This document shows positions 1 through 64,000 of a stretch of DNA of 64,000 nucleotides, piece after piece. How positions within the stretch are numbered: position 1 is the first letter of the stretch; the number at the start of each line of letters is the position of its first letter. Both the position numbers and the translations under genes were made by a program. The notes below the pieces were generated by a model. That model was not told the origin of the DNA. It searched no databases and saw only the letters and a list, made by a program, of their open reading frames with translations. Source of the DNA: an uncultured Phycisphaerales bacterium (GTDB lineage Bacteria > Planctomycetota > Phycisphaerae > Tepidisphaerales > Tepidisphaeraceae); assembly GCA_963755915.1 (NCBI GenBank), contig CAVWLP010000003.1, forward strand, positions 288,001 to 352,000, written 5' to 3'.

Positions 1-2
1 GC

Positions 3-1334
3 CGCGGAAACACGCTCGGCGTCTCCGTTTTAACCGTTGCCTCTTTATTGATTTGCATATGGACATCCCCGGCCCAATCCGCGTCACCGGAGCCGACGCC
101 GCGAAACATATCACCACAGTTGCCGCAAATTCCCCACCGAATCTTCTCCGTGAGCGACTATGGCGCCGTCGGCGACGCATCCACCACGAATACAAAACAG
201 ATCCAGAACGCAATCGATGCCGCCGAATCCGCCGGCGGCGGTGTGGTGAACCTACCCCCAGGCGTATACCTCTGCGGCCCCCTTCATCTTTCCAGCAATA
301 TAGACCTCAACCTCGACAAAGGATCGATCCTCAGATTGCTCCCCATCGATAAATATCCCGGCCGAACCACCAATCCCCAAAATTTCCTTAGCGGCCGACG
401 GCTTCACGACATCGCTCTCACCGGCGAAGGCACAATCGACGGCCAGGGCATTCCCTGGTGGCCCTATGCAAATGTGAAAGGAGCCCGGCGGCCCTGCATG
501 ATCGCCATCGACGCCACCCAACGAATTCTGATCGAAAATCTAACCCTGCGAAATTCGCCGATGTTCCATATCGCCATCGGCGGTGGGTCCACCGACGTAA
601 CCGTTCGGCACGTCACCATTCGCGCCAATCCATCCACCGATCCGGTCCATCCCGGCATGAACACCGATGCCTGCGATGTCAGCGGCCGAAACATCTTAAT
701 CCAGGATTGCGACGTCAGCGTCGGCGATGACGACTTCACCTGCGGCGGCGGAACATCAGACGTGCTCATCACCGGCTGCACTTATGGTTGCGGCCACGGC
801 GTCTCGATCGGCAGCCATACCGTCGGCGGCGTTTCCAACATCACCGTCCAGAATTGCACCTTTGAAAACACCGACTTTGGTATTCGCATCAAATCCGACC
901 GCGACCGAGGCGGTTTCGTCCACGACCTTACTTACCGGAACCTCAGGTTAACCAATGTTGGTTGCCCCATTCTTATCTACGCCTCCTATGCGGCGAGCGA
1001 CGACAAATATCGCGATTTGAACGATCTCACCCCCGAAACCGCCGCCGACTACCCGGCCAAAAACGTGACGAATCGAACCCCGCTGTACCGGAACATCACC
1101 TTCACCGATATCATCGCCACCGCGCATAAAGGCCGTCGTGCCGGACTGATTTGGGGGTTGCCCGAGGCTCCCGTATCAAACCTGCTCCTTCAGAATGTGC
1201 AAATAACGGCTGATAAACCCCTGGGAATTTTTGACGCCAATAATGTTCGTCTGATCGAATGTCGCATTACCACTCCATCGGGTGTAAAAAGCGTTTCCAC
1301 AACCGGCGCGGATGTGTCAACTTCCATGAGGTGA
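3..1334 (+). CDS. Glycoside hydrolase family 28 (polygalacturonase-like), probably 5'-partial
   Basis: DYGAVGD N-terminus, NTD/GDD/GHG/RIK catalytic motifs, parallel beta-helix pattern; the frame is open back to the window edge with a hydrophobic signal-like stretch. Confidence 0.9.
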   Translation, partial: RGNTLGVSVLTVASLLICIWTSPAQSASPEPTPRNISPQLPQIPHRIFSVSDYGAVGDASTTNTKQIQNAIDAAESAGGGVVNLPPGVYLCGPLHLSSNIDLNLDKGSILRLLPIDKYPGRTTNPQNFLSGRRLHDIALTGEGTIDGQGIPWWPYANVKGARRPCMIAIDATQRILIENLTLRNSPMFHIAIGGGSTDVTVRHVTIRANPSTDPVHPGMNTDACDVSGRNILIQDCDVSVGDDDFTCGGGTSDVLITGCTYGCGHGVSIGSHTVGGVSNITVQNCTFENTDFGIRIKSDRDRGGFVHDLTYRNLRLTNVGCPILIYASYAASDDKYRDLNDLTPETAADYPAKNVTNRTPLYRNITFTDIIATAHKGRRAGLIWGLPEAPVSNLLLQNVQITADKPLGIFDANNVRLIECRITTPSGVKSVSTTGADVSTSMR

Positions 1335-1371
1335 GGGGAATCCACTCAGAATCTTTCGCTTTGAGAAGCAT

Positions 1372-3600
1372 ATGGCTGGCAAATTGATATCTGTTGAAAA
1401 CATCAATTTTAACGCCCCGCACTCCCCGATGGGTGCATACATGAGCTTTACCACGGGTCAATTTGGAGCCCTCGGCGGAATCGGCACGCAAATCGGCAAA
1501 CCCGGGAACCAGGAAGTCTACGTCGGAGCGAAAAATGGCGGCCGCTTCGAAAGTTCGTCGCTGCGACGCCTCCCTTTCTTCACCTCCAGGCAAACTGACG
1601 CCACGAGCAACGCCAATTTTCTTGTCGAACAATCCGACTCAACAGTAAAGGACCCCGGCCGCCATATCGTCGCCTACATGGAGGATCAGATCCGCCGTGA
1701 ATATGGCTGGGCCACCGACCGATGGGTAACCCCAGACTTTACCTTCAGCATCTACACTCCATTTGGTTCGATCCCAGATCCCGCTCTTGTGCTTCCGACG
1801 CAAATGCGTTCGTCGCTGCTGCCGGCGCTCGTCGCTGAATTGGAATGCGATAACCGATTTGGAACCGAGACCAAAACGGTCTTCTTTGCCCTCGGCGTCA
1901 GCGAGCGAGGTTGGCGCCCCATCGATCCCCCCAGCACACCCCGGCGCGGATTCACCCTCCGCCAGGAAACCGGCGTAATGGCAGAGATCATCAACAAAGG
2001 CCACGGCGACGCCCCACCGCCCGATCTCTTCTGCCGCTGGACGCCTCATGAGGGCCTCCGCGAGCCTGTTCCACATCTGCTCGGCGCATGCCCCGGACTG
2101 CTCATGGAAGTGCCGCCAGGCGAACATCGCGTGCTGCGCCTCGCCATCGGCTGTTTTATCGCCGGCGTCGTCACCAGCGGTCTCTCAGGTCGCTACCTCT
2201 ACACGAGCTGTTTCAGCAGCCTGATTGATGTGCTCGAGTTCGCCCTCTCAAAAGGCGACCCCCGTCCCGCTTGTGACGCGCTCGATCAGCACCTCCTCGA
2301 ATCCGGCCTTACCACCGAGCAGCAATTTCTGATCGCCCACGCCACTCGCAGTTATTACGCCAACACCCAGCTTCTCGAAGTCGGCGGTCAGCCATGCTGG
2401 GTCGTCAATGAGGGCGAATATCGAATCATGAACACCCTCGACCTTTGCGTCGATCACATGTTCTGGGAACTCGACCAGAATTCCTGGGTCGTTCGCAACC
2501 TTCTCGATAATTTCGTTCGCCAATTTAGCTACGTTGACGGCCTCAAGTCCCCCTATTCAAACGAGATTCTTCCCGGCGGCATCAGCTTCTCGCACGACAT
2601 GGGGGCGCACAACGCTTTCAGTCCGCCCGGCAACAGCAGCTACGAGCTGCCGAATCTGAACGCCGTCTGCTTCAGCTATATGACGGCCGAGCAATTGTGC
2701 AATTGGATCCTGATGGCCGCCACCTACATCACCCAGACCGGCGACACCAACTGGGCCCGCTTCAACGACCACGTCTTCTCCGCATGCGCGGAGAGTTTGC
2801 ACCGCCGCAGTGGGCTCGGCGGAATCCCGGAATTCGACAGTTCCCGTTGCGGAACCGGCGCGGAGATTACCACCTACGACTCGCTCGACCCCTCGCTGTC
2901 GCAATCCCGCGATAGCCTCTATATGACCGTAAAATTCTGGGCGGCTTCGCTCGGCCTCGCCACTGTCTTTGGCCGCCTTCAAAACACAACCCAGGCTCAG
3001 CGCGCCTTTGCGATGGCCGATCGCATCGTAAAAACCCTCGTCCAGAAGCCCGGTCCTGACGGCGCCATCCCCGCCATTTTCGACAAACAAAGCAATGGCT
3101 ATCACTCGAGAATCCTGCCGGCCTGCGAAGGCCTTTTATATCCCTACGCCTGGGGAATCAATTTGGCCACTGAATCGCCCGAGATTTACGACCTCCTCAA
3201 GAAGCACGTTCGCGCCTTGCTCGAAGATCCCCAGCGGCGCAACTTGTTTCCCGACGGCGGAATTCGCCTCTCCTCCACATCCGACAACTCCTGGCTCAGC
3301 AAGATCGCCATATTCCAGGTCATCGCCAAACAGATCTTTCATCTGCACCAGGATCCCACCATTGCCTCGCTCTTCGATGAAGCCGACCGCGCCCACGTGA
3401 ACTGGCAGGTGAAGGGCAGCGGCTACTGGGGATGTTCCGATCAGTTCGTCAGGGGAATCGCCAAGGGAAGTCGCTGGTATCCCAGAAACATCATCGCAGC
3501 CTTATGGCTCGTCCCGGAAGACAACACCTCTGCCCGACCTTTAAAATCCGTCCGACTGCGAACCATGAAGGGGTTGCCGGTTCATCGGGCTATTCACTGA
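1372..3600 (+). CDS. Glycoside hydrolase family 52 beta-xylosidase
   Basis: FNAPHSPMGA N-terminus, WVVNEGEY and EITTYDSLD catalytic motifs, LSSTSDNSWLSK and SRWYPR typical of GH52. Confidence 0.88.
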   Translation: MAGKLISVENINFNAPHSPMGAYMSFTTGQFGALGGIGTQIGKPGNQEVYVGAKNGGRFESSSLRRLPFFTSRQTDATSNANFLVEQSDSTVKDPGRHIVAYMEDQIRREYGWATDRWVTPDFTFSIYTPFGSIPDPALVLPTQMRSSLLPALVAELECDNRFGTETKTVFFALGVSERGWRPIDPPSTPRRGFTLRQETGVMAEIINKGHGDAPPPDLFCRWTPHEGLREPVPHLLGACPGLLMEVPPGEHRVLRLAIGCFIAGVVTSGLSGRYLYTSCFSSLIDVLEFALSKGDPRPACDALDQHLLESGLTTEQQFLIAHATRSYYANTQLLEVGGQPCWVVNEGEYRIMNTLDLCVDHMFWELDQNSWVVRNLLDNFVRQFSYVDGLKSPYSNEILPGGISFSHDMGAHNAFSPPGNSSYELPNLNAVCFSYMTAEQLCNWILMAATYITQTGDTNWARFNDHVFSACAESLHRRSGLGGIPEFDSSRCGTGAEITTYDSLDPSLSQSRDSLYMTVKFWAASLGLATVFGRLQNTTQAQRAFAMADRIVKTLVQKPGPDGAIPAIFDKQSNGYHSRILPACEGLLYPYAWGINLATESPEIYDLLKKHVRALLEDPQRRNLFPDGGIRLSSTSDNSWLSKIAIFQVIAKQIFHLHQDPTIASLFDEADRAHVNWQVKGSGYWGCSDQFVRGIAKGSRWYPRNIIAALWLVPEDNTSARPLKSVRLRTMKGLPVHRAIH

Positions 3601-3623
3601 ACCGCTACGCCGCCGCCATTTCA

Positions 3624-4480
3624 TCAATGCCAGTCGCGCGGCCCTTTGGGCTTGTCACGCAGAGATTCCATGGAAATGGATCGAACGGCGGCGATCAATT
3701 CCGCCGACATCGCCGCCAGCTGCGCGATCAACGGACGAATCTCCTCAAATTGCTGCCCGCCCGCGCGGTCTTCTATTTCAAGCGCCACGGCGCCGGCCTT
3801 AGTGGAAACCGTGGAGATCATTCCCCCCAGCCTGTGACCCGACTGCGCCAGCCGGGAAGAATCGCGCGCCTGAAACGCCTCCTGCACATCCGCCAGATAT
3901 TCAGGAAGTCCAACCAGAAACTGCCTGCAAATGACGTTGAGATTCTCCTGGTCATACCCGCTGGCCGCGAGCAGAACGCCGGCGTCGATCAGGTCAGGGC
4001 CCGATCGCGCCTGCAGGTATGGCGCTGTGACCGCGTGTTGAACCGCATTCCGCAAGGCGTCCATCTTGATCGGCTTGTGAAGAAAATTGTCCATGCCGGC
4101 AGCGAGGCAGCGCTCGCGCACCGCACGGCTCGTACCCGCGGTAAGTGCGACCACCGGAAGATGCCCTCCCATCCGGCGTTCACGCTCGCGGAGCTGCTGG
4201 ATCACCTCGAACCCGTCCATTTCCGGAAGCTGAATATCCAGCAGAAGCACATCAAAGCCCCCACCGGCAGCGAGGTCAAATGCCTCACGCCCATTGGCCC
4301 GCGCTGAACCGAATGCCCCTCTCGCGTAAGAAGCCGTTCCAGCAGCCGGGCGCTGAACTCATCGTCTTCCGCGATCAGAAAGCTTAGCGGCGCAGCCGAT
4401 GGTAGCGCAAAATGTGCCGCGCCAAGATTCAGTTCCGAGCTTGCGGCCACGGATTTTGTGCGGCTCTGGCGGCTCATCAT
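3624..4480 (-). CDS. Response regulator (REC + Hpt), one frameshift near 4300
   Basis: LIAEDD in one frame continues after a shift as ANGREAFD..LLLDIQLPEMDG..KP; C-terminal Hpt (GHRLGG). Confidence 0.75.
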
Positions 4481-4593
4481 TATCCGACCACAAAACGCGA
4501 CGTCCAATTCCCGACAATTCGGCGAAACTCGCCCGCCGATCAATTTCCAACTATATTAACAAATGTCCGCAATGGCTTCCAAGATCACCAAAA

Positions 4594-6049
4594 ATGTTAC
4601 CACGCCTATTGCTCATTGACGACGACAAGTTTGTGGTTCCCACCCAGGTCCGCCAGACCTTTCCCGCCGAGTCGTTCGCATTGGAAGTCGCCACCACCGG
4701 CGCCGCCGGATTGGAGCGGGTCCGGGCGGCGGCGCCCGATCTTATTCTTCTCGACGTCGGGCTCCCCGATCAGTCGGGATTGAAAGTCTACCAGGGCATC
4801 CGCGCCATCGACGCCCGCATTCCCGTCATTTTCATCACCATGACCAAGACGGCCGACCTGGCCATCGAAGCCATGAAACAGGGGGCGTACGACTACCTTT
4901 TTAAACCCATCGATCAGCAGCGACTCGGCACGGTGGTTCGCGAAGCCCTCGAAGTCGTGCGGCGGATGCGCGTGCCGGTCGTCCTCAGCGAGACCCAGGA
5001 ATCCCCCGAGGAAGAAGGGAGGATGGTCGGTGCATGCAAAGCAATGCTCGAGGTTTACAAGAGGATCGGCCGCGTCGCCGAGCAGGACGTAACCGTCCTC
5101 ATCACCGGCGAAAGCGGAACAGGCAAGGAACTCGTCGCCCGGGCGATCTATCAGCACAGCGTCCGCGCCAACGCACCGTTTCTTGCCCTGAACTGCGCGG
5201 CCGTTCCCGAAAACCTGCTTGAGAGCGAATTATTCGGCCACGAAAAAGGCGCCTTCACCGGCGCCGACCGCCGGCGAATCGGAAAATTCGAACAGTGCAA
5301 CGGAGGAACCATCCTCCTCGACGAAATCGGCGACATGCCGTCCCCCCTTCAGGCCAAGATTTTGCGCCTCCTCCAGGAGCAGACCTTCGAGCGCGTCGGA
5401 GGAAACGAAACCGTACACACCGATGTTCGCCTCATCGCATCCACCAACCGCGATTTGAAAGCACTCTGCGATGAAGGCAAATTCCGCGCCGACCTCTATT
5501 ACCGCCTCAGCGTCTTTAACATCCATCTCCCGCCGCTGCGCAGAGCGCACTGATGATCTCTCCCCTCTGGTGCGGTATTACCTCAAGCAGTTCAGCCGCG
5601 AATTGCGGCGCGATGTGAACCAGGTGGCCCCGGAAGCTTTGGAGCGGCTGGGCGCCTATTCATGGCCCGGCAACATCCGGGAATTGCAAAGCGTTTTGAA
5701 GCAGGCACTTTTGAAAGCCAGCGGAACCACCCTCCTGGCAAGCTTTTTGCCCGAACTGATGGATAACGCAGTTTCGCAAAGCTTGGGCCGCGCCGGATTG
5801 AGCCAATATTTCAACCTCGACGCCCTCCTGTGGCTCCGCCTCCAGCCCAATGCCGCGGATTTGTACGCCGAAGTACACAAGGAACTGGACCGATATTTTC
5901 TCGCCCGCGTTTTGGACCATGCGAAAGGCAACCGGCATTTGGCGGCGCGGCTGCTCGGAATCGCCCGACAGACGCTTCGCATCAAGCTGCGCGAGGCCGG
6001 CATCGATGCCGCCCCATTGCTTGAAACCGAAGACGACGAGCAGCCATAA
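4594..6049 (+). CDS. NtrC/AtoC-family sigma54-dependent response regulator (REC-AAA+-Fis HTH), frameshift near 5545
   Basis: LLIDDD receiver, GESGTGKE Walker A, GAFTGA, LLDEIG, WPGNIREL and a C-terminal HTH spread over two frames. Confidence 0.9.
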
Positions 6050-6062
6050 AGATCGTCGCCGC

Positions 6063-8729
6063 CTAATCTTCTTTGGGCTGCCTGGAATATTCGATTAGCG
6101 CCGACCGCAGCTTCGCGACGGCGGCTTCCAACTCAGATAAAGCATCATTCCAACCCGCCGCACCCTGCTCGCTCGCCAATTCCTCGAGGCGCGCCACCGC
6201 TTCGTAGGCGTTTTGTGCGCCAAAGCTGCCCACCTGCGCCTTGAGTTTATGCGCCGCCGCCGCCAAAGTCTGCCGATCATTTTGTAACGCGGCATTACGA
6301 ACTTCTTCCAGCAGTCTGGGCGATTGATCCAGAAACCATTGCACCATTTGGGCCAGGATGTCCCGGTCGCCATCGATCCCGGCAAGCGCGGCCTGCGGAT
6401 CGAATATCGCGTCCGCCTTCGGCCCCACAGGGGCAGAACGTGTTTCAGATCCCCCTTTGGAAGCCAACAAACCGCTCATAACCGCCAAAAGTTCAGCCGA
6501 CTTGATCGGCTTGGCGACGTAAGCGTCCATCCCCGCGGCAATGCAGCGCTCCCGGTCTCCCTTCATCGCGTGAGCCGTCAGCGCGACGATTGGAATGTGC
6601 CTCGGCGTCTGCGCCGTCCGCTCTTTGGCCCGGATCGCCTGCGCGGTCGATAAACCGTCCATTTCCGGCATCTGCACATCCATTAGAACCAGATCAAAAG
6701 ATTCCTTTTCCAGCGCCGCCAGCGCGGCTTTTCCGTTCGACGCCATCGACACCGTGTGGCCCCACTTTCTCAGCAGGCTCCCCACCACGTCCTGGTTAAA
6801 CTCGTTGTCCTCCGCCACCAGAATCCGCAGATGGCGAGGCATGTCCGGGGCCAGATCGCCCGAAGGCGACACCGTCTGATCGTCCGACGCCAGCGTCCCC
6901 AGCGTCGTAAGGATGGCATTGAGCAATTCCGACTGCTTGAAGGGCTTGCGCAAGTAAATGTTAATCCCCAATTCGCGGCAGCGTTTCAATTCGCCCGCGC
7001 CGTCCAGTGACGAAAGCATCATGATCGTCGCGTCCGCCAGCGCCGGATCGTGCTTGATCTCCTCTGCCACGGCAAAGCCATCCATATCTGGCATCACCGA
7101 ATCCAGCAGCACCAGCGGAAACGGTTCCCCGGCGACCGCCGCCCGCTTCAGGGCTTCGATGGCATCGCGCCCTCCACTCACGCCGGTCGGCTTCATTCGC
7201 CAATTCACAAGCATCTCGGTGAGGATGTGCAAATTGGTATCGTTGTCGTCGGCAGCGAGCACGGGCATCTCTTCCAGATCGAGCCGGTCCGCCTTTGCCG
7301 GCGCGTGGGATTGCGGCTGGAGCTCGAATCGCGCCGTGAAATGAAACGCGCTTCCCCGCCCCACCTCGCTTTCAACCCAGATGCGCCCGCCCATCAGTTC
7401 CACCAGCCTCGAGGAGATCGCCAACCCCAGTCCCGTGCCTCCGAACCGCCGGGCCATCGAACTATCCGCCTGGGCGAACGCCCCGAAAATCATCCTCTGT
7501 TTGTCCAAAGGAATGCCCGGCCCGGTGTCCGTAACCGCAACGTGCAGCAGGATTTGGTTCCCGCTAGTGGACTCAACCCCGGCCTGTACCACGACCTCCC
7601 CTTTGTCCGTGAACTTGATCGCGTTGCCCACCAGATTCGTCAGAATCTGCACCAGACGCAGTACGTCGCCGCTCAGGCGCTCAGGAGTGGCCGGATCGAC
7701 GTGCAGCGCAAGCTCCAGACCTTTGCGATGCGCCTGCGGGCCGAATCCCTTGATCGTTTCGCCCATGCTTTCCCGCAGGCTGAAGTCCGTCGGTTCCAGA
7801 TCCAGACGGCCCGCTTCAATCTTGGAAAAGTCCAGGATGTCGTTGATCACGCGCAGCAGCAGGTCCGCCGACGCCTTCGCCCTTTCCAGATAATGCCGTT
7901 GCTCCGATTCAAGCTGCGTCCCCAGAGTCAGGTCCAGCATCCCGATCACCCCGTTCATCGGCGTGCGGATTTCGTGGCTCATGCTCGCCAGGAATTCGCT
8001 CTTCGCCTGGCTCGACGCCTCCGCCGCTTCCTTCGCCAGTTGAGCCTCCGCGGCGCGTTTGTGCTCGGTCAGGTCCCGCACAATTGTCGCGATCGCAACC
8101 ACTTCTCCCCCGGAATTCACGATCGGCGAAATCGAAAGCGCAACCGGAACGGAACTGCCGTCCTTTCGGGCACAAACCGTCTCAAAATGAGGCGTGCTCT
8201 GCCCCGCCTTGGCGGCGTCAAACAAAAACGAGCCCTCATTTCGCCGTTCCGAGGCCAACATAAAGTTGGCGGGTCTCCCAAGCATTTCCTCCGCCAGATA
8301 ACCGAAGAGGCCTTCCGCAGCCCCATTCCAACTCGTAACCACCCCCCGCACGTCGTTGCTGAGAATCGCTTCCCCCGACGATTCCACGATCGAGGCCAAT
8401 TCCAGCGTCCGCTGCTCCGTTCGCTTATACAAAACACACAAGAGTGCCACCGCCCAGATGCCCAGGACGGCAAATACCCGGTTGTAAACGTCCGCCCACA
8501 GGGGGCCCGGCTCGCTTAAAACACACCCCAGAATGGTCAGGATCGTACATCCGAGTGCCGCCATCCACGTCGGCCGAATACCCGGCAGCCATAAACTCGC
8601 CCCCACCACCGCTACATACAGCGCCGCCGGTGTCACCCCACGCGGAAAAGGAATGTCCAGAGAAAAAAGCAGAATCGCAAATGCGACCGACCCCCATACA
8701 ATGGCGTTCTTTTTTGACTTGTGGCTCAT
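6063..8729 (-). CDS. Membrane hybrid sensor histidine kinase (TM-PAS-HisKA-HATPase-REC-REC-Hpt)
   Basis: [11 protein letters not shown]-box, N/G1/F/G2 boxes, two receiver domains, AHKLK Hpt. Confidence 0.95.
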
Positions 8730-9029
8730 GGGTTCTCGATTCCAATTCCCAACTCCAGGTCATCACATTGACCAGCGCAGAAAAGACGCCTGAATGAAAA
8801 AATAATATTTCGAGCAGCCGCCCGCTGGATATCTGAATTAAGCGCAGGGGAGGGTACATCAACCAATAATCGGTTGCAAAAATCAATGGACGCGACGACG
8901 GCCGGATTCCTTCGCGCCTGGTACGAATTTAATCACGCCGGGTAAATTTCTTTCCCCCCACTGTGTCGAATGACAACATTTCCCTGCGAGATCCCCGCGC
9001 CGGTTGATCTTGCGCGATATCAAAGAACC

Positions 9030-9045
9030 TGGCACCGAAGTTGCT
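9030..9045 (+). promoter_or_regulatory. sigma54 (-24/-12) promoter
   Basis: TGGCACCGAAGTTGCT matches TGGCAC-N5-TTGC; followed by GGGAGG RBS (9106-9111) and ATG at 9117; a sigma54 activator lies in the same cluster. Confidence 0.75.
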
Positions 9046-9116
9046 TTAGCCCTTAGCGCAACACCAGATGCAAGCTCATCGGTGTTGTCGGCACGAGAAA
9101 CCAAAGGGAGGTCAAC

Positions 9117-9889
9117 ATGACCACGATCACACAGAAAGATCCGACCCCGCTTCATGCCCGCAAATTCGCCGAAACTTACGAAGGCACACCGGCACACTCC
9201 ACCATCCCTATGGCCTGGGGGGCTTTGGGCGCAACGGATACGTCGCCGAGCGCGATCACACAACCGTCCTCGTTCAGCAGCATCTCAACCGCCTGGCAGA
9301 AATCTCCACAGATGAAAACGCCCATCCGATCGTCCGCGAACTGATTGCCCAGGCAGCCAATCGATTGCAAGTGTTGTGTGCCTCGATGTTATTTCGCAGC
9401 TATCCCCGGCTCACCAAACCCCCGCTCAACCTTCAGCCGGATGAGCTGCTCAGCGCCGTCGTCGAGCGAATGCTGAAAGCAATGCGGGAGTTCCGACCGG
9501 ACGGTCCCCGCCAATTTTTCGCATTGGCCACTCGCCATATGCGATGGGAGCTCAACGACCTGGCACGCCGTTTGGACCATGAAAACCAGGCCCAGCCCCT
9601 CAACGATTCAGCCATGGCTGCGCCCGAACCAAGCGTTACCACCCAGGTGACTCGCAACGCCCGTCGAATACTCGACGCGATCGAAGAGCTCCCCACCGAT
9701 GAAAAGGACGTCTTCGAGCTCGTCAAAATGCAGGGAATGGCCCGGCCAAATGCTGCCGCCGTTCTCGGAATTTGCGCCAAAACCGTACAGCGCCGTCTGA
9801 ACCGCGCCCTGGTGCTGTTGTCCCAGAAGTTAGGCGATCTTCAGCCCGTGCAGGGTGAGCATCCCAGCAAATCCTACCCCTCGCAATAA
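9117..9889 (+). CDS. ECF-type RNA polymerase sigma factor (planctomycete type); likely start 9117 with a frameshift near 9215-9240
   Basis: FFALATRHMRWELNDLAR region-2-like motif and LPTDEKDVFEL..AAAVLGICAKTVQRRL region 4; strong RBS at 9106. Confidence 0.8.
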
Positions 9890-10031
9890 AACCTTCGCGC
9901 GCGCCCAAGTCGCCGCGTCGCGATGACGCCTCCCGCCCCCCGTACCGGGTCAGTTCACTCCCGGAACGCCCACGGCGCTGCCGTGGGGAATTCGTATTTC
10001 GACACGAAGCCCAAACTGACCCACCACCCCC

Positions 10032-11714
10032 TCAATGATGCCCGGCCATTATCGCCAGCACCTGCGCCCGACAATCGGCATCAATTCCGCCAGCGGCGCC
10101 ACCGCCGCATAAACCGTCGCCGGTGAATCAGACAGCGTCAATTCCGACGCAAACTGAAGCGTCGTCGAGCTCGTCATCACCCCCGCGATCCACCCGCTCA
10201 CCGATACAAAATTCATCCGCAAAATCTTTCGCGCAAAGCACGCCACGATAAACACCGGCGCCACCGTCACCACCGCTCCCCAAAACAGCAGCGAGACTCC
10301 CCCGCCGTCCGCCGCCCGCTGAATAAAATGATCCCCCGCCTGAAACCCTACGCACGCCAGAAATATTGCCAGCCCAAAATCCCGAAAGAGCTGGTTCGCC
10401 GCCGCTGGCATATACCAGATCACCGCCCCAAAACTCCCCAGCCGCGAAAGCCCGATCGCCGCCAGCAACGACCCCGCCGCCAATCCCATGTGCAGCGCCC
10501 CATGCAAATTCGGCAACTTCAGCGGAATGCTCCCCAGCACCACCCCCACCAGCAGCCCCAAAAAATCGGCGCCAGCTGCGCATGATCCAATTCCTCCATG
10601 GAATTCCCCAATTCCCCCTCCACCAGCTTCAGCGCCGCCTTCGGCCCGATCGCCGTCACCCGATCCGCAAACGCCAGCCGCAAATTCGCCGTCGGCACCA
10701 AATCCACCCCCGCCCGATGCACCTTCCCAATCGTCACCCCATGCCGCCGCCGAAGATTCAATTCCCGCAGCGATCTCCGCAGCGAATGATGGTGCGTCAC
10801 CACAAATTCCGCCCGGTCCAGGTCCCCCGTCACCGTGCTCAAATCCACCGCGCTGCGCCGTCCAAACGAATCCACCACCTTATCCAGCCGATCCTTCGTC
10901 CCCACCGCCCGAAAAACATCCCCCACTCTCACCACCGTCGTAGGCCGAGGAATCGTCTCCACCCCGTCGCGCAGCAGCCGCGTCAGAATCACTCCCTCCC
11001 GATCCAGCATCGGCTCGTCCCGAACACATTTCCCCGCAAATTCCGACTCCGTCACCTCAAAATCCACGAACTCGATCGGCGTCCGATTCTGCTGCTCCGC
11101 TCGCGCCAGCGCCGCCCGCTCCTCCGATATGTCGATCCGAAAGAAACTCCGCACCGCCGCCACGACGAGCATCGGCCCCACCACACCAAATGGATACGTA
11201 ATCGAATACGCCAGCCCGCTCGCCTCCGCCATGCTTTGCCCGTCCATCCCCGGCCGCGCCCGCGCAGTGCTTCCTGAGCCGCCGCCAGCCCCGGCGTCGT
11301 CGTGAACGCCCCGCAATAAAGCCCCGCCGCCGTCCCCCGCGGAATCAGCCGCGTCACCGCCAGCGCCATCACCGCCCCCAGCACAAGCGTCGCCAGCGAC
11401 AGCAGATTCAGCCTCAGCCCCTCCGACCGCAGCGAACTCGCAAACCCCGGCCCCACCTGCAGCCCGATCGCATACATAAAAATCACCAGCGCAAAATCCT
11501 CCAGAAAATTCACCACCGACGCATCGAGTTCCAATCCGCACTGCCGAAACACCAGCGCCGAAAATAAAACCCCCGCAATCCCCAGCTTGATCCCCCAAAC
11601 CCGAATCGCCCCCAGCGAAAGACCAACCGTCACGGCCAGTCCCAAAATCGCCAGGCTGTAAGCCACCGAACCCCTGAAATCCTCACTGAAAATCGCCGCA
11701 ACATTTCCCATCAT
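10032..11714 (-). CDS. AspT/YidE/YbjL-family transporter with TrkA-C domains (frameshifts near 11260, 10560, 10070)
   Basis: YAIGLQVGPGF, GAFTTTPGL, YSITYPFGVVG, two RCK-C-like segments and the duplicated membrane domain across three frames. Confidence 0.85.
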
Positions 11715-12016
11715 GCCCGCAAACCTACAGTCAAACCCCCGCAATGGAAAACAGCCGCCGCTAACTTTTCTTTATCCCGCCCAAACCGCCCCACTTCCCG
11801 CGTTCATTCCACGAAATCGTACTTGCGTCCGCTTCCCCAGCGCATCTGATTGACCAGCCGCCGCATGCTTCCCATCCTGCCACGTGCTTATCAAAAAACC
11901 TCTCCAAGGCGGCACAAACGGGGTCGGTAATTCATGAACAATTCATTTCTATGAATTAAAAAACACAAAGGCACCTAAATTCAAGGGGGAGATCCGCCTG
12001 CCGATGGAGACGTCCG

Positions 12017-12784
12017 GTGTTTCAAACTGTCGCAAAGAAGTTCTTACGGCGAACGGGGTTTTCCGTCCGTCGAATGACACGTTTCGAGCGCCTCCTCCAG
12101 CGCGAATTGGATCGGGGTCAACCCTTCGTCTTTGTCCAGATCGGCGCTAACGACGGAATCAGCTTCGACAAGCTTTTCCAATTCAACCGCGAAAACAAAA
12201 CCAGCGGCCTCGTCGTCGAACCCCTTTCCGATATGTTCGAGCGACTGCGCTTCAATTACCGCAGCCGCCCGTCAATCAAGCCCGTCCGTGTCGCCCTCCA
12301 TCCCACCCAACGCACCGTCAAACTTCACCGCGTCCGGCCCGATTTGGAATACACCTTGCCCCACTGGGCATCGGGAATCGGTTCCCTCGATCCAAATTGG
12401 CATGATAAATGCGGAATTGCCGACGATGCCATGATCGAGGAAGAAGTCCCCGCGATGTCATTGATGGAGCTTCTGAAAGCACACTCGATCACCCGTCTGA
12501 ATCTGCTGCAAACCGATGTCGAGGGCTTCGACGCAGAAGTGATCGGCATGATCGACTTCGACGTCATTCGACCCTCCGTCATCAAATATGAAAGCGTCCA
12601 CTGCGCCGGCCCCGATCCCGCCCTGCGCATTCTGCAAGCCCACGGGTACCAGACCCAACGCGAAGGCGACGACATGATCGCCTGGCTGCGCCACCCCACC
12701 AGCGTCTCTTTCACCAGACATGCTCCGATAGAGCCCGAACCCGACATTCTCACCCCTGCACAAACGCCCTCACTCCCCATCTGA
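12017..12784 (+). CDS. FkbM-family methyltransferase
   Basis: FVQIGANDG, VVEP, LLQTDVEGFD motifs. Confidence 0.85.
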   Translation: MFQTVAKKFLRRTGFSVRRMTRFERLLQRELDRGQPFVFVQIGANDGISFDKLFQFNRENKTSGLVVEPLSDMFERLRFNYRSRPSIKPVRVALHPTQRTVKLHRVRPDLEYTLPHWASGIGSLDPNWHDKCGIADDAMIEEEVPAMSLMELLKAHSITRLNLLQTDVEGFDAEVIGMIDFDVIRPSVIKYESVHCAGPDPALRILQAHGYQTQREGDDMIAWLRHPTSVSFTRHAPIEPEPDILTPAQTPSLPI

Positions 12785-12847
12785 AAGCTGCCGTCCACGC
12801 GAAGATTCGCACCACGGCCAAAAATTCTGTGCGCCGGGGACATCAAG

Positions 12848-12896
12848 ACAAAATTGGACAGTCCGCAACAAAATGGGGCGTTTGGGTAATCTGGGT
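12848..12896 (+). repeat. Dispersed repeat copy A (ACAAAA..ACAGTCCGCAAC followed by three 9-mers)
   Basis: First 30 nt match 52004-52033 at 29/30; an inverted copy lies at 15121-15188. Confidence 0.75.
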
Positions 12897-13071
12897 ATCG
12901 CCCCTGCGTCACTTCTGCCATGATTTTACCACGATTGGTCTTTCTTGTGGGGCGGGCGTATTCGCCCACCGTTTGGATTGCTCGCTCGCCGAGATCGCAA
13001 TCGCGCCGAACGGCAGCCCGGCCGCAATGCGCCCTGAGACTAAAACCGCGCTCTGCGTTCACTCATTTTCT

Positions 13072-13320
13072 TCACGGCTCGCGAATATACACCTGCACTG
13101 AAATCGCCCGGTTTGCAATTACCTGTTTGCCTGAAAGATCGCGCTCCATTTTGGCGGGGTCCGCTACGTCCTTTGCAGAGTCCATTACTACGAATATCAA
13201 AGACTCACATGCAGGGTGCGTGGGGTATGACTGTATGTCATCGTTGATCTGCTTTACAATCTTTTTCCAGTCACCACTTTTGTACAGCCACTTTATCTCG
13301 ACCATTACGCGTGCCGTGTT
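13072..13320 (-). pseudogene. C-terminal fragment of a PD-(D/E)XK (DpnII/MboI-like) nuclease domain
   Basis: VEIK..QINDDIQSYPTHPACESLIFVVMD..DPAKMERDLS resembles the end of this domain family; N-terminal part absent. Confidence 0.55.
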
Positions 13321-14335
13321 GCTGCAGAGGTCTCGACCTGGAAGAGTAGATACCGGCCGCCGCCAAGCGATTCGCCACCTTGCGAACCCGGTCCGGCGAA
13401 CTGCAAAAGACCACCGTTGGCCCTTTTAGCCGCTTGCAAAGCTGCTCCAAGACCTCAAGTTCATCAACGTTGTCGGCCTGCTCGACCCTAATTATCTCGG
13501 AGACAACGGTCTCGAATCGCTCGTGCAAGAATTCGTAGCTGAACCGATCCGCAAAGCCGGCCGCAAGCTCTTTTACGCTCGGACCGAGCATATAGAACTG
13601 ACCGCCTTGCTTAAGCAGTTTGTAGAATGCCTGATTGAGCAGAAATGCGCGCCCGTCATCACTAACACTGCCCGACTTCGGATTCAGCTTGTAGAACTCA
13701 TCGATGACGAAGAAGTCGACATTCTTAAGCGTCTTAAATTGAAGAACCCTTTCCTGCGTAAGGACATATATATTCTTTTTACCGGGTGCTTGGCCGAGAT
13801 GGGTAATAATCCGGAACTCGTTCCGAAACTTTCTGCTGAGTCGGCGACGCGTCTCATCAATTAGGGCGATGGTGGGGACCACGACGACAATGTTTGTGAA
13901 CTTCCGCGTGGCGATGATGGCGTCGATAACAAGACTTTTCCCAAAGCTCGTCGGGGCGCTCAGGATGACATTCTTTCCTGCGGTGAGCTCGCGATACACT
14001 CGCGCCTGCGCCTGATGGAACACAATATCCGGCGACATGTGGTCTGGCCGATGAAACTCGTACGCCATTTGATCGCCGATTCCCAGACTGGAGCGATCGA
14101 CATAGGGAAAAAGGCCCACCTCTCGTGTGACCGCGGCAAGCATTGGGGCAACGGCATCAAGCTGCTTTTTGCGGTCCAGAGCCCGCAAAACAAGTTCGCG
14201 CGAAACTGGCCTGTCCGGCGCTCTTGAGACTACCGCCATTATCCCCTTCATGATTGTGAAGGCATTCTCAGCCGTCGTAGCTCGTCTCCTTAGCAAACGC
14301 CGAATGGCGTCCGCCCTTAAGCGATCTTTTGCCAT
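13271..14335 (-). pseudogene. hamB: Hachiman HamB-like DEAD/DEAH helicase, C-terminally truncated
   Basis: SAPTSFGKS, VVPTIALIDE, TQER, DEFYK; the ORF ends just after the start of the second RecA domain; overlaps the upstream HamA-like gene. Confidence 0.75.
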
Positions 14336-14903
14336 GTCCTGAGCGCCTCGTCGAATGAGTTGATCAAGCGTGACTTACTTGCCATGGGCAATAGAATGAG
14401 GTGGATTTTCAGCTTTTTGGGCGGTGGTAGTCCGCGGAAAAACTCGTATTGGGACAGCACCTCCGCAAGAAGGGCCTCCTTGAAGCGCGCGTTGACGGAG
14501 TTGTGTCCCCGAACCGCTCGGCTCTTGTAAGTCAGGAGCACAGGGATGACGACCGCGTCAAAGACCTGATCAAGTGACGTGTTCGGATCCAGCAGCTTTT
14601 TCAGCTTCTTGTAGAAGGGCAGCGTTTCATCAAGCTTGTTAGTAATTGCAGCGAACTCGGTCCGAAGGTAGTTCCTCTGGCTATGTGCGCGGAGTTCAGC
14701 ACAAACGTCTCGCGCAGCCCTTCGCAGCGATGAATAAAATTTGACTTCGCCCAACCACAATTCGAGTTGGGTCTTCGTTCCGACAACGTGAACCGAATCA
14801 AACCCCTTGACAGTGTCATTGGGGGTGTCCTTGTAGAAGAACTTGCTTATGGCGGGGATCGTACCAAACTCCTGCCGCAGAATTATGTGGAGAAGCAGTT
14901 CCC
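14317..14903 (-). pseudogene. hamA: Hachiman HamA (DUF1837)-like nuclease, N-terminally truncated
   Basis: ELLLHIILRQ..ISKFFYKD..VKGFDSVHVV..LWLGEVKFY; homology stops at about 14903 and the upstream frame is repeat-derived. Confidence 0.78.
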
Positions 14904-14991
14904 GCCCCAGGACGGCCCGACCCCGGCTGATCCCGAACCCCGGACACGTAAACCCTGTCCGCCGCCGGGCAAACCGCGCACGCGATATTTC

Positions 14992-15018
14992 CTTCGCGCC
15001 CTTCGCGTTTCCGCGGTT
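14992..15018 (-). repeat. 9-bp-period triplet repeat (AACCGCGGAAACGCGAAGGGCGCGAAG)
   Basis: Three CGCGRA units at 9-nt spacing; a related copy lies at 51929-51956. Confidence 0.55.
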
Positions 15019-15120
15019 AATTCCTTTGCTCGGATCAAACGCAGCGCCGCCGGTCTGGAATCGAGTCCTGAAATTCCGCAACCCCGCATCTCTAAAAAAA
15101 CACGCTTGAATACAAACAGT

Positions 15121-15188
15121 GCCAATCCCCAAATAACTCCCCCATCTTGCCCATCTTTCCCATCTTGTTGCGGACTGTTACCTTTTGT
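15121..15188 (-). repeat. Dispersed repeat copy B (inverted relative to A and C)
   Basis: Core GTTGCGGACTGT at 15167-15178, preceded by CCCATCTTG/CCCATCTTT/CCCATCTTG. Confidence 0.7.
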
Positions 15189-15283
15189 ACCGACGCCCCT
15201 TTGCGGCGAAAACATTCCGCCCTCGTTAAAATCAAAACCCTGCCGGGCTAAGAAGATGACCTGAACCAGAATGGAAGTCCCCG

Positions 15284-16054
15284 ATGGTCTCCCTCGATCG
15301 CCTCACCAAAACCTTCGGCTCGCAGATCGCCGTCGACGAAATCTCCTTCGACGTGCCTCCCGGCCAGATCGTCGGCTTCCTCGGCCCCAACGGCGCGGGA
15401 AAATCCACCACACTCAAAATGCTCACCGGCATGCTCCAGCCCACCCGCGGGACCGCCAAAATCTGCGGGTTCGACCTGCTCACCAATCCCATCGACGTCA
15501 AACGCAACGTCGGCTTCGTCCCCGAATCCGGCGCGGTCTTCGAATCCCTCTCCGGCCTGGAATATCTGGAAATGATCGCCGCCCTCTACGGCATCCCCCG
15601 CACCGCCGCCCGCGAGCGCATCCGGCAGTTCATCGCCTTCTTCGATCTCAGCTTCGAAACCCTCACCGAAAAACTCCTCGGCGCGTATTCCAAGGGAATG
15701 CGCCGCAAGGTCGTCATCACCGCCGCCCTGCTCCACAATCCGCCGGTCGTCTTCTTCGACGAGCCGCTCGACGGCCTCGACGCCAACGCCGCCGTCGGGT
15801 TCAAGGCCCTCATCCAGACCCTGGCCCGCGAAGGCAAAACCATCGTCTACAGCTCCCACATCCTCGACGTCGTCGAGCGCGTCTGCCATCGCGTCATCAT
15901 CATCGACAAGGGCAAGCTCCTGCTCGACGGCAAGCCGGACGAGCTGGTCGCCTCCCACAACTCCGGCACGCTCGAGCGTCTCTTCACCCAACTGACCGGC
16001 GGCACCGAACTCGAACAGCGCGCCGAGGACTTCGCAAAGACTTTCCGACCCTAA
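15284..16054 (+). CDS. ABC-2 type transporter ATP-binding protein
   Basis: GPNGAGKS, YSKGM signature, FFDEP, SSH. Confidence 0.93.
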   Translation: MVSLDRLTKTFGSQIAVDEISFDVPPGQIVGFLGPNGAGKSTTLKMLTGMLQPTRGTAKICGFDLLTNPIDVKRNVGFVPESGAVFESLSGLEYLEMIAALYGIPRTAARERIRQFIAFFDLSFETLTEKLLGAYSKGMRRKVVITAALLHNPPVVFFDEPLDGLDANAAVGFKALIQTLAREGKTIVYSSHILDVVERVCHRVIIIDKGKLLLDGKPDELVASHNSGTLERLFTQLTGGTELEQRAEDFAKTFRP

Positions 16055-16063
16055 GTAACTCCA

Positions 16064-17707
16064 ATGACCGACACTGCTTTGAGCGAAACCGCCCCACCCA
16101 CTGACAAAACACTGCGCCGCCTATTTCTCACCCTCTTCCTTCGCGGCCGCAGCTCGCGCGGGCTCCAGAAACAAACCGCTCCCAAATCCATCGGCGAAAA
16201 GCTTTCCCTCACGCTCCTGTTCTACGCCCTCTTCGGCCTGCTGGCCCTGTCCTTCATCACCCAGCCGATCTTCGCCCTTTCGGTTTACCTGCACTCGATG
16301 AGCTTCATGTTCCTGGGGATGTTCGTCGCCGCCTCGGCCGGTGAAGTGCTTTTCAACAAGGAGGAAGCCGACATTCTCCTGCATCGTCCCGCCTCCTCCT
16401 CGGCGATGCTCTGGGCGAAAATCCGCGTGCTGATCGAAATCTCGCTCTGGATGGCCGGGGCATTCAATCTCGTCGGCCTTTTCGCCGGCGTGTTCGCCCG
16501 CAACGGCACCTGGTGGTTTCCGCTGGCCCACGCGCTTTCGACAGTGCTCGAAGCCCTTTTCTGCGCCAGCTTCGTCGTGGTGATCTACCAGCTATGTTTC
16601 CGCTGGTTTGGCCGGCAGCGACTTGAAGGACTCATCACCACTCTTCAGGTGGCCGTCTCCATCGGGGCGGTGCTCAGCAGCCAGGTGCTTTCGCAAATGA
16701 TGGCGCGCGGCGGCCGGATGCTCGTCATCGACCAGCACTCCTGGTGGATCGGCCTGCTTCCCCCGGCGTGGTTTGCAGGCATCGACGACGCCCTCGCCGG
16801 CAGCGGAGCTCGAAGCTCCTGGATCCTGGCGTTTTGCGCCGTCGCCGCCACCGCTGTCACAATGTGGATGGCCTTCGGCAAACTGGTTCACGATTACGAA
16901 TCGGGCATGCAGAGCCTCTCCGAGACCGTCTCCAAAAAACGCAAATCGCGCGAGGGGCGCCGCTGGATTGAGCGTCTCGTCGATTTGCCGCCGCTGCGCT
17001 GGTGGCTGCGCGATCCGGTGGAGCGGGCGTCATTTCTGCTCGTTGCCGCCTATCTCCTGCGCGACCGCGACGTCAAGCTGCGCGTCTATCCCGGCCTGGC
17101 GCCGTTCATGGCGATTCCGATCATGTTCATGTTTCAGGGCCACGGGGCAGGTCACGGGGCAAAGGACCCATGGTTCGGCGGATTTCGGATCACTTTCATC
17201 GCCGCCTACGTCGGCCTCGTGCCATTGCTGGGGGTGAGCATGCTGCAATATTCCCAGCAGTGGCAGGCATCCGACATTTTCCGCGCCGCGCCGATTTTCG
17301 GCCCCGCGCCTCTTTGCAACGGCGCGCGGCGGGCCGTGCTATTTTTCCTCACGCTGCCGCTGCTGGTCATCTTCGCGGCCCTCATCTGGTTGCCGGGGCA
17401 CGACCCCGCGCAATTGCTGATGCTCATTCCGGGCGTCATCGCGATTCCGATCTACTCGCTGGTGCCGACGATCGGCGGCGGTGGAATTCCCCTCTCCCAG
17501 CCAACTGAAGAGGCGAAATCCGCCGGCCGCGGGCTGACAATGATCGTGGCCAGTTTCACTTCGTTGGCGTTGGGCGGGTTGGCACTGATATCGTGGAACC
17601 TGGGGTTCTTCTGGTGGCTCGTGGCGATCGAATCTCTCGTGGCCGGCACTCTGTACGTCCTGCTGCGACGATCGCTCGCGCGGGCGATGTGGCAGTCGAT
17701 GGAATAA
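16064..17707 (+). CDS. ABC-2 type permease (multi-pass membrane protein)
   Basis: About 12-14 hydrophobic segments, 9 nt downstream of the ATPase. Confidence 0.8.
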   Translation: MTDTALSETAPPTDKTLRRLFLTLFLRGRSSRGLQKQTAPKSIGEKLSLTLLFYALFGLLALSFITQPIFALSVYLHSMSFMFLGMFVAASAGEVLFNKEEADILLHRPASSSAMLWAKIRVLIEISLWMAGAFNLVGLFAGVFARNGTWWFPLAHALSTVLEALFCASFVVVIYQLCFRWFGRQRLEGLITTLQVAVSIGAVLSSQVLSQMMARGGRMLVIDQHSWWIGLLPPAWFAGIDDALAGSGARSSWILAFCAVAATAVTMWMAFGKLVHDYESGMQSLSETVSKKRKSREGRRWIERLVDLPPLRWWLRDPVERASFLLVAAYLLRDRDVKLRVYPGLAPFMAIPIMFMFQGHGAGHGAKDPWFGGFRITFIAAYVGLVPLLGVSMLQYSQQWQASDIFRAAPIFGPAPLCNGARRAVLFFLTLPLLVIFAALIWLPGHDPAQLLMLIPGVIAIPIYSLVPTIGGGGIPLSQPTEEAKSAGRGLTMIVASFTSLALGGLALISWNLGFFWWLVAIESLVAGTLYVLLRRSLARAMWQSME

Positions 17708-17719
17708 TCCGGCGAAAAT

Positions 17720-18250
17720 TCACGCCGTCTCAAATCCCGGCGCCACGTGGGACCAGTTTCCGCCGTTGTAGTTCGCCAGGCCGCAGATAGCGTCGAATTT
17801 GAGGATCTCCCGGCGCAGATCGTTGAGGGCGCCGTCCGAATTCTGGTCCTTTTCGGCGCGAAGCGCCAGCAGGAAGGCGCTGAGCTTGTCGAACAGCACG
17901 TCGAGCTGGCTGTTCTCCTCGACGCGGAGCCAGAATTTCGCCTTGAAGTGCTCGACGCTGAAATTGAGGATTTCGTCCTGGGCCATGGTGACGACCTTGA
18001 GGATGCGGTCGCGGTCGTGATTCACGAGGGCCTGGTCGGCGGGCTCGGTGGCCAGGCGCTTGCGGATGCGGGCGATCGAGGAGAGCGAGCAATAGGCCCG
18101 GGCCAGCGGCTCGCGGATTTTCATCAGGTTGGAAAACCGCCAGCTATTTTTCGACCAGCGGTAGACGAAGAGAAAGACGACCAGGATCTGTCCAAGCGCC
18201 AGCAGCGCCTGGACGGTGATGGTGATGGCAAATGTTGCGGTGGAGTTCAT
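17720..18250 (-). CDS. Hypothetical protein with N-terminal membrane anchor
   Basis: GC3-rich codon pattern on the minus strand, one TM helix, AGAGG before ATG. Confidence 0.6.
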   Translation of the reverse strand: MNSTATFAITITVQALLALGQILVVFLFVYRWSKNSWRFSNLMKIREPLARAYCSLSSIARIRKRLATEPADQALVNHDRDRILKVVTMAQDEILNFSVEHFKAKFWLRVEENSQLDVLFDKLSAFLLALRAEKDQNSDGALNDLRREILKFDAICGLANYNGGNWSHVAPGFETA

Positions 18251-18361
18251 TCGAATTCCTCTCGTGATGGGCGGCCGGCGCCCATCGCGCTGGCCGCGGC
18301 GAAGGAACATTGTAGTATGTTATCAAGGAAAGCCGCTGCACCAGTTGGTAAGGAGAAGTTC

Positions 18362-18634
18362 ATGGCAAAGAAAAAGAAGGTGGTCAAGAAGACCCCCAAG
18401 AAGGTTTCCCCAAAGAAAGCCAAAAAGCTGAAGAAAAGCGCGCCCAAGCCGAAATCGAAGCCCAAAAAGTTCGCTTCCGCCGCGGCGGCTCCCGCGCCGG
18501 TGATCACGCACGAAATGATCGCCAAGCGGGCGTACGAGCTCTGGCTGAAAAAGAGCCACGGGGCGCATTCGAACAACTCGGTTCAAAACTGGCTAGAAGC
18601 CGAGGCGGAATTACGGACGGGTGGGAAGAAATAG
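18362..18634 (+). CDS. DUF2934-domain protein with Lys-rich N-terminus
   Basis: AAGGAG RBS; IAKRAYELW..NWLEAEAEL motif; MAKKKKVVKKTPKK tail. Confidence 0.8.
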   Translation: MAKKKKVVKKTPKKVSPKKAKKLKKSAPKPKSKPKKFASAAAAPAPVITHEMIAKRAYELWLKKSHGAHSNNSVQNWLEAEAELRTGGKK

Positions 18635-18691
18635 GCGCGTGTCCGGATGGGACTAAACGCCGTTGGTGGCGTTTGTGTCAGGCCGGGAAAT

Positions 18692-19794
18692 TCAAAAATC
18701 TGAAGCGATCGCGCTGCGTTCACCGACGCACAGATGCCTGGGATTTCGTCGCTGGCGCTTGGGAAGCAGGCTGGCCGGCCGTTCTCGGCCCGCGCCGGCG
18801 GCGACGATCATCGCGACGCCGAGCAATCCGGCCGCTCCCTTCCAGAGCAGCGCGTTTCCTGGTTGAGCCGCATCGCAACCCCGTTGGCGACCTGCGCCAG
18901 TGCGGCCGCGTCCGAGATCAGGAGCTTCTCCATGAAATCGACCGACTGCCCGGCCGAGGCAAAGACGCCCGGACGCTGAAGGATTTCTCTGAATGCGATC
19001 AGCTCGGTATTGATCCCCAAAATCCCGTCGGACCATGACAAATCCGGCGGATCGTGCGAGACATTTCTTTCGGTCGAAGTCGAGGCGATCGCCGGCGTTG
19101 GGGCGTTGATGACGGCCGAGGCAACACTTGCTCCGCCCCCGGCTGCGGAAGCGTGGGCAATACCCGATTGGTCGGCCTGCGGAAGCGTAACCGCCGGGTG
19201 AGGCGCGATTGCGTTGGATTGCGTCTGATTCACCGAAACGGCGGGCGTAGTATTTGCCGCGGCCGCAACGACAACCGCAGGCGGAGCCGGGAGTGGGGGC
19301 GGGGTCGGCATTGCCGGATCATCATCGGCCCTGCGGTAGTCCGCGCGTGCCGTGATAAGCACTGCCCCCCATGATTTGCCGCCGCCGTTCGATGCGGTCG
19401 CATAGACGCCGTCTCCCATCGACGAACTCGCCTGGGAACTCGCCTGGACGAGCATGAAGTTCATCGGCTGACCGTCCGGATGCGACCATGGCCCGATTGA
19501 CGACGCCCCCTCGGCCCTGGTCCAGTCGACAGTCACCGATTTCGTATCGGTTGGTGGCACATCGGCAGGTTTCGAGGAGACAGCATTGCCGCTGGATGAT
19601 GCAACTTCATCCGCGGCACGAACGACGAAAGCGGAAACTCCCGGCGTGGAATCGGTCCGTACCTCCAGCGCCCGCTGCGCGTCATACAGCCCGGCGGACA
19701 GCAGCGTCCTTGTCTCCAGGCCTTCGAGCAATGCGCGGCCGTCGCGACGCGGCCTCTTTCTTGTTTGCTCAAGCTCCAGATGTTCAGATGGCAT
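18692..19794 (-). CDS. LEPR-XLL-motif planctomycete exported protein, Ala/Pro/Ser-rich, probable C-terminal TM (frameshift near 18855)
   Basis: LEGLETRTLLS motif; the alternative frame gives WKGAAGLLGVAMIVAAG followed by a basic tail. Confidence 0.6.
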
Positions 19795-19811
19795 GGAACC
19801 TCCGCATCTCA

Positions 19812-21365
19812 CTACTCATTTTTTGCAGCCAATTTGTTTGACAACAGGGCCTCGGCATTTGGACGGACCGTGGGGAGCCTGACGATGAACGTCGTCCCCG
19901 CGCCCGGGACGCTGGTGAAGGAGATATCGCCCCCATGCGCGGCGGTGATGCTCTTGCAGATCGCCAGCCCCAGCCCGGACCCGCCGGTGCCGCCGTTGCG
20001 GGACTTGTCGGCGCGGAAAAATCGCTGGAAGATCCGCGGCTGATCCTCCTGCGGAATACCGCTTCCGGTGTCGGTGACCTTTACAACCGCCATTTCGTCT
20101 TCGCGTGAAACGCCGATCTTCACGCTCCCGCCGTCGCGGTTGTACTGGATCGCGTTGCCGATCAGGTTCGTCATCAGACGCAGAAAGTGGTTCCGATCGG
20201 CTTCGATCTGCACCGCGGGGCCTTGCGCGCTGAGGGTTATGGACCGGCGTTTGGCAATTGGAACCAGCAGCGAAATGCAATCCTCGACTGCATTGACCAC
20301 GTCAAACCGGCAATATTCCAGGTTGAGTGCGTCGGCATCGGCGCGGGCCAAAAGCAGCAGCGAATCCACCAGCGCGTTCATTCGCCGGGAGGCGCGGAGA
20401 TTCGACTCGATGGTTTGCCGATATTCCTGGGTCGAGCGCTCGCGGGAAAGGGCCAGCTCGCTGCCGGCGTGGATGATGGCCAGCGGTGTGCGCAGCTCGT
20501 GGGAAGCATCGGCGGTGAACTGCGTCTGCCGGCGAAATGCCGATTCGAGGCGATCGAAGGTGTTGTTCAGGGTATGCGCCAGCGAACCGAGTTCGCTTTG
20601 AACCTCCGACCCATCGATCCGTAGCGACAAATCCGAAGCCGAAATCGCGCGGGCCGTCTCACTAATCAAGCGAATGGGCCGCAGCACGCGCTGCGAAAGG
20701 GCGAACCCGCCGAATAGTCCGATTATCATGACCAATCCGCCCGCGCCGGCGAGGCTCCAGCGCAGGTCGGCGAGGGCCGCCTGTTCGTGAGTGATCGAGC
20801 GGCCCACCAGGATCGTCGAGCCCGCGGGACCGGGCAGGATGATTTCGCGAACGTCATCGCGCTGGCGGAACTCAGGCGCCGGGCCTTGCGAAATCGTCGA
20901 AACGCTGGCGACGAACGGAACCGGCGCCGCCGGGCATGCGAGCGATTGACGAACGATTGAGCCGTCCGGTCCCCAGACGATGAAATAAGGCTGCTGAGAA
21001 TCGTCCCAGCCGAGGCGGCGAAGACAGTCCTGCGGAATCGCCCGGAGCTGCGCCAGCGGCGAGACCGGCGGTGTAGGGTTTATCAGGTCGGTTTCTGGCG
21101 GGGCATCGGTAGCGGTGCCCGGCGAGAAATCGGTCTGGCGAAGCGTTGCCATTGCCAGTTGCTGGCTTGGTACGGAATTCTGAAGATGCGATCCGGGAAT
21201 AGCGAGGGCGGAAAAAACGCGAGCTGCGCCGGCGAGCTCGCCGTCGATTTCGGTGTAGGTTGTCCGCGAAGCGGAATAGTAGAGCACCGCTCCCAAGCTG
21301 GAGACGGCCACAAACAATATGGCCGCATGCCAGAGCTGGAGGGTCCAACGGATCGACTTGAACAT
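19812..21365 (-). CDS. HAMP-domain sensor histidine kinase
   Basis: Two TMs, HAMP, ASHELRTPL, HATPase boxes. Confidence 0.93.
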   Translation of the reverse strand: MFKSIRWTLQLWHAAILFVAVSSLGAVLYYSASRTTYTEIDGELAGAARVFSALAIPGSHLQNSVPSQQLAMATLRQTDFSPGTATDAPPETDLINPTPPVSPLAQLRAIPQDCLRRLGWDDSQQPYFIVWGPDGSIVRQSLACPAAPVPFVASVSTISQGPAPEFRQRDDVREIILPGPAGSTILVGRSITHEQAALADLRWSLAGAGGLVMIIGLFGGFALSQRVLRPIRLISETARAISASDLSLRIDGSEVQSELGSLAHTLNNTFDRLESAFRRQTQFTADASHELRTPLAIIHAGSELALSRERSTQEYRQTIESNLRASRRMNALVDSLLLLARADADALNLEYCRFDVVNAVEDCISLLVPIAKRRSITLSAQGPAVQIEADRNHFLRLMTNLIGNAIQYNRDGGSVKIGVSREDEMAVVKVTDTGSGIPQEDQPRIFQRFFRADKSRNGGTGGSGLGLAICKSITAAHGGDISFTSVPGAGTTFIVRLPTVRPNAEALLSNKLAAKNE

Positions 21366-21368
21366 GGT

Positions 21369-22064
21369 CTATAGTTGCGTCGGCGGCTGCTTCTCAGCCG
21401 CGCAGAGTCCTTCCCCTACCAGATAACCCTGCCCGCGTCGGGTGACGATGAATTCCTTGCCGAGCTTTTTCCGCACGTTGGAAACGTGCACGTCGACAAG
21501 ATTGGACAAACTATCGTCCTCCTCGTCAAACAAATGTTCGTAAATCATGTTGCGGGCAACCAATTCACCCCGATGCAGGGCCAAAAGTTGCACCAATGAG
21601 TATTCGCGGGGGGTTAAAAATATCTGCTGGCCGGACTTAAAAACGGTCCGCTTGGAGGTGTCAACCTGGATTTCGCCAACGCTGATGACCGGATCGGCCT
21701 TGCCGGCGGCGCGGCGCACCAAGGCCCGCAGACGGGCGAGAAGCTCGTCCAGCTCGAAGGGTTTTTTGACGTAATCATCCGCCCCCAGGTCCAGTCCAGA
21801 AACGCGGTCGTGAACGGCATCGCGAGCTGTAAGTACCAGCACCGGAACGGTTTGCCCCTCTTTGCGAAGCTGGCGGAGCACCTCCCAGCCGTCCATGACG
21901 GGGAGCATGAGGTCCAGCACAATGGCGTCGTAATGTCCGCTGGAGGCTTTATAGAGGGCCTCCTTGCCGTTGGTGGCCGAATCGACGGCATACCCTTCTT
22001 CCCGAAGTGATTGTGAGAGCACGTCTAACAGATCAGTCTCATCCTCAACAACGAGCACGCGCAT
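21369..22064 (-). CDS. OmpR-family response regulator
   Basis: MRVLVVED receiver, GADDY, LTPRE..VDVHVSNVRKKL..TRRGQGY winged helix. Confidence 0.93.
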   Translation of the reverse strand: MRVLVVEDETDLLDVLSQSLREEGYAVDSATNGKEALYKASSGHYDAIVLDLMLPVMDGWEVLRQLRKEGQTVPVLVLTARDAVHDRVSGLDLGADDYVKKPFELDELLARLRALVRRAAGKADPVISVGEIQVDTSKRTVFKSGQQIFLTPREYSLVQLLALHRGELVARNMIYEHLFDEEDDSLSNLVDVHVSNVRKKLGKEFIVTRRGQGYLVGEGLCAAEKQPPTQL

Positions 22065-22138
22065 TTGATTTACCTGCCACTGTAAATGGTTGAACAAATG
22101 GAGTGGTTACACAACCGGCCATCATGATTACAAAAGCC

Positions 22139-22169
22139 AACCTTAAGATGGCGTGAAGAACCTTAAGAT
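22139..22169. promoter_or_regulatory. Direct repeat AACCTTAAGAT x2, candidate OmpR-family (PmrA/QseB-like) binding site
   Basis: Two 11-nt copies 20 nt apart with a GTGAAG half-site between them, about 75-105 nt upstream of the regulator start. Confidence 0.45.
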
Positions 22170-22174
22170 TCGCC

Positions 22175-23338
22175 CTAGATGGCCGCCAATAGGGCGGAAT
22201 TGAGGGCTTCGTCGCTTAGCACGACGGGGTTGAAGTGCATGCTGGTGGTTTTTCGGGCCAGGGAAACTATTTCAGGGATGTGACCAGGACCGAGTCCGAA
22301 GTCCTTTAGCGGGGGGATTTTGAGGGTGCGAATCAACTTGAGCGTCCATTGAAAACAGGCGTCGATTGCCTCCTCGGGGTCGGGCGTCCGCTGGTCGGGC
22401 AGCCGGCGGCCTATCTGCGCGTATCGACGTAAGCTTTCGGTGGAATTGGCGGCGCGCAGGGCCTTTACGTTGGCGGCTATTACGTAGGGCAGAAGCGCGG
22501 CGCAGATGGTGCCGTGGGGGATGGGGAAATTGGCGCCGAGGGCGGCGGCGAAACCGTGAACGGCGCCGAGGCCGGCGCTGGTGAGGGTTTGGCCGCTGAG
22601 AAGCGCTGCCAGGGCCATGGCTTCGCGAGCCTTGAGATCGTTGCCGTTGAAGTAGGCGGCCTGGATATTTTCAGCGGCGAGGGGGATGCCGGTGAGGGCG
22701 AGGGAATCGGTGATGGGGGAGGCGGCGATGGAAGTATAGGATTCGATGAGTTGACAGAGGGCATCCATGCCGGAACTGGCCGTGACAGCGGGAGGGACGG
22801 TGACGCCCAATTCCGGATCGACGAGAGCGGCGCGGGCCAGGAGAAGCTCGCCGCGGATGCTGGCCTTGAATCGCTTTTCGGGCAGTCCGATGACGGCGTT
22901 GCGGGTGACCTCGGCGCCGGTGCCGGCGGTGGTGGGAATCGCCGTCCAGGGGGCGGCTTGGCGGGTGATTTTCTGGCCTTTGCCGACGACTTCCATGTAA
23001 TCAGTGGCCAAGCCGCCGTTGGTGAGCAATGCCGCGACGGCTTTGGCGGCGTCGATGGCGCTGCCGCCGCCGAGGCCGATGACCGAATCACAATTCTTTT
23101 GGCGTGCCTGCTCGACGGCGGCGTCGATTTGATCGGCGGTCGGCTCGCCGCGCTGGCGGAGGATCGTGGGTGAGAGTTTTGAATGAGACAGGTGGGCAAT
23201 GAGACGATCAAGGACGGCGTCGCTGTTGTGAATAACGAGCGGCGCCCGGCCGAGTGAAGCGGCGACATCGCCGGCGGTGCTGATTTTCCCGCGGCCGAAA
23301 ATGATGCGGTTGACGCCGAAGAATTCAAACGCCTGCAT
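22175..23338 (-). CDS. Iron-containing alcohol dehydrogenase
   Basis: GGGSAIDAAK, PTTAGTGAE, DALCQLIES, GAVHG, PHG. Confidence 0.92.
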   Translation of the reverse strand: MQAFEFFGVNRIIFGRGKISTAGDVAASLGRAPLVIHNSDAVLDRLIAHLSHSKLSPTILRQRGEPTADQIDAAVEQARQKNCDSVIGLGGGSAIDAAKAVAALLTNGGLATDYMEVVGKGQKITRQAAPWTAIPTTAGTGAEVTRNAVIGLPEKRFKASIRGELLLARAALVDPELGVTVPPAVTASSGMDALCQLIESYTSIAASPITDSLALTGIPLAAENIQAAYFNGNDLKAREAMALAALLSGQTLTSAGLGAVHGFAAALGANFPIPHGTICAALLPYVIAANVKALRAANSTESLRRYAQIGRRLPDQRTPDPEEAIDACFQWTLKLIRTLKIPPLKDFGLGPGHIPEIVSLARKTTSMHFNPVVLSDEALNSALLAAI

Positions 23339-23639
23339 CGGCTTGGTTTCCGAAAAAGATCGATTTGTGCTTTACGCCCTGGCGAGGCTGGGCCATCCAG
23401 TCAGACACCGCTTCCTTCCACCGCAAATAGTGCGGGGTCTGCTGGTGTGACGTGAAATCGTCTTTGGATTTGTAGACCTCATAGAGAAAAAACCGGCCCG
23501 GCTCGGCCTCTGCCTGGGATAGGTCGAAGCGAATATTGTTCGGCTCCAGCCGGGTGTTGCGGGCGTTATCGAGCGTAGCGGCGATGAATTGTTCGGTGAA
23601 CTGCGGTTTGACGAAGATTGTAACGGCGACGATGAACAT
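23325..23639 (-). CDS. ABM/LsrG-family protein
   Basis: EPNNIRFD..FFLYEVY..HQQTPHYLRWK. Confidence 0.8.
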   Translation of the reverse strand: MFIVAVTIFVKPQFTEQFIAATLDNARNTRLEPNNIRFDLSQAEAEPGRFFLYEVYKSKDDFTSHQQTPHYLRWKEAVSDWMAQPRQGVKHKSIFFGNQADAGV

Positions 23640-23660
23640 GGTGACCCAAAGGATACCGCG

Positions 23661-25917
23661 TCACACGGCATTTCCAATCTTCGCCGGCTTCATTCGGATT
23701 CTTGAAGTATTCACGACCCTCCCCGTCAGCACGATAAACGCCGGGAGCAGCAATGGCCGGACGATGAACGTGTCCACCAGCATGCCCAGGGCAAATGCAA
23801 ATCCGAGCTGAACCAGCAGCTTGATGTCCCCCGCCATGATGCTTCCCAGAGTGGCGGCCATGATGAGGCCGCAGGATGAAATCACCGGGCCGGTGAAGAT
23901 CAGGGCGCGCTCGATGGCTTCCTTTGGGGGGCGCGTCCTTGCTTCCTGTTCGTAGCGCAGGGCGAAAAAAATGCTGTAGTCCTGCCCGACCGCGACGAGC
24001 ACGATGTAGAGGAGCATCTGGACTTTCCATTCCAACTCGTGGGCCCCCAGCGCCTGAAAGACCCAGAGGGTGATGCCGAGCGTGGTGAGATAGCTGAGCG
24101 CGGTGGCGGCGAGGATGAAGATCGCCAGCGGGATATCGCGCAGAGTGAGCGAGACAACGATCGTAATTACGATCAGCGTGAGGGCGACGATCCGATTGAA
24201 ATCGTTGTGGGTGACGGCGGCAATGTCGATCATCTCTGCAGAGGCGCCGGTGAGATGGATGTCACCATCAAAATGAGCGGAAGCCGCGGTCTGCCGGACG
24301 GCGGCGGCGATATTTTTTACGGCGTGCAGGGCCTGATTTGAGAGCGGCGCGACCGTCAGGATCACGCTTAGACGCATCGCGCGGTTGTCGGGACTGATAA
24401 ACTGGCTGGTGATTTTCTCGTGACCAAGCAAAACCATCGCGGCGTTTTGGGCTGAATCGACGTGATAACCCAGCGGAGCCACGAGCGAGCGGACGTTATC
24501 CACATCTCCGATCGCGCGGATCGAAACGACGAACTGACTGCACAATTCGGCCCATGCGTCGGGCGAGATCGGCTGGCGTGCAACGGCCAGAACCGTCACC
24601 GGCGCGGTTTCGCCCGTGGGCCAGTGGCGCCGGGCCATCTCCAGGCCGCGCGCCGCCTGGTAGTTGGATTTCAGACTGGTGAGCGAATCGTAGCTCCACG
24701 GAATATTCAATCCCTGGATGGCCGGGAAGACGAGCAAACCGAGCGTCGAGACGAGAATGATCCGCGGGTGATGCACGACAAATCGGGAAATCGCGGCCCA
24801 GGCGCGCCAGCGATGCATTGCACCGTCCGACGAGACTTTCAAAACTTTCGCCGGCCAAAACGCCCGTGGACCCACAATTGCCAGCAGCGCCGGAACGAGA
24901 GTGGCCGCGGCAAGAGCCGCGATAACCAGCGCGAGCATCACGGCCGGCCCGGCGTGGCGGAATATGCTGAAGCGCGAAGCAGAGCATTGCCAGGCCGGAG
25001 ATCGTCATCACCGCCGAGGATGCGATCGTCCAGAGGCTGTGATCAAGCGATGAAGTAATCGCCTCAATATGGGTATGCCCCTCGCCGAGGAATTCGCGAT
25101 ATCGGCTCATGAACAGCAGCGAATAATCGACGCCGCCGCCGTAGAGCAGGACAAAGGTAAAGATCTCCTCGGCGGTTCCGCTGTGAACGCCGAAGGCTTC
25201 GCCGAGTGTGAGCAATTTCAGGGCGATTACTGCGGCCACGCTGATACCCGCCAGGGGGATCGCCGCTGCACACGGTGCGCGGTAGACCAGCAGCAAAATG
25301 ACGATCACGGAAATCAGCGTGACGAGAAGCGTTTTCTGGTGGCTGCGCTGGGTGGCGATCGCGTAGTCGTATCCGAACCCGGCCGAGCCGGTCACCGCGG
25401 CGGATAGTCTGGGAGGAAGAGATCTGCGCCAGGACGACGTTCTGAACGTGCCGAGCCACGCGCGCGGCCTGCTTGGTGATGTAGTTGAATGGCAGACTGA
25501 TCGAAATAATCGCCGCATGTCCATCCGGGCTGATCAGCGGATTGGCGTTGCCGGCGACGGCGATGCCGCCGGCGTCATGATGGAAATCTGCCTTAGCTCC
25601 TCCGCGGAAATATCCCCATCCCGTGGCTGCGCAATCTCCTGGCCGATGCTTTCGACCCTGGCAAGATCATCCGCTGTCAGGGGAGAATCCGTTCGCTCAA
25701 ATACAACGGCAACCGTGCTCAGCGCCGCGTTGCCGCCGAAATGCTTGGACATCTCTGCCAAGGCGACGTGGATTGCCGTATCGGACGGCAGGAGATCTGT
25801 TGATTCTCCCACCGTTGAATCTGCCGGATGGACAAAACATCCGAGACCAGCCGCAACCGCTATCCATAGCGACACGACGAGCCAGCGAAGTTGGTAAATT
25901 CGTCGTCCGAGGGACAC
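23661..25917 (-). CDS. MMPL-family membrane transporter (frameshifts near 25540 and 24970)
   Basis: GGGVDYSLL and AVGQDYSIF repeats, TGPVISSCGLIMA, DTFIVRPLLLPA. Confidence 0.85.
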
Positions 25918-26248
25918 GGGAGAATGCCGAATGAATTCGTCGGCTCACTCGATATCGGCATTTTAGAGCAAATCACCTTCAGTTGCGCGAGGAGTCGGGA
26001 ATCCCCAATGTGTCACACCTTACTCACTTTTTCTCACTTTTTCCCACTTTTTCGCGTTTTGGGAGGGGGAGAGGATTGACCTGGTGATTTCGAGAGGGGC
26101 TGATGTCCCACCATGTCTCGTTTTATCCCGATTTTGAGAATTTTTTCCGAGTGCCGGGGTAGCGGGGAGCGTTGAAGATGGAAAGCAGAATGGTCATGAG
26201 GATGAGCGCTGAATGCGTCATGTGATCGATTGGAAAGAGTGTGCATCT

Positions 26249-27325
26249 TGCTCTGTCTCAATCCTCATAGGTTGAGGATAAGCATGACGTTGTGGGTAAC
26301 GGCTCTGAGCAAAAGATCCCTCTTCCGCCCCCAGGCGGTCCGGGAACGGCACGCTGAACCCAGATTACGTTTCACCATGCTGTTTACCGTCTCACTCTGC
26401 CAGCGTTGACAATAACGCTTATGGTCCGGCAGTCCCCGCTTCAGCCGTCGTGACATCAGACGGCGGTAGCGAGTCGTCGGTTCGCGATTCCACAGCCAGC
26501 CCCGTCGGGCGGGGATGATCGAGCGAACCTTCAGGACCTCTCTTGCCAAGCGGTGATTGGCCTCTGAATCGAAACCCGCATCCGCCAGCACCACGCGCGG
26601 ACGCATTCGAGAACAGGCACGCGACAACAGCGGTGCAAAGTGGGCATGATCGGTTCCCAGGCCAGTGGTCGCTTGTGCCGCAACGATCAAATGGGATGCG
26701 GCCTGAACCGCCAGCGAAAGCTTGGGCAATTGTTTGGCGGTTGCAGATCGGCGTCGATTCACTCGCTGGGGCGTCGGGTTGGGCTGGAATTTCAGAGCAT
26801 TTTCGTTGCGTCTCTTCTCAAAATACCGACTGACGTGATGGTGTTCAAACCAACTGGAATCCAGCGTAATCAGATGGAAAAGATCATTGCCAACCGACTT
26901 GCCTACTTTTTTTTCTTGCGACGTTGCGCCTGCTTGGCCACAGCGATGGACAGGTCCAGCATCGTTTCGACCAGCCGGGGTTTGACCAGCCGATGAAACG
27001 CCCGACACAGCGTGTTGTGATCCGGCACTTTTTTCAGGCCGATGTCCTGACACCACTGCGGACAATCCTCCAGAAGCGCCACCAGCCCGCGATAACTCTT
27101 TTTCTGATGCTCACGTAAAACCAGACAGGCAAACAACTGGGGATCAGTAAAATCTTTGCGGCTGAACTTCGAGCGACCCTTCAGACAGGCCAATCCCAAT
27201 GCATAAGCCGCATTCAGTACCTTCCGTGGCGATTTGCAGGTCTCCATCCTGCATGATGTAACAACTCAACGCCGAATGCGCAAATTTCTGCAAGGTCGCT
27301 TCGCGTCGAGGATTGAGACAGAGCA
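26249..27325 (-). mobile_element. IS5-family-like insertion sequence, 1077 bp
   Basis: Perfect 18-bp terminal IR TGCTCTGTCTCAATCCTC; 9-bp target duplication TGTGCATCT (26240-26248 and 27326-27334). Confidence 0.92.
26265..27247 (-). CDS. DDE transposase split at an A8 run (26907-26914)
   Basis: PDHNTL, LDSS, LADAGFDS, YCQRWQSETVNSMVKR motifs. Confidence 0.85.
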
Positions 27326-27453
27326 TGTGCATCTATATACAGGTCCAAAGGGTGTACGTTTTGGACCTATTTTTGAAAAATCGGGGAATTTTTTGTTGGC
27401 GATTGTTGAGAATGCAAAGAATCTGACAAGGCGGCAATGAATGAGGCGTGCGG

Positions 27454-28335
27454 TCACGCCGCGCGGTCGTCGCGGGTCCATTTGTGGCGCAGTTGGCGGG
27501 CGGCTCGGTTGAAAGAAATCGTGAAGCGGATCAGGAGATAAAGCGACCAGAGTATGAACAGCACGCCTGCGGTCGCCATGACCAGCGCCAGCATCAGCGC
27601 GACATCAGATCTTTCCCACCAAAAATCGCCGAGCCCGAACATGCGGTGGTATATATTGATAAAACCAATTGCGAAGACATAGCAGACGGCGAGCGAAGCC
27701 CCAACTCCGACAATCAGGCAATGTTCGGCCAGATGCGCACTGCGCGCCCGAACCGCCAGCCCGCGCAAACGCAGAAACACCAGCAGCGGCAGCAAAAATA
27801 AACCGGCGAACAGAAGCCATATCAGGGTCAGGTTCACATCCGGATAGTCGACACGATAATGCCGCGGGTGGTACGGTAGCACATACACCCATTCCAAAGC
27901 CGCAGCGGCCACTAGAAAAAACGGAAGGATACGAAGCAGTCTCCGCAACCACCGATCCGCAACGTCCGCCGGCGCGTAACCCTCCCGGCGGGTCAGCAGA
28001 AGAACGCCGAACAAAAGTATAAGCACAGCAAGATCCAACCCCCACGCGCCAAAATTGGGGTAATGCAGCGACAGGATGCTGGCAGAGTGCCCCACATCGT
28101 TCGCCACAAACAGCGTCCAGAGCACCATCGTGACAATCGCCAGCAGTATAAGATTCGACCCCCTTGCAATCGTCCTGAGCCATTTCGGCCGCGTGTTGTG
28201 CAGCTCATCCGTCACCCGCCGGCTGCGTTCCGCCAGCAGCCCGCATTCGGGGCAGGGCTGGTCGTCGGCAATGCCGCGCAGGTCGTAGCCGCAGCGGTAG
28301 CATTGGCCGGAGGATTCTGTTGGCGTCTGGCTCAC
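27454..28335 (-). CDS. Membrane protein with N-terminal zinc ribbon
   Basis: CYRCGYDLRG..CPECG followed by about six TM helices. Confidence 0.75.
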   Translation of the reverse strand: MSQTPTESSGQCYRCGYDLRGIADDQPCPECGLLAERSRRVTDELHNTRPKWLRTIARGSNLILLAIVTMVLWTLFVANDVGHSASILSLHYPNFGAWGLDLAVLILLFGVLLLTRREGYAPADVADRWLRRLLRILPFFLVAAAALEWVYVLPYHPRHYRVDYPDVNLTLIWLLFAGLFLLPLLVFLRLRGLAVRARSAHLAEHCLIVGVGASLAVCYVFAIGFINIYHRMFGLGDFWWERSDVALMLALVMATAGVLFILWSLYLLIRFTISFNRAARQLRHKWTRDDRAA

Positions 28336-28670
28336 CTTTGATAAGACGGATTATATCGCTTTACTTCCGCGCATTTTCGGCTCGCGCGGTACTGGGGGAG
28401 AGGGGAAGCGGACGCAGTCCGCGCGGGGTGAAGACTGCCGGTGTGCGAGATTTTTTCAGCCTCAAATCTCCCGGAGTAGCGTTTGTCATTACTCACATTC
28501 ATTGGGGTGAAACGGCTGGAGTTACATCGGAAAAGACGGAGGAGTGTTTTCGGTTGTGGCCTGTGTGACGGGAAGATTCGTTGGCTCGAATATCACGGGC
28601 GGTTCCGCCGGGCGCGCACATGGCTGGCCTGGTGACGGTCGGGGCGGCCTTGGGGTGTTGGGCGGGAAAG

Positions 28671-28717
28671 CGCCGTGCGGTTCGACACAGCTCACCGAAA
28701 TCAAGCACGGCGGCTAC
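28671..28717 (-). repeat. GTAG-type REP-like hairpin interrupted by a 24-bp insert (28678-28701)
   Basis: Removing 24 nt gives the perfect hairpin CGCCGTGC-AA-GCACGGCG followed by GCTAC. Confidence 0.7.
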
Positions 28718-28792
28718 ACGGGGAGAAGGTGGGGGCGGCCTTAGGCCTGAGCTTCGTGGAGTTCCCGGCGAGGGGAGAGTGCCGAACAATGG

Positions 28793-29461
28793 CTAGGATT
28801 TGATCCCCATCGCCTGAAAGAAACTTTCGGCCAAAATCTCCGACGGTTGGGCAAATATCAATTTCGCCCCGGCATCCCGAAGTTCTTCGGCCTTATGCGT
28901 CGTGGTTACCGCCACCGGCAGCATCCCCGCCGCGACGGCGGCTGCTATTCCTGTGGGGGCATCCTCGATCACGGCGCAATCGCTCGGATCGACAGCCAGG
29001 CGTTTTGCGGCGATCAGAAATACATCGGGCGCGGGCTTGCCGCGGTGAACTTCTGAGCCGTTTACCGTTGCGTCGAAAAACGATCGCAATTTCCCCGCAT
29101 CGAGCACCAGGTTTACATTCTCCGGGGGGGCCGAGGAACCTACGGCGATCCGAATCCCCCGCGCTTTCAGATCCTTCAAAACATCTGCAATGCCCGGCGC
29201 GAGGGGAACATTGGCGCGAATGATGTCGCGAAACGCCGCCTCTTTGGCCTCGGCAATTTCATCCGACTCGGCGGGCGGAATCTGCGGCCCAAAGAGAATC
29301 CGGATGCAATCGCGATTCACCCGCCCGAAACAGGAGAGAAATGTCTCGTACTTCAGCTCGACGCCGCGCGGTTTGGCGGCCGCCAGCCAGCTTTGCCAGT
29401 GGGCGGCTTCGGTGAGGACGATGACGCCATCCATGTCGAAAATCACGGCCTTGGGTGGCAT
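28793..29461 (-). CDS. HAD-family phosphatase (beta-phosphoglucomutase-like)
   Basis: FDMDGV, GKPAPD, IEDA..G motifs; last gene of the ara operon. Confidence 0.88.
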   Translation of the reverse strand: MPPKAVIFDMDGVIVLTEAAHWQSWLAAAKPRGVELKYETFLSCFGRVNRDCIRILFGPQIPPAESDEIAEAKEAAFRDIIRANVPLAPGIADVLKDLKARGIRIAVGSSAPPENVNLVLDAGKLRSFFDATVNGSEVHRGKPAPDVFLIAAKRLAVDPSDCAVIEDAPTGIAAAVAAGMLPVAVTTTHKAEELRDAGAKLIFAQPSEILAESFFQAMGIKS

Positions 29462-29467
29462 CGCGAA

Positions 29468-30175
29468 TTACCGCTTTTCCTGGCCGTAATAGGCTTTGGC
29501 TCCGTGCTTGCGGAGGAAATGTTTATCGAGCAAGTCCTGGGGAATCGGGCTGAGGTTGGGATTCAGGGCCAGGGTGTGAAGGGCCATGTGGGCGGAAAAC
29601 TCCAGGACGATGGCATTTTCGACCGCTTTTTCGGCGGTCGCGCCCCAGGCAAAGGGGGCATGGCTGGCGATGAGTACGCCGGGGACGTTTGCCGGGTCGA
29701 TCTTGCCGCCGCGGAAACGCTCTACGATGGCCTTGCCGGTGTTCAGCTCGTAGTCGCTCTCGATTTCCGCGGGCGTAAGCTGGCGAGTCACCGGGATGGC
29801 GCCATAGAAGTTGTCGGCGTGGGTGGTGCCGAAGCAGGGGATTTCGCGATTTGCCTGGGCGAAACAGGTGCCGTAGAGGGAGTGGGTGTGGGCGACGCCG
29901 CCGAGGGATTCGAACTGCTGGTAAAGGAGCAGATGCGTCGGGGTATCCGACGACGGCTTGGTCGTGCCGTCAACGATCTCGCCGGTGGCGATGGAAAGGA
30001 CGACGATGTCGTTGGGCTGAAGCTTGTCGTACGGGACGCCGCTGGGCTTGATGGCCATCACGCCTTCTTTGCGATCGGCGGCGCTGGCGTTGCCCCAGGT
30101 CAGGGTAACCAGTCCCGCTTCCACCAGCGCGAGGTTGGCGCGAAGGACCCGCTTTTTGAGTTCGTCGTATGGCAT
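29468..30175 (-). CDS. araD: L-ribulose-5-phosphate 4-epimerase
   Basis: TWGNAS, IKPSG, PSSDTPTH, HTHS, GTTHAD, KHGAKAYYGQ. Confidence 0.95.
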   Translation of the reverse strand: MPYDELKKRVLRANLALVEAGLVTLTWGNASAADRKEGVMAIKPSGVPYDKLQPNDIVVLSIATGEIVDGTTKPSSDTPTHLLLYQQFESLGGVAHTHSLYGTCFAQANREIPCFGTTHADNFYGAIPVTRQLTPAEIESDYELNTGKAIVERFRGGKIDPANVPGVLIASHAPFAWGATAEKAVENAIVLEFSAHMALHTLALNPNLSPIPQDLLDKHFLRKHGAKAYYGQEKR

Positions 30176-30185
30176 TGTGACCCGA

Positions 30186-31715
30186 TTATACCTGCCCCAG
30201 CCCCTGAGCGAGATGATAGTACACTTCGTTCGAACGGAGCATCTGCAGGAACAACGGCAACTTGGTTTGGCCGTCGATCCGAACCAGCTCCACCCCGGCA
30301 ATATCCGCGAACGACTGCATATGCTCCATGTTCACGGCATAGCTGTAGGCGGTGTGATGGGCGCCGCCGGCGTAAATCCATGCGGCGCACGCGGTCTTGA
30401 AATCCGGCCGGCATTTCCAAACCGCCCGGGCCACCGGCAGCTTGGGCAACGGATGGGGCGGGACGATGGCGTCGACCTCATTGACGATCAGGCGAAACCG
30501 ATTCCCCAGATCGATCAGCGATGCGTTAATCGCCGCTCCCGCCGGGGCGTCGAACACCAATCGCACCGGGTCGGCCTTGCCGCCGATTCCCAGGGGATGA
30601 ATCTCGAGCGACGGCTTTCCCGCCGCGATCGAGGAGCAGACTTCCAGCATATGCGCACCCAGCACCAGCGGCTGGCTGGGATCGAGATGATAGGTGTAAT
30701 CCTCCATGAACGACGTCCCACCCTCCATCCCGTGCGCCATTGTCTTGAGCGATCGCAGCAACGCACAGGTTTTCCAATCTCCCTCGGCTCCAAATCCATA
30801 CCCGTCGTTCATGAGCCGTTGCACTGCCAGCCCCGGCAACTGCTTCAAGCCATGCAGATCTTCAAACGTCGTGGTGAAGCCTTTAAAATTTCCCTGCTCC
30901 AGAAACGCCCGCAGGCCCAGCTCGATCCTGGCGCCGTCGCGAAGCGATTCGTGGCGGGCGCCGCCGGAGCGCAGCTCGGCTGCTACCGCGTATTGCGATT
31001 CATAGTCTTTGCATAGCGAGGTAATCGCGCCGTCGCCGACTTCATTGACATACCTGACCACGTCTCCCACGCCATAGCCATTGACCGCAAACCCGAAGCG
31101 GTTTTCCGCGGCGACTTTGTCTCCGTCCGTGACGGCGACGAATCGCATATTGTCGCCGATGCGGGCGAATCGAGCGCCCTGCAAATCATTCCACCCCGCG
31201 GCGGCGCACGACCAGGTGGCGATCTGGGTCTGCACGTCGGGATCTGTCCAGTGGCCGACGACGACCTTGCGATTCAGCCGCATTCGCGTGTGCATGAACC
31301 CCGCCTCGCGATCCCCATGCGCGGACTGGTTGAGGTTCATGAAATCCATGTCGATCGTCGCCCACGGCAGATCGCGATTGAACTGTGTATGCAAATGCAG
31401 CATCGGCTTGCGAAGCGCCCTCAGGCCGCCGATCCACATCTTGGAGGGGGAGAAGGTGTGCATCCAAAGGACGACGCCCACGCATTTGGGAGAGGAGCTG
31501 GCCTCGGTGCAAATGGCGCGAATATCCTCCGGCGTCGTCTGGACGCCCCGCTCGACGACGCGGATGGGAATGCGTTTCGAATCGTTCAAACCGCGCACGA
31601 CGCTGCCGGCGTCGGCGGCAACCTGCTTGAGCGTTTCCGGGCCATATAGATGCTGGCTTCCGGTGAGAAACCAGAGTTCGAGTTCCTTAAAGGGGTCTTT
31701 CACAGAGCTGGGCAT
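30186..31715 (-). CDS. araA: L-arabinose isomerase
   Basis: [40 protein letters not shown]. Confidence 0.97.
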
Positions 31716-31735
31716 TGGGACTTCCCGCAAAATCT

Positions 31736-33427
31736 TTATGCGACGCCGCGCACTTTGTCGCGGATCGCCAGCAGTTCTTTCATGACATCCGAGAGATCGG
31801 CCTTTTGGCCGGCGATGCCGAAGGCATCATGCAGCCGCCGATAGAGCCGATAGAGTTTTTCGTAGGTGGCGGCGCGCCTGGGGTCCGGATCAAACGGCTT
31901 TTCGTTGACAGCGGTCATCGCGTCAATGGCTTCCTGGAAATTGTCGTATCCCCCCTGCCCTTTTCCCGCGACAACGCTGGCCGCCACTGCTGATCCGAGG
32001 GCGCAGGTCTGAAGGCTGCGGGACACGCAGATTTGCCGGTTCATGACATCGGCGTAAATCTGCATGGCGAGGGGATTGCGCGCGGAAATTCCGCCGCAAT
32101 TGACGACGCGGCGCACGGGTACACCATATTCCTCCAGGCGTTCCATGATGACCCGCGATCCCATTGCCGTCGATTCGATTAAGGCTCGATAGATTTCGGC
32201 TGGCGAGCTGTGCAGCGTCAGGCCCAAAATCAGTCCGCTTAAGCGCTGATCGACGAGGATCGTCCGATTGCCGTTGAACCAGTCCAAGCAGAGCAATCCG
32301 CTCTCTCCCGGCCGAAGTCCCTCGGCGGCGGCCGTCAGTGCCTGGTGCGATCCTGACTCCTCACCGCCTGGCTGAATTTTGCTGACGAACCAGTTGAAAA
32401 TATCCCCTACCGCTGATTGGCCGGCCTCCAAGCCAAAATAATTCGGCAGAACCGAGTCCGGCACGATGCCGCACAAACCCGGCACATCCGCGATTGCCCG
32501 CGACTTCGGCGCTACCATGATATCACACGTCGAAGTCCCCATGATTTTGACCAATGTTCCGTCGGAAATTCCCGCGCCGATGGCCCCGAGGTGGGCATCG
32601 AACGCCCCGATGGCGACGGGTATCCCCTCCGGAAGGTTGAGTTTTCCGGCCCACTCGGCGCTTAGCTTCCCCGCTGCATGGGCCACATTTTCGCATTTCG
32701 CCGGCAGCGTCTTGCGAACGCGAACCAGCGCCGAATTCAGCATCCCCAGAAAGGCCTCGTCCGGGTATCCGCCCCACTCCGGGTTGTAAAACGCTTTGTG
32801 CCCCGCCGCGCAAACACCGCGGCGAATTTCGTTCGCATCCTTCGCCCCCGTGAGCACTGCCGGAATCCAATCTGCGATTTCAATCCACGTATAAGCCGCC
32901 TCAAAAACCGTCGGCTGGGTTCGCGCGCAGCGTAGGAGCTTCGCCCAGAACCATTCCGATGAATATCGCCCCCCGATCTTGCTCATGAATTTCGGGCGAT
33001 GTTTCAGCCCCAGCGCCGTGATCTCTTCCGCTTCGTCGTGAGCGGTGTGATCTTTCCAGAGCCACGCCATCGCATGGGGATTGCCGGCGAAACCCGGGAG
33101 CATCGCCAGGCTTCGCCCTTGCCGGTCCACCGGCATCGGTGTGCTGCCGGTCGTGTCGACCCCGATCCCAATCACGCTATTGGCGGAAAATTCCCCATCC
33201 GTCGCGGCGTGCTCCAGCGCCTGGGTGATTCCGCGCGAAATCGCCTCGAGGTAATCCGCTGGATTTTGGCGAGCGAGGTCGGCATCGGTATCGTCGAGCA
33301 CGACGCCGGCATCGCCGGTGGGATAATCCGCAACGAACGAGGCCAGTTCCCTGCCGTTGCGGACGTCCACGATCAGCGTCCGCATCGAGTTTGTTCCGAA
33401 GTCCAGTCCTATGACGTATCGGCCCAC
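31736..33427 (-). CDS. araB: Ribulokinase
   Basis: [44 protein letters not shown]. Confidence 0.95.
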
Positions 33428-33602
33428 GGACAGATCCTTTCAGAGTGGCAAAAAGACCGAAATTAGTGCAACGGGATAGGATGTCAAGCCGTTGCACCCC
33501 CATTGTTTAGGGGGGCCTCTATTTTTACGGGCCAAGTTGGTTACCTTCGCTCCCCGACTGCCATATTCACAATGGCGAAGATTTGTTTCCGAGGCTCTGG
33601 CG

Positions 33603-34241
33603 ATGCAAGATGAACCCGTGGCGGTTGCGGATTTGCCAAGCCCGGCTGGCAGCGGAAACGATCAAACCGAGCTCGATGAGCGGCAGTGCCGCCAGTGCAT
33701 TGCCGGCGACAACCGGGCCTGCGGGGAGCTTCTCAAACGGTATGAGGCCCGCATCGCACGCCTGATGTGGCGATTTACCCGCAACCGGACCGAGCACGTC
33801 GAACTGGTGCAGGAAACCATGGTGCAGGTTTACACATCCCTCCCGCGATTCCGCTGGGGGAAAGCTCCGCTTGAGCATTGGGTTATGCGGATCGCCACCC
33901 GAACCGGGTATCAGTTCTGGCGTTCCCAGAAACGCCGGCGAAATTTACAGCCCATCGACGAAATCGATCCGCCCGCCCCTGCCGAAGCCGGCCAGATGGA
34001 CGCGACGGCCGCCGCGGCTGCGCTTCACAACCTGCTTGCGGAACTTCCGCGGGCCGACAGGCTCGTCCTCACCCTCATGTATTTCGAGGAGTGTTCGCTG
34101 CGCGAAATCGCCAAACGGGCCGGATGGAACGAAACCATTGTCAAAATGCGCGTCTATCGCGCCCGGCAACGGCTGAAAAAGATGATTGAAGAGAAGAAGA
34201 TGACGGAATTTCTAATGGGAATAAGCCATGGATCCGCTTGA
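33603..34241 (+). CDS. ECF RNA polymerase sigma factor
   Basis: ELVQE..WVMRIA region 2; SLREIA..VKMRVYRAR region 4. Confidence 0.88.
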   Translation: MQDEPVAVADLPSPAGSGNDQTELDERQCRQCIAGDNRACGELLKRYEARIARLMWRFTRNRTEHVELVQETMVQVYTSLPRFRWGKAPLEHWVMRIATRTGYQFWRSQKRRRNLQPIDEIDPPAPAEAGQMDATAAAAALHNLLAELPRADRLVLTLMYFEECSLREIAKRAGWNETIVKMRVYRARQRLKKMIEEKKMTEFLMGISHGSA

Positions 34242-34494
34242 CGCCATCGAATCTCTGGCCCGGCTGGCCCGCTGCGAGGAGCCGCCGGGGACGAATATCA
34301 ACGTGGCCGCGGTGCTGCGCGCCGCCGCCAATGCGGAGCCACCCCTTCGCCTCGCGCCGCTGGCCTGGTCGGCCGCCGTTTCAGCGCTGGCGGCCGGAAT
34401 CATTCTCAGCTTCGCCATCCACACCCGCCAGACCACCTCCAGCATCGATTCCATCTCGCCCCTTTTCAACGCTACACAGGTGCAGTTGCCATGA
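34228..34494 (+). CDS. Putative single-TM anti-sigma factor
   Basis: Small protein overlapping the sigma gene, one TM. Confidence 0.6.
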   Translation: MDPLDAIESLARLARCEEPPGTNINVAAVLRAAANAEPPLRLAPLAWSAAVSALAAGIILSFAIHTRQTTSSIDSISPLFNATQVQLP

Positions 34495-35111
34495 CCCAAA
34501 GCAACCCTCCCATCGAACAAATTCTCCCACCGAAGCGCGGCCGCTTCCGCGTCTTGAAGGCGTTGGCCCTCTCCGCGGTCATCTTCCTGGCGGGCGGCGC
34601 CGCGGGGTATGGCGTTTCATGGCTCTGGCATCCACCATTCCCCCCCCCGCCGATGGGGCGGTTTGATCCAGACCCTCCGGTGGGAAGCCTGGTTGATCGT
34701 CTGCGCATCGAGCTCTCGCTCAGCGACGATCAGGCGAAGCACGTCCGGCAGATTTACCAGGACTGCCGGGATGGACTGATGAAAATCCGGGAACAGGTTC
34801 GCCCGCAGTTCAAAGCGCAGTTCGATAAGCTCGATGCGCAGATGAAGCAGGCGCTGAATGCGGACCAGTACCAGCAGTGGAGCGAGCGTTTCCGCAATAT
34901 CCGGGACCAGATGCTCCCCCCGCCCCGCGGCGGTCCAGGAGGCCCCGGCGGTCCAGGCCCGTGGGGTGGACCAGGCGGCCCCGGTGGATTCGGCCCGCAC
35001 GGTCCCCCGCCCGGCGAGGGCGGCCAAGGACAAGGAGGACCGCCCGATAATGGGCCGCCCGGCGGACCGCCGGGAGGACCACAGGGCATGCCGCCTCCTG
35101 GCGGTGGATGA
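34491..35111 (+). CDS. Spy/CpxP-like periplasmic protein with Gly/Pro-rich tail
   Basis: TM, LSLSDDQ and LNADQ (LTxxQ-like) motifs, GPGG repeats; ATGA overlap with the upstream gene. Confidence 0.7.
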   Translation: MTQSNPPIEQILPPKRGRFRVLKALALSAVIFLAGGAAGYGVSWLWHPPFPPPPMGRFDPDPPVGSLVDRLRIELSLSDDQAKHVRQIYQDCRDGLMKIREQVRPQFKAQFDKLDAQMKQALNADQYQQWSERFRNIRDQMLPPPRGGPGGPGGPGPWGGPGGPGGFGPHGPPPGEGGQGQGGPPDNGPPGGPPGGPQGMPPPGGG

Positions 35112-35201
35112 GCCGCATCACCTGCGCTGCAATCTATTCGTCAAACCAAAGGAAAACCGTCAGTGCGAAAACGGATCGGAATTCCCCCCTAGGCGTGACG
35201 T

Positions 35202-35360
35202 TTACATCGAGCTGTTCAGCGAGTTCCAGGAGGCCAGCACCTTACCGCCGACCGACCCGATGGTGGCAATCGCCGCCACCACGATCAGCCCTGCGATCAG
35301 GGCGTATTCCAGAACTTCACCGCCCGATTCATCGCGAAGAAAAGAAAAAATGGTTTTCAT
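35202..35360 (-). CDS. Flp-family type IVb pilin (52 aa, not in ORF track)
   Basis: MKTIFSFLRDESG-GEVLEYALIAGLIVVAAIATIGSVGGKVLASWNSLNSSM: Flp G/xxxxEY motif and hydrophobic helix. Confidence 0.85.
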   Translation of the reverse strand: MKTIFSFLRDESGGEVLEYALIAGLIVVAAIATIGSVGGKVLASWNSLNSSM

Positions 35361-35566
35361 AGCCGCTCAATCGACCGCCCCCATCTTAAGCTTGAAATCA
35401 GAAAATTTCCTTGGTTTTGGCTCGTGTCCACGATCGTAATTAGTGCGGTGCCTCATTGTCGCCATTACTGTTTGATCGTAGCAATCTTGGACGCCACGCC
35501 CCGCGTTTTCACCTTTAACATCATTTCATTCCCGAATTTGCGTCATTGAAAGATGGGGAATATACA

Positions 35567-36648
35567 ATGGCTCTAATGATTAGACCCAGCCAACCAACGC
35601 GTTTCCTTGTGATGAATCGACTTGCATGGATGGCAATTTTAATCCTACTTATGAAGATTAAGACGACCTACGCCGCCGGCGCAGACATCGCCGGCTTCCA
35701 CGCCGATTTCATCGTCGCCCCCGACGGCTCGGGCGATTTCAAGACCGTGCAGGAAGCCGTCAGCGCCGTCCCCTCCGATAACTCTGCCCCAAAGATCATC
35801 TTCATCAAACCTGGAACCTATCACGAGAAGCTTCACATCACCTCCCCGATGATCCACCTCCTCGCCCAGGACCCCGAAAAAACCATCCTCACCTTTGACG
35901 ATTTTGCCCGCAAACCAAACGCCGCCGGCAAGAATATGGGAACCTCCGGGTCCGCCAGCGTCACCATCCGCGCCCCCGGGTTCAACGCCGAAAACATCAC
36001 CTTCGAAAACAGCGCCGCGCCGCGCTCCGTGGTAGGGCAGGCCGTCGCCATCCTCATCTATTCCGACCGCGCCGTCTTCCGCAACTGCCGATTTCTGGGA
36101 AACCAGGACACCCTCTACGCCAACGCCGGCCGCGAATATTTCTACCACTGCTTCATCCGCGGCGACGTCGATTTCATCTTCGGCAACGCTGCCGCCGTCT
36201 TCGACCAATGTGAAATCCAGAGCACCGGCCTCGGTTTCCTCACCGCCCAGTCCCGCACCAGCGACAAGCAAACGACCGGCTACGTGCTCACCGATTGCAA
36301 GCTCACCGCCGTCCCGACTGTCCCCGATGGATCGATTTACCTCGGCCGCCCCTGGCGACCCTATTCCCGCGTCGTCTACCTCCACTGCGAATTGGGCACG
36401 CAGATCAACCCCCGCGGCTGGTCGAAATGGAACCCCACCGACACCGACGCCGACATCAAAGCCTATTACGCCGAATACGCCAACACCGGCCCGGGGCAGC
36501 CACCGACAAACGCGTAAGCTGGTCGCACCAGCTTACGGAGGCCGAGGCCCAGCAATTCTCGAAGGAGAATTTCCTCAAAGGGGACGACAACTGGGCGCCG
36601 TGGAAAGATAACGCAGCCGCAACCCAGCCGGCCGCGACTCAGCCCTGA
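35567..36648 (+). CDS. Pectin methylesterase (CE8), frameshift near 36500
   Basis: DGSGDFKTVQEA, QAVA, QDTL, DFIFG, LGRPW; C-terminus RVSWSHQL lies in another frame. Confidence 0.92.
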
Positions 36649-36680
36649 ATGATGTTTTGTGTTTCTGGGCTGCGGGAACG

Positions 36681-36704
36681 CGCCCGCAAGCGGGGCCGCT
36701 AAAC
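36681..36704. repeat. REP-like hairpin between convergent genes
   Basis: CCCGC-AA-GCGGG followed by GCCGCTAAAC; same layout as the 28671 hairpin. Confidence 0.4.
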
Positions 36705-36741
36705 TTGGCGATCGAGGCCTGGTCCGGACATCCGCAACACT

Positions 36742-37341
36742 TTAGACGATTTTGCAGGCCTCATCGAAATCGAGCCGCGGAAAGCGCGGTCGCAGCTTGC
36801 TGTGATCGCCATACCCGATGTTCATGATGAAATTCGATCTGTGCCGTCCATCCGGGAAAAATTCCGCATCGAGCTTGGCATTATCGAACCCGGACATCGG
36901 GCCGCAATCCAGTCCCAGGGCCCGCGCGGCGATGATGAAATACCCCGCCTGAAGCGTCGCATTGCGAAACGCATGGATCCTGGCTCGCTCCGCCGCCTCG
37001 GGCTTGGAAAACATCGCCCCAAACTGCGGGGCGACCGGAAAGAGCTTCGGCACGTGCTCATAAAACTTCTGATCATCGGCGAAGATCGCCGTCACCGGGG
37101 CGGCCATGGTCTTTTCGACGTTCCCCTCCGCAAGCGCCGGCTTGAGCCGCTCCTTGCCCTCTTTCGATTTCACAAAGACGATTCGGAGCGGCATGGTGTT
37201 CGCCGAGGTCGGGCCCATCTTGGCCACGTCATAAGCTTCGCGCAGGAGGCTGTCGTCAACCGGCTTATCCAGCCACGCCACGTGCGTCCGTGCATGGCGA
37301 AAAATCACATCCAGGCACTGCTCTGCAATTCTGCTTGCCAT
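36742..37341 (-). CDS. RutE-like nitroreductase (malonic semialdehyde reductase family)
   Basis: ART, GPTSAN, RNATLQAGY, GLDCGPMSGFD, PRLDFDEAC. Confidence 0.88.
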   Translation of the reverse strand: MASRIAEQCLDVIFRHARTHVAWLDKPVDDSLLREAYDVAKMGPTSANTMPLRIVFVKSKEGKERLKPALAEGNVEKTMAAPVTAIFADDQKFYEHVPKLFPVAPQFGAMFSKPEAAERARIHAFRNATLQAGYFIIAARALGLDCGPMSGFDNAKLDAEFFPDGRHRSNFIMNIGYGDHSKLRPRFPRLDFDEACKIV

Positions 37342-37406
37342 CGATTTTCCTTCCTTCTGGTTGATTGGTTGGACGATAGGCGCAAAGCAATCCAACTTCA
37401 AATACG

Positions 37407-39632
37407 ATGTCGATCAGCTTGAAGCATTCGTTGACGTACCTGTGGCTCTGGATCGCACTGGCAACATTAACAACCCCCCATTGCGCCGTCGCAAAACTAT
37501 TAAACGGCCGCTACGAAATCGGTAGCGGAAACTGGGCTATCAGTTGCAAGTGGCCCGGCTCCGACAAACCCACCCAAGGCTCCGACTCAATCGGAAAATT
37601 CAGCGAAATCAGTCTCAGCACCACCCTGTCCGGCACCCCCGTCCTCGAGCGCATCCGCACCTACGCCGACCGCGCCCTCGCCCTCTTCTCCCTCACCTAT
37701 GAATCCCCCGCCCCCCAACCCGTCGGCCCCTTCCCCGTTTTTGATCGTCTGCCCCGCAATTTCCACGTCATGAGCTACGCGCAAAGACCGCACGCCCCGA
37801 TCGCCTTCGACGGCGAACCGAGCGGCAGCCCCTGGGCGCTCTTCAACGACAACGCCGATACCTTCATCATCTCCCCCGCCTCCCACTTCTTCATCCAAAC
37901 CATTTCCGGAGATTCCCAGCCGGAAATCCGCGGCGAGCTTCGCGAGACCGTCGCCAACATCCCCGCCGGCTTCACCCAGCAAACCCTCGTCGCCTGGGGC
38001 CCCGGCATCAACCGCACCTGGGACGCCTTCGGCCACGGCCTCACCGACCTGCTCGGCAAAATCCGCCCGGCCAACGACAGCGACATCGCCCTCCACTATC
38101 TCGGCTACTGGACCAACACCGGCACCTGGTATTACTACAATTACGATAAATCCCTCGGCTACGCCGGTACGCTCTTATCTATCGCCGACCATTACCGCAA
38201 GGAAAACATCCCTCTCGGCTACATGCAGCTCGATAGCTGGTGGTACCCCAAAAGCTTCACCAAGCAGGACGGCACGGTCCTGGCGGACAAAAATCCCAGT
38301 TTACCCGCCGGCCCCTGGAACCGCAGCGGCGGGCTGCTCGAATACCGCGCCGACCCTGCCGTCTTCCCCGAAGGACTCCCCGCCTTTCAGAAAAAACTTG
38401 GCCTGCCGATCCTCACCCACAACCGTTGGATCGACCCCACCAGCCCCTACCAGCACAAATATAAAATCACCGGCTACGCCGCCCTCGACGCCCGCTATTG
38501 GCAGGAGGTGATCGGCTACGTCCACTCGGCCGGCGGCTTCGGATACGAACAAGATTGGCTCAGCGAAATTTTTGTCCGCTCCCCCGCCCTCTTCCGCACC
38601 GTCGACGCCGGCAGCGAATTCACAGACGCCATGGCCACCGCCGCCGCCGACAATGGGATGACGCTGCAATATTGCATGCCGATCCCCTGCTACTTCCTGC
38701 AAGCCGCCTCCTACCCCAACGTCACCACCATCCGCACCAGCCAGGACCGCCTTCTTCGCGACCGCTGGCACGACTTTCTTTACGGCTCGCGCCTGGCCTA
38801 CTCCGTCGGCGTCTGGCCCTGGACCGATTGCTGCATGAGCACCGAACCCGCCAACCTCCTCCTCGCCGATCTCTCCGCCGGCCCCATCGGCATCGGCGAT
38901 CAGATCGGAACCGAAAACAAGCAGAACATTTTCCAGGCCATCCGATCCGACGGGGTCATCATCAAACCCGATGCCCCGCTTCTCCCTCTCGATTCCACCA
39001 TTATCGCCGAATCCCGCGGCGAAGCCCGCCCCCTCATCGCCGAAACTTATAGCGATCACGAAGGGCTCCGCACGCATTACCTTCTCGCCTACCGCGTCCC
39101 GTTATCGATGGGCCGGGGCCACCTCGACTCTCCCGAGGATCTGCGCCAGCGGGAACGCCTCGACGCCGACGAAAACTCCCCCGTCCGAACCGTTACGATC
39201 TCTATGAAAGAAATCGGGGTAACCGCCCCCGCATATATCTACGACTACTTCGCCAAATCGATTCATCGCCCCGATTCGGGCGGCCGATTCACCGCCCCCT
39301 TGCACCGCGACGGCTTCAACTACTACGTCATCGCCGAGCCCGGCCCCAGCGGCATCGCCCTCTTCGGCGACGAAGACAAATTCATCTCCAGCGGGCGGCA
39401 ACGCATCGCCTCCATCACCGAAACCGCAAAATCGCTTTCCGTGGTGGTCATTTTCGCCCCCGGCGAACAATCCATCCGCCTGCACGGCTGCTCCCCCACC
39501 CCGATCACCGCGGGCGGGAACCTCAAGGTCTCTTACGACTCCGCCTCCGAACATTTCACGGCTGAGGTGCCCCGAAACCAGCAAGCCTCAAAAGACGCGG
39601 TAACCACCGTCGAAGTCACCCTCCAGCGATAA
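37407..39632 (+). CDS. Secreted putative glycoside hydrolase, clan GH-D-like TIM barrel
   Basis: Signal peptide; YMQLDSWW, YEQDW, RTSQD, LSAGPIGIGD, DGVIIKPD recall GH36/GH27-type motifs. Confidence 0.6.
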   Translation: MSISLKHSLTYLWLWIALATLTTPHCAVAKLLNGRYEIGSGNWAISCKWPGSDKPTQGSDSIGKFSEISLSTTLSGTPVLERIRTYADRALALFSLTYESPAPQPVGPFPVFDRLPRNFHVMSYAQRPHAPIAFDGEPSGSPWALFNDNADTFIISPASHFFIQTISGDSQPEIRGELRETVANIPAGFTQQTLVAWGPGINRTWDAFGHGLTDLLGKIRPANDSDIALHYLGYWTNTGTWYYYNYDKSLGYAGTLLSIADHYRKENIPLGYMQLDSWWYPKSFTKQDGTVLADKNPSLPAGPWNRSGGLLEYRADPAVFPEGLPAFQKKLGLPILTHNRWIDPTSPYQHKYKITGYAALDARYWQEVIGYVHSAGGFGYEQDWLSEIFVRSPALFRTVDAGSEFTDAMATAAADNGMTLQYCMPIPCYFLQAASYPNVTTIRTSQDRLLRDRWHDFLYGSRLAYSVGVWPWTDCCMSTEPANLLLADLSAGPIGIGDQIGTENKQNIFQAIRSDGVIIKPDAPLLPLDSTIIAESRGEARPLIAETYSDHEGLRTHYLLAYRVPLSMGRGHLDSPEDLRQRERLDADENSPVRTVTISMKEIGVTAPAYIYDYFAKSIHRPDSGGRFTAPLHRDGFNYYVIAEPGPSGIALFGDEDKFISSGRQRIASITETAKSLSVVVIFAPGEQSIRLHGCSPTPITAGGNLKVSYDSASEHFTAEVPRNQQASKDAVTTVEVTLQR

Positions 39633-39688
39633 AAAATGGTCAAATTTTGCATTCAACCACCGTTGTCTATAATCGCCGCACGAGTTTC

Positions 39689-40777
39689 ATGAACACCCAA
39701 CCGGAACTTGAGTTAAGCGCCCGAGCAACCCCCGCGCGTTCTCGTCGTGGCCTGCCCCGACTCCAGGAACTCGGACTCGTCATCGTGATTCTCATCATGG
39801 GCTTGGGCCTCAGCATCTGGGGATACACGCAGGCCGCCCCCGGCGAGCAAAATCTCTTTCTCAATCCCGGCAACCTACTCGATGAGATTGCCACCCCCGC
39901 CTCCTACTACGCCATCATGGCCGTGGGCATGACGCTGGTCATCATCTCCGGGGGCATCGACATCTCCGTCGGCTCGACCATGGCCCTGTCGGCCTTCACC
40001 ACCGCGCGGATCATCCAGTATTTCCCGAGCAATGCCCCGGCCTGGCAGGTTCTGCCCGCCGCGATGTTCCTGCCGATGGGCGTGGGCCTGCTTTGCGGAC
40101 TGCTCAACGGAATCCTGATTGTCGGCCTCAACATCCACCCCTTCATCGTCACGCTGGGCACGATGAGCATCCTGCGCGGCATTACCGTCGTCACGACGAA
40201 GCTGCAGGAAATCCCTATGCAGGATCACCAGATCCCCGCCGCCTTCACGGATCATTTCATGCGGCTGGAAATCATGGGCCAGCGCCCGATGCCGATGGTC
40301 GTCATGCTGGTCGTCACGGCCATCGCCGGTTTTTATCTATCGCAAACCGCCGGTGGGCGGGAAATTTACGCCGTTGGCGGTAACGAAGAAGCGGCGCGGT
40401 TCAGCGGGCTGCGGACGAACCTCATCAAGCTGCGCGTCTACGCCGTCGCCGGACTTACCGCGGGAATCGCCGGGATGGTGTGGCTGGGACGCTTTGGCGC
40501 TACTTCCACCGGCTCGGGAACCGGATATGAGCTGACGGTGATCGCGGCCGCCGTCGTTGGCGGCGCCAGCCTTACCGGGGGCAAGGGGACGGCGCTGGGC
40601 GCGCTCCTTGGAACCATCATCATCGCCATGATTCAGGACGGAATTATCACCCTGCATTGGAAAACGGAATATCAGCTCATCATCGTGGGCAGCGCGATCA
40701 TCGTCGCGGTCGCCATCGATTCGATCAGCGAATATTTCCGGCAACGCCGACTGGCAGGGGCGAAATTATCCATCTGA
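39689..40777 (+). CDS. Monosaccharide ABC transporter permease (RbsC-like)
   Basis: GGIDISVGS, PFIVTLG, GGNEEAARFSG, YELTVIAAAVVGGASL. Confidence 0.93.
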   Translation: MNTQPELELSARATPARSRRGLPRLQELGLVIVILIMGLGLSIWGYTQAAPGEQNLFLNPGNLLDEIATPASYYAIMAVGMTLVIISGGIDISVGSTMALSAFTTARIIQYFPSNAPAWQVLPAAMFLPMGVGLLCGLLNGILIVGLNIHPFIVTLGTMSILRGITVVTTKLQEIPMQDHQIPAAFTDHFMRLEIMGQRPMPMVVMLVVTAIAGFYLSQTAGGREIYAVGGNEEAARFSGLRTNLIKLRVYAVAGLTAGIAGMVWLGRFGATSTGSGTGYELTVIAAAVVGGASLTGGKGTALGALLGTIIIAMIQDGIITLHWKTEYQLIIVGSAIIVAVAIDSISEYFRQRRLAGAKLSI

Positions 40778-40803
40778 CCAACCACCAACTGCGGAGGAAC
40801 TCC

Positions 40804-41899
40804 ATGCGCACGCTCACCAGAATTTTTCTCGCTCTCACCGCCGGCTGCCTCATCGCCGCCGCCGGCTGTTCCAAGGCCGCCGCGCCCACACCCACCGGCG
40901 ACCGCCGCCCCCACGCGAACGATTCGCATCGGCATGATCGCCAAAAGCGAATCCAACGACGTCTTCCAGGCCGCCCACACTGGAGCGGTCGATGCCGCAC
41001 AGGAGCTGAGCGCGAAGGACGGCATTGATGTGGAGATCGAATGGCGCACGCCTCCGAACGAAGATCCCGCCGCTCAGGCGGACGCCATCGCTTCGCTCAC
41101 CAATGAAAAGGTTGACGCCATCCTCGTCTCCTGCTCGGCGGCGCAAATGCTCACGCCGGCGATCAATGACGCGATCGACAAAGGCGTTCTCGTCGCTTGC
41201 TTCGATTCCGATGCACCGCAGAGCAAGCGCTTCTGCGACTACGGCACCGACGATGCGCAGCTCGGCCACCTGCTCATGTCGGAGCTCGCCCGGTACATGG
41301 GCGAAAAAGGGACCATCGCCATCCTCGGCGGAAATCAGACGGGGCCCAATCTGCAGAAGCGCATCAAAGCCGTCCGCGATGAACTGGCGAACTACCCCAA
41401 CATGCACGAGCTGAACAACGGCAACGGCGTCTTCTACCACCAGGAGGAACCCGGCGCTGCCGCCCAGGCCATCAGCCAGGCCATGGCCGCCAACCCGGGC
41501 AAGATCGACGGCTGGGTCTTCGTCGGTGGCTGGCCGCTCTTCACGGAAAACGCCCTCACCTGGCCAGTGCCGGGCTCGATCAAGGTCGTCTCCTGCGATG
41601 CACTGCCCAAGTGCCTCACCTATCTCCGCAACGGGTACGTCAACGAACTGATTTCGCAGGACTGCTACGGGTGGGGGCACCGCACCGTTGAAATCGTGGT
41701 GGACAAGATCCTCAACGGCAAAGACCCGGACGGAATGGATCCGACCACCCACACCATCGCCAATCCGCTTACGCTGGTAACGAAGGATCCGCCTGATCCG
41801 AGCCTGGCCGTCCCGGCTAACACGAAGCGCATGGCCGTGGATGATTTCGCCGGGTATTGGAACCAGTGGTTGAAGACGACCGCGACGACGCAGCCATAG
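40804..41899 (+). CDS. Sugar ABC substrate-binding lipoprotein (frameshift near 40900)
   Basis: GGAGG RBS, lipobox AAGC, periplasmic-binding-protein motifs (FDSDAP, YGTDD). Confidence 0.85.
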
Positions 41900-41929
41900 T
41901 CGAATAGGGCAACATTCAGCAGAATAAGC

Positions 41930-43956
41930 CTAATTTCGGCGTCGGCGCAGTAATGCGCCTACCGTCGTAGATATAAGAATCATTGCGGCGGCTGGTTCCG
42001 GCACATCCGCCAGCAAACCATTGGCCGCGGCGAAGGCATCGAGGGCGGCGACATCGCCGGCGGAGACCGTGGCTGCGCCGCTGTCGCCCTGGCCGAAGTT
42101 GGCGGCGAGGGCGGCAAAGTCGGAGCCGTTGACGGAACTTTCGTAGAGGAAGTTGCCCTGGTCCCAGTTGGTGGCGCCGGTGCCGAAGTTGGTGGCGAGG
42201 ATGCTGAAATCACTTCCGTTGACGGTGCCGTCGAGATTGGCGTCGCCAAGGAGCGTGTATTTCACTTCGATCTGGCCGGAGCTCAGGCCGGCGACGACTC
42301 CATCGGCGCCGTCTGCATATCCCACGCCGTAACGCAGGCCGTTGGTCAGCGTCGCAGCCGCGGAAGAGATGATACCGTCGCCGGTGTTAGCACCGGATTT
42401 GATGTAGCCTGCGATGGTGTTGATCGGATCGCTGGAGCCGTAGGTGAGGATAAAATGGTTGTTGCCGATGTCGAAGGTGCCTGTGCCACTGATGGACAAC
42501 GAGGTTAGTTGGGCGAGGCCCGTGCTGGATCCGAGTTGGAGAATTCCGCCGGTGATGTTGACGCTTCCATCGGGGAGCGCGCGGCCGCGCCGATGATGAG
42601 CTTGCCGGCGCTGACGGTTGTGCCGCCGGTGTAGGTGTCGATGGTCGAGAGGGTGACGGTGGCGCTGCCGGATTTGGAGAGGGAGCCGGAGCCGGCGATG
42701 GTTCCGGTGCCGGAAATGGTGTAGTTGTTCGCGCTGTTGTTGAAGGTGATCCCGCCGGGGTTGACGGTGGTGCTCAGGGTGACGTTGTAGTGGCCGTTGT
42801 TTACGTCGCCGAAGCTGACGCTGTCGCCGTCGAAATAGTTGGCGTTTCCTACCGTATCCTGCCAGTTCATATTTCCTGAGACGTCCCAGGTTGCGCCGTC
42901 GCCGAGGCCGCCGGTGTTGTTCCAGTTGACGGTTTCCAGCGCCGGCGCCGTAACGGTGGGCCAGCCCTGGTTGGTCCAGTAGAGCGAACGGAGGGCGTAG
43001 GTTGGTGCGCCGTTGTTGTTGGCGTCTAAGTAGTGGTAGCTCATCCAGTCGGCGTTTCCCTGGGGCAAGATGCCGATCTGGCCTGGGGCGACGTAATTGC
43101 CTTCGGTGCCGAGGAGAAGCGATCCGCCGCCGTTGGTCATGGCCACGCCGTTTTCGTCGTAATAGGTGCCATTCACGGAGGTGCTGCGGCCCATGCGGAT
43201 GTTGTAGGTGCTGCTGAGACCGTCGCAGCAGGTTCCCCAGTTCACGAAGAGATAATAGTAATTTCCCTGGTGATAGAGGTAGGAGGCTTCGATCGAGGAG
43301 TTGTAGGCGATCTGCTCGACGGTGGAGTTCAACGGCTTGCCCGTGGACGGATTTATTTGCGTGAGGTAGATGCCGTTCCAAAATGAACCGAACGACATCC
43401 AGACCGAGCCGTTGGACTGGACCAGGATGCTGGGGTCGATGGTGTTATAGGCACTGCCATTTGTTGAGCCGATGACCTCACCCTGATCGACCCAATCATA
43501 GGTGCCGAAATCGAGGGTATTGAGGGTCGTGTTGGTCGCCATTCCAATGGCGGAAACCTGGCTGCCGAAGGTGGAGACGGCGTAGTAAAGGTGATAGAGG
43601 CCGTCGAAATAGGCGACGTCGGGAGCCCAGAAATCGCCGGTAAATCCGGGGACGGCGGTGGATGTCCAGGCGGGAATGGTGGAGTTGGTGAAGACGGATG
43701 GTCCGTTCTGCCAGGTTTCCATGTTGTAGGAGACGCGGGAGAGGATGTCCTGGCCGGTGCTGAAGTAGAGGTATTCGGTGCCGGTTGGGGTGGAGACCGC
43801 CTGGAGGGTGGAGGGGTCGTGAGCGCTGGTGACGCCGTAGGCGGGTAGGATTTGGGCGAGGGAGGGGTGGGAAAAAAGCGGGCTGACGAGAATCGCTCCA
43901 AAGCCACTTATCCCCAGGCGTTTGGAAAGCTTCCGGCGTGCGGATGGATCACTCAT
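41930..43956 (-). CDS. GH43 endo-arabinanase-like enzyme with autotransporter-associated beta repeats, dockerin-like module and PEP-CTERM (frameshift near 42580)
   Basis: AHDPS, FWAPDV, IDPS, SFGSFWNGI, IEAS, WGTCC; tail GDANLDG..VPEP-TM-RRRRN. Confidence 0.88.
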
Positions 43957-44186
43957 AAGCTCCTCGACGCCACAACCCGTCGTTCCGCGTATCCGGTGAG
44001 AATTTAACCACGCATTTTTAGTAGTTCAAGACTATTGCTTGCAAATCGAAATTAATCGAGCGGCTTTCCAATCCTCGTGCTATAGAAACGACGCTTGCCC
44101 GCGAAGTCATCTGAGCGGGGTGTTTCGGTTCGGCTTAGATTTGAGCCGCTTGCCCAATGCCGGCCGCCTTCCGGCGTTGATCCTTA

Positions 44187-45179
44187 TTACCACCAGAAAT
44201 AGACGCCGGTCTTGCTAATGGCTGTGTTACCGGGGATGTAAACCCTGGGAACCATTTGTGTAAACGGACGCCATTCCGCATGTCCATCCATGAACAGGAT
44301 ATTCCCACCAGACGGTTCGCGTCCGTAGAGATGCGCGCTTGGCTCGGGAGTCGGCCAGCCGCCGATAACCAGGTAGTCGTAAGTAGCGCGCTCCCCGTTT
44401 GTCAAGTTCGTGAAGGTTTGGCTAACCACTGCATCGAGCACAAGTTCCGTTTGGGAGGAAAGCGCCGGCCTGGAGACCTTAAACCGGTTAGCGGTCGCGA
44501 TGGGCTTGGTTAATTTGGTCTGAAGATTCCAAAAGTAGGTGGTGCTGGCGTTGGAAAGCGAATTCCCTTCATTTTCAGTCAACCACAAGTTGTTGAGGTT
44601 TGGGTCCAGCCGCTGGATCAGGAAGACGTAACCCATAACGCCAAATCCGGCCGAATCAACATTCGTTCCCTGACTGGGGACGAGCTGATGCGTGACGACT
44701 GGGTAGTTGTAGGAAACGTTGAAATCCCATTCGCTGGGTCCCACTCCCAATGAACCGGGGACGTTGGCGAGATCCTGAGTCTCCTTATTGCTTGGGCAAT
44801 AAAACGCATCGTGGGTAACGCCATATCTGACGAGCAGATCGCGCATGGGAGCGGACATGTCCCACATCCAGTTTTCGGTCGGAGCGGTTGGATACCACCC
44901 GCCATTGCAAGCCTTTGCCGGCAGCCAGCCGGCATTGTCGGCCGCATAGGCAAACAGGGCTCCGGCGATATTGTGCTCCTGGGCGGCGCACTGCACGATC
45001 TGGGCCTGCTGCCTGGCTTTGGTCAGGGCGGGAAGAAGAATCCCGATCAGGATCGCTATGATTCCGATGACCACCAGTAATTCCACGAGCGTGAAACCGC
45101 GTCGGTTTTCCGTATGATTTACCGCATGATTTTCCACGAATTTCCTCCGAAGCGATCGATCGTTGTATTGTGTGTGCAC
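44187..45179 (-). CDS. Prepilin-type N-terminal cleavage protein with H-X9-DG C-terminal motif (DUF1559-like)
   Basis: GFTLVELLVVIGIIAILIGILLPAL; FYCPS; HLYG..GGNILFMDGH; AAGGAG before GTG. Confidence 0.9.
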   Translation of the reverse strand: MHTQYNDRSLRRKFVENHAVNHTENRRGFTLVELLVVIGIIAILIGILLPALTKARQQAQIVQCAAQEHNIAGALFAYAADNAGWLPAKACNGGWYPTAPTENWMWDMSAPMRDLLVRYGVTHDAFYCPSNKETQDLANVPGSLGVGPSEWDFNVSYNYPVVTHQLVPSQGTNVDSAGFGVMGYVFLIQRLDPNLNNLWLTENEGNSLSNASTTYFWNLQTKLTKPIATANRFKVSRPALSSQTELVLDAVVSQTFTNLTNGERATYDYLVIGGWPTPEPSAHLYGREPSGGNILFMDGHAEWRPFTQMVPRVYIPGNTAISKTGVYFWW

Positions 45180-45570
45180 GAGCAACTCCTTGAAGTTTCC
45201 GCGGGATGGGGCACGCACCGACTTATGATTTTCGCCAATGGATTTGCACTCCCATAGACGCGATCGATCAATCGACATGAAACCACTCCGAACAACGTGC
45301 CGTCTGTATCGAGATTGCGGATGCGTCCCTTTATGAGACTTTCAGAGGCTCCCGCAGAGACTCATGGGGGGACGGATCGCTCCTCTTCGAAATCCTTCCC
45401 CAGCACGTGATTTCACAGCATAAACATCACTCTGAAAGTTTACAAGCATTTTTTTCTTTCACACAGAAAATAACTCGGTATACTCTCCATCCGTTGACCT
45501 GCGGTGGTTTAATAAGAGCGGGTCGGCAAAGTGTCATTTCACGGCTCAATACATCACATTCGGAGGAGAC

Positions 45571-48500
45571 ATGCAGTCGAGGACAAAGGCAAAGTTAACG
45601 GCAGCAGTAGCGGCTTTCACGGGCAGTATTCTGACCTTCGGCCACTATGCGATGGCACAGAACGACACGTGGGCGGTAGACACCGCAGGCAATGGGTCGG
45701 GGAGTTTTAACACGCCCGGAAACTGGAGCACCGCCGCCGTTCCTACCGGGGCGGCAACGGCGTTCTTCAATGAGAACATCACCTCCACCAGCACGATCAC
45801 GCTGGATGGATCCCAGACATTGGGAACCGTGAACTTCGGAAACACCAACGCGTCGAGCAACGCGGGATGGGTGATCAATACCGGCACGGGCGGCCCGCTG
45901 AATCTCAACAATCCCGGCTACAACATTTTTACCGTGAACCAGGCGACCGGGCAGACGGAAGTCGTCACGATCAATGCCACGCTTGCGAACGGCAACAACG
46001 GTGATAACGAGTTGGCCAAGGGCGGACGCGGAACCCTGGTTCTCACAGGGAACAACAGCGCGCTCTCGGGTACTGTGGCGATCAATGACGGTGTATTGGA
46101 ACTCAACTTCGCTGCGCCGGGAGCACCGGCAACCAACATCCTTGGAGACGACGGGGCGGCCACCCCCGATGCGGGCTCGACACACCTTGAGGATCAAGGG
46201 GGCACTCTGGTTCTCAACGGCGCAAGCGGTGGAACAAACAGCCAGACCTTCAGCAACGGAACGGGCCTGGAATTGGGCGACTCCAGCATCGTGCTAAATC
46301 AGAATGGCGCGGCATCGCTGTCGTTGAATCTGGGCCTCCTGCAGCACAACTGGGCCAGCTCCCTTGATATTCAGCTCCCCACCACGGGAACGGTCTCGCT
46401 CACCCTCGCAGCCACCGGTGGCAACCAGGCTTTTGGCACCACCACCAGCACGGGCGGACTCCTGGTCGACACCGGAGGCATGGCCTTCGCGACCGTTAAC
46501 AACGGCGCCGACTGGGCCGCGGTCGTAACCAACACCATGACCTCCACCAGTAGCATCGTTGCCGGCTCGTCCCTTCCAACTTTCTATACCGCAAGCACCG
46601 CGACGACTCTCTCCGGAAACGCGGATGTGAGTGGAGCCGTGACGCTGCCGGCCAGCACGAACACCACCGTGACCTCCCTTCGGTTCAACGGGGCGGCAAC
46701 CAGCATCGATATCGGCGGAGCCACCAACACGCTGACCACCGCGGGCATTCTCATGACCCCCTCTGCCACCGGAAACGTGACGATTTCCGACGGCAATCTG
46801 GTCACCTCGGCCACCAATGAGCTTTTTATCGATCAGAATAATGCGACCAACACCCTGACGATCAGCGCCAATCTCACCGGTGGCGGCGACATCCTCAAGA
46901 GCGGAGCGGGAACTCTTGTTTTGAGCGGCAACGATACTCAGTCGGGCTGGAACTACCTGAACAGCGGTACGACGGTTCTTGCCGGCGGCGGCACACGCGG
47001 AGTCGAGGCAAGCGCCGGCGACACGTATGTCGGCCAGGCATTCGGCAACACCTCAACGCTCGACATCGTCAACGGAACCTGGAATTCCGGCAGGACGGTC
47101 ATGGCCGGAAATCCGGGCAACTACTCGGGCGGAACCGGTACCATCAACCAGACCGGCGGAACCATCAATTCCAACTATTGGTTCACCGTGGGCGGTTTCG
47201 GCCAAGGCACTTACAACAATAGCGGCGGCGTTTTGAACACGAACCCGCTCGGTTTCGGTGTTTCAGAACTGGAAATCGGGGTCTTCACAACCGGATCCGG
47301 TGTGGTCAACCTCAGCGGCACTGGTCAGATCAACATCGACAACAACGGCACCATCTCTTTCGGCGACGTTAACGGTAACGCCGCCCAAACCGGCGTGTTC
47401 AACCAGAACGGCGGAGCCGTAACTTTTTATAGCGACGGCGGCTCCACGGTTGGCGGAGGCGGTGGCATCAATTTAGGAATAGGCGGCGTTGGCACCTATA
47501 CCTATAACCTCAATGCCGGAACCCTTACCGTACCGACCATCGGCCACAGCACAGGCACGGCGATTTTCAACTTCAACGGTGGAACGCTTCAGGCCGCGGA
47601 GGCCACGGCGGGCTTCATGGGTGGTATCACTCATGCCTATGTGCAGGCAGGCGGCGCCAACATCAATACGAATGGCTATAATGTTACCGTGTCACAGCCG
47701 CTCTCCAGCGGTGTTACGGGCCCGGCAGTGGACGGCGGATTGACCAAGCTTGGCGTGGGCACCCTTGTGCTTTCCGTCGCGTCGACCTATACCGGCGCCA
47801 CGACAATCACGCAGGGTACCGTCCAGCTTCCGGCCGTTGGTATCCCCACGGCAGTCGCCTCATATTCTTTCGATAGCTTTACTCCTAGTTCGAACCCCCT
47901 GCCGCAAAACACTGTTATCCCCAATACCGGTTCGGGCGGTTCGGCCCTGAACGGCATCATCGATAATACTTACTACACGGGCGGCTCGACCAGTGGCGCG
48001 ACCATTGTTTCGCCTGGCCCGACCATTGGTTCCTTGACGACCCATGCCTTGCAATTGGACGGCTCGGGAACCGACGTGCTGATTAACTCTCAGATCGTCG
48101 ACATGAGCAATGCCGCGAGCTGGACGTTCTCGGCGTGGATTCAAACCACGGTCGACGGGTCGGCGTTCCTGAGCAAGGGAACGAACAACGGAAGTTCCTG
48201 GACGACGGGAAACACAGTGTTCTATCTGGGCGCTAATCCGGTCAGCGGGACGCCCGGGCCGTATCCAACCGGCGTCCGTTACGCGGGTGGATTCGTCCAG
48301 GGCACCACGCCTGTTGACGACGGCAACTGGCACATGGTTACCTTCGTCGATGCCGGCGGTACCGAAACCGTCTACGTGGATGGGAATGCCGTGACTTCCT
48401 TGACCTATCCCAACATGGCCGGCTCCGATGCCAGCAACAGCACGCTGATTGGATACGACGAAGACGCGCTGTCGGATCTGGACGGCAACTCGAACTATGC

Positions 48501-49590
48501 CGGCAACCTGGATGAACTGAACTTCTTTAACACGGCTCTATCGGCAACGCAGGTCAATGAGCTGAAGAACACCAACAGCGTGTCAACCGCAGGCGGATCC
48601 CAGCAGATTCTCCCCGCCACGACACCTGTGAATATTACCGCCAGCGGCGCGTCACTTGACCTCAACAGTGAGAACCAATCGATCGGCTCTCTTGCCGGCG
48701 TGGCAGGATCGGCCGTGACCCTTGAAACGGGAACTCTTACCACCGGCGGAAACAACACGTCGACGGCGTTCGCCGGAAGCATTTCGGGCTCGGGAGGTTT
48801 GGTGAAGAACGGCACGGGCACGCAGACCCTCAGCGGTTCCAACAGCTATAGCGGAGGCACAACCGTTAATGCTGGCGAGCTGCTGATTGCGGCCAACGGA
48901 GCACTGCCCGATGGGGCACTCGCCATCACGGGCGGCACGGCTCAGTTGGGCCACCAAACCGGCCTCGCCAGCCTCACCTCGTTGTCGATCAGCGGCGGTA
49001 TCTTCGACATCACGAATAACCACGTGCTGATCACCTACGGCGCCAGCGACCCGGTCGGTTCCATTTACGCCTACCTGAAGAGTGGCTTCAACAACGGCGG
49101 TTGGAACGGTGCAACGGGAATCATCTCCAGCACCGCCCAAACCCTCACCAACGGATTCCGCTATGGCGTCGGCTGGGCGGACGGGGCCGATGGGACGCAT
49201 AACGTCGCCGGCCTGGTTAGCGGTGAGATCGAGCTGAAGTACACCCTCCTTGGCGACGCCAATCTCGACGGCAGCGTCAACGGGAGCGACTTCTCGATCC
49301 TGGCCGCGAACTTCGGGCTGGGCGTCACCAACTGGGACCAGGGCAACTTCCTGTTTAGCAGCTCTGTGAACGGTTCGGACTTCAGCGCGTTGGCCGCGAA
49401 CTTCGGCCAGGGCGACAGCGGCGCGGATACGTCGGTGACACCCGCCGACATCGCTGCTCTCGACGCCTTCGCCGCCGCAAACAATTTGGCGGTTCCGACG
49501 ATCGGCGCCGTTCCGGAACCTGCAACAACGGGAATCCTGCTGATGGCTGCGACCGGCTTGATCGCTCGCCGGCGTCGCAGACAGGAGTAG
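45571..49590 (+). CDS. Large PEP-CTERM surface protein: autotransporter-associated beta repeats, LamG-like domain, dockerin-like module
   Basis: Signal peptide, repeated K.G.GTL.L.G.N.Y.G.T motifs, DGNWHMV/GNLDEL LamG, GDANLDG, VPEP-TM-RRRR. Confidence 0.9.
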   Translation: MQSRTKAKLTAAVAAFTGSILTFGHYAMAQNDTWAVDTAGNGSGSFNTPGNWSTAAVPTGAATAFFNENITSTSTITLDGSQTLGTVNFGNTNASSNAGWVINTGTGGPLNLNNPGYNIFTVNQATGQTEVVTINATLANGNNGDNELAKGGRGTLVLTGNNSALSGTVAINDGVLELNFAAPGAPATNILGDDGAATPDAGSTHLEDQGGTLVLNGASGGTNSQTFSNGTGLELGDSSIVLNQNGAASLSLNLGLLQHNWASSLDIQLPTTGTVSLTLAATGGNQAFGTTTSTGGLLVDTGGMAFATVNNGADWAAVVTNTMTSTSSIVAGSSLPTFYTASTATTLSGNADVSGAVTLPASTNTTVTSLRFNGAATSIDIGGATNTLTTAGILMTPSATGNVTISDGNLVTSATNELFIDQNNATNTLTISANLTGGGDILKSGAGTLVLSGNDTQSGWNYLNSGTTVLAGGGTRGVEASAGDTYVGQAFGNTSTLDIVNGTWNSGRTVMAGNPGNYSGGTGTINQTGGTINSNYWFTVGGFGQGTYNNSGGVLNTNPLGFGVSELEIGVFTTGSGVVNLSGTGQINIDNNGTISFGDVNGNAAQTGVFNQNGGAVTFYSDGGSTVGGGGGINLGIGGVGTYTYNLNAGTLTVPTIGHSTGTAIFNFNGGTLQAAEATAGFMGGITHAYVQAGGANINTNGYNVTVSQPLSSGVTGPAVDGGLTKLGVGTLVLSVASTYTGATTITQGTVQLPAVGIPTAVASYSFDSFTPSSNPLPQNTVIPNTGSGGSALNGIIDNTYYTGGSTSGATIVSPGPTIGSLTTHALQLDGSGTDVLINSQIVDMSNAASWTFSAWIQTTVDGSAFLSKGTNNGSSWTTGNTVFYLGANPVSGTPGPYPTGVRYAGGFVQGTTPVDDGNWHMVTFVDAGGTETVYVDGNAVTSLTYPNMAGSDASNSTLIGYDEDALSDLDGNSNYAGNLDELNFFNTALSATQVNELKNTNSVSTAGGSQQILPATTPVNITASGASLDLNSENQSIGSLAGVAGSAVTLETGTLTTGGNNTSTAFAGSISGSGGLVKNGTGTQTLSGSNSYSGGTTVNAGELLIAANGALPDGALAITGGTAQLGHQTGLASLTSLSISGGIFDITNNHVLITYGASDPVGSIYAYLKSGFNNGGWNGATGIISSTAQTLTNGFRYGVGWADGADGTHNVAGLVSGEIELKYTLLGDANLDGSVNGSDFSILAANFGLGVTNWDQGNFLFSSSVNGSDFSALAANFGQGDSGADTSVTPADIAALDAFAAANNLAVPTIGAVPEPATTGILLMAATGLIARRRRRQE

Positions 49591-49601
49591 GGGAATACGA
49601 A

Positions 49602-49628
49602 AGGGGGCCGGGTAAAACCGGCCCCTCT
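49602..49628 (+). terminator. Probable intrinsic terminator
   Basis: GGGGCCGG..CCGGCCCC stem just after the stop codon; weak U tract. Confidence 0.55.
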
Positions 49629-49769
49629 GTCAAACTTTCTCGGGTTTTCTTTCGCCTGCAGACCAGTCCACGGGACGGGTCTATCAGGCGAAACCGTGGA
49701 ATGTACGCTTATGTAACCAAGGATTAGTTCTTGACTGACGCGCTTTCCGGAGATAATTGCTTCCTTTGG

Positions 49770-50915
49770 ATGGCGACCTCGTCACACCTAAGGAAGATCA
49801 ACCAGCGTAAAATCGTGCATTCGATGCTACGGCTCCAGACCAGCACGTCGCGCACGGCGCTGGCCGAGATGGCTGGAATGAGCCAGGCGACCGTCGGCCG
49901 AATCGTGGACGATTTGATCTCGCAGTCCGTACTTTCCGAGGTCGAAACCGAGGAAGGCCGGCCGCGTTCGGATTCGCGGCAACTTGGCCGCCCCTCGAAA
50001 CTTCTGGAGCTCGACAAGGTTCGGCCCCGTTTCCTGCTGATTCAGCTCGGAGTCCGTCAAACCCGCCTGGCGCTTTCCTCCGTTGCAATTCCCACAACCG
50101 ACCGCTGGTCGATTATGTTCGCAACCCCTCGGATGAAGTCCGACTGGTTTGCGAAGCTGGCCCGCGTCTGCCGGAAGATTTCACTCCGCGGGATCGACGC
50201 CATCATCATGAGCTGCCCGGGGGTGGTCGACGAATCGGAAGGCCGGATTTTGCTCTGCCCCAACATCCACTGGGCCGAGGAAGCCAATTTCGCTTCGGGG
50301 TTGCGGTCGATCGCCCGATTGCCGGTTGTGTTTATCCAGGAGATTCGCGCGCTGGCGCTGGGGCAGTTGGCGGTCGAGCCGGCGCTCAAGGATTTTCTGC
50401 TCGTCGATGTCGGAGACGGCATGGGGGGCGCTTCCATTGTCGGCTCGAAGCTGGAAACAGGGCATCTGCCGCTCAGCGGCGAGCTAGGACACACGCCCGT
50501 GCTGGGCAATACGCGCAAATGCGGGTGCGGGGCCATCGGATGCACCGAGACCCTGATTTCCCGCAAGGGGATTCTCAAGAGTTTCCGCGACAATGCCGAC
50601 ATCCGCACCTGGCCGGCGCTGATGAGCTATGTGCAGGAGGCGGGTTTGCCGGAGTGGTTCAAGGTTTCGCTGGACGCGGTGGCGATCACCGTCGCCGGCG
50701 CCTTGAACGTCGAGGGAATCGCCAACGTGATTTTCACGGGCAATCTTTCTGAATTCCCCCCGGAGGCAACCGACTATCTCTGCCAGAAGGTTCGCGAGCA
50801 CGCGATGTGGAGCCGGCTGGGGGAGGTCGGAGCGCGAATCGCGCCGCGGCACCGCATGGCGGGCATGGTCTGGGCCGGGATCGATCGCGTGCTGTTCGCC
50901 GTCATGTCCTCTTAA
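49770..50915 (+). CDS. ROK-family transcriptional regulator
   Basis: N-terminal HTH (SRTALAEMAGMSQATV, GRP), SGELGH, CGCGAIGCTE. Confidence 0.9.
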   Translation: MATSSHLRKINQRKIVHSMLRLQTSTSRTALAEMAGMSQATVGRIVDDLISQSVLSEVETEEGRPRSDSRQLGRPSKLLELDKVRPRFLLIQLGVRQTRLALSSVAIPTTDRWSIMFATPRMKSDWFAKLARVCRKISLRGIDAIIMSCPGVVDESEGRILLCPNIHWAEEANFASGLRSIARLPVVFIQEIRALALGQLAVEPALKDFLLVDVGDGMGGASIVGSKLETGHLPLSGELGHTPVLGNTRKCGCGAIGCTETLISRKGILKSFRDNADIRTWPALMSYVQEAGLPEWFKVSLDAVAITVAGALNVEGIANVIFTGNLSEFPPEATDYLCQKVREHAMWSRLGEVGARIAPRHRMAGMVWAGIDRVLFAVMSS

Positions 50916-50953
50916 AAAACTCTCTGAATCTCAAAACCGGAAGGAGCGAAGCG

Positions 50954-51917
50954 ATGTTCTCGAAAAAATTGGCCTTTCTTTGTCTTGTCTGCGCAGTCGC
51001 CCTCGGCCTGGGGCCGTGGGCTTCGGCCTGCGCACGCGAAGAAAGTAAAGCTCGCGTTTGTGACCAACAACGCCGCGGATTTCTGGACCATTTGCCGGGC
51101 CGGGTGCATGAAGGCGGCGGAGGAAAACCCCGATATCGACGTCGATTTCCAGATGCTGGGCGACGCCAGCCCGGCAGGACAGAAGCGCGTCGTCGACGAC
51201 CTGCTGGCGCGGGGAATCGACGGCATGGCGATCAGCCCCGTCGATCCCGTCAATGAAACGCCGATGCTCAACGATGCCGCGCAGCAGATCACCGTCTTCT
51301 GCAGCGACAGCGACGCCGCCAATTCGCAGCGTGCCTGCTACATCGGCACGAACAATGTCGATGCGGGCAAACAGGCGGGAGGATTGATCAAGGAAGCGAT
51401 TCCCAGTGGCGGGAAGATCATGCTCTTTGTCGGGAAGCTGGATGCGCAGAATGCCAAGGACCGAATCGCGGGGATTCGCCAGGCGCTGGATGGGTCGAAC
51501 GTGCAGATCCTCGACGTCCGCACGGATGACACGGATGCCGTGCGGGCAAAGGCCAATGCGCAAGACACTCTCGTGAAATATCCGGACATCGCGGCCCTTG
51601 TCGGGCTTTGGAGCTACAACGGGCCGGCGATTCTCGGGGCCGTGCGCGATGCCGGAAAATCGGGGCAGGTGAAGATCGTCTGCTTTGATTCGGATGCCGA
51701 GACGCTTTCCGGGATCAAGAGCGGGGAGATTTATGCGACGGTGGTGCAGCAGCCGTTTGAGTTTGGCAGGCTTTCGATGCTGAACCTCGCCAAGGTAATC
51801 AACGGCGACAATTCCGTGGTTCCGGATACGAAGCAGATTTTTATTCCGACCCTGGCGATCAAGAAGGATAACGTGGATGACTTCGTGGCGCAGCAGAATA
51901 AGCTGCTGGGGAAATGA
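50954..51917 (+). CDS. Sugar ABC substrate-binding protein (frameshift near 51030)
   Basis: AAGGAG RBS and signal peptide; FVTNNAADFW, YIGTNN, TVVQQPFEFG. Confidence 0.88.
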
Positions 51918-51928
51918 GCCGGATTATT

Positions 51929-51956
51929 CACCGGGGAGATCGCGGAGAGCGCGGAG
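51929..51956 (+). repeat. 9-bp-period triplet repeat (CACCGGGGAGATCGCGGAGAGCGCGGAG)
   Basis: Three CGSGGAG units at 9-nt spacing. Confidence 0.5.
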
Positions 51957-52003
51957 ATTTTTCTTGTGAGGCAATTGCGTTTTGGGGGTTTGGACCCTTC
52001 AAT

Positions 52004-52083
52004 ACAAAACTGGACAGTCCGCAACAAAATGGGTGGGATGGGCAAAATAGGTAAGGGGAAATCGGGGTTTTGGTACTTATTTG
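52004..52083 (+). repeat. Dispersed repeat copy C
   Basis: Core ACAGTCCGCAAC at 52014-52025 plus three 9-mers; its tail resembles that of copy B. Confidence 0.75.
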
Positions 52084-52207
52084 ACCACAGATTGTCATGG
52101 GGCGCAAAACCGGCCAATTGAGGGCGCGCCAAAACCGGCCATTTTGAGGCACAGGAGATTGGGTTATCGACCTTGGCTTTCGGCGGTTGCCGCAAGCCAA
52201 TGGTGGG

Positions 52208-54009
52208 ATGGCCAATCAACTCAAGATGGCGGAAGTACAAGCAATTTTGGCACTTGCGCCAGCGGCTGGTCCAATCGGAACATCGCCCGCCAACTCGGCG
52301 TTCACCGGGAGACCGTTGGACGCCACATCCGGTTGTCGGGCGGCGATCCTGCGGCGCCCGGATCGGATTCAAAACCGGCCAGCGCGCCCTCGGCTCGACG
52401 GTGCTCGCCGCAGGCGGCTCGACGGTGCTCGCCGCAGGCGGCTCGACGGTGCTCGCCGCAGGCGGCTCGACGGTGCTCGCCGCAGGCGGCTCGACGGTGC
52501 TCGCCGCAGGCGGCTCGACGGTGCTCGCCGCAGGCGGCTCGACGGTGCTCGCCGCAGGCGGCTCGACGGTGCTCGCCGCAGGCGGCTCGGAGAGCGCGCC
52601 ACCGGGTTATCCGGCGCGCCCATCGGGTCGGTCAGTACGGCATCGCCCTGGCGTGAGGTCATTGTTCAGAAGTTGGAAGCCGGGCTGACGGCCCAGCGGA
52701 TTTATCAAGACATCTCCAGCGATCACGGCTATGCCGGCAGCTATTACAGCGTGCGCCGGTTCATCAAGAAGCTCTCGGCTGCCGCGCCGGCGCCCTTTCG
52801 CCGGATGGAATGCGAGCCGGGAGCCGAGGCGCAGGTGGACTTCGGCCGGGGTGCGCCCTGGTCGGTCCTGACGGCAAACGCAAAGCAACCTGGGTCTTCC
52901 GCATTGTGCTGAGCCACAGCCGCAAGGGGTACGCCGAGGCGGTGGAGCGGCAGACGACCGATGATTTTCTGCGTTGTCTGGAAAATGCCTTTACGCACTT
53001 CGGCGGGATGCCGTCAGCGCTGGTGATCGACAATCTTCGCGCGGCGGTGACGCGGGCGGACTGGTTCGAGGCGGAGTTGTGTCCCAAGGTCCGGTCGTTC
53101 GCCGAACATTATGGAATCGCCATTCTGCCCACCAAGCCGTACACGCCGCGGCACAAGGGGAAGATCGAGCGGGGCATCGGCTATGTGAAGAGCAATGCTC
53201 TCAAAGGCCGGCAATTCGCCTCGCTCTCGGATCAGAACGCGCATCTGCTGACGTGGGAGAAGAGCGTGGCCGACACGCGCATCCACGGCACGACGCGGCG
53301 GCAGGTGAAGGAAGTCTTCGAGCAGGTAGAGAAGCCGGCACTGTTGGCTCTGCCGCCGGTGCGATTCGATCTTTTCACCGAGGCGTTGCGCAGTGTTCAC
53401 CGCGACGGGCACGTGGAGATCAAGGGGGCGTACTATTCGGTCCCGCCGGAGTTTTTGGGCCAGCGGGTCTGGGCGCGGTGGGACGGGCGCACGGTCCGGC
53501 TGTTCGATCAGAAGATGCGTGCGATCGCTCTGCACGCGCAGCGTCCGCCGGGCAGGTTCTCGACGCAAGACGCCCATATCCTGCCGGAGAAGATCAGCGG
53601 CATCGAGCGTGGAACGACCTGGCTTCTCCAGCGGATCGAATGCATCGGGCCGCACGCCACGCAGTGGGCGCAGTCAATGCTTCAGCATCGCGGCATCGAA
53701 GGCGTGCGCGTGTTGATGGGGCTGCTGTCGCTGGCCAATCAGCAGCCGCGACCGGCCGTGGAACGAGCCTGCGAGATTGCTCTGGGGCATGGCGCGTATC
53801 ACCTGCGCTCCCTGCGGCAGCTCATCGAACACCAAAACGGCGCGCCGGTTCAACAACACTTCGAGTTTGTTCAGGAACATCCAATCATCCGCGGACTGGC
53901 CGATTACGGACAGTTCGTACGCGACGCAATCACCCAAGCGGAGGCTTTGCCTGCCGCACAACCTTTACAGGCCTGCCCTGAGCAGAGCCGAAGGGAGTCC
54001 ACCCCATGA
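52208..54009 (+). CDS. istA: IS21 transposase IstA (several frameshifts between 52255 and 52860)
   Basis: MANQLKMA, SNRNIARQLGVHRETV HTH, EAQVDFG, IDNLRA, KGKIER. Confidence 0.9.
52391..52582 (+). repeat. Perfect tandem array, 8 x 24 bp (CGGCTCGACGGTGCTCGCCGCAGG), inside istA
   Basis: Eight identical units counted, followed by a partial CGGCTCG. Confidence 0.97.
53972..53995 (-). repeat. 24-bp micro-element (CCCTTCGGCTCTGCTCAGGGCAGG)
   Basis: Same core and tail as the tandem unit, with a CCCT/AGGG stem. Confidence 0.75.
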
Positions 54010-54896
54010 GACCTTCGTTGATGCAGACGCTCAAGCAACTTCGGCTTTCAGGTCTGGCGAGCAGCCTTGAAGTTCGCCTGAGCGAGGCGGCCGGCAATCG
54101 GCTCGACCACAGTGAGTTTTTGGAACTGATCCTTCAGGATGAACTGAACGTCCGATCCAGCCGGCAGATCGGCCGGCGCGTCAAGGCGGCGATGTTCCGC
54201 GACACCAAAAACCTCGACGAGTTCGACTTCTCCTTCAACACCTCCATCAAACGCAAACAGATTCACGATCTGGCCGCCGGCCAGTTCATTCGTGACAAAC
54301 GTGACGTGCTCTTGCTGGGTCCGCCCGGCGTGGGCAAATCGTTTTTGGCCCAGGCCATCGGACACCAGGCGATCAAGAGCGGCTTGGTGGTCCTGTACCG
54401 ATCCATCTTCGACCTGGCCCGCGACTTTTTAGGCGACGAGGATCTGGGAGCCCAGGACAAGACGCTGGCCCGGTATCTCAAGCCTGATCTGCTTATCATC
54501 GACGACATGGGAATGAAGCAGCTTCCGCGGCGCAGCGGCGAATGCCTGCTGGAGATCGTCATGCGCCGGCACGAGAACCGCTCGACGATGATGACCAGCA
54601 ACCGTCCACTGGAGGACTGGGCCAAGCTGATCGGCGACGTGCCGGCGGCCACGGCCATTCTGGATCGGTTCCTGCAGCACGCCACGATCATCAACATCAC
54701 CGGCAAGAGCTACCGCCTTCGGCATGGGGGCCATTCGACTTCGCTCACGGCAGGCCAATCCGGGACACCGGAAAAGACAAATCCAAAAGGACGGCGGAGT
54801 ACCGCCGGCGATGAAGGGTGCTCCCCCCCGGAAGACACCGTGACAGAGCCGCCGTTGTCTTCTGATGTGGGGGTATCCGCCGGCCAGACGGCGTGA
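54006..54896 (+). CDS. istB: IS21 helper ATPase IstB
   Basis: FDFSFN, GPPGVGKS, LIIDD, TSNRP, AILDR, GKSYR. Confidence 0.95.
   Translation: MRPSLMQTLKQLRLSGLASSLEVRLSEAAGNRLDHSEFLELILQDELNVRSSRQIGRRVKAAMFRDTKNLDEFDFSFNTSIKRKQIHDLAAGQFIRDKRDVLLLGPPGVGKSFLAQAIGHQAIKSGLVVLYRSIFDLARDFLGDEDLGAQDKTLARYLKPDLLIIDDMGMKQLPRRSGECLLEIVMRRHENRSTMMTSNRPLEDWAKLIGDVPAATAILDRFLQHATIINITGKSYRLRHGGHSTSLTAGQSGTPEKTNPKGRRSTAGDEGCSPPEDTVTEPPLSSDVGVSAGQTA
54731..54754 (+). repeat. 24-bp micro-element (CCATTCGACTTCGCTCACGGCAGG) in the istB tail
   Basis: Same core and tail; GGCCA recurs at 24-nt spacing across the junctions. Confidence 0.75.
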
Positions 54897-55018
54897 ACGG
54901 GGACCAATAACTCAAGGAACAGTTGCGTCGGATAGAACGGATGCGGTATAGAATACGTCAGCACATTGGCCGGTTTTGAAGCGCCCCGCCCTGGCTGGTT
55001 TTGGCGCGCCCCGTGACA

Positions 55019-55611
55019 CTATAAGTACTGCCATACCCGGTAACCTCGTGACTAACTCTGGATTCGAGACGGGGGACTTTACCGGCTGGACGATCAGCGG
55101 CAATACCGCAAATCCGTTCGGTACTTACTACGGCGTCGACGCCTTCGACGCCAATAGCGGGAATTTTGGCGCATACATGAGCCAGGATTTTATCGACGAT
55201 GGCACGGCGCCGGTGGACTTGAGCCAAACCCTGGCGACGACTCTTGGCGACACGTATAACGTCACGTACTATTTGAAGCAGGACACGGCACCAGTCGTGG
55301 GATATACGCATTCATTCAGTGCGGCTTTTGGAGGAACGACAATTCAGAGCCTGACGCCAACGGTCGGTTCTCCGGGAACTGTTGGGTCGTTTACCAAATA
55401 CTCTTTCTCGGAAACGGCGGCAGGGCCGAGCACAACCCTGCAATTCGCCTTTGAGAATGACGATGATTATTGGTCGTTCGACGATGTCTCGGTGGTAGAC
55501 ACGACGGCGGTGCCCGAGCCCTCTACGGGCGTTCTGGGGGGAATGGCATTGGGGGCCTTGTTGCTCCTGAAGGGCCGTCGGGCCAGGGGACCGAAACTGG
55601 AATGCATATGA
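55019..55611 (+). pseudogene. PEP-CTERM protein, 5' end removed at the IS21 boundary
   Basis: NLVTNSGFETGDFTGW domain, FDDVSV, VPEP-TM-basic tail; no signal peptide or start codon outside the IS. Confidence 0.8.
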
Positions 55612-55676
55612 TATTTATATGCGTACATTACTATCTGCGTACAGCGTAACCGTTTCGCTCGCCCATTTTACTGTCT

Positions 55677-55716
55677 GGAGAACTAAAGTTGACGCGGGAG
55701 AACTAAAGGTGACGCG
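55677..55716 (+). repeat. Tandem 20-bp duplication (GGAGAACTAAAGKTGACGCG x2)
   Basis: Two adjacent units, 19/20 identical. Confidence 0.8.
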
Positions 55717-55931
55717 AACCGTAAACTACTAATCTATGCAATTGATGAATTAAATTGCCAGTAAGAACTAATAAAGGGACGAAACGCAAATTCCCGACAA
55801 ACGAAGCGCTCTCGGCGCGACCAAGGCGCCCAGCCCCAAAAGCCCGCCCCAAGCCCCTGCCCCACCAATACTTGCGTCAGCCAATAAAGCTAGCGATCAC
55901 TAAGCAAAGTCTGAAAACTGTAGCAATGTGT

Positions 55932-57420
55932 TAATCCCGTTCGGCACGCAGGCTTCATCGGAGCATTCCAAAGCTGTGGAGGACGCGAAACAATTGAAGC
56001 TTAGATACTTTTACTTTCCCCTGCTGCACGCCGGCGTCCGCAAGAGCGCAGCATCAACCGCGAGGTCTCCGCGGCGACGGATTCCCCTTCAGTTTACTCC
56101 CAGTTTTTTCAAGGCCTCCGCTCTTGCCCTCAGCTTAATCCCGGTGTTATCCGGCTTGTTCAGGAATCGAAGCACGTCCTGTTCCTCGGCCAGCCCCAGC
56201 AGATACCAGCCGATCATGTTCCGCATCGCCTTGTTCGGCTTCCTGCCGCTGATCAGCTGAATCAGCACGCAGACGATCAGCGCGCAGTGGATTTGGATGT
56301 CGATCCCCTCCTGGCGTTGGCTCAGCAGGTGACGCATGCCCAGCAGTTGCTTGAAGATCCGGAAGAACAACTCAACGGTGTAGCGGTACAGATAAATCAG
56401 GGCGATCAATTCCGCCGGCAGGTCCAGCAGGTTCGTGTACAGGATGATCAGGTCCGTCGGCTTGTTGCCGCTGCGCGTGCGGCGCGGATGGGGTTTCACC
56501 TGCACTTCCACCCGTCGCACCACCCTATCCGCCGCCGTCTCCAGGCCGTCGAGTTTCACCAGCGCGTCTCGCACCACGCCGCCGTCCAATGCTTCCTGTG
56601 AAAGCAATCGTTCTTCAAACAGCTCAAACACCGAGTTTTCCGCGGCCCGCATCACAAAGGAGCTTTGCGCCGCGGCGATGTCCGCAAAGAGGCTCCGGTC
56701 GGCGTAGCCGCCGTCTCCTACATAGCACCGTCCTGCTTCCAGGCTGCGCCGCAGGACGTTGTTTTCACGGTTGGCCCCCGCGTTGCGAGCGCCAGTGCGG
56801 TCGAGGCGATGGACTTTGAACGTCTCCAGATCGAATTGAACGTGCAAACGCCAGCCATAGACCGCTTTCCCGTCCCGGGAGGTGTTGTAGCGCGCATCGA
56901 TGCCGCAAGCGGATTTGGCCAGCCGACTCAGCGCCGTCAGCACCGTCCCGTCGACCAGCGTGATCGCCTGCCCAAAGTCCGCAAGACGCGGATCGGCGCC
57001 TGGGGCAGTTCCCCCGCCAATTCCTCAATCAGCGGCGTCAAACGCCCCGGCTCGAACACCCGAACCGATTCAGAGAAACTGCCCACGGAAAAACGCTTAA
57101 TTCCCAGCGCCTTGGCCACCTTGGGCAGTTCAGCAACCTCCTGAAGATCCCGCAGGGATTGGATCAGCGGATTCCAGGTGTAAAGCAAAACCAGCTTGCA
57201 ATAATCGTCGAAGTGAAGCTGGCGGTTCCCGGCTCGATCCCGCTCACAGCCCACATCCCGCAGCGTGGGCAGCAGCGCGAAGACGCGCCGCAGATGTCCG
57301 AGGCACAGGATCTCTTTTTCCTTCAGTCTTGCCTGCACGTCCGGCAGCATGCCATAAAAAGATCAAAGGCGCAATCTCAATATCTTGCTGCTTGCGCGAA
57401 CCCCGTGCCGAACGGGATTA
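55932..57420 (-). mobile_element. IS4-family insertion sequence, 1489 bp
   Basis: Perfect 17-bp IR TAATCCCGTTCGGCACG; 9-bp target duplication GCAATGTGT (55923-55931 and 57421-57429). Confidence 0.93.
56089..57350 (-). CDS. IS4-family transposase (frameshift near 56980)
   Basis: YVGDGGY and YLYRYTVELFFRIFK (YREK-like) motifs; SVGSFSES in the N-terminal frame. Confidence 0.88.
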
Positions 57421-57440
57421 GCAATGTGTAGCAACCCGTC

Positions 57441-60400
57441 TCACCGCCGCAGCCGGTCGGTTGCGCGCTCGTTTTTCGTTTTGTGCAGCGTCTGATCGGT
57501 GGTGCTCGCGGAAGGTGCAGACGAGACGGGACTCGGTGTCGATGTTATCGATGAGCCGACGACGGTTATGGCCGCGGCCGAGGCGAATGGGGTGGCTACG
57601 ACCGCGGGCGCAGCCGCGGCGATCTGATCCCCCTGGCCGAAATTCCCGGAGAGGGCCGAGAAATCGCTTCCGTTGACGCTGGAGCCGAAGAAGAAATTGC
57701 CCTGGTCCCAGTTTGTGAGTCCCAATCCAAAGCCGGCGGCGAGGATGCTGAAGTCGGTGCCGTTGACGGCGCCGTCCAGGTTGGCGTCGCCGAGGAGGGT
57801 GTATCGCAGCTCGATCTGGCCGGTGGAGAGGCCGGGGACGTTGTGGACGCCGTCGTTGCCGTCGGCCCAGCCGATGCCGTATTGGAGGGCGCCGGGAGTG
57901 GCGTTTTGGGCGGCGGCGGAGGAGGAAATAATTCCCGGGCCGTTCCAGGCGCCGTTGTTATAGCCGCTCTTGAGATAGCCGTAGATGGTGGAGATGGGGT
58001 CGGAGGCAGCGCCGTATTTGACGAAGATTTCGCTGTTGGTCATGTCCAGCTTGCCGGTGCCGCTGACGAGGAGGATGGAGACGTTAAGGACATTGGGGGT
58101 GTTGGTTGCGGAGGGGGTCATTAACGCGGTAGCGCCGCTGGCGATGTTCAGGGCGCCCAGGGTAATTGAGGCGGCGGAGGCGAAGGTGAGTGAGCCGGCG
58201 TTGACGTTTATGGTCGACGTGGACGCGCCGGTGAAGGTGAAGGGGATTGAACTGGGGCCGGTGAAATTGAAGACGTCGCCCGAGCCGGTATCGGTAACGG
58301 TGATGGCGGCGACGCCGGTGAAGCTGATTTGCTCGCCGTTTTGGGTGGCGGTGATTGTGGAGCCGGTATTGCTGAGAGAAACCGCCCCACCGCTGCCGAG
58401 GTTGATGCCGAGGGTGGAGCCGCTGGGGACGGCGAAGTTTTCGGCGATGATGACGGCCGAGCCCTGGGCACTGCCGTCCATGGCGGTGACGAGGAATGTT
58501 CCGGGCGTCGAGCCGAGCGTGGCGTTGCCGCTGCTGTTGATCGAGTTATTCGATCCGGTGATGCCCCAGGTGAAGCTGGGGGAGTTGATCGGGTTGCCGA
58601 ATTGGTCGGTCACCGTGGCGGAGAAGAGCTGGCTGAAACCGATGGGGAGCACCGGGGAATTGCCGGGGGTGACGGCGACTCTGGTTGGGTTTTGAGCGAC
58701 GACGACCGTCAGGGTGCTGGTGGTGGTGCCGCCGAGGGGATTGGTGATGGTTACCAGGAAGTTGTAGGTGCCGGCTATCAGGAAAGTGGCGGTGACATTC
58801 TTGGCGGCGTTGGTGCCGTTCGCGCTGAAGATGACGTTGGCGGGTCCGATGGCGGACCAGGTGTAGGTGAGGTTGGATTCACCGGCCGCATCCGCGCCGA
58901 GAACGGAGAGGCTGGTGCTGGTGGCCGTAACGGGCGGCGCGGGACTGGAGGCGGCGGCCTGGGCGACGGTCGGGGCGTTGTCGGCCTGGAACTCAATGAC
59001 CGTGATTGAATAGCCGGCGAAGGTATAGTCGAAGCTGGTGCCGAGGCCGGTGGCGGTTGAGGTTTCGGGGACGATGTTGGTGGGCTGGGTGATGGAATTG
59101 GTGTCGGTGCTGGAAGCGGCGCTCATGCTGGTGACGGTGCCGGTGGAAGAGACTTCGGTAACCCCCGAGAGATCGATCGTCGTGTTGTTGGCGGTTCCGA
59201 GGGTGTTGATGACGGTGAGGTAGTAGTTGTCGCCGGTGCGGGTGACGATGGTTTGCAGGCCGCCCGCGCCGCTGACGGAGTCGGAGACGACGGTGGCGCC
59301 GTGGTCCTGGCCGAGGATGATCTGGGCGTAGTAGCTGGGTGAGCCGTAGGCGGAGGTGTTGTTGAAGCCGATGAGGTCGGGGGTCCACTGGAGGCCGTTG
59401 ACGTTGGCCCAGAGGGGTGCGTAGGAGGACATCGTCACCAGGTCGGAATTTGCTTCGAGGCCGAGGAGCCAGGAGGCGTCGCCGAGGGCGGATTCCATGT
59501 CGTTGGTGGGGGAGCCCTGGTCGGAGGCGTATTCACCGATGAAGATCTGGGTGGAGCCGCGGGCGACGGTGTCGAAGTAGTTTGAGTTGGCCTCGAACCA
59601 CTGGGGGGTTTCGTAGAAGTGCTCGTCGAGAACATTGTAGGGAGAGCCGCCGGTGGCGGTGCTGGTGGCGATGATCTGAAGGGTGGGAAACGCGGCGTGG
59701 ATGGCGTTGTAGAAGAGGGGATAGCGGGTCGAATAAGTTGAGGAGAAGAAATCCTCGTTGCCGATCTCGACATATTGGATGTTGTAGGGGGCGGGGTGGC
59801 CGTTGGCGGCGCGCTCGGCGCCCCAGGTTGTGGTGACGGGGTCGAGGCAATAATGGAGCTCGTCGACGGCGGAGGTGACGTCGGCGGTGAGAGTGGCGCC
59901 GGTGTCGGAGGTGCCGTTGAGCGTGTAGCCGGCGTAGACGGCAAGGATTGGCATGGCGCCGACTTCCTCGGCCATTTGGAGGTATTCGTCGAGGCCCATG
60001 CCGTCGGTGGACCAGTATCCCCAGGCGGAATTGTAGTGCCCGGTGCGATCCTGGACGGGGCCGATGGTTGCCTGCCAGTTGAAGCGGGTGGCGTAGGTGT
60101 CGCCCTCGAGGTAATTGCCGCCGGGCACGCGGAAAATGGCGGGCTTGAGGGCGGCGAGCATGTCCATCAGGTCGATGCGGAGGTGATTGGACTGGCCTTC
60201 ATAGGAAGGGGGATAGAGATAGGTGGCGCCGATCCAGATGGTTTTGCCGTTGGCGGAGGCGCTGTTGGTGTAGATGTTAAAAACATTGGTGGCGGTGGTT
60301 GGGGTGCTGGCGGTGGTGGTGAGGTTTACGGTGTACTCGGTCCAGGCGGTGGAGATGGAGGAGACGGTGGCGGTTGCCCAGACGGTGCCGGTGGTGGATT

Positions 60401-62246
60401 CGATGTCGACGGTGAGGGGGCCGGTGAAACCGGAGCTGGCCTTGGCGTAGAAGATGACCTGGTAGGTGGTAGAGGGTGCGATGGCGACGCCGAAATAACC
60501 GGAGTTGGAGATGCCGACGCGGGCTGAAGACGACACGCCGGAGGTGACGGTAATTTTGGCGGATTGGGTGAGGGCGCTGGTTGGGCCGGTGGTGGTGTCG
60601 GAGGCGAGGTTGGCGGTGACGCCGGAGCTGGTGAGGAGGGACCAGGCGTTGAGGGCGCCGGTGGAGTCGTTGAAACCGCTGTTTTGGACTTCGTCGTTGT
60701 AGATGCCGCCGGTGGCGCCGTAGTTGATGTCCTCCATGAAGGCGCCGAAGAGGTTTGGGGAGACGGTGACCCCGGTGCTGGTGGTGGCGACGTTGATGGT
60801 GGAGCTGCCGTCGGTGCCGATATAGGCGGCGTCGGCGGTGTTGAGGGGGGAATCGTAAAAGTGGACATCGTCGATGTCGCCGTTGACGAAATCGGTGCGG
60901 GCGCCGTTGAACAGTCCGCCGCCGATGACGGTTGGTCCGGTGGCCTGCCAGCCGCCGGTGTAGGAGACGGAATTTTGGAGGACACCGTTGACGTAGAGCT
61001 GGATTTGGCCGGTGGCGGGGTCGTTGACGCCGATGAGGTTGTACCAGACGCCGGCGGTGGGCGTGAAAGTTGAGTCGGCCTGGGAGACGGCGGCGGAGTC
61101 GCTGTCGGAGGCGAGGCGCGTGAAGGCGAATGTTCCGGTGTCGCCGCGGAGTTGGAGGTAGAAGCCGGAAGTGTTGACGCCGTCGATGGAGACGAAGGTT
61201 TGGTAGCCGGAGGTGTTGTTGAGCAGGACCCAGGCGGAGACGGAGAATGGGAGAGCGGTGTTGATGACGGGGTTGGGGTTGGTGGCGTTGCCGGTGGCGG
61301 TGCCGTTAACGGCGATGGAGTTGGAGCCGATGCGTCCGGCGGCCCAGGTTGCGCCGGAGCCGAGGGTGAGGGTGTTTCCGTGGCCGGTGATGTCGGCGGC
61401 GGTGGTTCCCGAGCCGTCATCAAAAGACCAGGCCGCCGGCTGTGCCAGCGCGGCGACCTGGGGGGCCGAGAGAGCGGAGGAAAAAACTTGAACGTCGTCA
61501 ATTTCGCCGTCGACGTAATCCACCGCCCCGCCGCTGTACCATCCGTGACCGATCATGAGATTGCCGTTGGCCTGCCAGCCGCCGGTGTAGGCGACAGAGC
61601 CCATGGATTGGCCGTCGACGTAGAGGGTGAGGGTGCCGGCGGTGGCGTCGTCCACGCCGACAATCTGGTACCAGGTTCCGGTGAGCGGCGTTTCCGGGGC
61701 GGCAACGACGGTGGCGGTGCCATCGGCGTCGGAGCCGAGACGGGCGAAGGAAAAGGCATCGGTATCGGCGCGAAGGCCGAGGTAGAAGCCGGCAACATTG
61801 GTGCCGGCGATGGAGACGACCGTCTGGTATCCGTTGGTATTGGCCAGGTTGACCCATGCGGAAACGGTGAAGCTGCCGGCGGTGTTGATGATCGGCCCGT
61901 TGGCGGTGACGACACTGTTGGCGGTACCGTTAAGGCTGATGGCTCCGCTGCCGACGTTTCCGGTGACCCAGGAGACGCCTGCGCCGAGGGTTGCCGTGTT
62001 TCCATTTCCTGAGGAGTCGTTGGCGATGGTGCCGGTGCCTTCGTCGAAGGTCCAGTGGGCGGCTGGGGTGGGAACGGTGGGGACGGTTACGGAGAAAAGG
62101 AGGCGGTTTTCGAGGGATTCGACGATGCCGTGGAGAACGTGCCGGCTCCTATTTGCAAACCGTTTCCCCCTTCTTCTTTTCTTGTCGGATTTGGAATAAA
62201 CAGAGGAAGCGCCAGACGATACGGATCCCGGCATACGCATGCTCAA
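57441..62246 (-). CDS. Multimodular GH51 alpha-L-arabinofuranosidase: LEPR-XLL, 2x LamG, GH51, Ig/PKD-like, dockerin-like
   Basis: ESLENRLLFS; two WxFDxGxGT LamG domains; FGAFMEDINY, RVPGGNY, EIGNED, DEHFY, IGEY, SYAPL; GDANLDG. Confidence 0.92.
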   Translation of the reverse strand: MSMRMPGSVSSGASSVYSKSDKKRRRGKRFANRSRHVLHGIVESLENRLLFSVTVPTVPTPAAHWTFDEGTGTIANDSSGNGNTATLGAGVSWVTGNVGSGAISLNGTANSVVTANGPIINTAGSFTVSAWVNLANTNGYQTVVSIAGTNVAGFYLGLRADTDAFSFARLGSDADGTATVVAAPETPLTGTWYQIVGVDDATAGTLTLYVDGQSMGSVAYTGGWQANGNLMIGHGWYSGGAVDYVDGEIDDVQVFSSALSAPQVAALAQPAAWSFDDGSGTTAADITGHGNTLTLGSGATWAAGRIGSNSIAVNGTATGNATNPNPVINTALPFSVSAWVLLNNTSGYQTFVSIDGVNTSGFYLQLRGDTGTFAFTRLASDSDSAAVSQADSTFTPTAGVWYNLIGVNDPATGQIQLYVNGVLQNSVSYTGGWQATGPTVIGGGLFNGARTDFVNGDIDDVHFYDSPLNTADAAYIGTDGSSTINVATTSTGVTVSPNLFGAFMEDINYGATGGIYNDEVQNSGFNDSTGALNAWSLLTSSGVTANLASDTTTGPTSALTQSAKITVTSGVSSSARVGISNSGYFGVAIAPSTTYQVIFYAKASSGFTGPLTVDIESTTGTVWATATVSSISTAWTEYTVNLTTTASTPTTATNVFNIYTNSASANGKTIWIGATYLYPPSYEGQSNHLRIDLMDMLAALKPAIFRVPGGNYLEGDTYATRFNWQATIGPVQDRTGHYNSAWGYWSTDGMGLDEYLQMAEEVGAMPILAVYAGYTLNGTSDTGATLTADVTSAVDELHYCLDPVTTTWGAERAANGHPAPYNIQYVEIGNEDFFSSTYSTRYPLFYNAIHAAFPTLQIIATSTATGGSPYNVLDEHFYETPQWFEANSNYFDTVARGSTQIFIGEYASDQGSPTNDMESALGDASWLLGLEANSDLVTMSSYAPLWANVNGLQWTPDLIGFNNTSAYGSPSYYAQIILGQDHGATVVSDSVSGAGGLQTIVTRTGDNYYLTVINTLGTANNTTIDLSGVTEVSSTGTVTSMSAASSTDTNSITQPTNIVPETSTATGLGTSFDYTFAGYSITVIEFQADNAPTVAQAAASSPAPPVTATSTSLSVLGADAAGESNLTYTWSAIGPANVIFSANGTNAAKNVTATFLIAGTYNFLVTITNPLGGTTTSTLTVVVAQNPTRVAVTPGNSPVLPIGFSQLFSATVTDQFGNPINSPSFTWGITGSNNSINSSGNATLGSTPGTFLVTAMDGSAQGSAVIIAENFAVPSGSTLGINLGSGGAVSLSNTGSTITATQNGEQISFTGVAAITVTDTGSGDVFNFTGPSSIPFTFTGASTSTINVNAGSLTFASAASITLGALNIASGATALMTPSATNTPNVLNVSILLVSGTGKLDMTNSEIFVKYGAASDPISTIYGYLKSGYNNGAWNGPGIISSSAAAQNATPGALQYGIGWADGNDGVHNVPGLSTGQIELRYTLLGDANLDGAVNGTDFSILAAGFGLGLTNWDQGNFFFGSSVNGSDFSALSGNFGQGDQIAAAAPAVVATPFASAAAITVVGSSITSTPSPVSSAPSASTTDQTLHKTKNERATDRLRR

Positions 62247-62383
62247 CCCTCTTGCCGCGAATACGAACCTGGGACGTACATTGCGAACCGCGGCGGGGGC
62301 TATTTAAGCCTAAAATGGGAGCAAAAACAAGCTTTTTTTTCATCGCGAAAGTAAAGGGAATATGGTGGCAATTTGGCGGGCGA

Positions 62384-62423
62384 CCCCCTCCCCGACCCTC
62401 CCCCGGCGTACCGGGGGCGGGGG
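62384..62423. repeat. GC-rich palindromic intergenic repeat or terminator-like hairpin
   Basis: CCCTCCCCCGG-CGTA-CCGGGGGCGGG stem-loop after the halogenase stop. Confidence 0.5.
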
Positions 62424-62448
62424 AAATAAGGAAGGACGGTGCCGTGGA

Positions 62449-63950
62449 TCAGCGCTCGGCGTTCCACTTCCAGCCCGGGTGATGGACGAAGCGGAGTGCT
62501 TCGGCGGGGTCGAGCCCGTTTCGCGCGGCGGCGCGATATTCCTCTCGATGCCGACTCCAGTTTTGCTTCTCAAGATCGGTAGAGATGTGACGACCCTTGT
62601 AAGGTACCCTGTTTCCCACCAGCATGACCAGGAACCCTTCGAGGCCAAACTGGTTGCCGGTTCCGGACATATTTCGCAGCGTGTGCCGGCAGAGGCCGGT
62701 GGGGCCGTTTTCCGCGTAAAATTCCAGCAGCTCGGCGGAGCCGGAGACGTCGGTCTCGGCGTTGCAGTGTTGCCAGAATGGGGTTTGGAGCATCGTGTTA
62801 AAGCGGTAATGAAATGCGAGGAAGTCGCGGATTTCGTCCCAGGTTCCGGCAGCGATTTTGTTATACATGTTGCGTGCCGTGGGAGCGGGCGAGAGTTCGG
62901 ACTGAACGAGGATTTCGACCAGGGCCTGGGTGCTGCCGCAGATGACCATGAGGGCGGTCGATTCGAGGGGCTCGACGAATCCCGAGGCGTTGCCGATGGA
63001 GACGACGTTGTCGACCCACGCCCGCTCGAATCGGCCGGAGCGGAACTTGACGACGCGGTCCCATGTTTTGGCCTTGGAATTCTTGCGTGTGAATTCGGCG
63101 TGGGCCTGGTCATCGGAGAGAAAGCGGGAGCTGAAGACGTATCCGCGGTTGATGGCGGTTTCGTGTTCGATCTGCCAGCACCATCCGGCGTCCATGGTTT
63201 CGGCGGTGGTGTAAGGGAGAATCGGTTCGCCGTCGCGCTGCCAACTGCCTACGACGGCGCGGTCGCAGATGAGGGATTTGTCGTAACTGATCCAGGGCTC
63301 ATTGAGGGCGCGGCCGAGGAGTTCGCTGCGGAAGCCGCTGGCGTCGATGAAGAGGTCGGCTTCAAGGCGGCGGCCGTCTTCGAGGATTACGGCGGAGATG
63401 CCCTGCGGACCGCGCTCGGCGCCGCTGGTCTTGGCATCAATGAAGTCGATCCCGATTTCGCCGCGACCGCTTCCAGGCAGGCTACGAATTTCGGATTTTC
63501 AATGTGAAACGCGTGCCAGGGAGGGATTTCCGGACCCGGGCCGTTTTGCTGACGTGGGAAGGCTTTTTTCTGTGCCATCAGCGCGGAGCAGAGACTGGCG
63601 CTTTCGAATTCCTCATCGCAGTAGAAACCGTTGGGACGAGGTAGGTCCGGGAGCTGCACGTCAAGCTGAAACTCAAAGCCGTAATCGAATTGGCCCCGCG
63701 GTCCCCAGAGGAAATGGATGCCCATTTTCCAGGTCGGGCGCGTCGTGGAATAAAAGTGCTTGCGGCTGATCCCCAGGTATTCAAACAGAAATTTGGGAAG
63801 GGCTGGCGTGGTGCTTTCACCGACGCCGATTACGCCGATATCGGGACTGCGCACCACTCGAACGCCCAGAGCGGGGATCTTGCGCTTCAGTGAAATGGCG
63901 GCGAGCAGGCCGGCATTTCCAGCGCCGAGGACCAGAATGTTTTTGATCAT
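62449..63950 (-). CDS. Flavin-dependent tryptophan-halogenase-family protein (frameshifted around 63400-63460)
   Basis: GAGNAG, IGVGESTTP, TWKMGI, FIDASGF (third frame), GWCWQI, IGNASGFVEPLEST. Confidence 0.9.
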
Positions 63951-64000
63951 AGGCGATTCGGGGTGAAAGGCCGGATTTACCCTACGTTTGCCGGCGATTC

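Follow-up and report, generated by a model that had tools for sequence, protein, structure and literature searches.

The window, by which we mean the whole 64,000-nt stretch of DNA analyzed here, is best explained overall by the presence of two related forms of a tiny REP-like, non-autonomous mobile element, a reading that we regard as probable and well short of certain. The starting observation, four occurrences of a short hairpin motif reported in an initial annotation, is confirmed, with all four present at their reported positions; its interpretation, a new trans-mobilized element that writes 8-residue inserts into proteins, is partly supported. The loci are as follows.

28678..28701, + strand: family-B unit CGGT-TCGAC-ACA-GCTC-ACCG-AAAT (CGGTTCGACACAGCTCACCGAAAT), lodged in a host hairpin, where it separates the 5' stem from the CAAG loop
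52391..52589 (units 52391-52582), + strand: tandem array of eight perfect 24-nt units CGGCTCGACGGTGCTCGCCGCAGG, plus 7 nt
53972..53995, - strand: CAGG-tailed unit CCCT-TCGGC-TCT-GCTC-AGGG-CAGG (CCCTTCGGCTCTGCTCAGGGCAGG)
54731..54754, + strand: candidate diverged CAGG-tailed unit CCAT-TCGAC-TTC-GCTC-ACGG-CAGG (CCATTCGACTTCGCTCACGGCAGG), with one stem mismatch

As had been noted, a C lies directly 3' of every unit, both at these four loci and in the genomic copies compared. Rather than the single element proposed, the four loci are two subfamilies, one genomic copy with an AAGT/AAAT tail and three IS-borne copies with a CAGG tail; the latter three are fixed parts of one IS and not separate events in this genome (G000). 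Within the window the core TCGRC-N3-GCTC is found 14 times, spread over 7 independent loci, compared with 2.5 ± 1.6 (maximum 7) in shuffles, with 14 reached in 0/100 of them. This enrichment is borderline taking the window by itself, and decisive for the whole genome.

A dispersed family of 24-nt hairpins

The copy at 28678, with its AAAT tail, is included in a dispersed family (family B) with the pattern CGGY-TCGAC-N3-GCTC-RCCG-AAGT. The genome-wide scan for the paired motif that the initial annotation proposed found a perfect 4-bp stem in 267 of 560 core matches, far above chance. When AAGT-type matches are defined without regard to the stem, there are 71 in G000, and 61 of these have perfect stems (CGGT/ACCG, 32; CGGC/GCCG, 23; CGAC/GTCG, 5; CGTC/GACG, 1), against a mean of 25.6 and a maximum of 38 when the partners are shuffled (2000 shuffles); the stems thus co-vary as claimed, although these counts, like those of filled and empty sites given below, overstate the number of independent events because copies share descent. 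By nearest-neighbor folding the 4-bp hairpins are no more stable than shuffles, and the evidence for structure therefore rests on covariation.

The exact family-B pattern occurs 51 times in G000, and is present in 10/12 congeners, in 49/141 genomes of the order and in 30/76 genera, with 0/8 genomes of other families having it; a reversed-pattern control gives no matches in all 141 genomes. Copy numbers among congeners range from 0 to 67. One alternative is that the host selects the unit as a cis-element, a conserved hairpin bound as DNA or RNA, for example an mRNA 3'-end stabilizer, a terminator or a nucleoid-protein site, and that its spread reflects selection, with mobility being incidental. 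The 24-mer is identical (24/24) in many genera of one family, and family-B loci are underrepresented in long open frames (34/66 lie in a stop-free stretch of at least 200 aa, versus 86.8% of the genome), both of which would fit a cis-acting role, as would a copy in G011 that lies right behind the infA stop codon. We nonetheless consider such a role, and a merely incidental mobility, distinctly unlikely, given the variation in copy number, the nesting of units within other repeats and transposase genes, and an Rfam search in which no family matched the unit; even with a function, a copying mechanism would still be needed.

Precise boundaries and preferred insertion sites

The unit is real and is 24 nt long, with bounds fixed to within 1 nt. 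Excision of exactly 24 nt leaves an ungapped empty paralogue for 54/71 units of G000, whereas excision of 21, 22, 23, 25, 26 or 27 nt gives empty matches for only 8, 1, 3, 4, 1 and 0 of 71, respectively. Exact 20-mer junction words match at offset 0 (30/71) or +1 (31/71), with just 0-3 of 71 at other offsets, and the unit therefore makes no target duplication. Filled and empty sites are found not only among paralogues but also at orthologous loci; comparison of G001, a sister species, with G000 at two such loci (L113 and L114) reveals clean 24-nt gaps with the host repeat conserved and flanks 91-93% identical. The unit thus behaves as an inserted module with exact boundaries, as had been claimed. 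AAGT-type units share just 1 nt with the flank, and CAGG-type units are always followed by CGGCTCG, the first 7-8 nt of the unit itself.

The unit at 28678 illustrates this behavior, and its host is the following feature.

28670..28712, + strand: host hairpin of class h3, GCGCCGTG...CAAG CACGGCG, in the 3' part of a dispersed repeat of ~280 bp (about 28469-28765)

Removal of the unit restores the hairpin GCGCCGTG-CAAG-CACGGCG, as predicted by the initial annotation, and near-identical paralogues have exactly that hairpin, which folds at -11.8 kcal/mol (z = -2.9). Joining the 25 nt on each side of the unit gives a sequence with 10 ungapped empty matches, up to 100% identical, and there are paralogues that share the 80-nt flank but lack the unit. 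Matches to the ~280-bp repeat number at least 30 in G000 and at least 35 in G001. The 52 h3 anchors in G000 include 16 with a unit, 34 empty hairpins and 2 others, and the filled sites carry five unit types by stem and loop; a second host, h1, has 15 filled and 35 empty sites, with both CGGC and CGGT stems. One host position can hold different unit variants. Insertion targets are themselves hairpins or tandem repeats, with units nested in other short repeats, and the suggested preference for repeats and hairpins as sites is supported by these repeated hits on h1 and h3 and by the empty matches.

We also considered an assembly or sequencing artifact, to which we give virtually no weight. The assembly does have systematic errors at GCGC (see below) and just 81% marker completeness, but run X1 yields short-read contigs identical to the window over 28335-28698 and 28694-29100 (0 differences), and the unit is present in 49 genomes from many assemblies; an artifactual origin of the unit is refuted by this match and by this occurrence. 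The contigs over the 28678 locus have no 24-nt skip, although they are blind to rare variants.

CAGG-tailed units in an IS21-family element

The three other loci lie within one insertion sequence, with these features.

52093..55018, + strand: IS21-family IS with istA and istB; terminal inverted repeats TGTCATGGGGCGC.../...GCGCCCCGTGACA
52187..54009, + strand: istA, with its frame broken in the window copy at several sites in or beside GCGC motifs (ORF table)
52370..52381, + strand: internal copy of the IS terminal-repeat 12-mer CAAAACCGGCCA, in the istA linker, 9 nt upstream of the array
53938..53958, + strand: another small hairpin, of family C (GCGGAGGCTTTGCCTGCCGC plus A), which adds 21 nt in frame to the IstA tail
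54006..54896, + strand: istB, an intact ORF of 296 aa

G000 has 31 copies of this IS with at least 98% identity (blastn), all 31 with paired ends. Pfam matches are rve and Mu-transpos_C_2 for IstA, and IstB_IS21 (223 bits) for IstB. The istA frame breaks in the window copy are probably assembly errors; among 28 IS copies, 26/29 small variable sites touch GCGC, against 9.1% of positions expected. The terminal-repeat 12-mer is present in two copies at each IS end, and at 17/19 loci examined the variable base of the internal copies changes together with that of the ends.

The array at 52391 (period 24, 8.3 copies, 100% matches by TRF) is read in frame as (GSTVLAAG)n, using the majority consensus of IS copies, and lies in the IstA linker between HTH-1 and HTH-2. 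Comparison of the 31 IS copies, an avenue proposed at the outset, shows that the array has from 0 to 12 units; it is a VNTR made by tandem expansion and not by eight insertions, and all 172 array-type units of the genome fall within IS copies. Relatives L009, L010, L013 and L043 have no unit at the linker site, where CCCTCGGCTCG is joined directly to GAGGGC. In an istB tree the unit-less L009 group sits within unit-bearing lineages, and its empty linker site would be explained more simply by precise loss than as the ancestral state.

The unit at 53972-53995 is in frame in the IstA C-terminal tail, immediately 5' of the istB ribosome-binding site. The same four relatives have a clean 24-nt gap here (...CACAGGAGTCC...), and relatives without the unit read ...CACAGGAGTCCATTCCATG, which contains AGGAG, the ribosome-binding site that excision had been predicted to restore. 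L012, a relative from another genome, shares both the linker unit and this pre-istB unit, and at the pre-istB position a paralogue (PAR) carries another 24-nt hairpin instead. The IS-borne copies were inherited along with the IS. The copy at 54731 is read as HSTSLTAG in the IstB C-terminal tail; no relative compared has a clean 24-nt gap there, the region exceeds that of L012 by 39 nt, and other relatives carry different hairpins. The claim of 8-aa peptides that homologues lack through clean gaps thus holds for the linker and tail of IstA; in IstB the copy is no more than a possible insert.

It is conceivable that the three IS loci hold no more than the usual coding sequence of a disordered linker and tail that are prone to repeats, with a coincidental likeness to the dispersed family, leaving one REP copy and an unrelated minisatellite. 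The IstA linkers of this clade do vary from 69 to 345 nt and are rich in other repeats, the array is a plain VNTR, and there is no clean gap at 54731. We find this very improbable: the array unit matches the family-B consensus at 17/20 hairpin bases, a different IS21 (L045) has an exact 24/24 family-B unit in frame at the same Gly-Ser codons, L024 (IstB 65% identical) keeps 29/31 bases of unit plus junction in an otherwise unrelated linker, and there is the clean gap ahead of istB. CAGG-type units are also in frame in two non-IS proteins of other genomes, in the tail of a dockerin-like protein (G008) and in a PilZ protein (G006). The family-C hairpin at 53938 is missing from L009-type relatives and found in L011; genome-wide, family C has 55 matches versus 0 for a reversed control, nearly all within multi-copy elements.

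Candidate enzymes and a proposed mechanism

G000 has two Y1_Tnp genes, neither with a unit within 1.5 kb; no RAYT gene there is flanked by units, and a search for inverted unit pairs found none bracketing any gene. Y1_Tnp homologues do not follow unit counts: G011, with 14 units, gives no match, and matches are present in G003 and G008, both with 0 units, in genomes that are 59-93% complete. The absence of an evident mobilizing enzyme had been noted, and the search for the suggested RAYT/TnpA gene, flanked by the motif in G000 and co-distributed with it across the genomes compared, found none. Strand bias relative to GC skew is weak (contig C2, 15+/12- in one half and 7+/17- in the other). One G000 Y1_Tnp gene is flanked by a different palindrome, h5.

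In the explanation we favor, form 1 (28678) is exactly 24 nt, with a co-varying 4-bp stem, an invariant interior and a 4-nt tail, and has been copied to many sites, always beside a C (G on the other strand) and with no target duplication; it lands mostly in loops or repeats that belong to other families of short repeats, and can be precisely absent from the same sites. Form 2, which has the CAGG tail, would have inserted into IstA in a forerunner of the present IS21 lineage, both in the disordered HTH1-HTH2 linker and in the C-terminal tail, and would be tolerated there as an 8-residue insert because 24 is a multiple of 3; the linker unit would then have grown and shrunk by slippage into the 0-12-unit VNTR during the burst that gave the 31 IS copies. 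The mover may be a HUH/Y1-type nuclease or transposase that acts in trans and recognizes single-stranded DNA hairpins, a suggestion to which we give somewhat less than an even chance. Such a putative enzyme would act on the strand reading ACTT plus hairpin, insert 3' of G, and could excise precisely. Against the explanation as a whole stand the marginal hairpin thermodynamics, the negative searches for an enzyme and for inverted pairs around a gene, the weak strand bias and the istB tree.

Alternatively, no dedicated transposase is needed, and units are spread by microhomology-templated replication template switching or slippage between hairpin repeats, and removed by hairpin-mediated slippage. 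The 7-8 nt that CAGG-type units share with their flank are consistent with this, as are the gains and losses in the tandem array, the targeting of hairpins and tandem repeats, and the lack of a mobilizing enzyme among the Y1_Tnp genes and homologues checked. But with just 1 nt shared by AAGT-type units, the same boundaries at unrelated sites, and an identical 24-mer across 30 genera, which suits protein recognition better than random template switches, we consider an enzyme-free origin unlikely.

Relationship to known elements

The unit is REP-like, with a tag that is new, and seems to move as a singlet. REPs are 20-40 bp long, some families are found nested within palindromes and as in-frame parts of ORFs, and REP clusters can encode tens of residues, according to PMC3733652. 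Nesting in repeats and in-frame insertion thus have REP precedents, and the proposal of an element of a new kind is not upheld. As far as REPs are described there, the unit resembles them as a stem-loop, one end of which has a conserved unpaired tetranucleotide, and as dozens of dispersed copies varying in number between relatives; it differs in its tag (ACTT, AAGT on the other strand, or CCTG; those of REPs are GTAG or CGTC), in a perfect stem of just 4 bp with an invariant 12-nt interior, and, unlike REP/RAYT REPtrons, in having no Y1/RAYT gene flanked by the unit in G000. REPINs, according to bioRxiv 10.1101/2021.07.10.451892, are doublets in inverted orientation, about 100 bp long, which a flanking single-copy RAYT duplicates, whereas our unit seems to move as a singlet with exact 24-nt boundaries, with only 2 head-to-head pairs among the 71 copies.

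Rickettsia palindromic elements (RPEs) are mostly far longer, about 100-150 bp. Like the unit, they are palindromic repeats found in frame in protein-coding genes that are still functional, as outlined in PMC3733652. They are restricted to Rickettsia and have no sequence likeness to the unit, which inserts 8 codons and is capable of tandem expansion.

MITEs (such as Correia/NEMIS, RUP and Nezha) are likewise non-autonomous and multi-copy and can sit in or near genes; they make target-site duplications. They are 70-300 bp with 15-30-bp terminal inverted repeats (as summarized in PMC3733652), whereas the 24-nt unit has neither terminal inverted repeats nor a target-site duplication. IS200/IS605 elements use a Y1 HUH TnpA that recognizes hairpins, makes no target duplication, uses a short fixed target and excises precisely, as the abstract of PMC6006769 describes. 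They have separate left- and right-end hairpins and encode their enzyme, whereas the unit is one 20-nt hairpin with a 4-nt tail, a target of no more than C/CC and only a weak replication-strand bias; the likeness would be an analogy of mechanism and not membership. Finally, the 52391 array resembles a coding minisatellite in its perfect head-to-tail, frame-keeping units that vary in number among near-identical IS copies, and differs from a plain minisatellite in that its repeating unit belongs to a dispersed hairpin family.

A dispersed 24-nt hairpin unit

Each of the four hairpin motifs that the initial annotation reported is confirmed in the sequence, as follows.

28678-28701, plus strand: family-B unit with an AAAT tail, CGGTTCGACACAGCTCACCGAAAT
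52391-52589, plus strand: tandem array of perfect 24-nt units (TRF: 8.3 copies, 100% matches)
53972-53995, minus strand: CAGG-tailed unit, CCCTTCGGCTCTGCTCAGGGCAGG
54731-54754, plus strand: candidate CAGG-type unit, CCATTCGACTTCGCTCACGGCAGG

The core TCGRC-N3-GCTC has 14 matches in the window at seven independent loci, compared with 2.5 ± 1.6 (maximum 7) in shuffled sequences, an excess that within the window alone is only suggestive. Across the source genome (6.63 Mb in three contigs) the excess is unmistakable, with 267 of the 560 core matches having a perfect 4-bp stem, and this dispels the concern that the motif might be no more frequent than in shuffled DNA. These perfect-stem matches split into two populations, one borne by an IS21-family element and the other dispersed (family B, CGGY-TCGAC-N3-GCTC-RCCG-AAGT). 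The unit is 24 nt long with an invariant interior. When defined without regard to the stem, family B has 71 copies in the source genome, and the 4-bp stem is perfect in 61 of them (CGGT/ACCG in 32, CGGC/GCCG in 23, CGAC/GTCG in 5 and CGTC/GACG in 1), compared with a mean of 25.6 (maximum 38) over 2000 trials with shuffled partners; since the copies share descent, the 61 cannot be counted as independent. Of the 71 copies, 66 have an AAGT tail, which is ACTT on the opposite strand, and the IS-borne units have CAGG (CCTG). Thermodynamic folding of the four window units on both strands is no better than for shuffled sequences, the exception being a nested host hairpin at 28670-28712. Rfam 15 gives no match to the whole window at the gathering threshold, and for 28400-29000 at E values up to 10 the best match (E = 8.3) is noise. 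Family-B loci are depleted in long open stretches, with 34 of 66 lying in a stop-free stretch of at least 200 aa versus 86.8% of the genome, a proxy that is blunt at 59% GC.

Units are precisely present or absent at defined sites

When the 25-nt flanks of each unit are joined, 54 of the 71 units have an ungapped, empty match elsewhere in the genome (blastn-short), and excision of 24 nt is strongly favored: 54 of 71, versus 8, 1, 3, 4, 1 and 0 for excisions of 21, 22, 23, 25, 26 and 27 nt, respectively. The blastn-short offset control is insensitive to shifts of 1-3 nt, and boundaries were taken instead from exact 20-mer junction words, which are found for 30 of 71 units at offset 0 and 31 at offset +1, and for only 0-3 at each remaining offset from -5 to +5. 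Since the words match only at these two offsets, the element is either CGGY...AAGT or GGY...AAGTC. There is no target duplication at the junctions, the boundary ambiguity is at most 1 nt, and the right flank is C in every case, mostly CC or CCG. Filled and empty sites differ by exactly one 24-nt singlet.

The test least affected by paralogy is the comparison of orthologous loci between the source genome and its sister species. At the orthologous loci L113 and L114 there is a clean 24-nt gap between flanks that are 91-93% identical, with the host repeat conserved, and two further orthologous loci are filled in both genomes. Sites near C3:727.5k and C3:584.8k are empty in the source genome and carry a unit in the sister species. 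Such clean pairs of orthologous loci allow mobility to be tested directly in a phylum that has received little study. The unit at 28678 is not a long-read artefact, because short-read contigs from one run show 0 differences to the window across both of its boundaries; these contigs break inside the repeat and show no joints, and cannot reveal rare excision. Collectively, the comparisons show that the unit has been copied to new sites and is precisely missing at others, with fixed ends, no duplication and an adjacent C.

Units lie within hairpins and other short repeats

Units are nested in at least seven other short repeat families, listed here with the unit position marked (^) where it applies.

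CCCACGG-CGGCG^CCGTGGG (h1): 15 filled, 35 empty
CCGGTGAGGACA^CCGGCGG: 7 filled, 22 empty
GCGCCNNG^CAAG-CNNGGCGGCTACACGGGG (h3): 16 filled, 34 empty and 2 other, of 52 anchors
(CCGATTG)n
TTAGCCGCGA^CCCGCAG
CTCTGCG^CCTCTGCG
TTGCCA^CAGAT

Hairpin loops and repeats are the preferred sites of the unit, which can also multiply in tandem. The same host position can be occupied by different unit variants, which fits repeated insertion better than a single event. The 28678 unit belongs to the h3 host, and near-identical paralogues lacking the unit read ...GGGAAAGCGCCGTG-CAAGCACGGCGGCTACACGGGG, exactly the sequence predicted if, as had been proposed, excision at this site restores a hairpin. We note that the intergenic segment at about 28469-28765, which holds this unit, is itself a dispersed repeat of about 280 bp with at least 30 matches in the source genome and 35 in the sister species, and that this repeat is not aligned in the orthologous intergenic region of the sister species. 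At some orthologous loci entire host repeats are present in the sister species and missing from the source genome.

Units carried by an IS21-family element

The remaining three motifs lie within one insertion sequence.

52093-55018: IS21-family element (Pfam rve, Mu-transpos_C_2 and IstB_IS21), with 31 copies at 98% identity or more

The terminal-repeat 12-mer CAAAACCGGCCA occurs twice at each end of the element, in keeping with the IS21 family, whose members pair IstA, a DDE transposase with an N-terminal HTH, with the AAA+ helper IstB and have multiple terminal repeats. Both the linker array and the pre-istB minus-strand unit are present in every full copy, and three of the four motifs are therefore fixed parts of one IS. 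Of the four, 28678 is the dispersed copy; the other three do not represent separate events in this genome. All 172 units of the CAGG+CGGCTCG form in the source genome are inside IS copies.

The window copy of istA appears frameshifted. Among 28 aligned IS copies, 26 of the 29 small variable sites touch GCGC, compared with 9.1% of positions expected; examples lie near 52250, 52600 and 52870, many of them 1-nt indels that disrupt istA. The pattern suggests a systematic error in long-read basecalling where a motif is methylated, and such GCGC-linked assembly errors call for caution in annotating the source genome, whose marker completeness is 81%. In the majority consensus of the copies, HTH-1, the unit and HTH-2 are in a single frame, with the unit encoding GSTVLAAG. 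The linker is 69-345 nt in this clade; in the solved IstA, HTH-1 and HTH-2 are joined by a minor-groove linker that is less ordered, and the final ~45 residues are flexible (PMC10122671).

The array at 52391 is a VNTR or minisatellite of tandem identical units in copy-variable number. Among the 31 IS copies, the number of units is 0 (one copy), 1 (two), 3 (one), 4 (six), 5 (eight), 6 (three), 7 (one), 8 (seven), 10 (one) or 12 (one), and an array of 0-12 units can serve as a marker of individual IS copies. The linker repeats could tune IS activity. No stop codon interrupts any of the three forward frames, or one of the reverse frames, across 52391-52589, so ORF tables list four overlapping repeat 'proteins' there.

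Relatives of the IS provide filled and empty versions of these sites. At the linker, the unit is missing from L009, L010, L013 and L043, whose sequence is CCCTCGGCTCG^GAGGGC. L012 carries two units, both diverged; L024 carries a single unit, as do an in-genome paralogue, in which it is degenerate, and L011, in which a further small hairpin lies within the loop of the unit. A different IS21 (L045) has the family-B 24-mer unchanged, likewise in frame and at the same Gly-Ser codons, and its nearest relative has none. Before istB, the L009 group reads ...CACAGGAGTCCATTCCATG with no unit, bearing out the expectation of a clean 24-nt gap with a restored AGGAG; the window copy and L012 share a 24-nt unit here, and the in-genome paralogue has a different 24-nt hairpin at the identical spot. 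The 54731 candidate shares the reading frame of the array unit and encodes a similar peptide (HSTSLTAG), within a region 39 nt longer than that of L012, and none of the relatives compared has a clean 24-nt gap at this position. The claim that units are inserts in the IS therefore stands for the linker and pre-istB sites, and 54731 is a candidate insert. In an istB nucleotide tree (FastTree, midpoint root, 19 loci chosen out of 82), the unit-less L009 group is nested within unit-bearing lineages, which means that precise loss accounts for some, at least, of the 'empty' IS sites.

Other features of the element deserve mention. Compared with L009-type relatives, the IstA tail contains a clean in-frame insert of 21 nt, a second small hairpin with the sequence GCGGAGGCTTTGCCTGCCGC (53938-53958); hairpins related to it occur in the L009 IstB tail, in the L011 linker inside the 24-nt unit and, inverted, before istB in the in-genome paralogue, and 55 matches genome-wide are almost all within multi-copy elements. 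The terminal 12-mer, CAAAACC(G/A/C)GCCA, is at 52105 and 52130 and near 54978-55003 at the right end, with an internal copy at 52370-52381. In this IS21 clade it recurs one to three times in the istA linker coding region, and in some relatives the IstB tail has two or three copies. At 17 of the 19 loci compared, the variable base changes in concert at the ends and in the internal copies, the other two loci having no copy at the ends or inside. The internal copies are possibly transposase-binding sites. Two copies in the source genome (C2:1970690 and C2:2638471) are 1.37-kb internal-deletion derivatives in which nearly all of istA is gone, the deletion starting immediately after a single linker unit and ending midway through the pre-istB unit; in one of the two, a 405-aa open frame fuses the IstA N-terminus to IstB. 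The copy at C2:1543480 is 5606 bp instead of the usual ~2.9 kb and must therefore contain an insertion of ~2.7 kb. Adjoining the right end, an ORF at 54976-55611 ends in VPEPSTGVLGGMALGALLLLKGRRA, which we take to resemble a PEP-CTERM sorting signal.

Distribution among genomes

The exact family-B pattern has 51 copies in the source genome. Its copy number in 12 further genomes of the genus ranges from 0 to 67, with 10 of them carrying it; across the order, 49 of the 141 genomes have it, representing 30 of 76 genera, and a reversed-pattern control gives 0 in each of the 141. None of eight genomes from other families of the class has it. The CAGG-tailed form occurs once in each of 4 of 140 other genomes of the order. 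Two of these occurrences are IS21 linkers, the third is read in frame as GSTALAAG within a dockerin-like protein's tail, and the fourth is in a PilZ protein with about six diverged units, where the opposite strand reads PAASTAEP-type repeats. Relatives of the window IS are found in Phycisphaerales- and Tepidisphaerales-type planctomycete MAGs.

Possible mechanisms of movement

Because the conserved flank lies on the 3' side of the CGGY strand, it is the complement that would be active. This strand would read 5'-(G)^ACTT-hairpin-3', with a tetranucleotide preceding the stem-loop, an arrangement shared with REPs, and in single-stranded form it would be handled by a trans-acting HUH-type nuclease. 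That the ACTT-hairpin strand is processed in this way is plausible, if at somewhat less than even likelihood. Several observations argue against it: the Y1_Tnp genes are not flanked by the unit, their homologues do not track unit counts, no gene is bracketed, strand bias is weak and the hairpin is thermodynamically weak. The core motif is absent within 1.5 kb of the two Y1_Tnp (PF01797) genes of the source genome, at C3:576227-576835 and C3:1125007-1125798, and Y1 homologues are not co-distributed with unit counts across 13 genomes; a link to RAYTs was rejected on these grounds, and the expectation of a motif-flanked, co-distributed RAYT/TnpA gene failed for both genes. No gene is bracketed by inverted unit pairs, and no nuclease was seen between neighboring units in contigs C1 and C2 of the source genome or in a congeneric genome (G011), where the inter-unit regions, judged by eye from translations, contain sigma-factor-like, catalase-like and HAD-like genes and infA. 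The orientation and replication-strand bias of units is likewise weak. The main rival explanation is enzyme-free template switching, which suits the finding that the CAGG form is always followed by its own first 7-8 nt.

A broader enzymatic reading, possible but less likely than not, is that the 24-nt hairpin (a 20-nt stem-loop plus a 4-nt tail) would on its own suffice as a transposable unit, perhaps the smallest of any in bacteria. A conserved enzyme encoded by the host, other than a flanking RAYT, would insert it and excise it precisely, acting on single-stranded DNA. The unit would target the loops of other selfish repeats and, because it is eight codons long, would seed new peptide repeats in proteins: (GSTVLAAG)n in the IS21 transposase, the PAASTAEP type in the PilZ protein, and the dockerin-protein tail. 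The case illustrates how selfish DNA can introduce, then amplify, short peptide repeats in tolerant protein segments, here the transposase DNA-binding linker. The initial interpretation, a trans-mobilised minimal element that writes 8-residue inserts and may prefer hairpin or mobile DNA, is partly supported.

One Y1_Tnp gene (L008, C3:576227-576835) has a long palindrome, TTGTTTAGCCGCGACCCGCAGGG...CGGGTCGCGGCTAAACAA, 44 nt upstream, with a second AGCCGCGACCCGCAG core inside its 3' end. This palindrome (host class h5) has about 20 or more copies genome-wide, and by its layout the gene and palindrome may form a REPtron-like arrangement.

Comparison with known repeats

A literature text search with the 12-nt core string gave no match, and the supplementary tables of PMC3733652, which lie outside that search, might include a related family; in the accessible portions of the literature on REPs and Planctomycetes we found no description of the 24-nt unit. 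As described in PMC3733652, REPs are 20-40 bp with GTAG or CGTC tags, lie within other palindromes (e.g., GTAG-23 of T. roseum) and occur in frame in ORFs (e.g., RPE-4, RPE-6 and those of O. terrae), with clusters encoding 43-82 residues. The unit shares this general design, a short stem-loop, and these habits, but has an ACTT or CCTG tag, a 4-bp stem and an invariant interior, and differs from REP/RAYT systems in forming a family without a REPtron and a VNTR inside a transposase gene. MITEs have 15-30-bp terminal inverted repeats and duplicate their target site, whereas the unit has a 4-bp stem only and no duplication. An IS200/IS605-like single-strand element would insert without duplication beside a short fixed target, in an orientation tied to replication; the unit shows no duplication and an adjacent C, and its orientation bias is weak. 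If 24-nt singlets move alone, the lower size limit of bacterial mobile DNA drops, and the REP/RAYT picture of doublets with a flanking transposase would not cover every REP-like repeat. In REPINs the element that is duplicated is an inverted doublet, and a single-copy RAYT flanking it carries out the duplication (bioRxiv 10.1101/2021.07.10.451892), whereas the unit apparently moves as a singlet with exact boundaries. Head-to-head unit pairs number only two in the source genome; there are several in another genome of the genus (G006), 43-46 bp apart.
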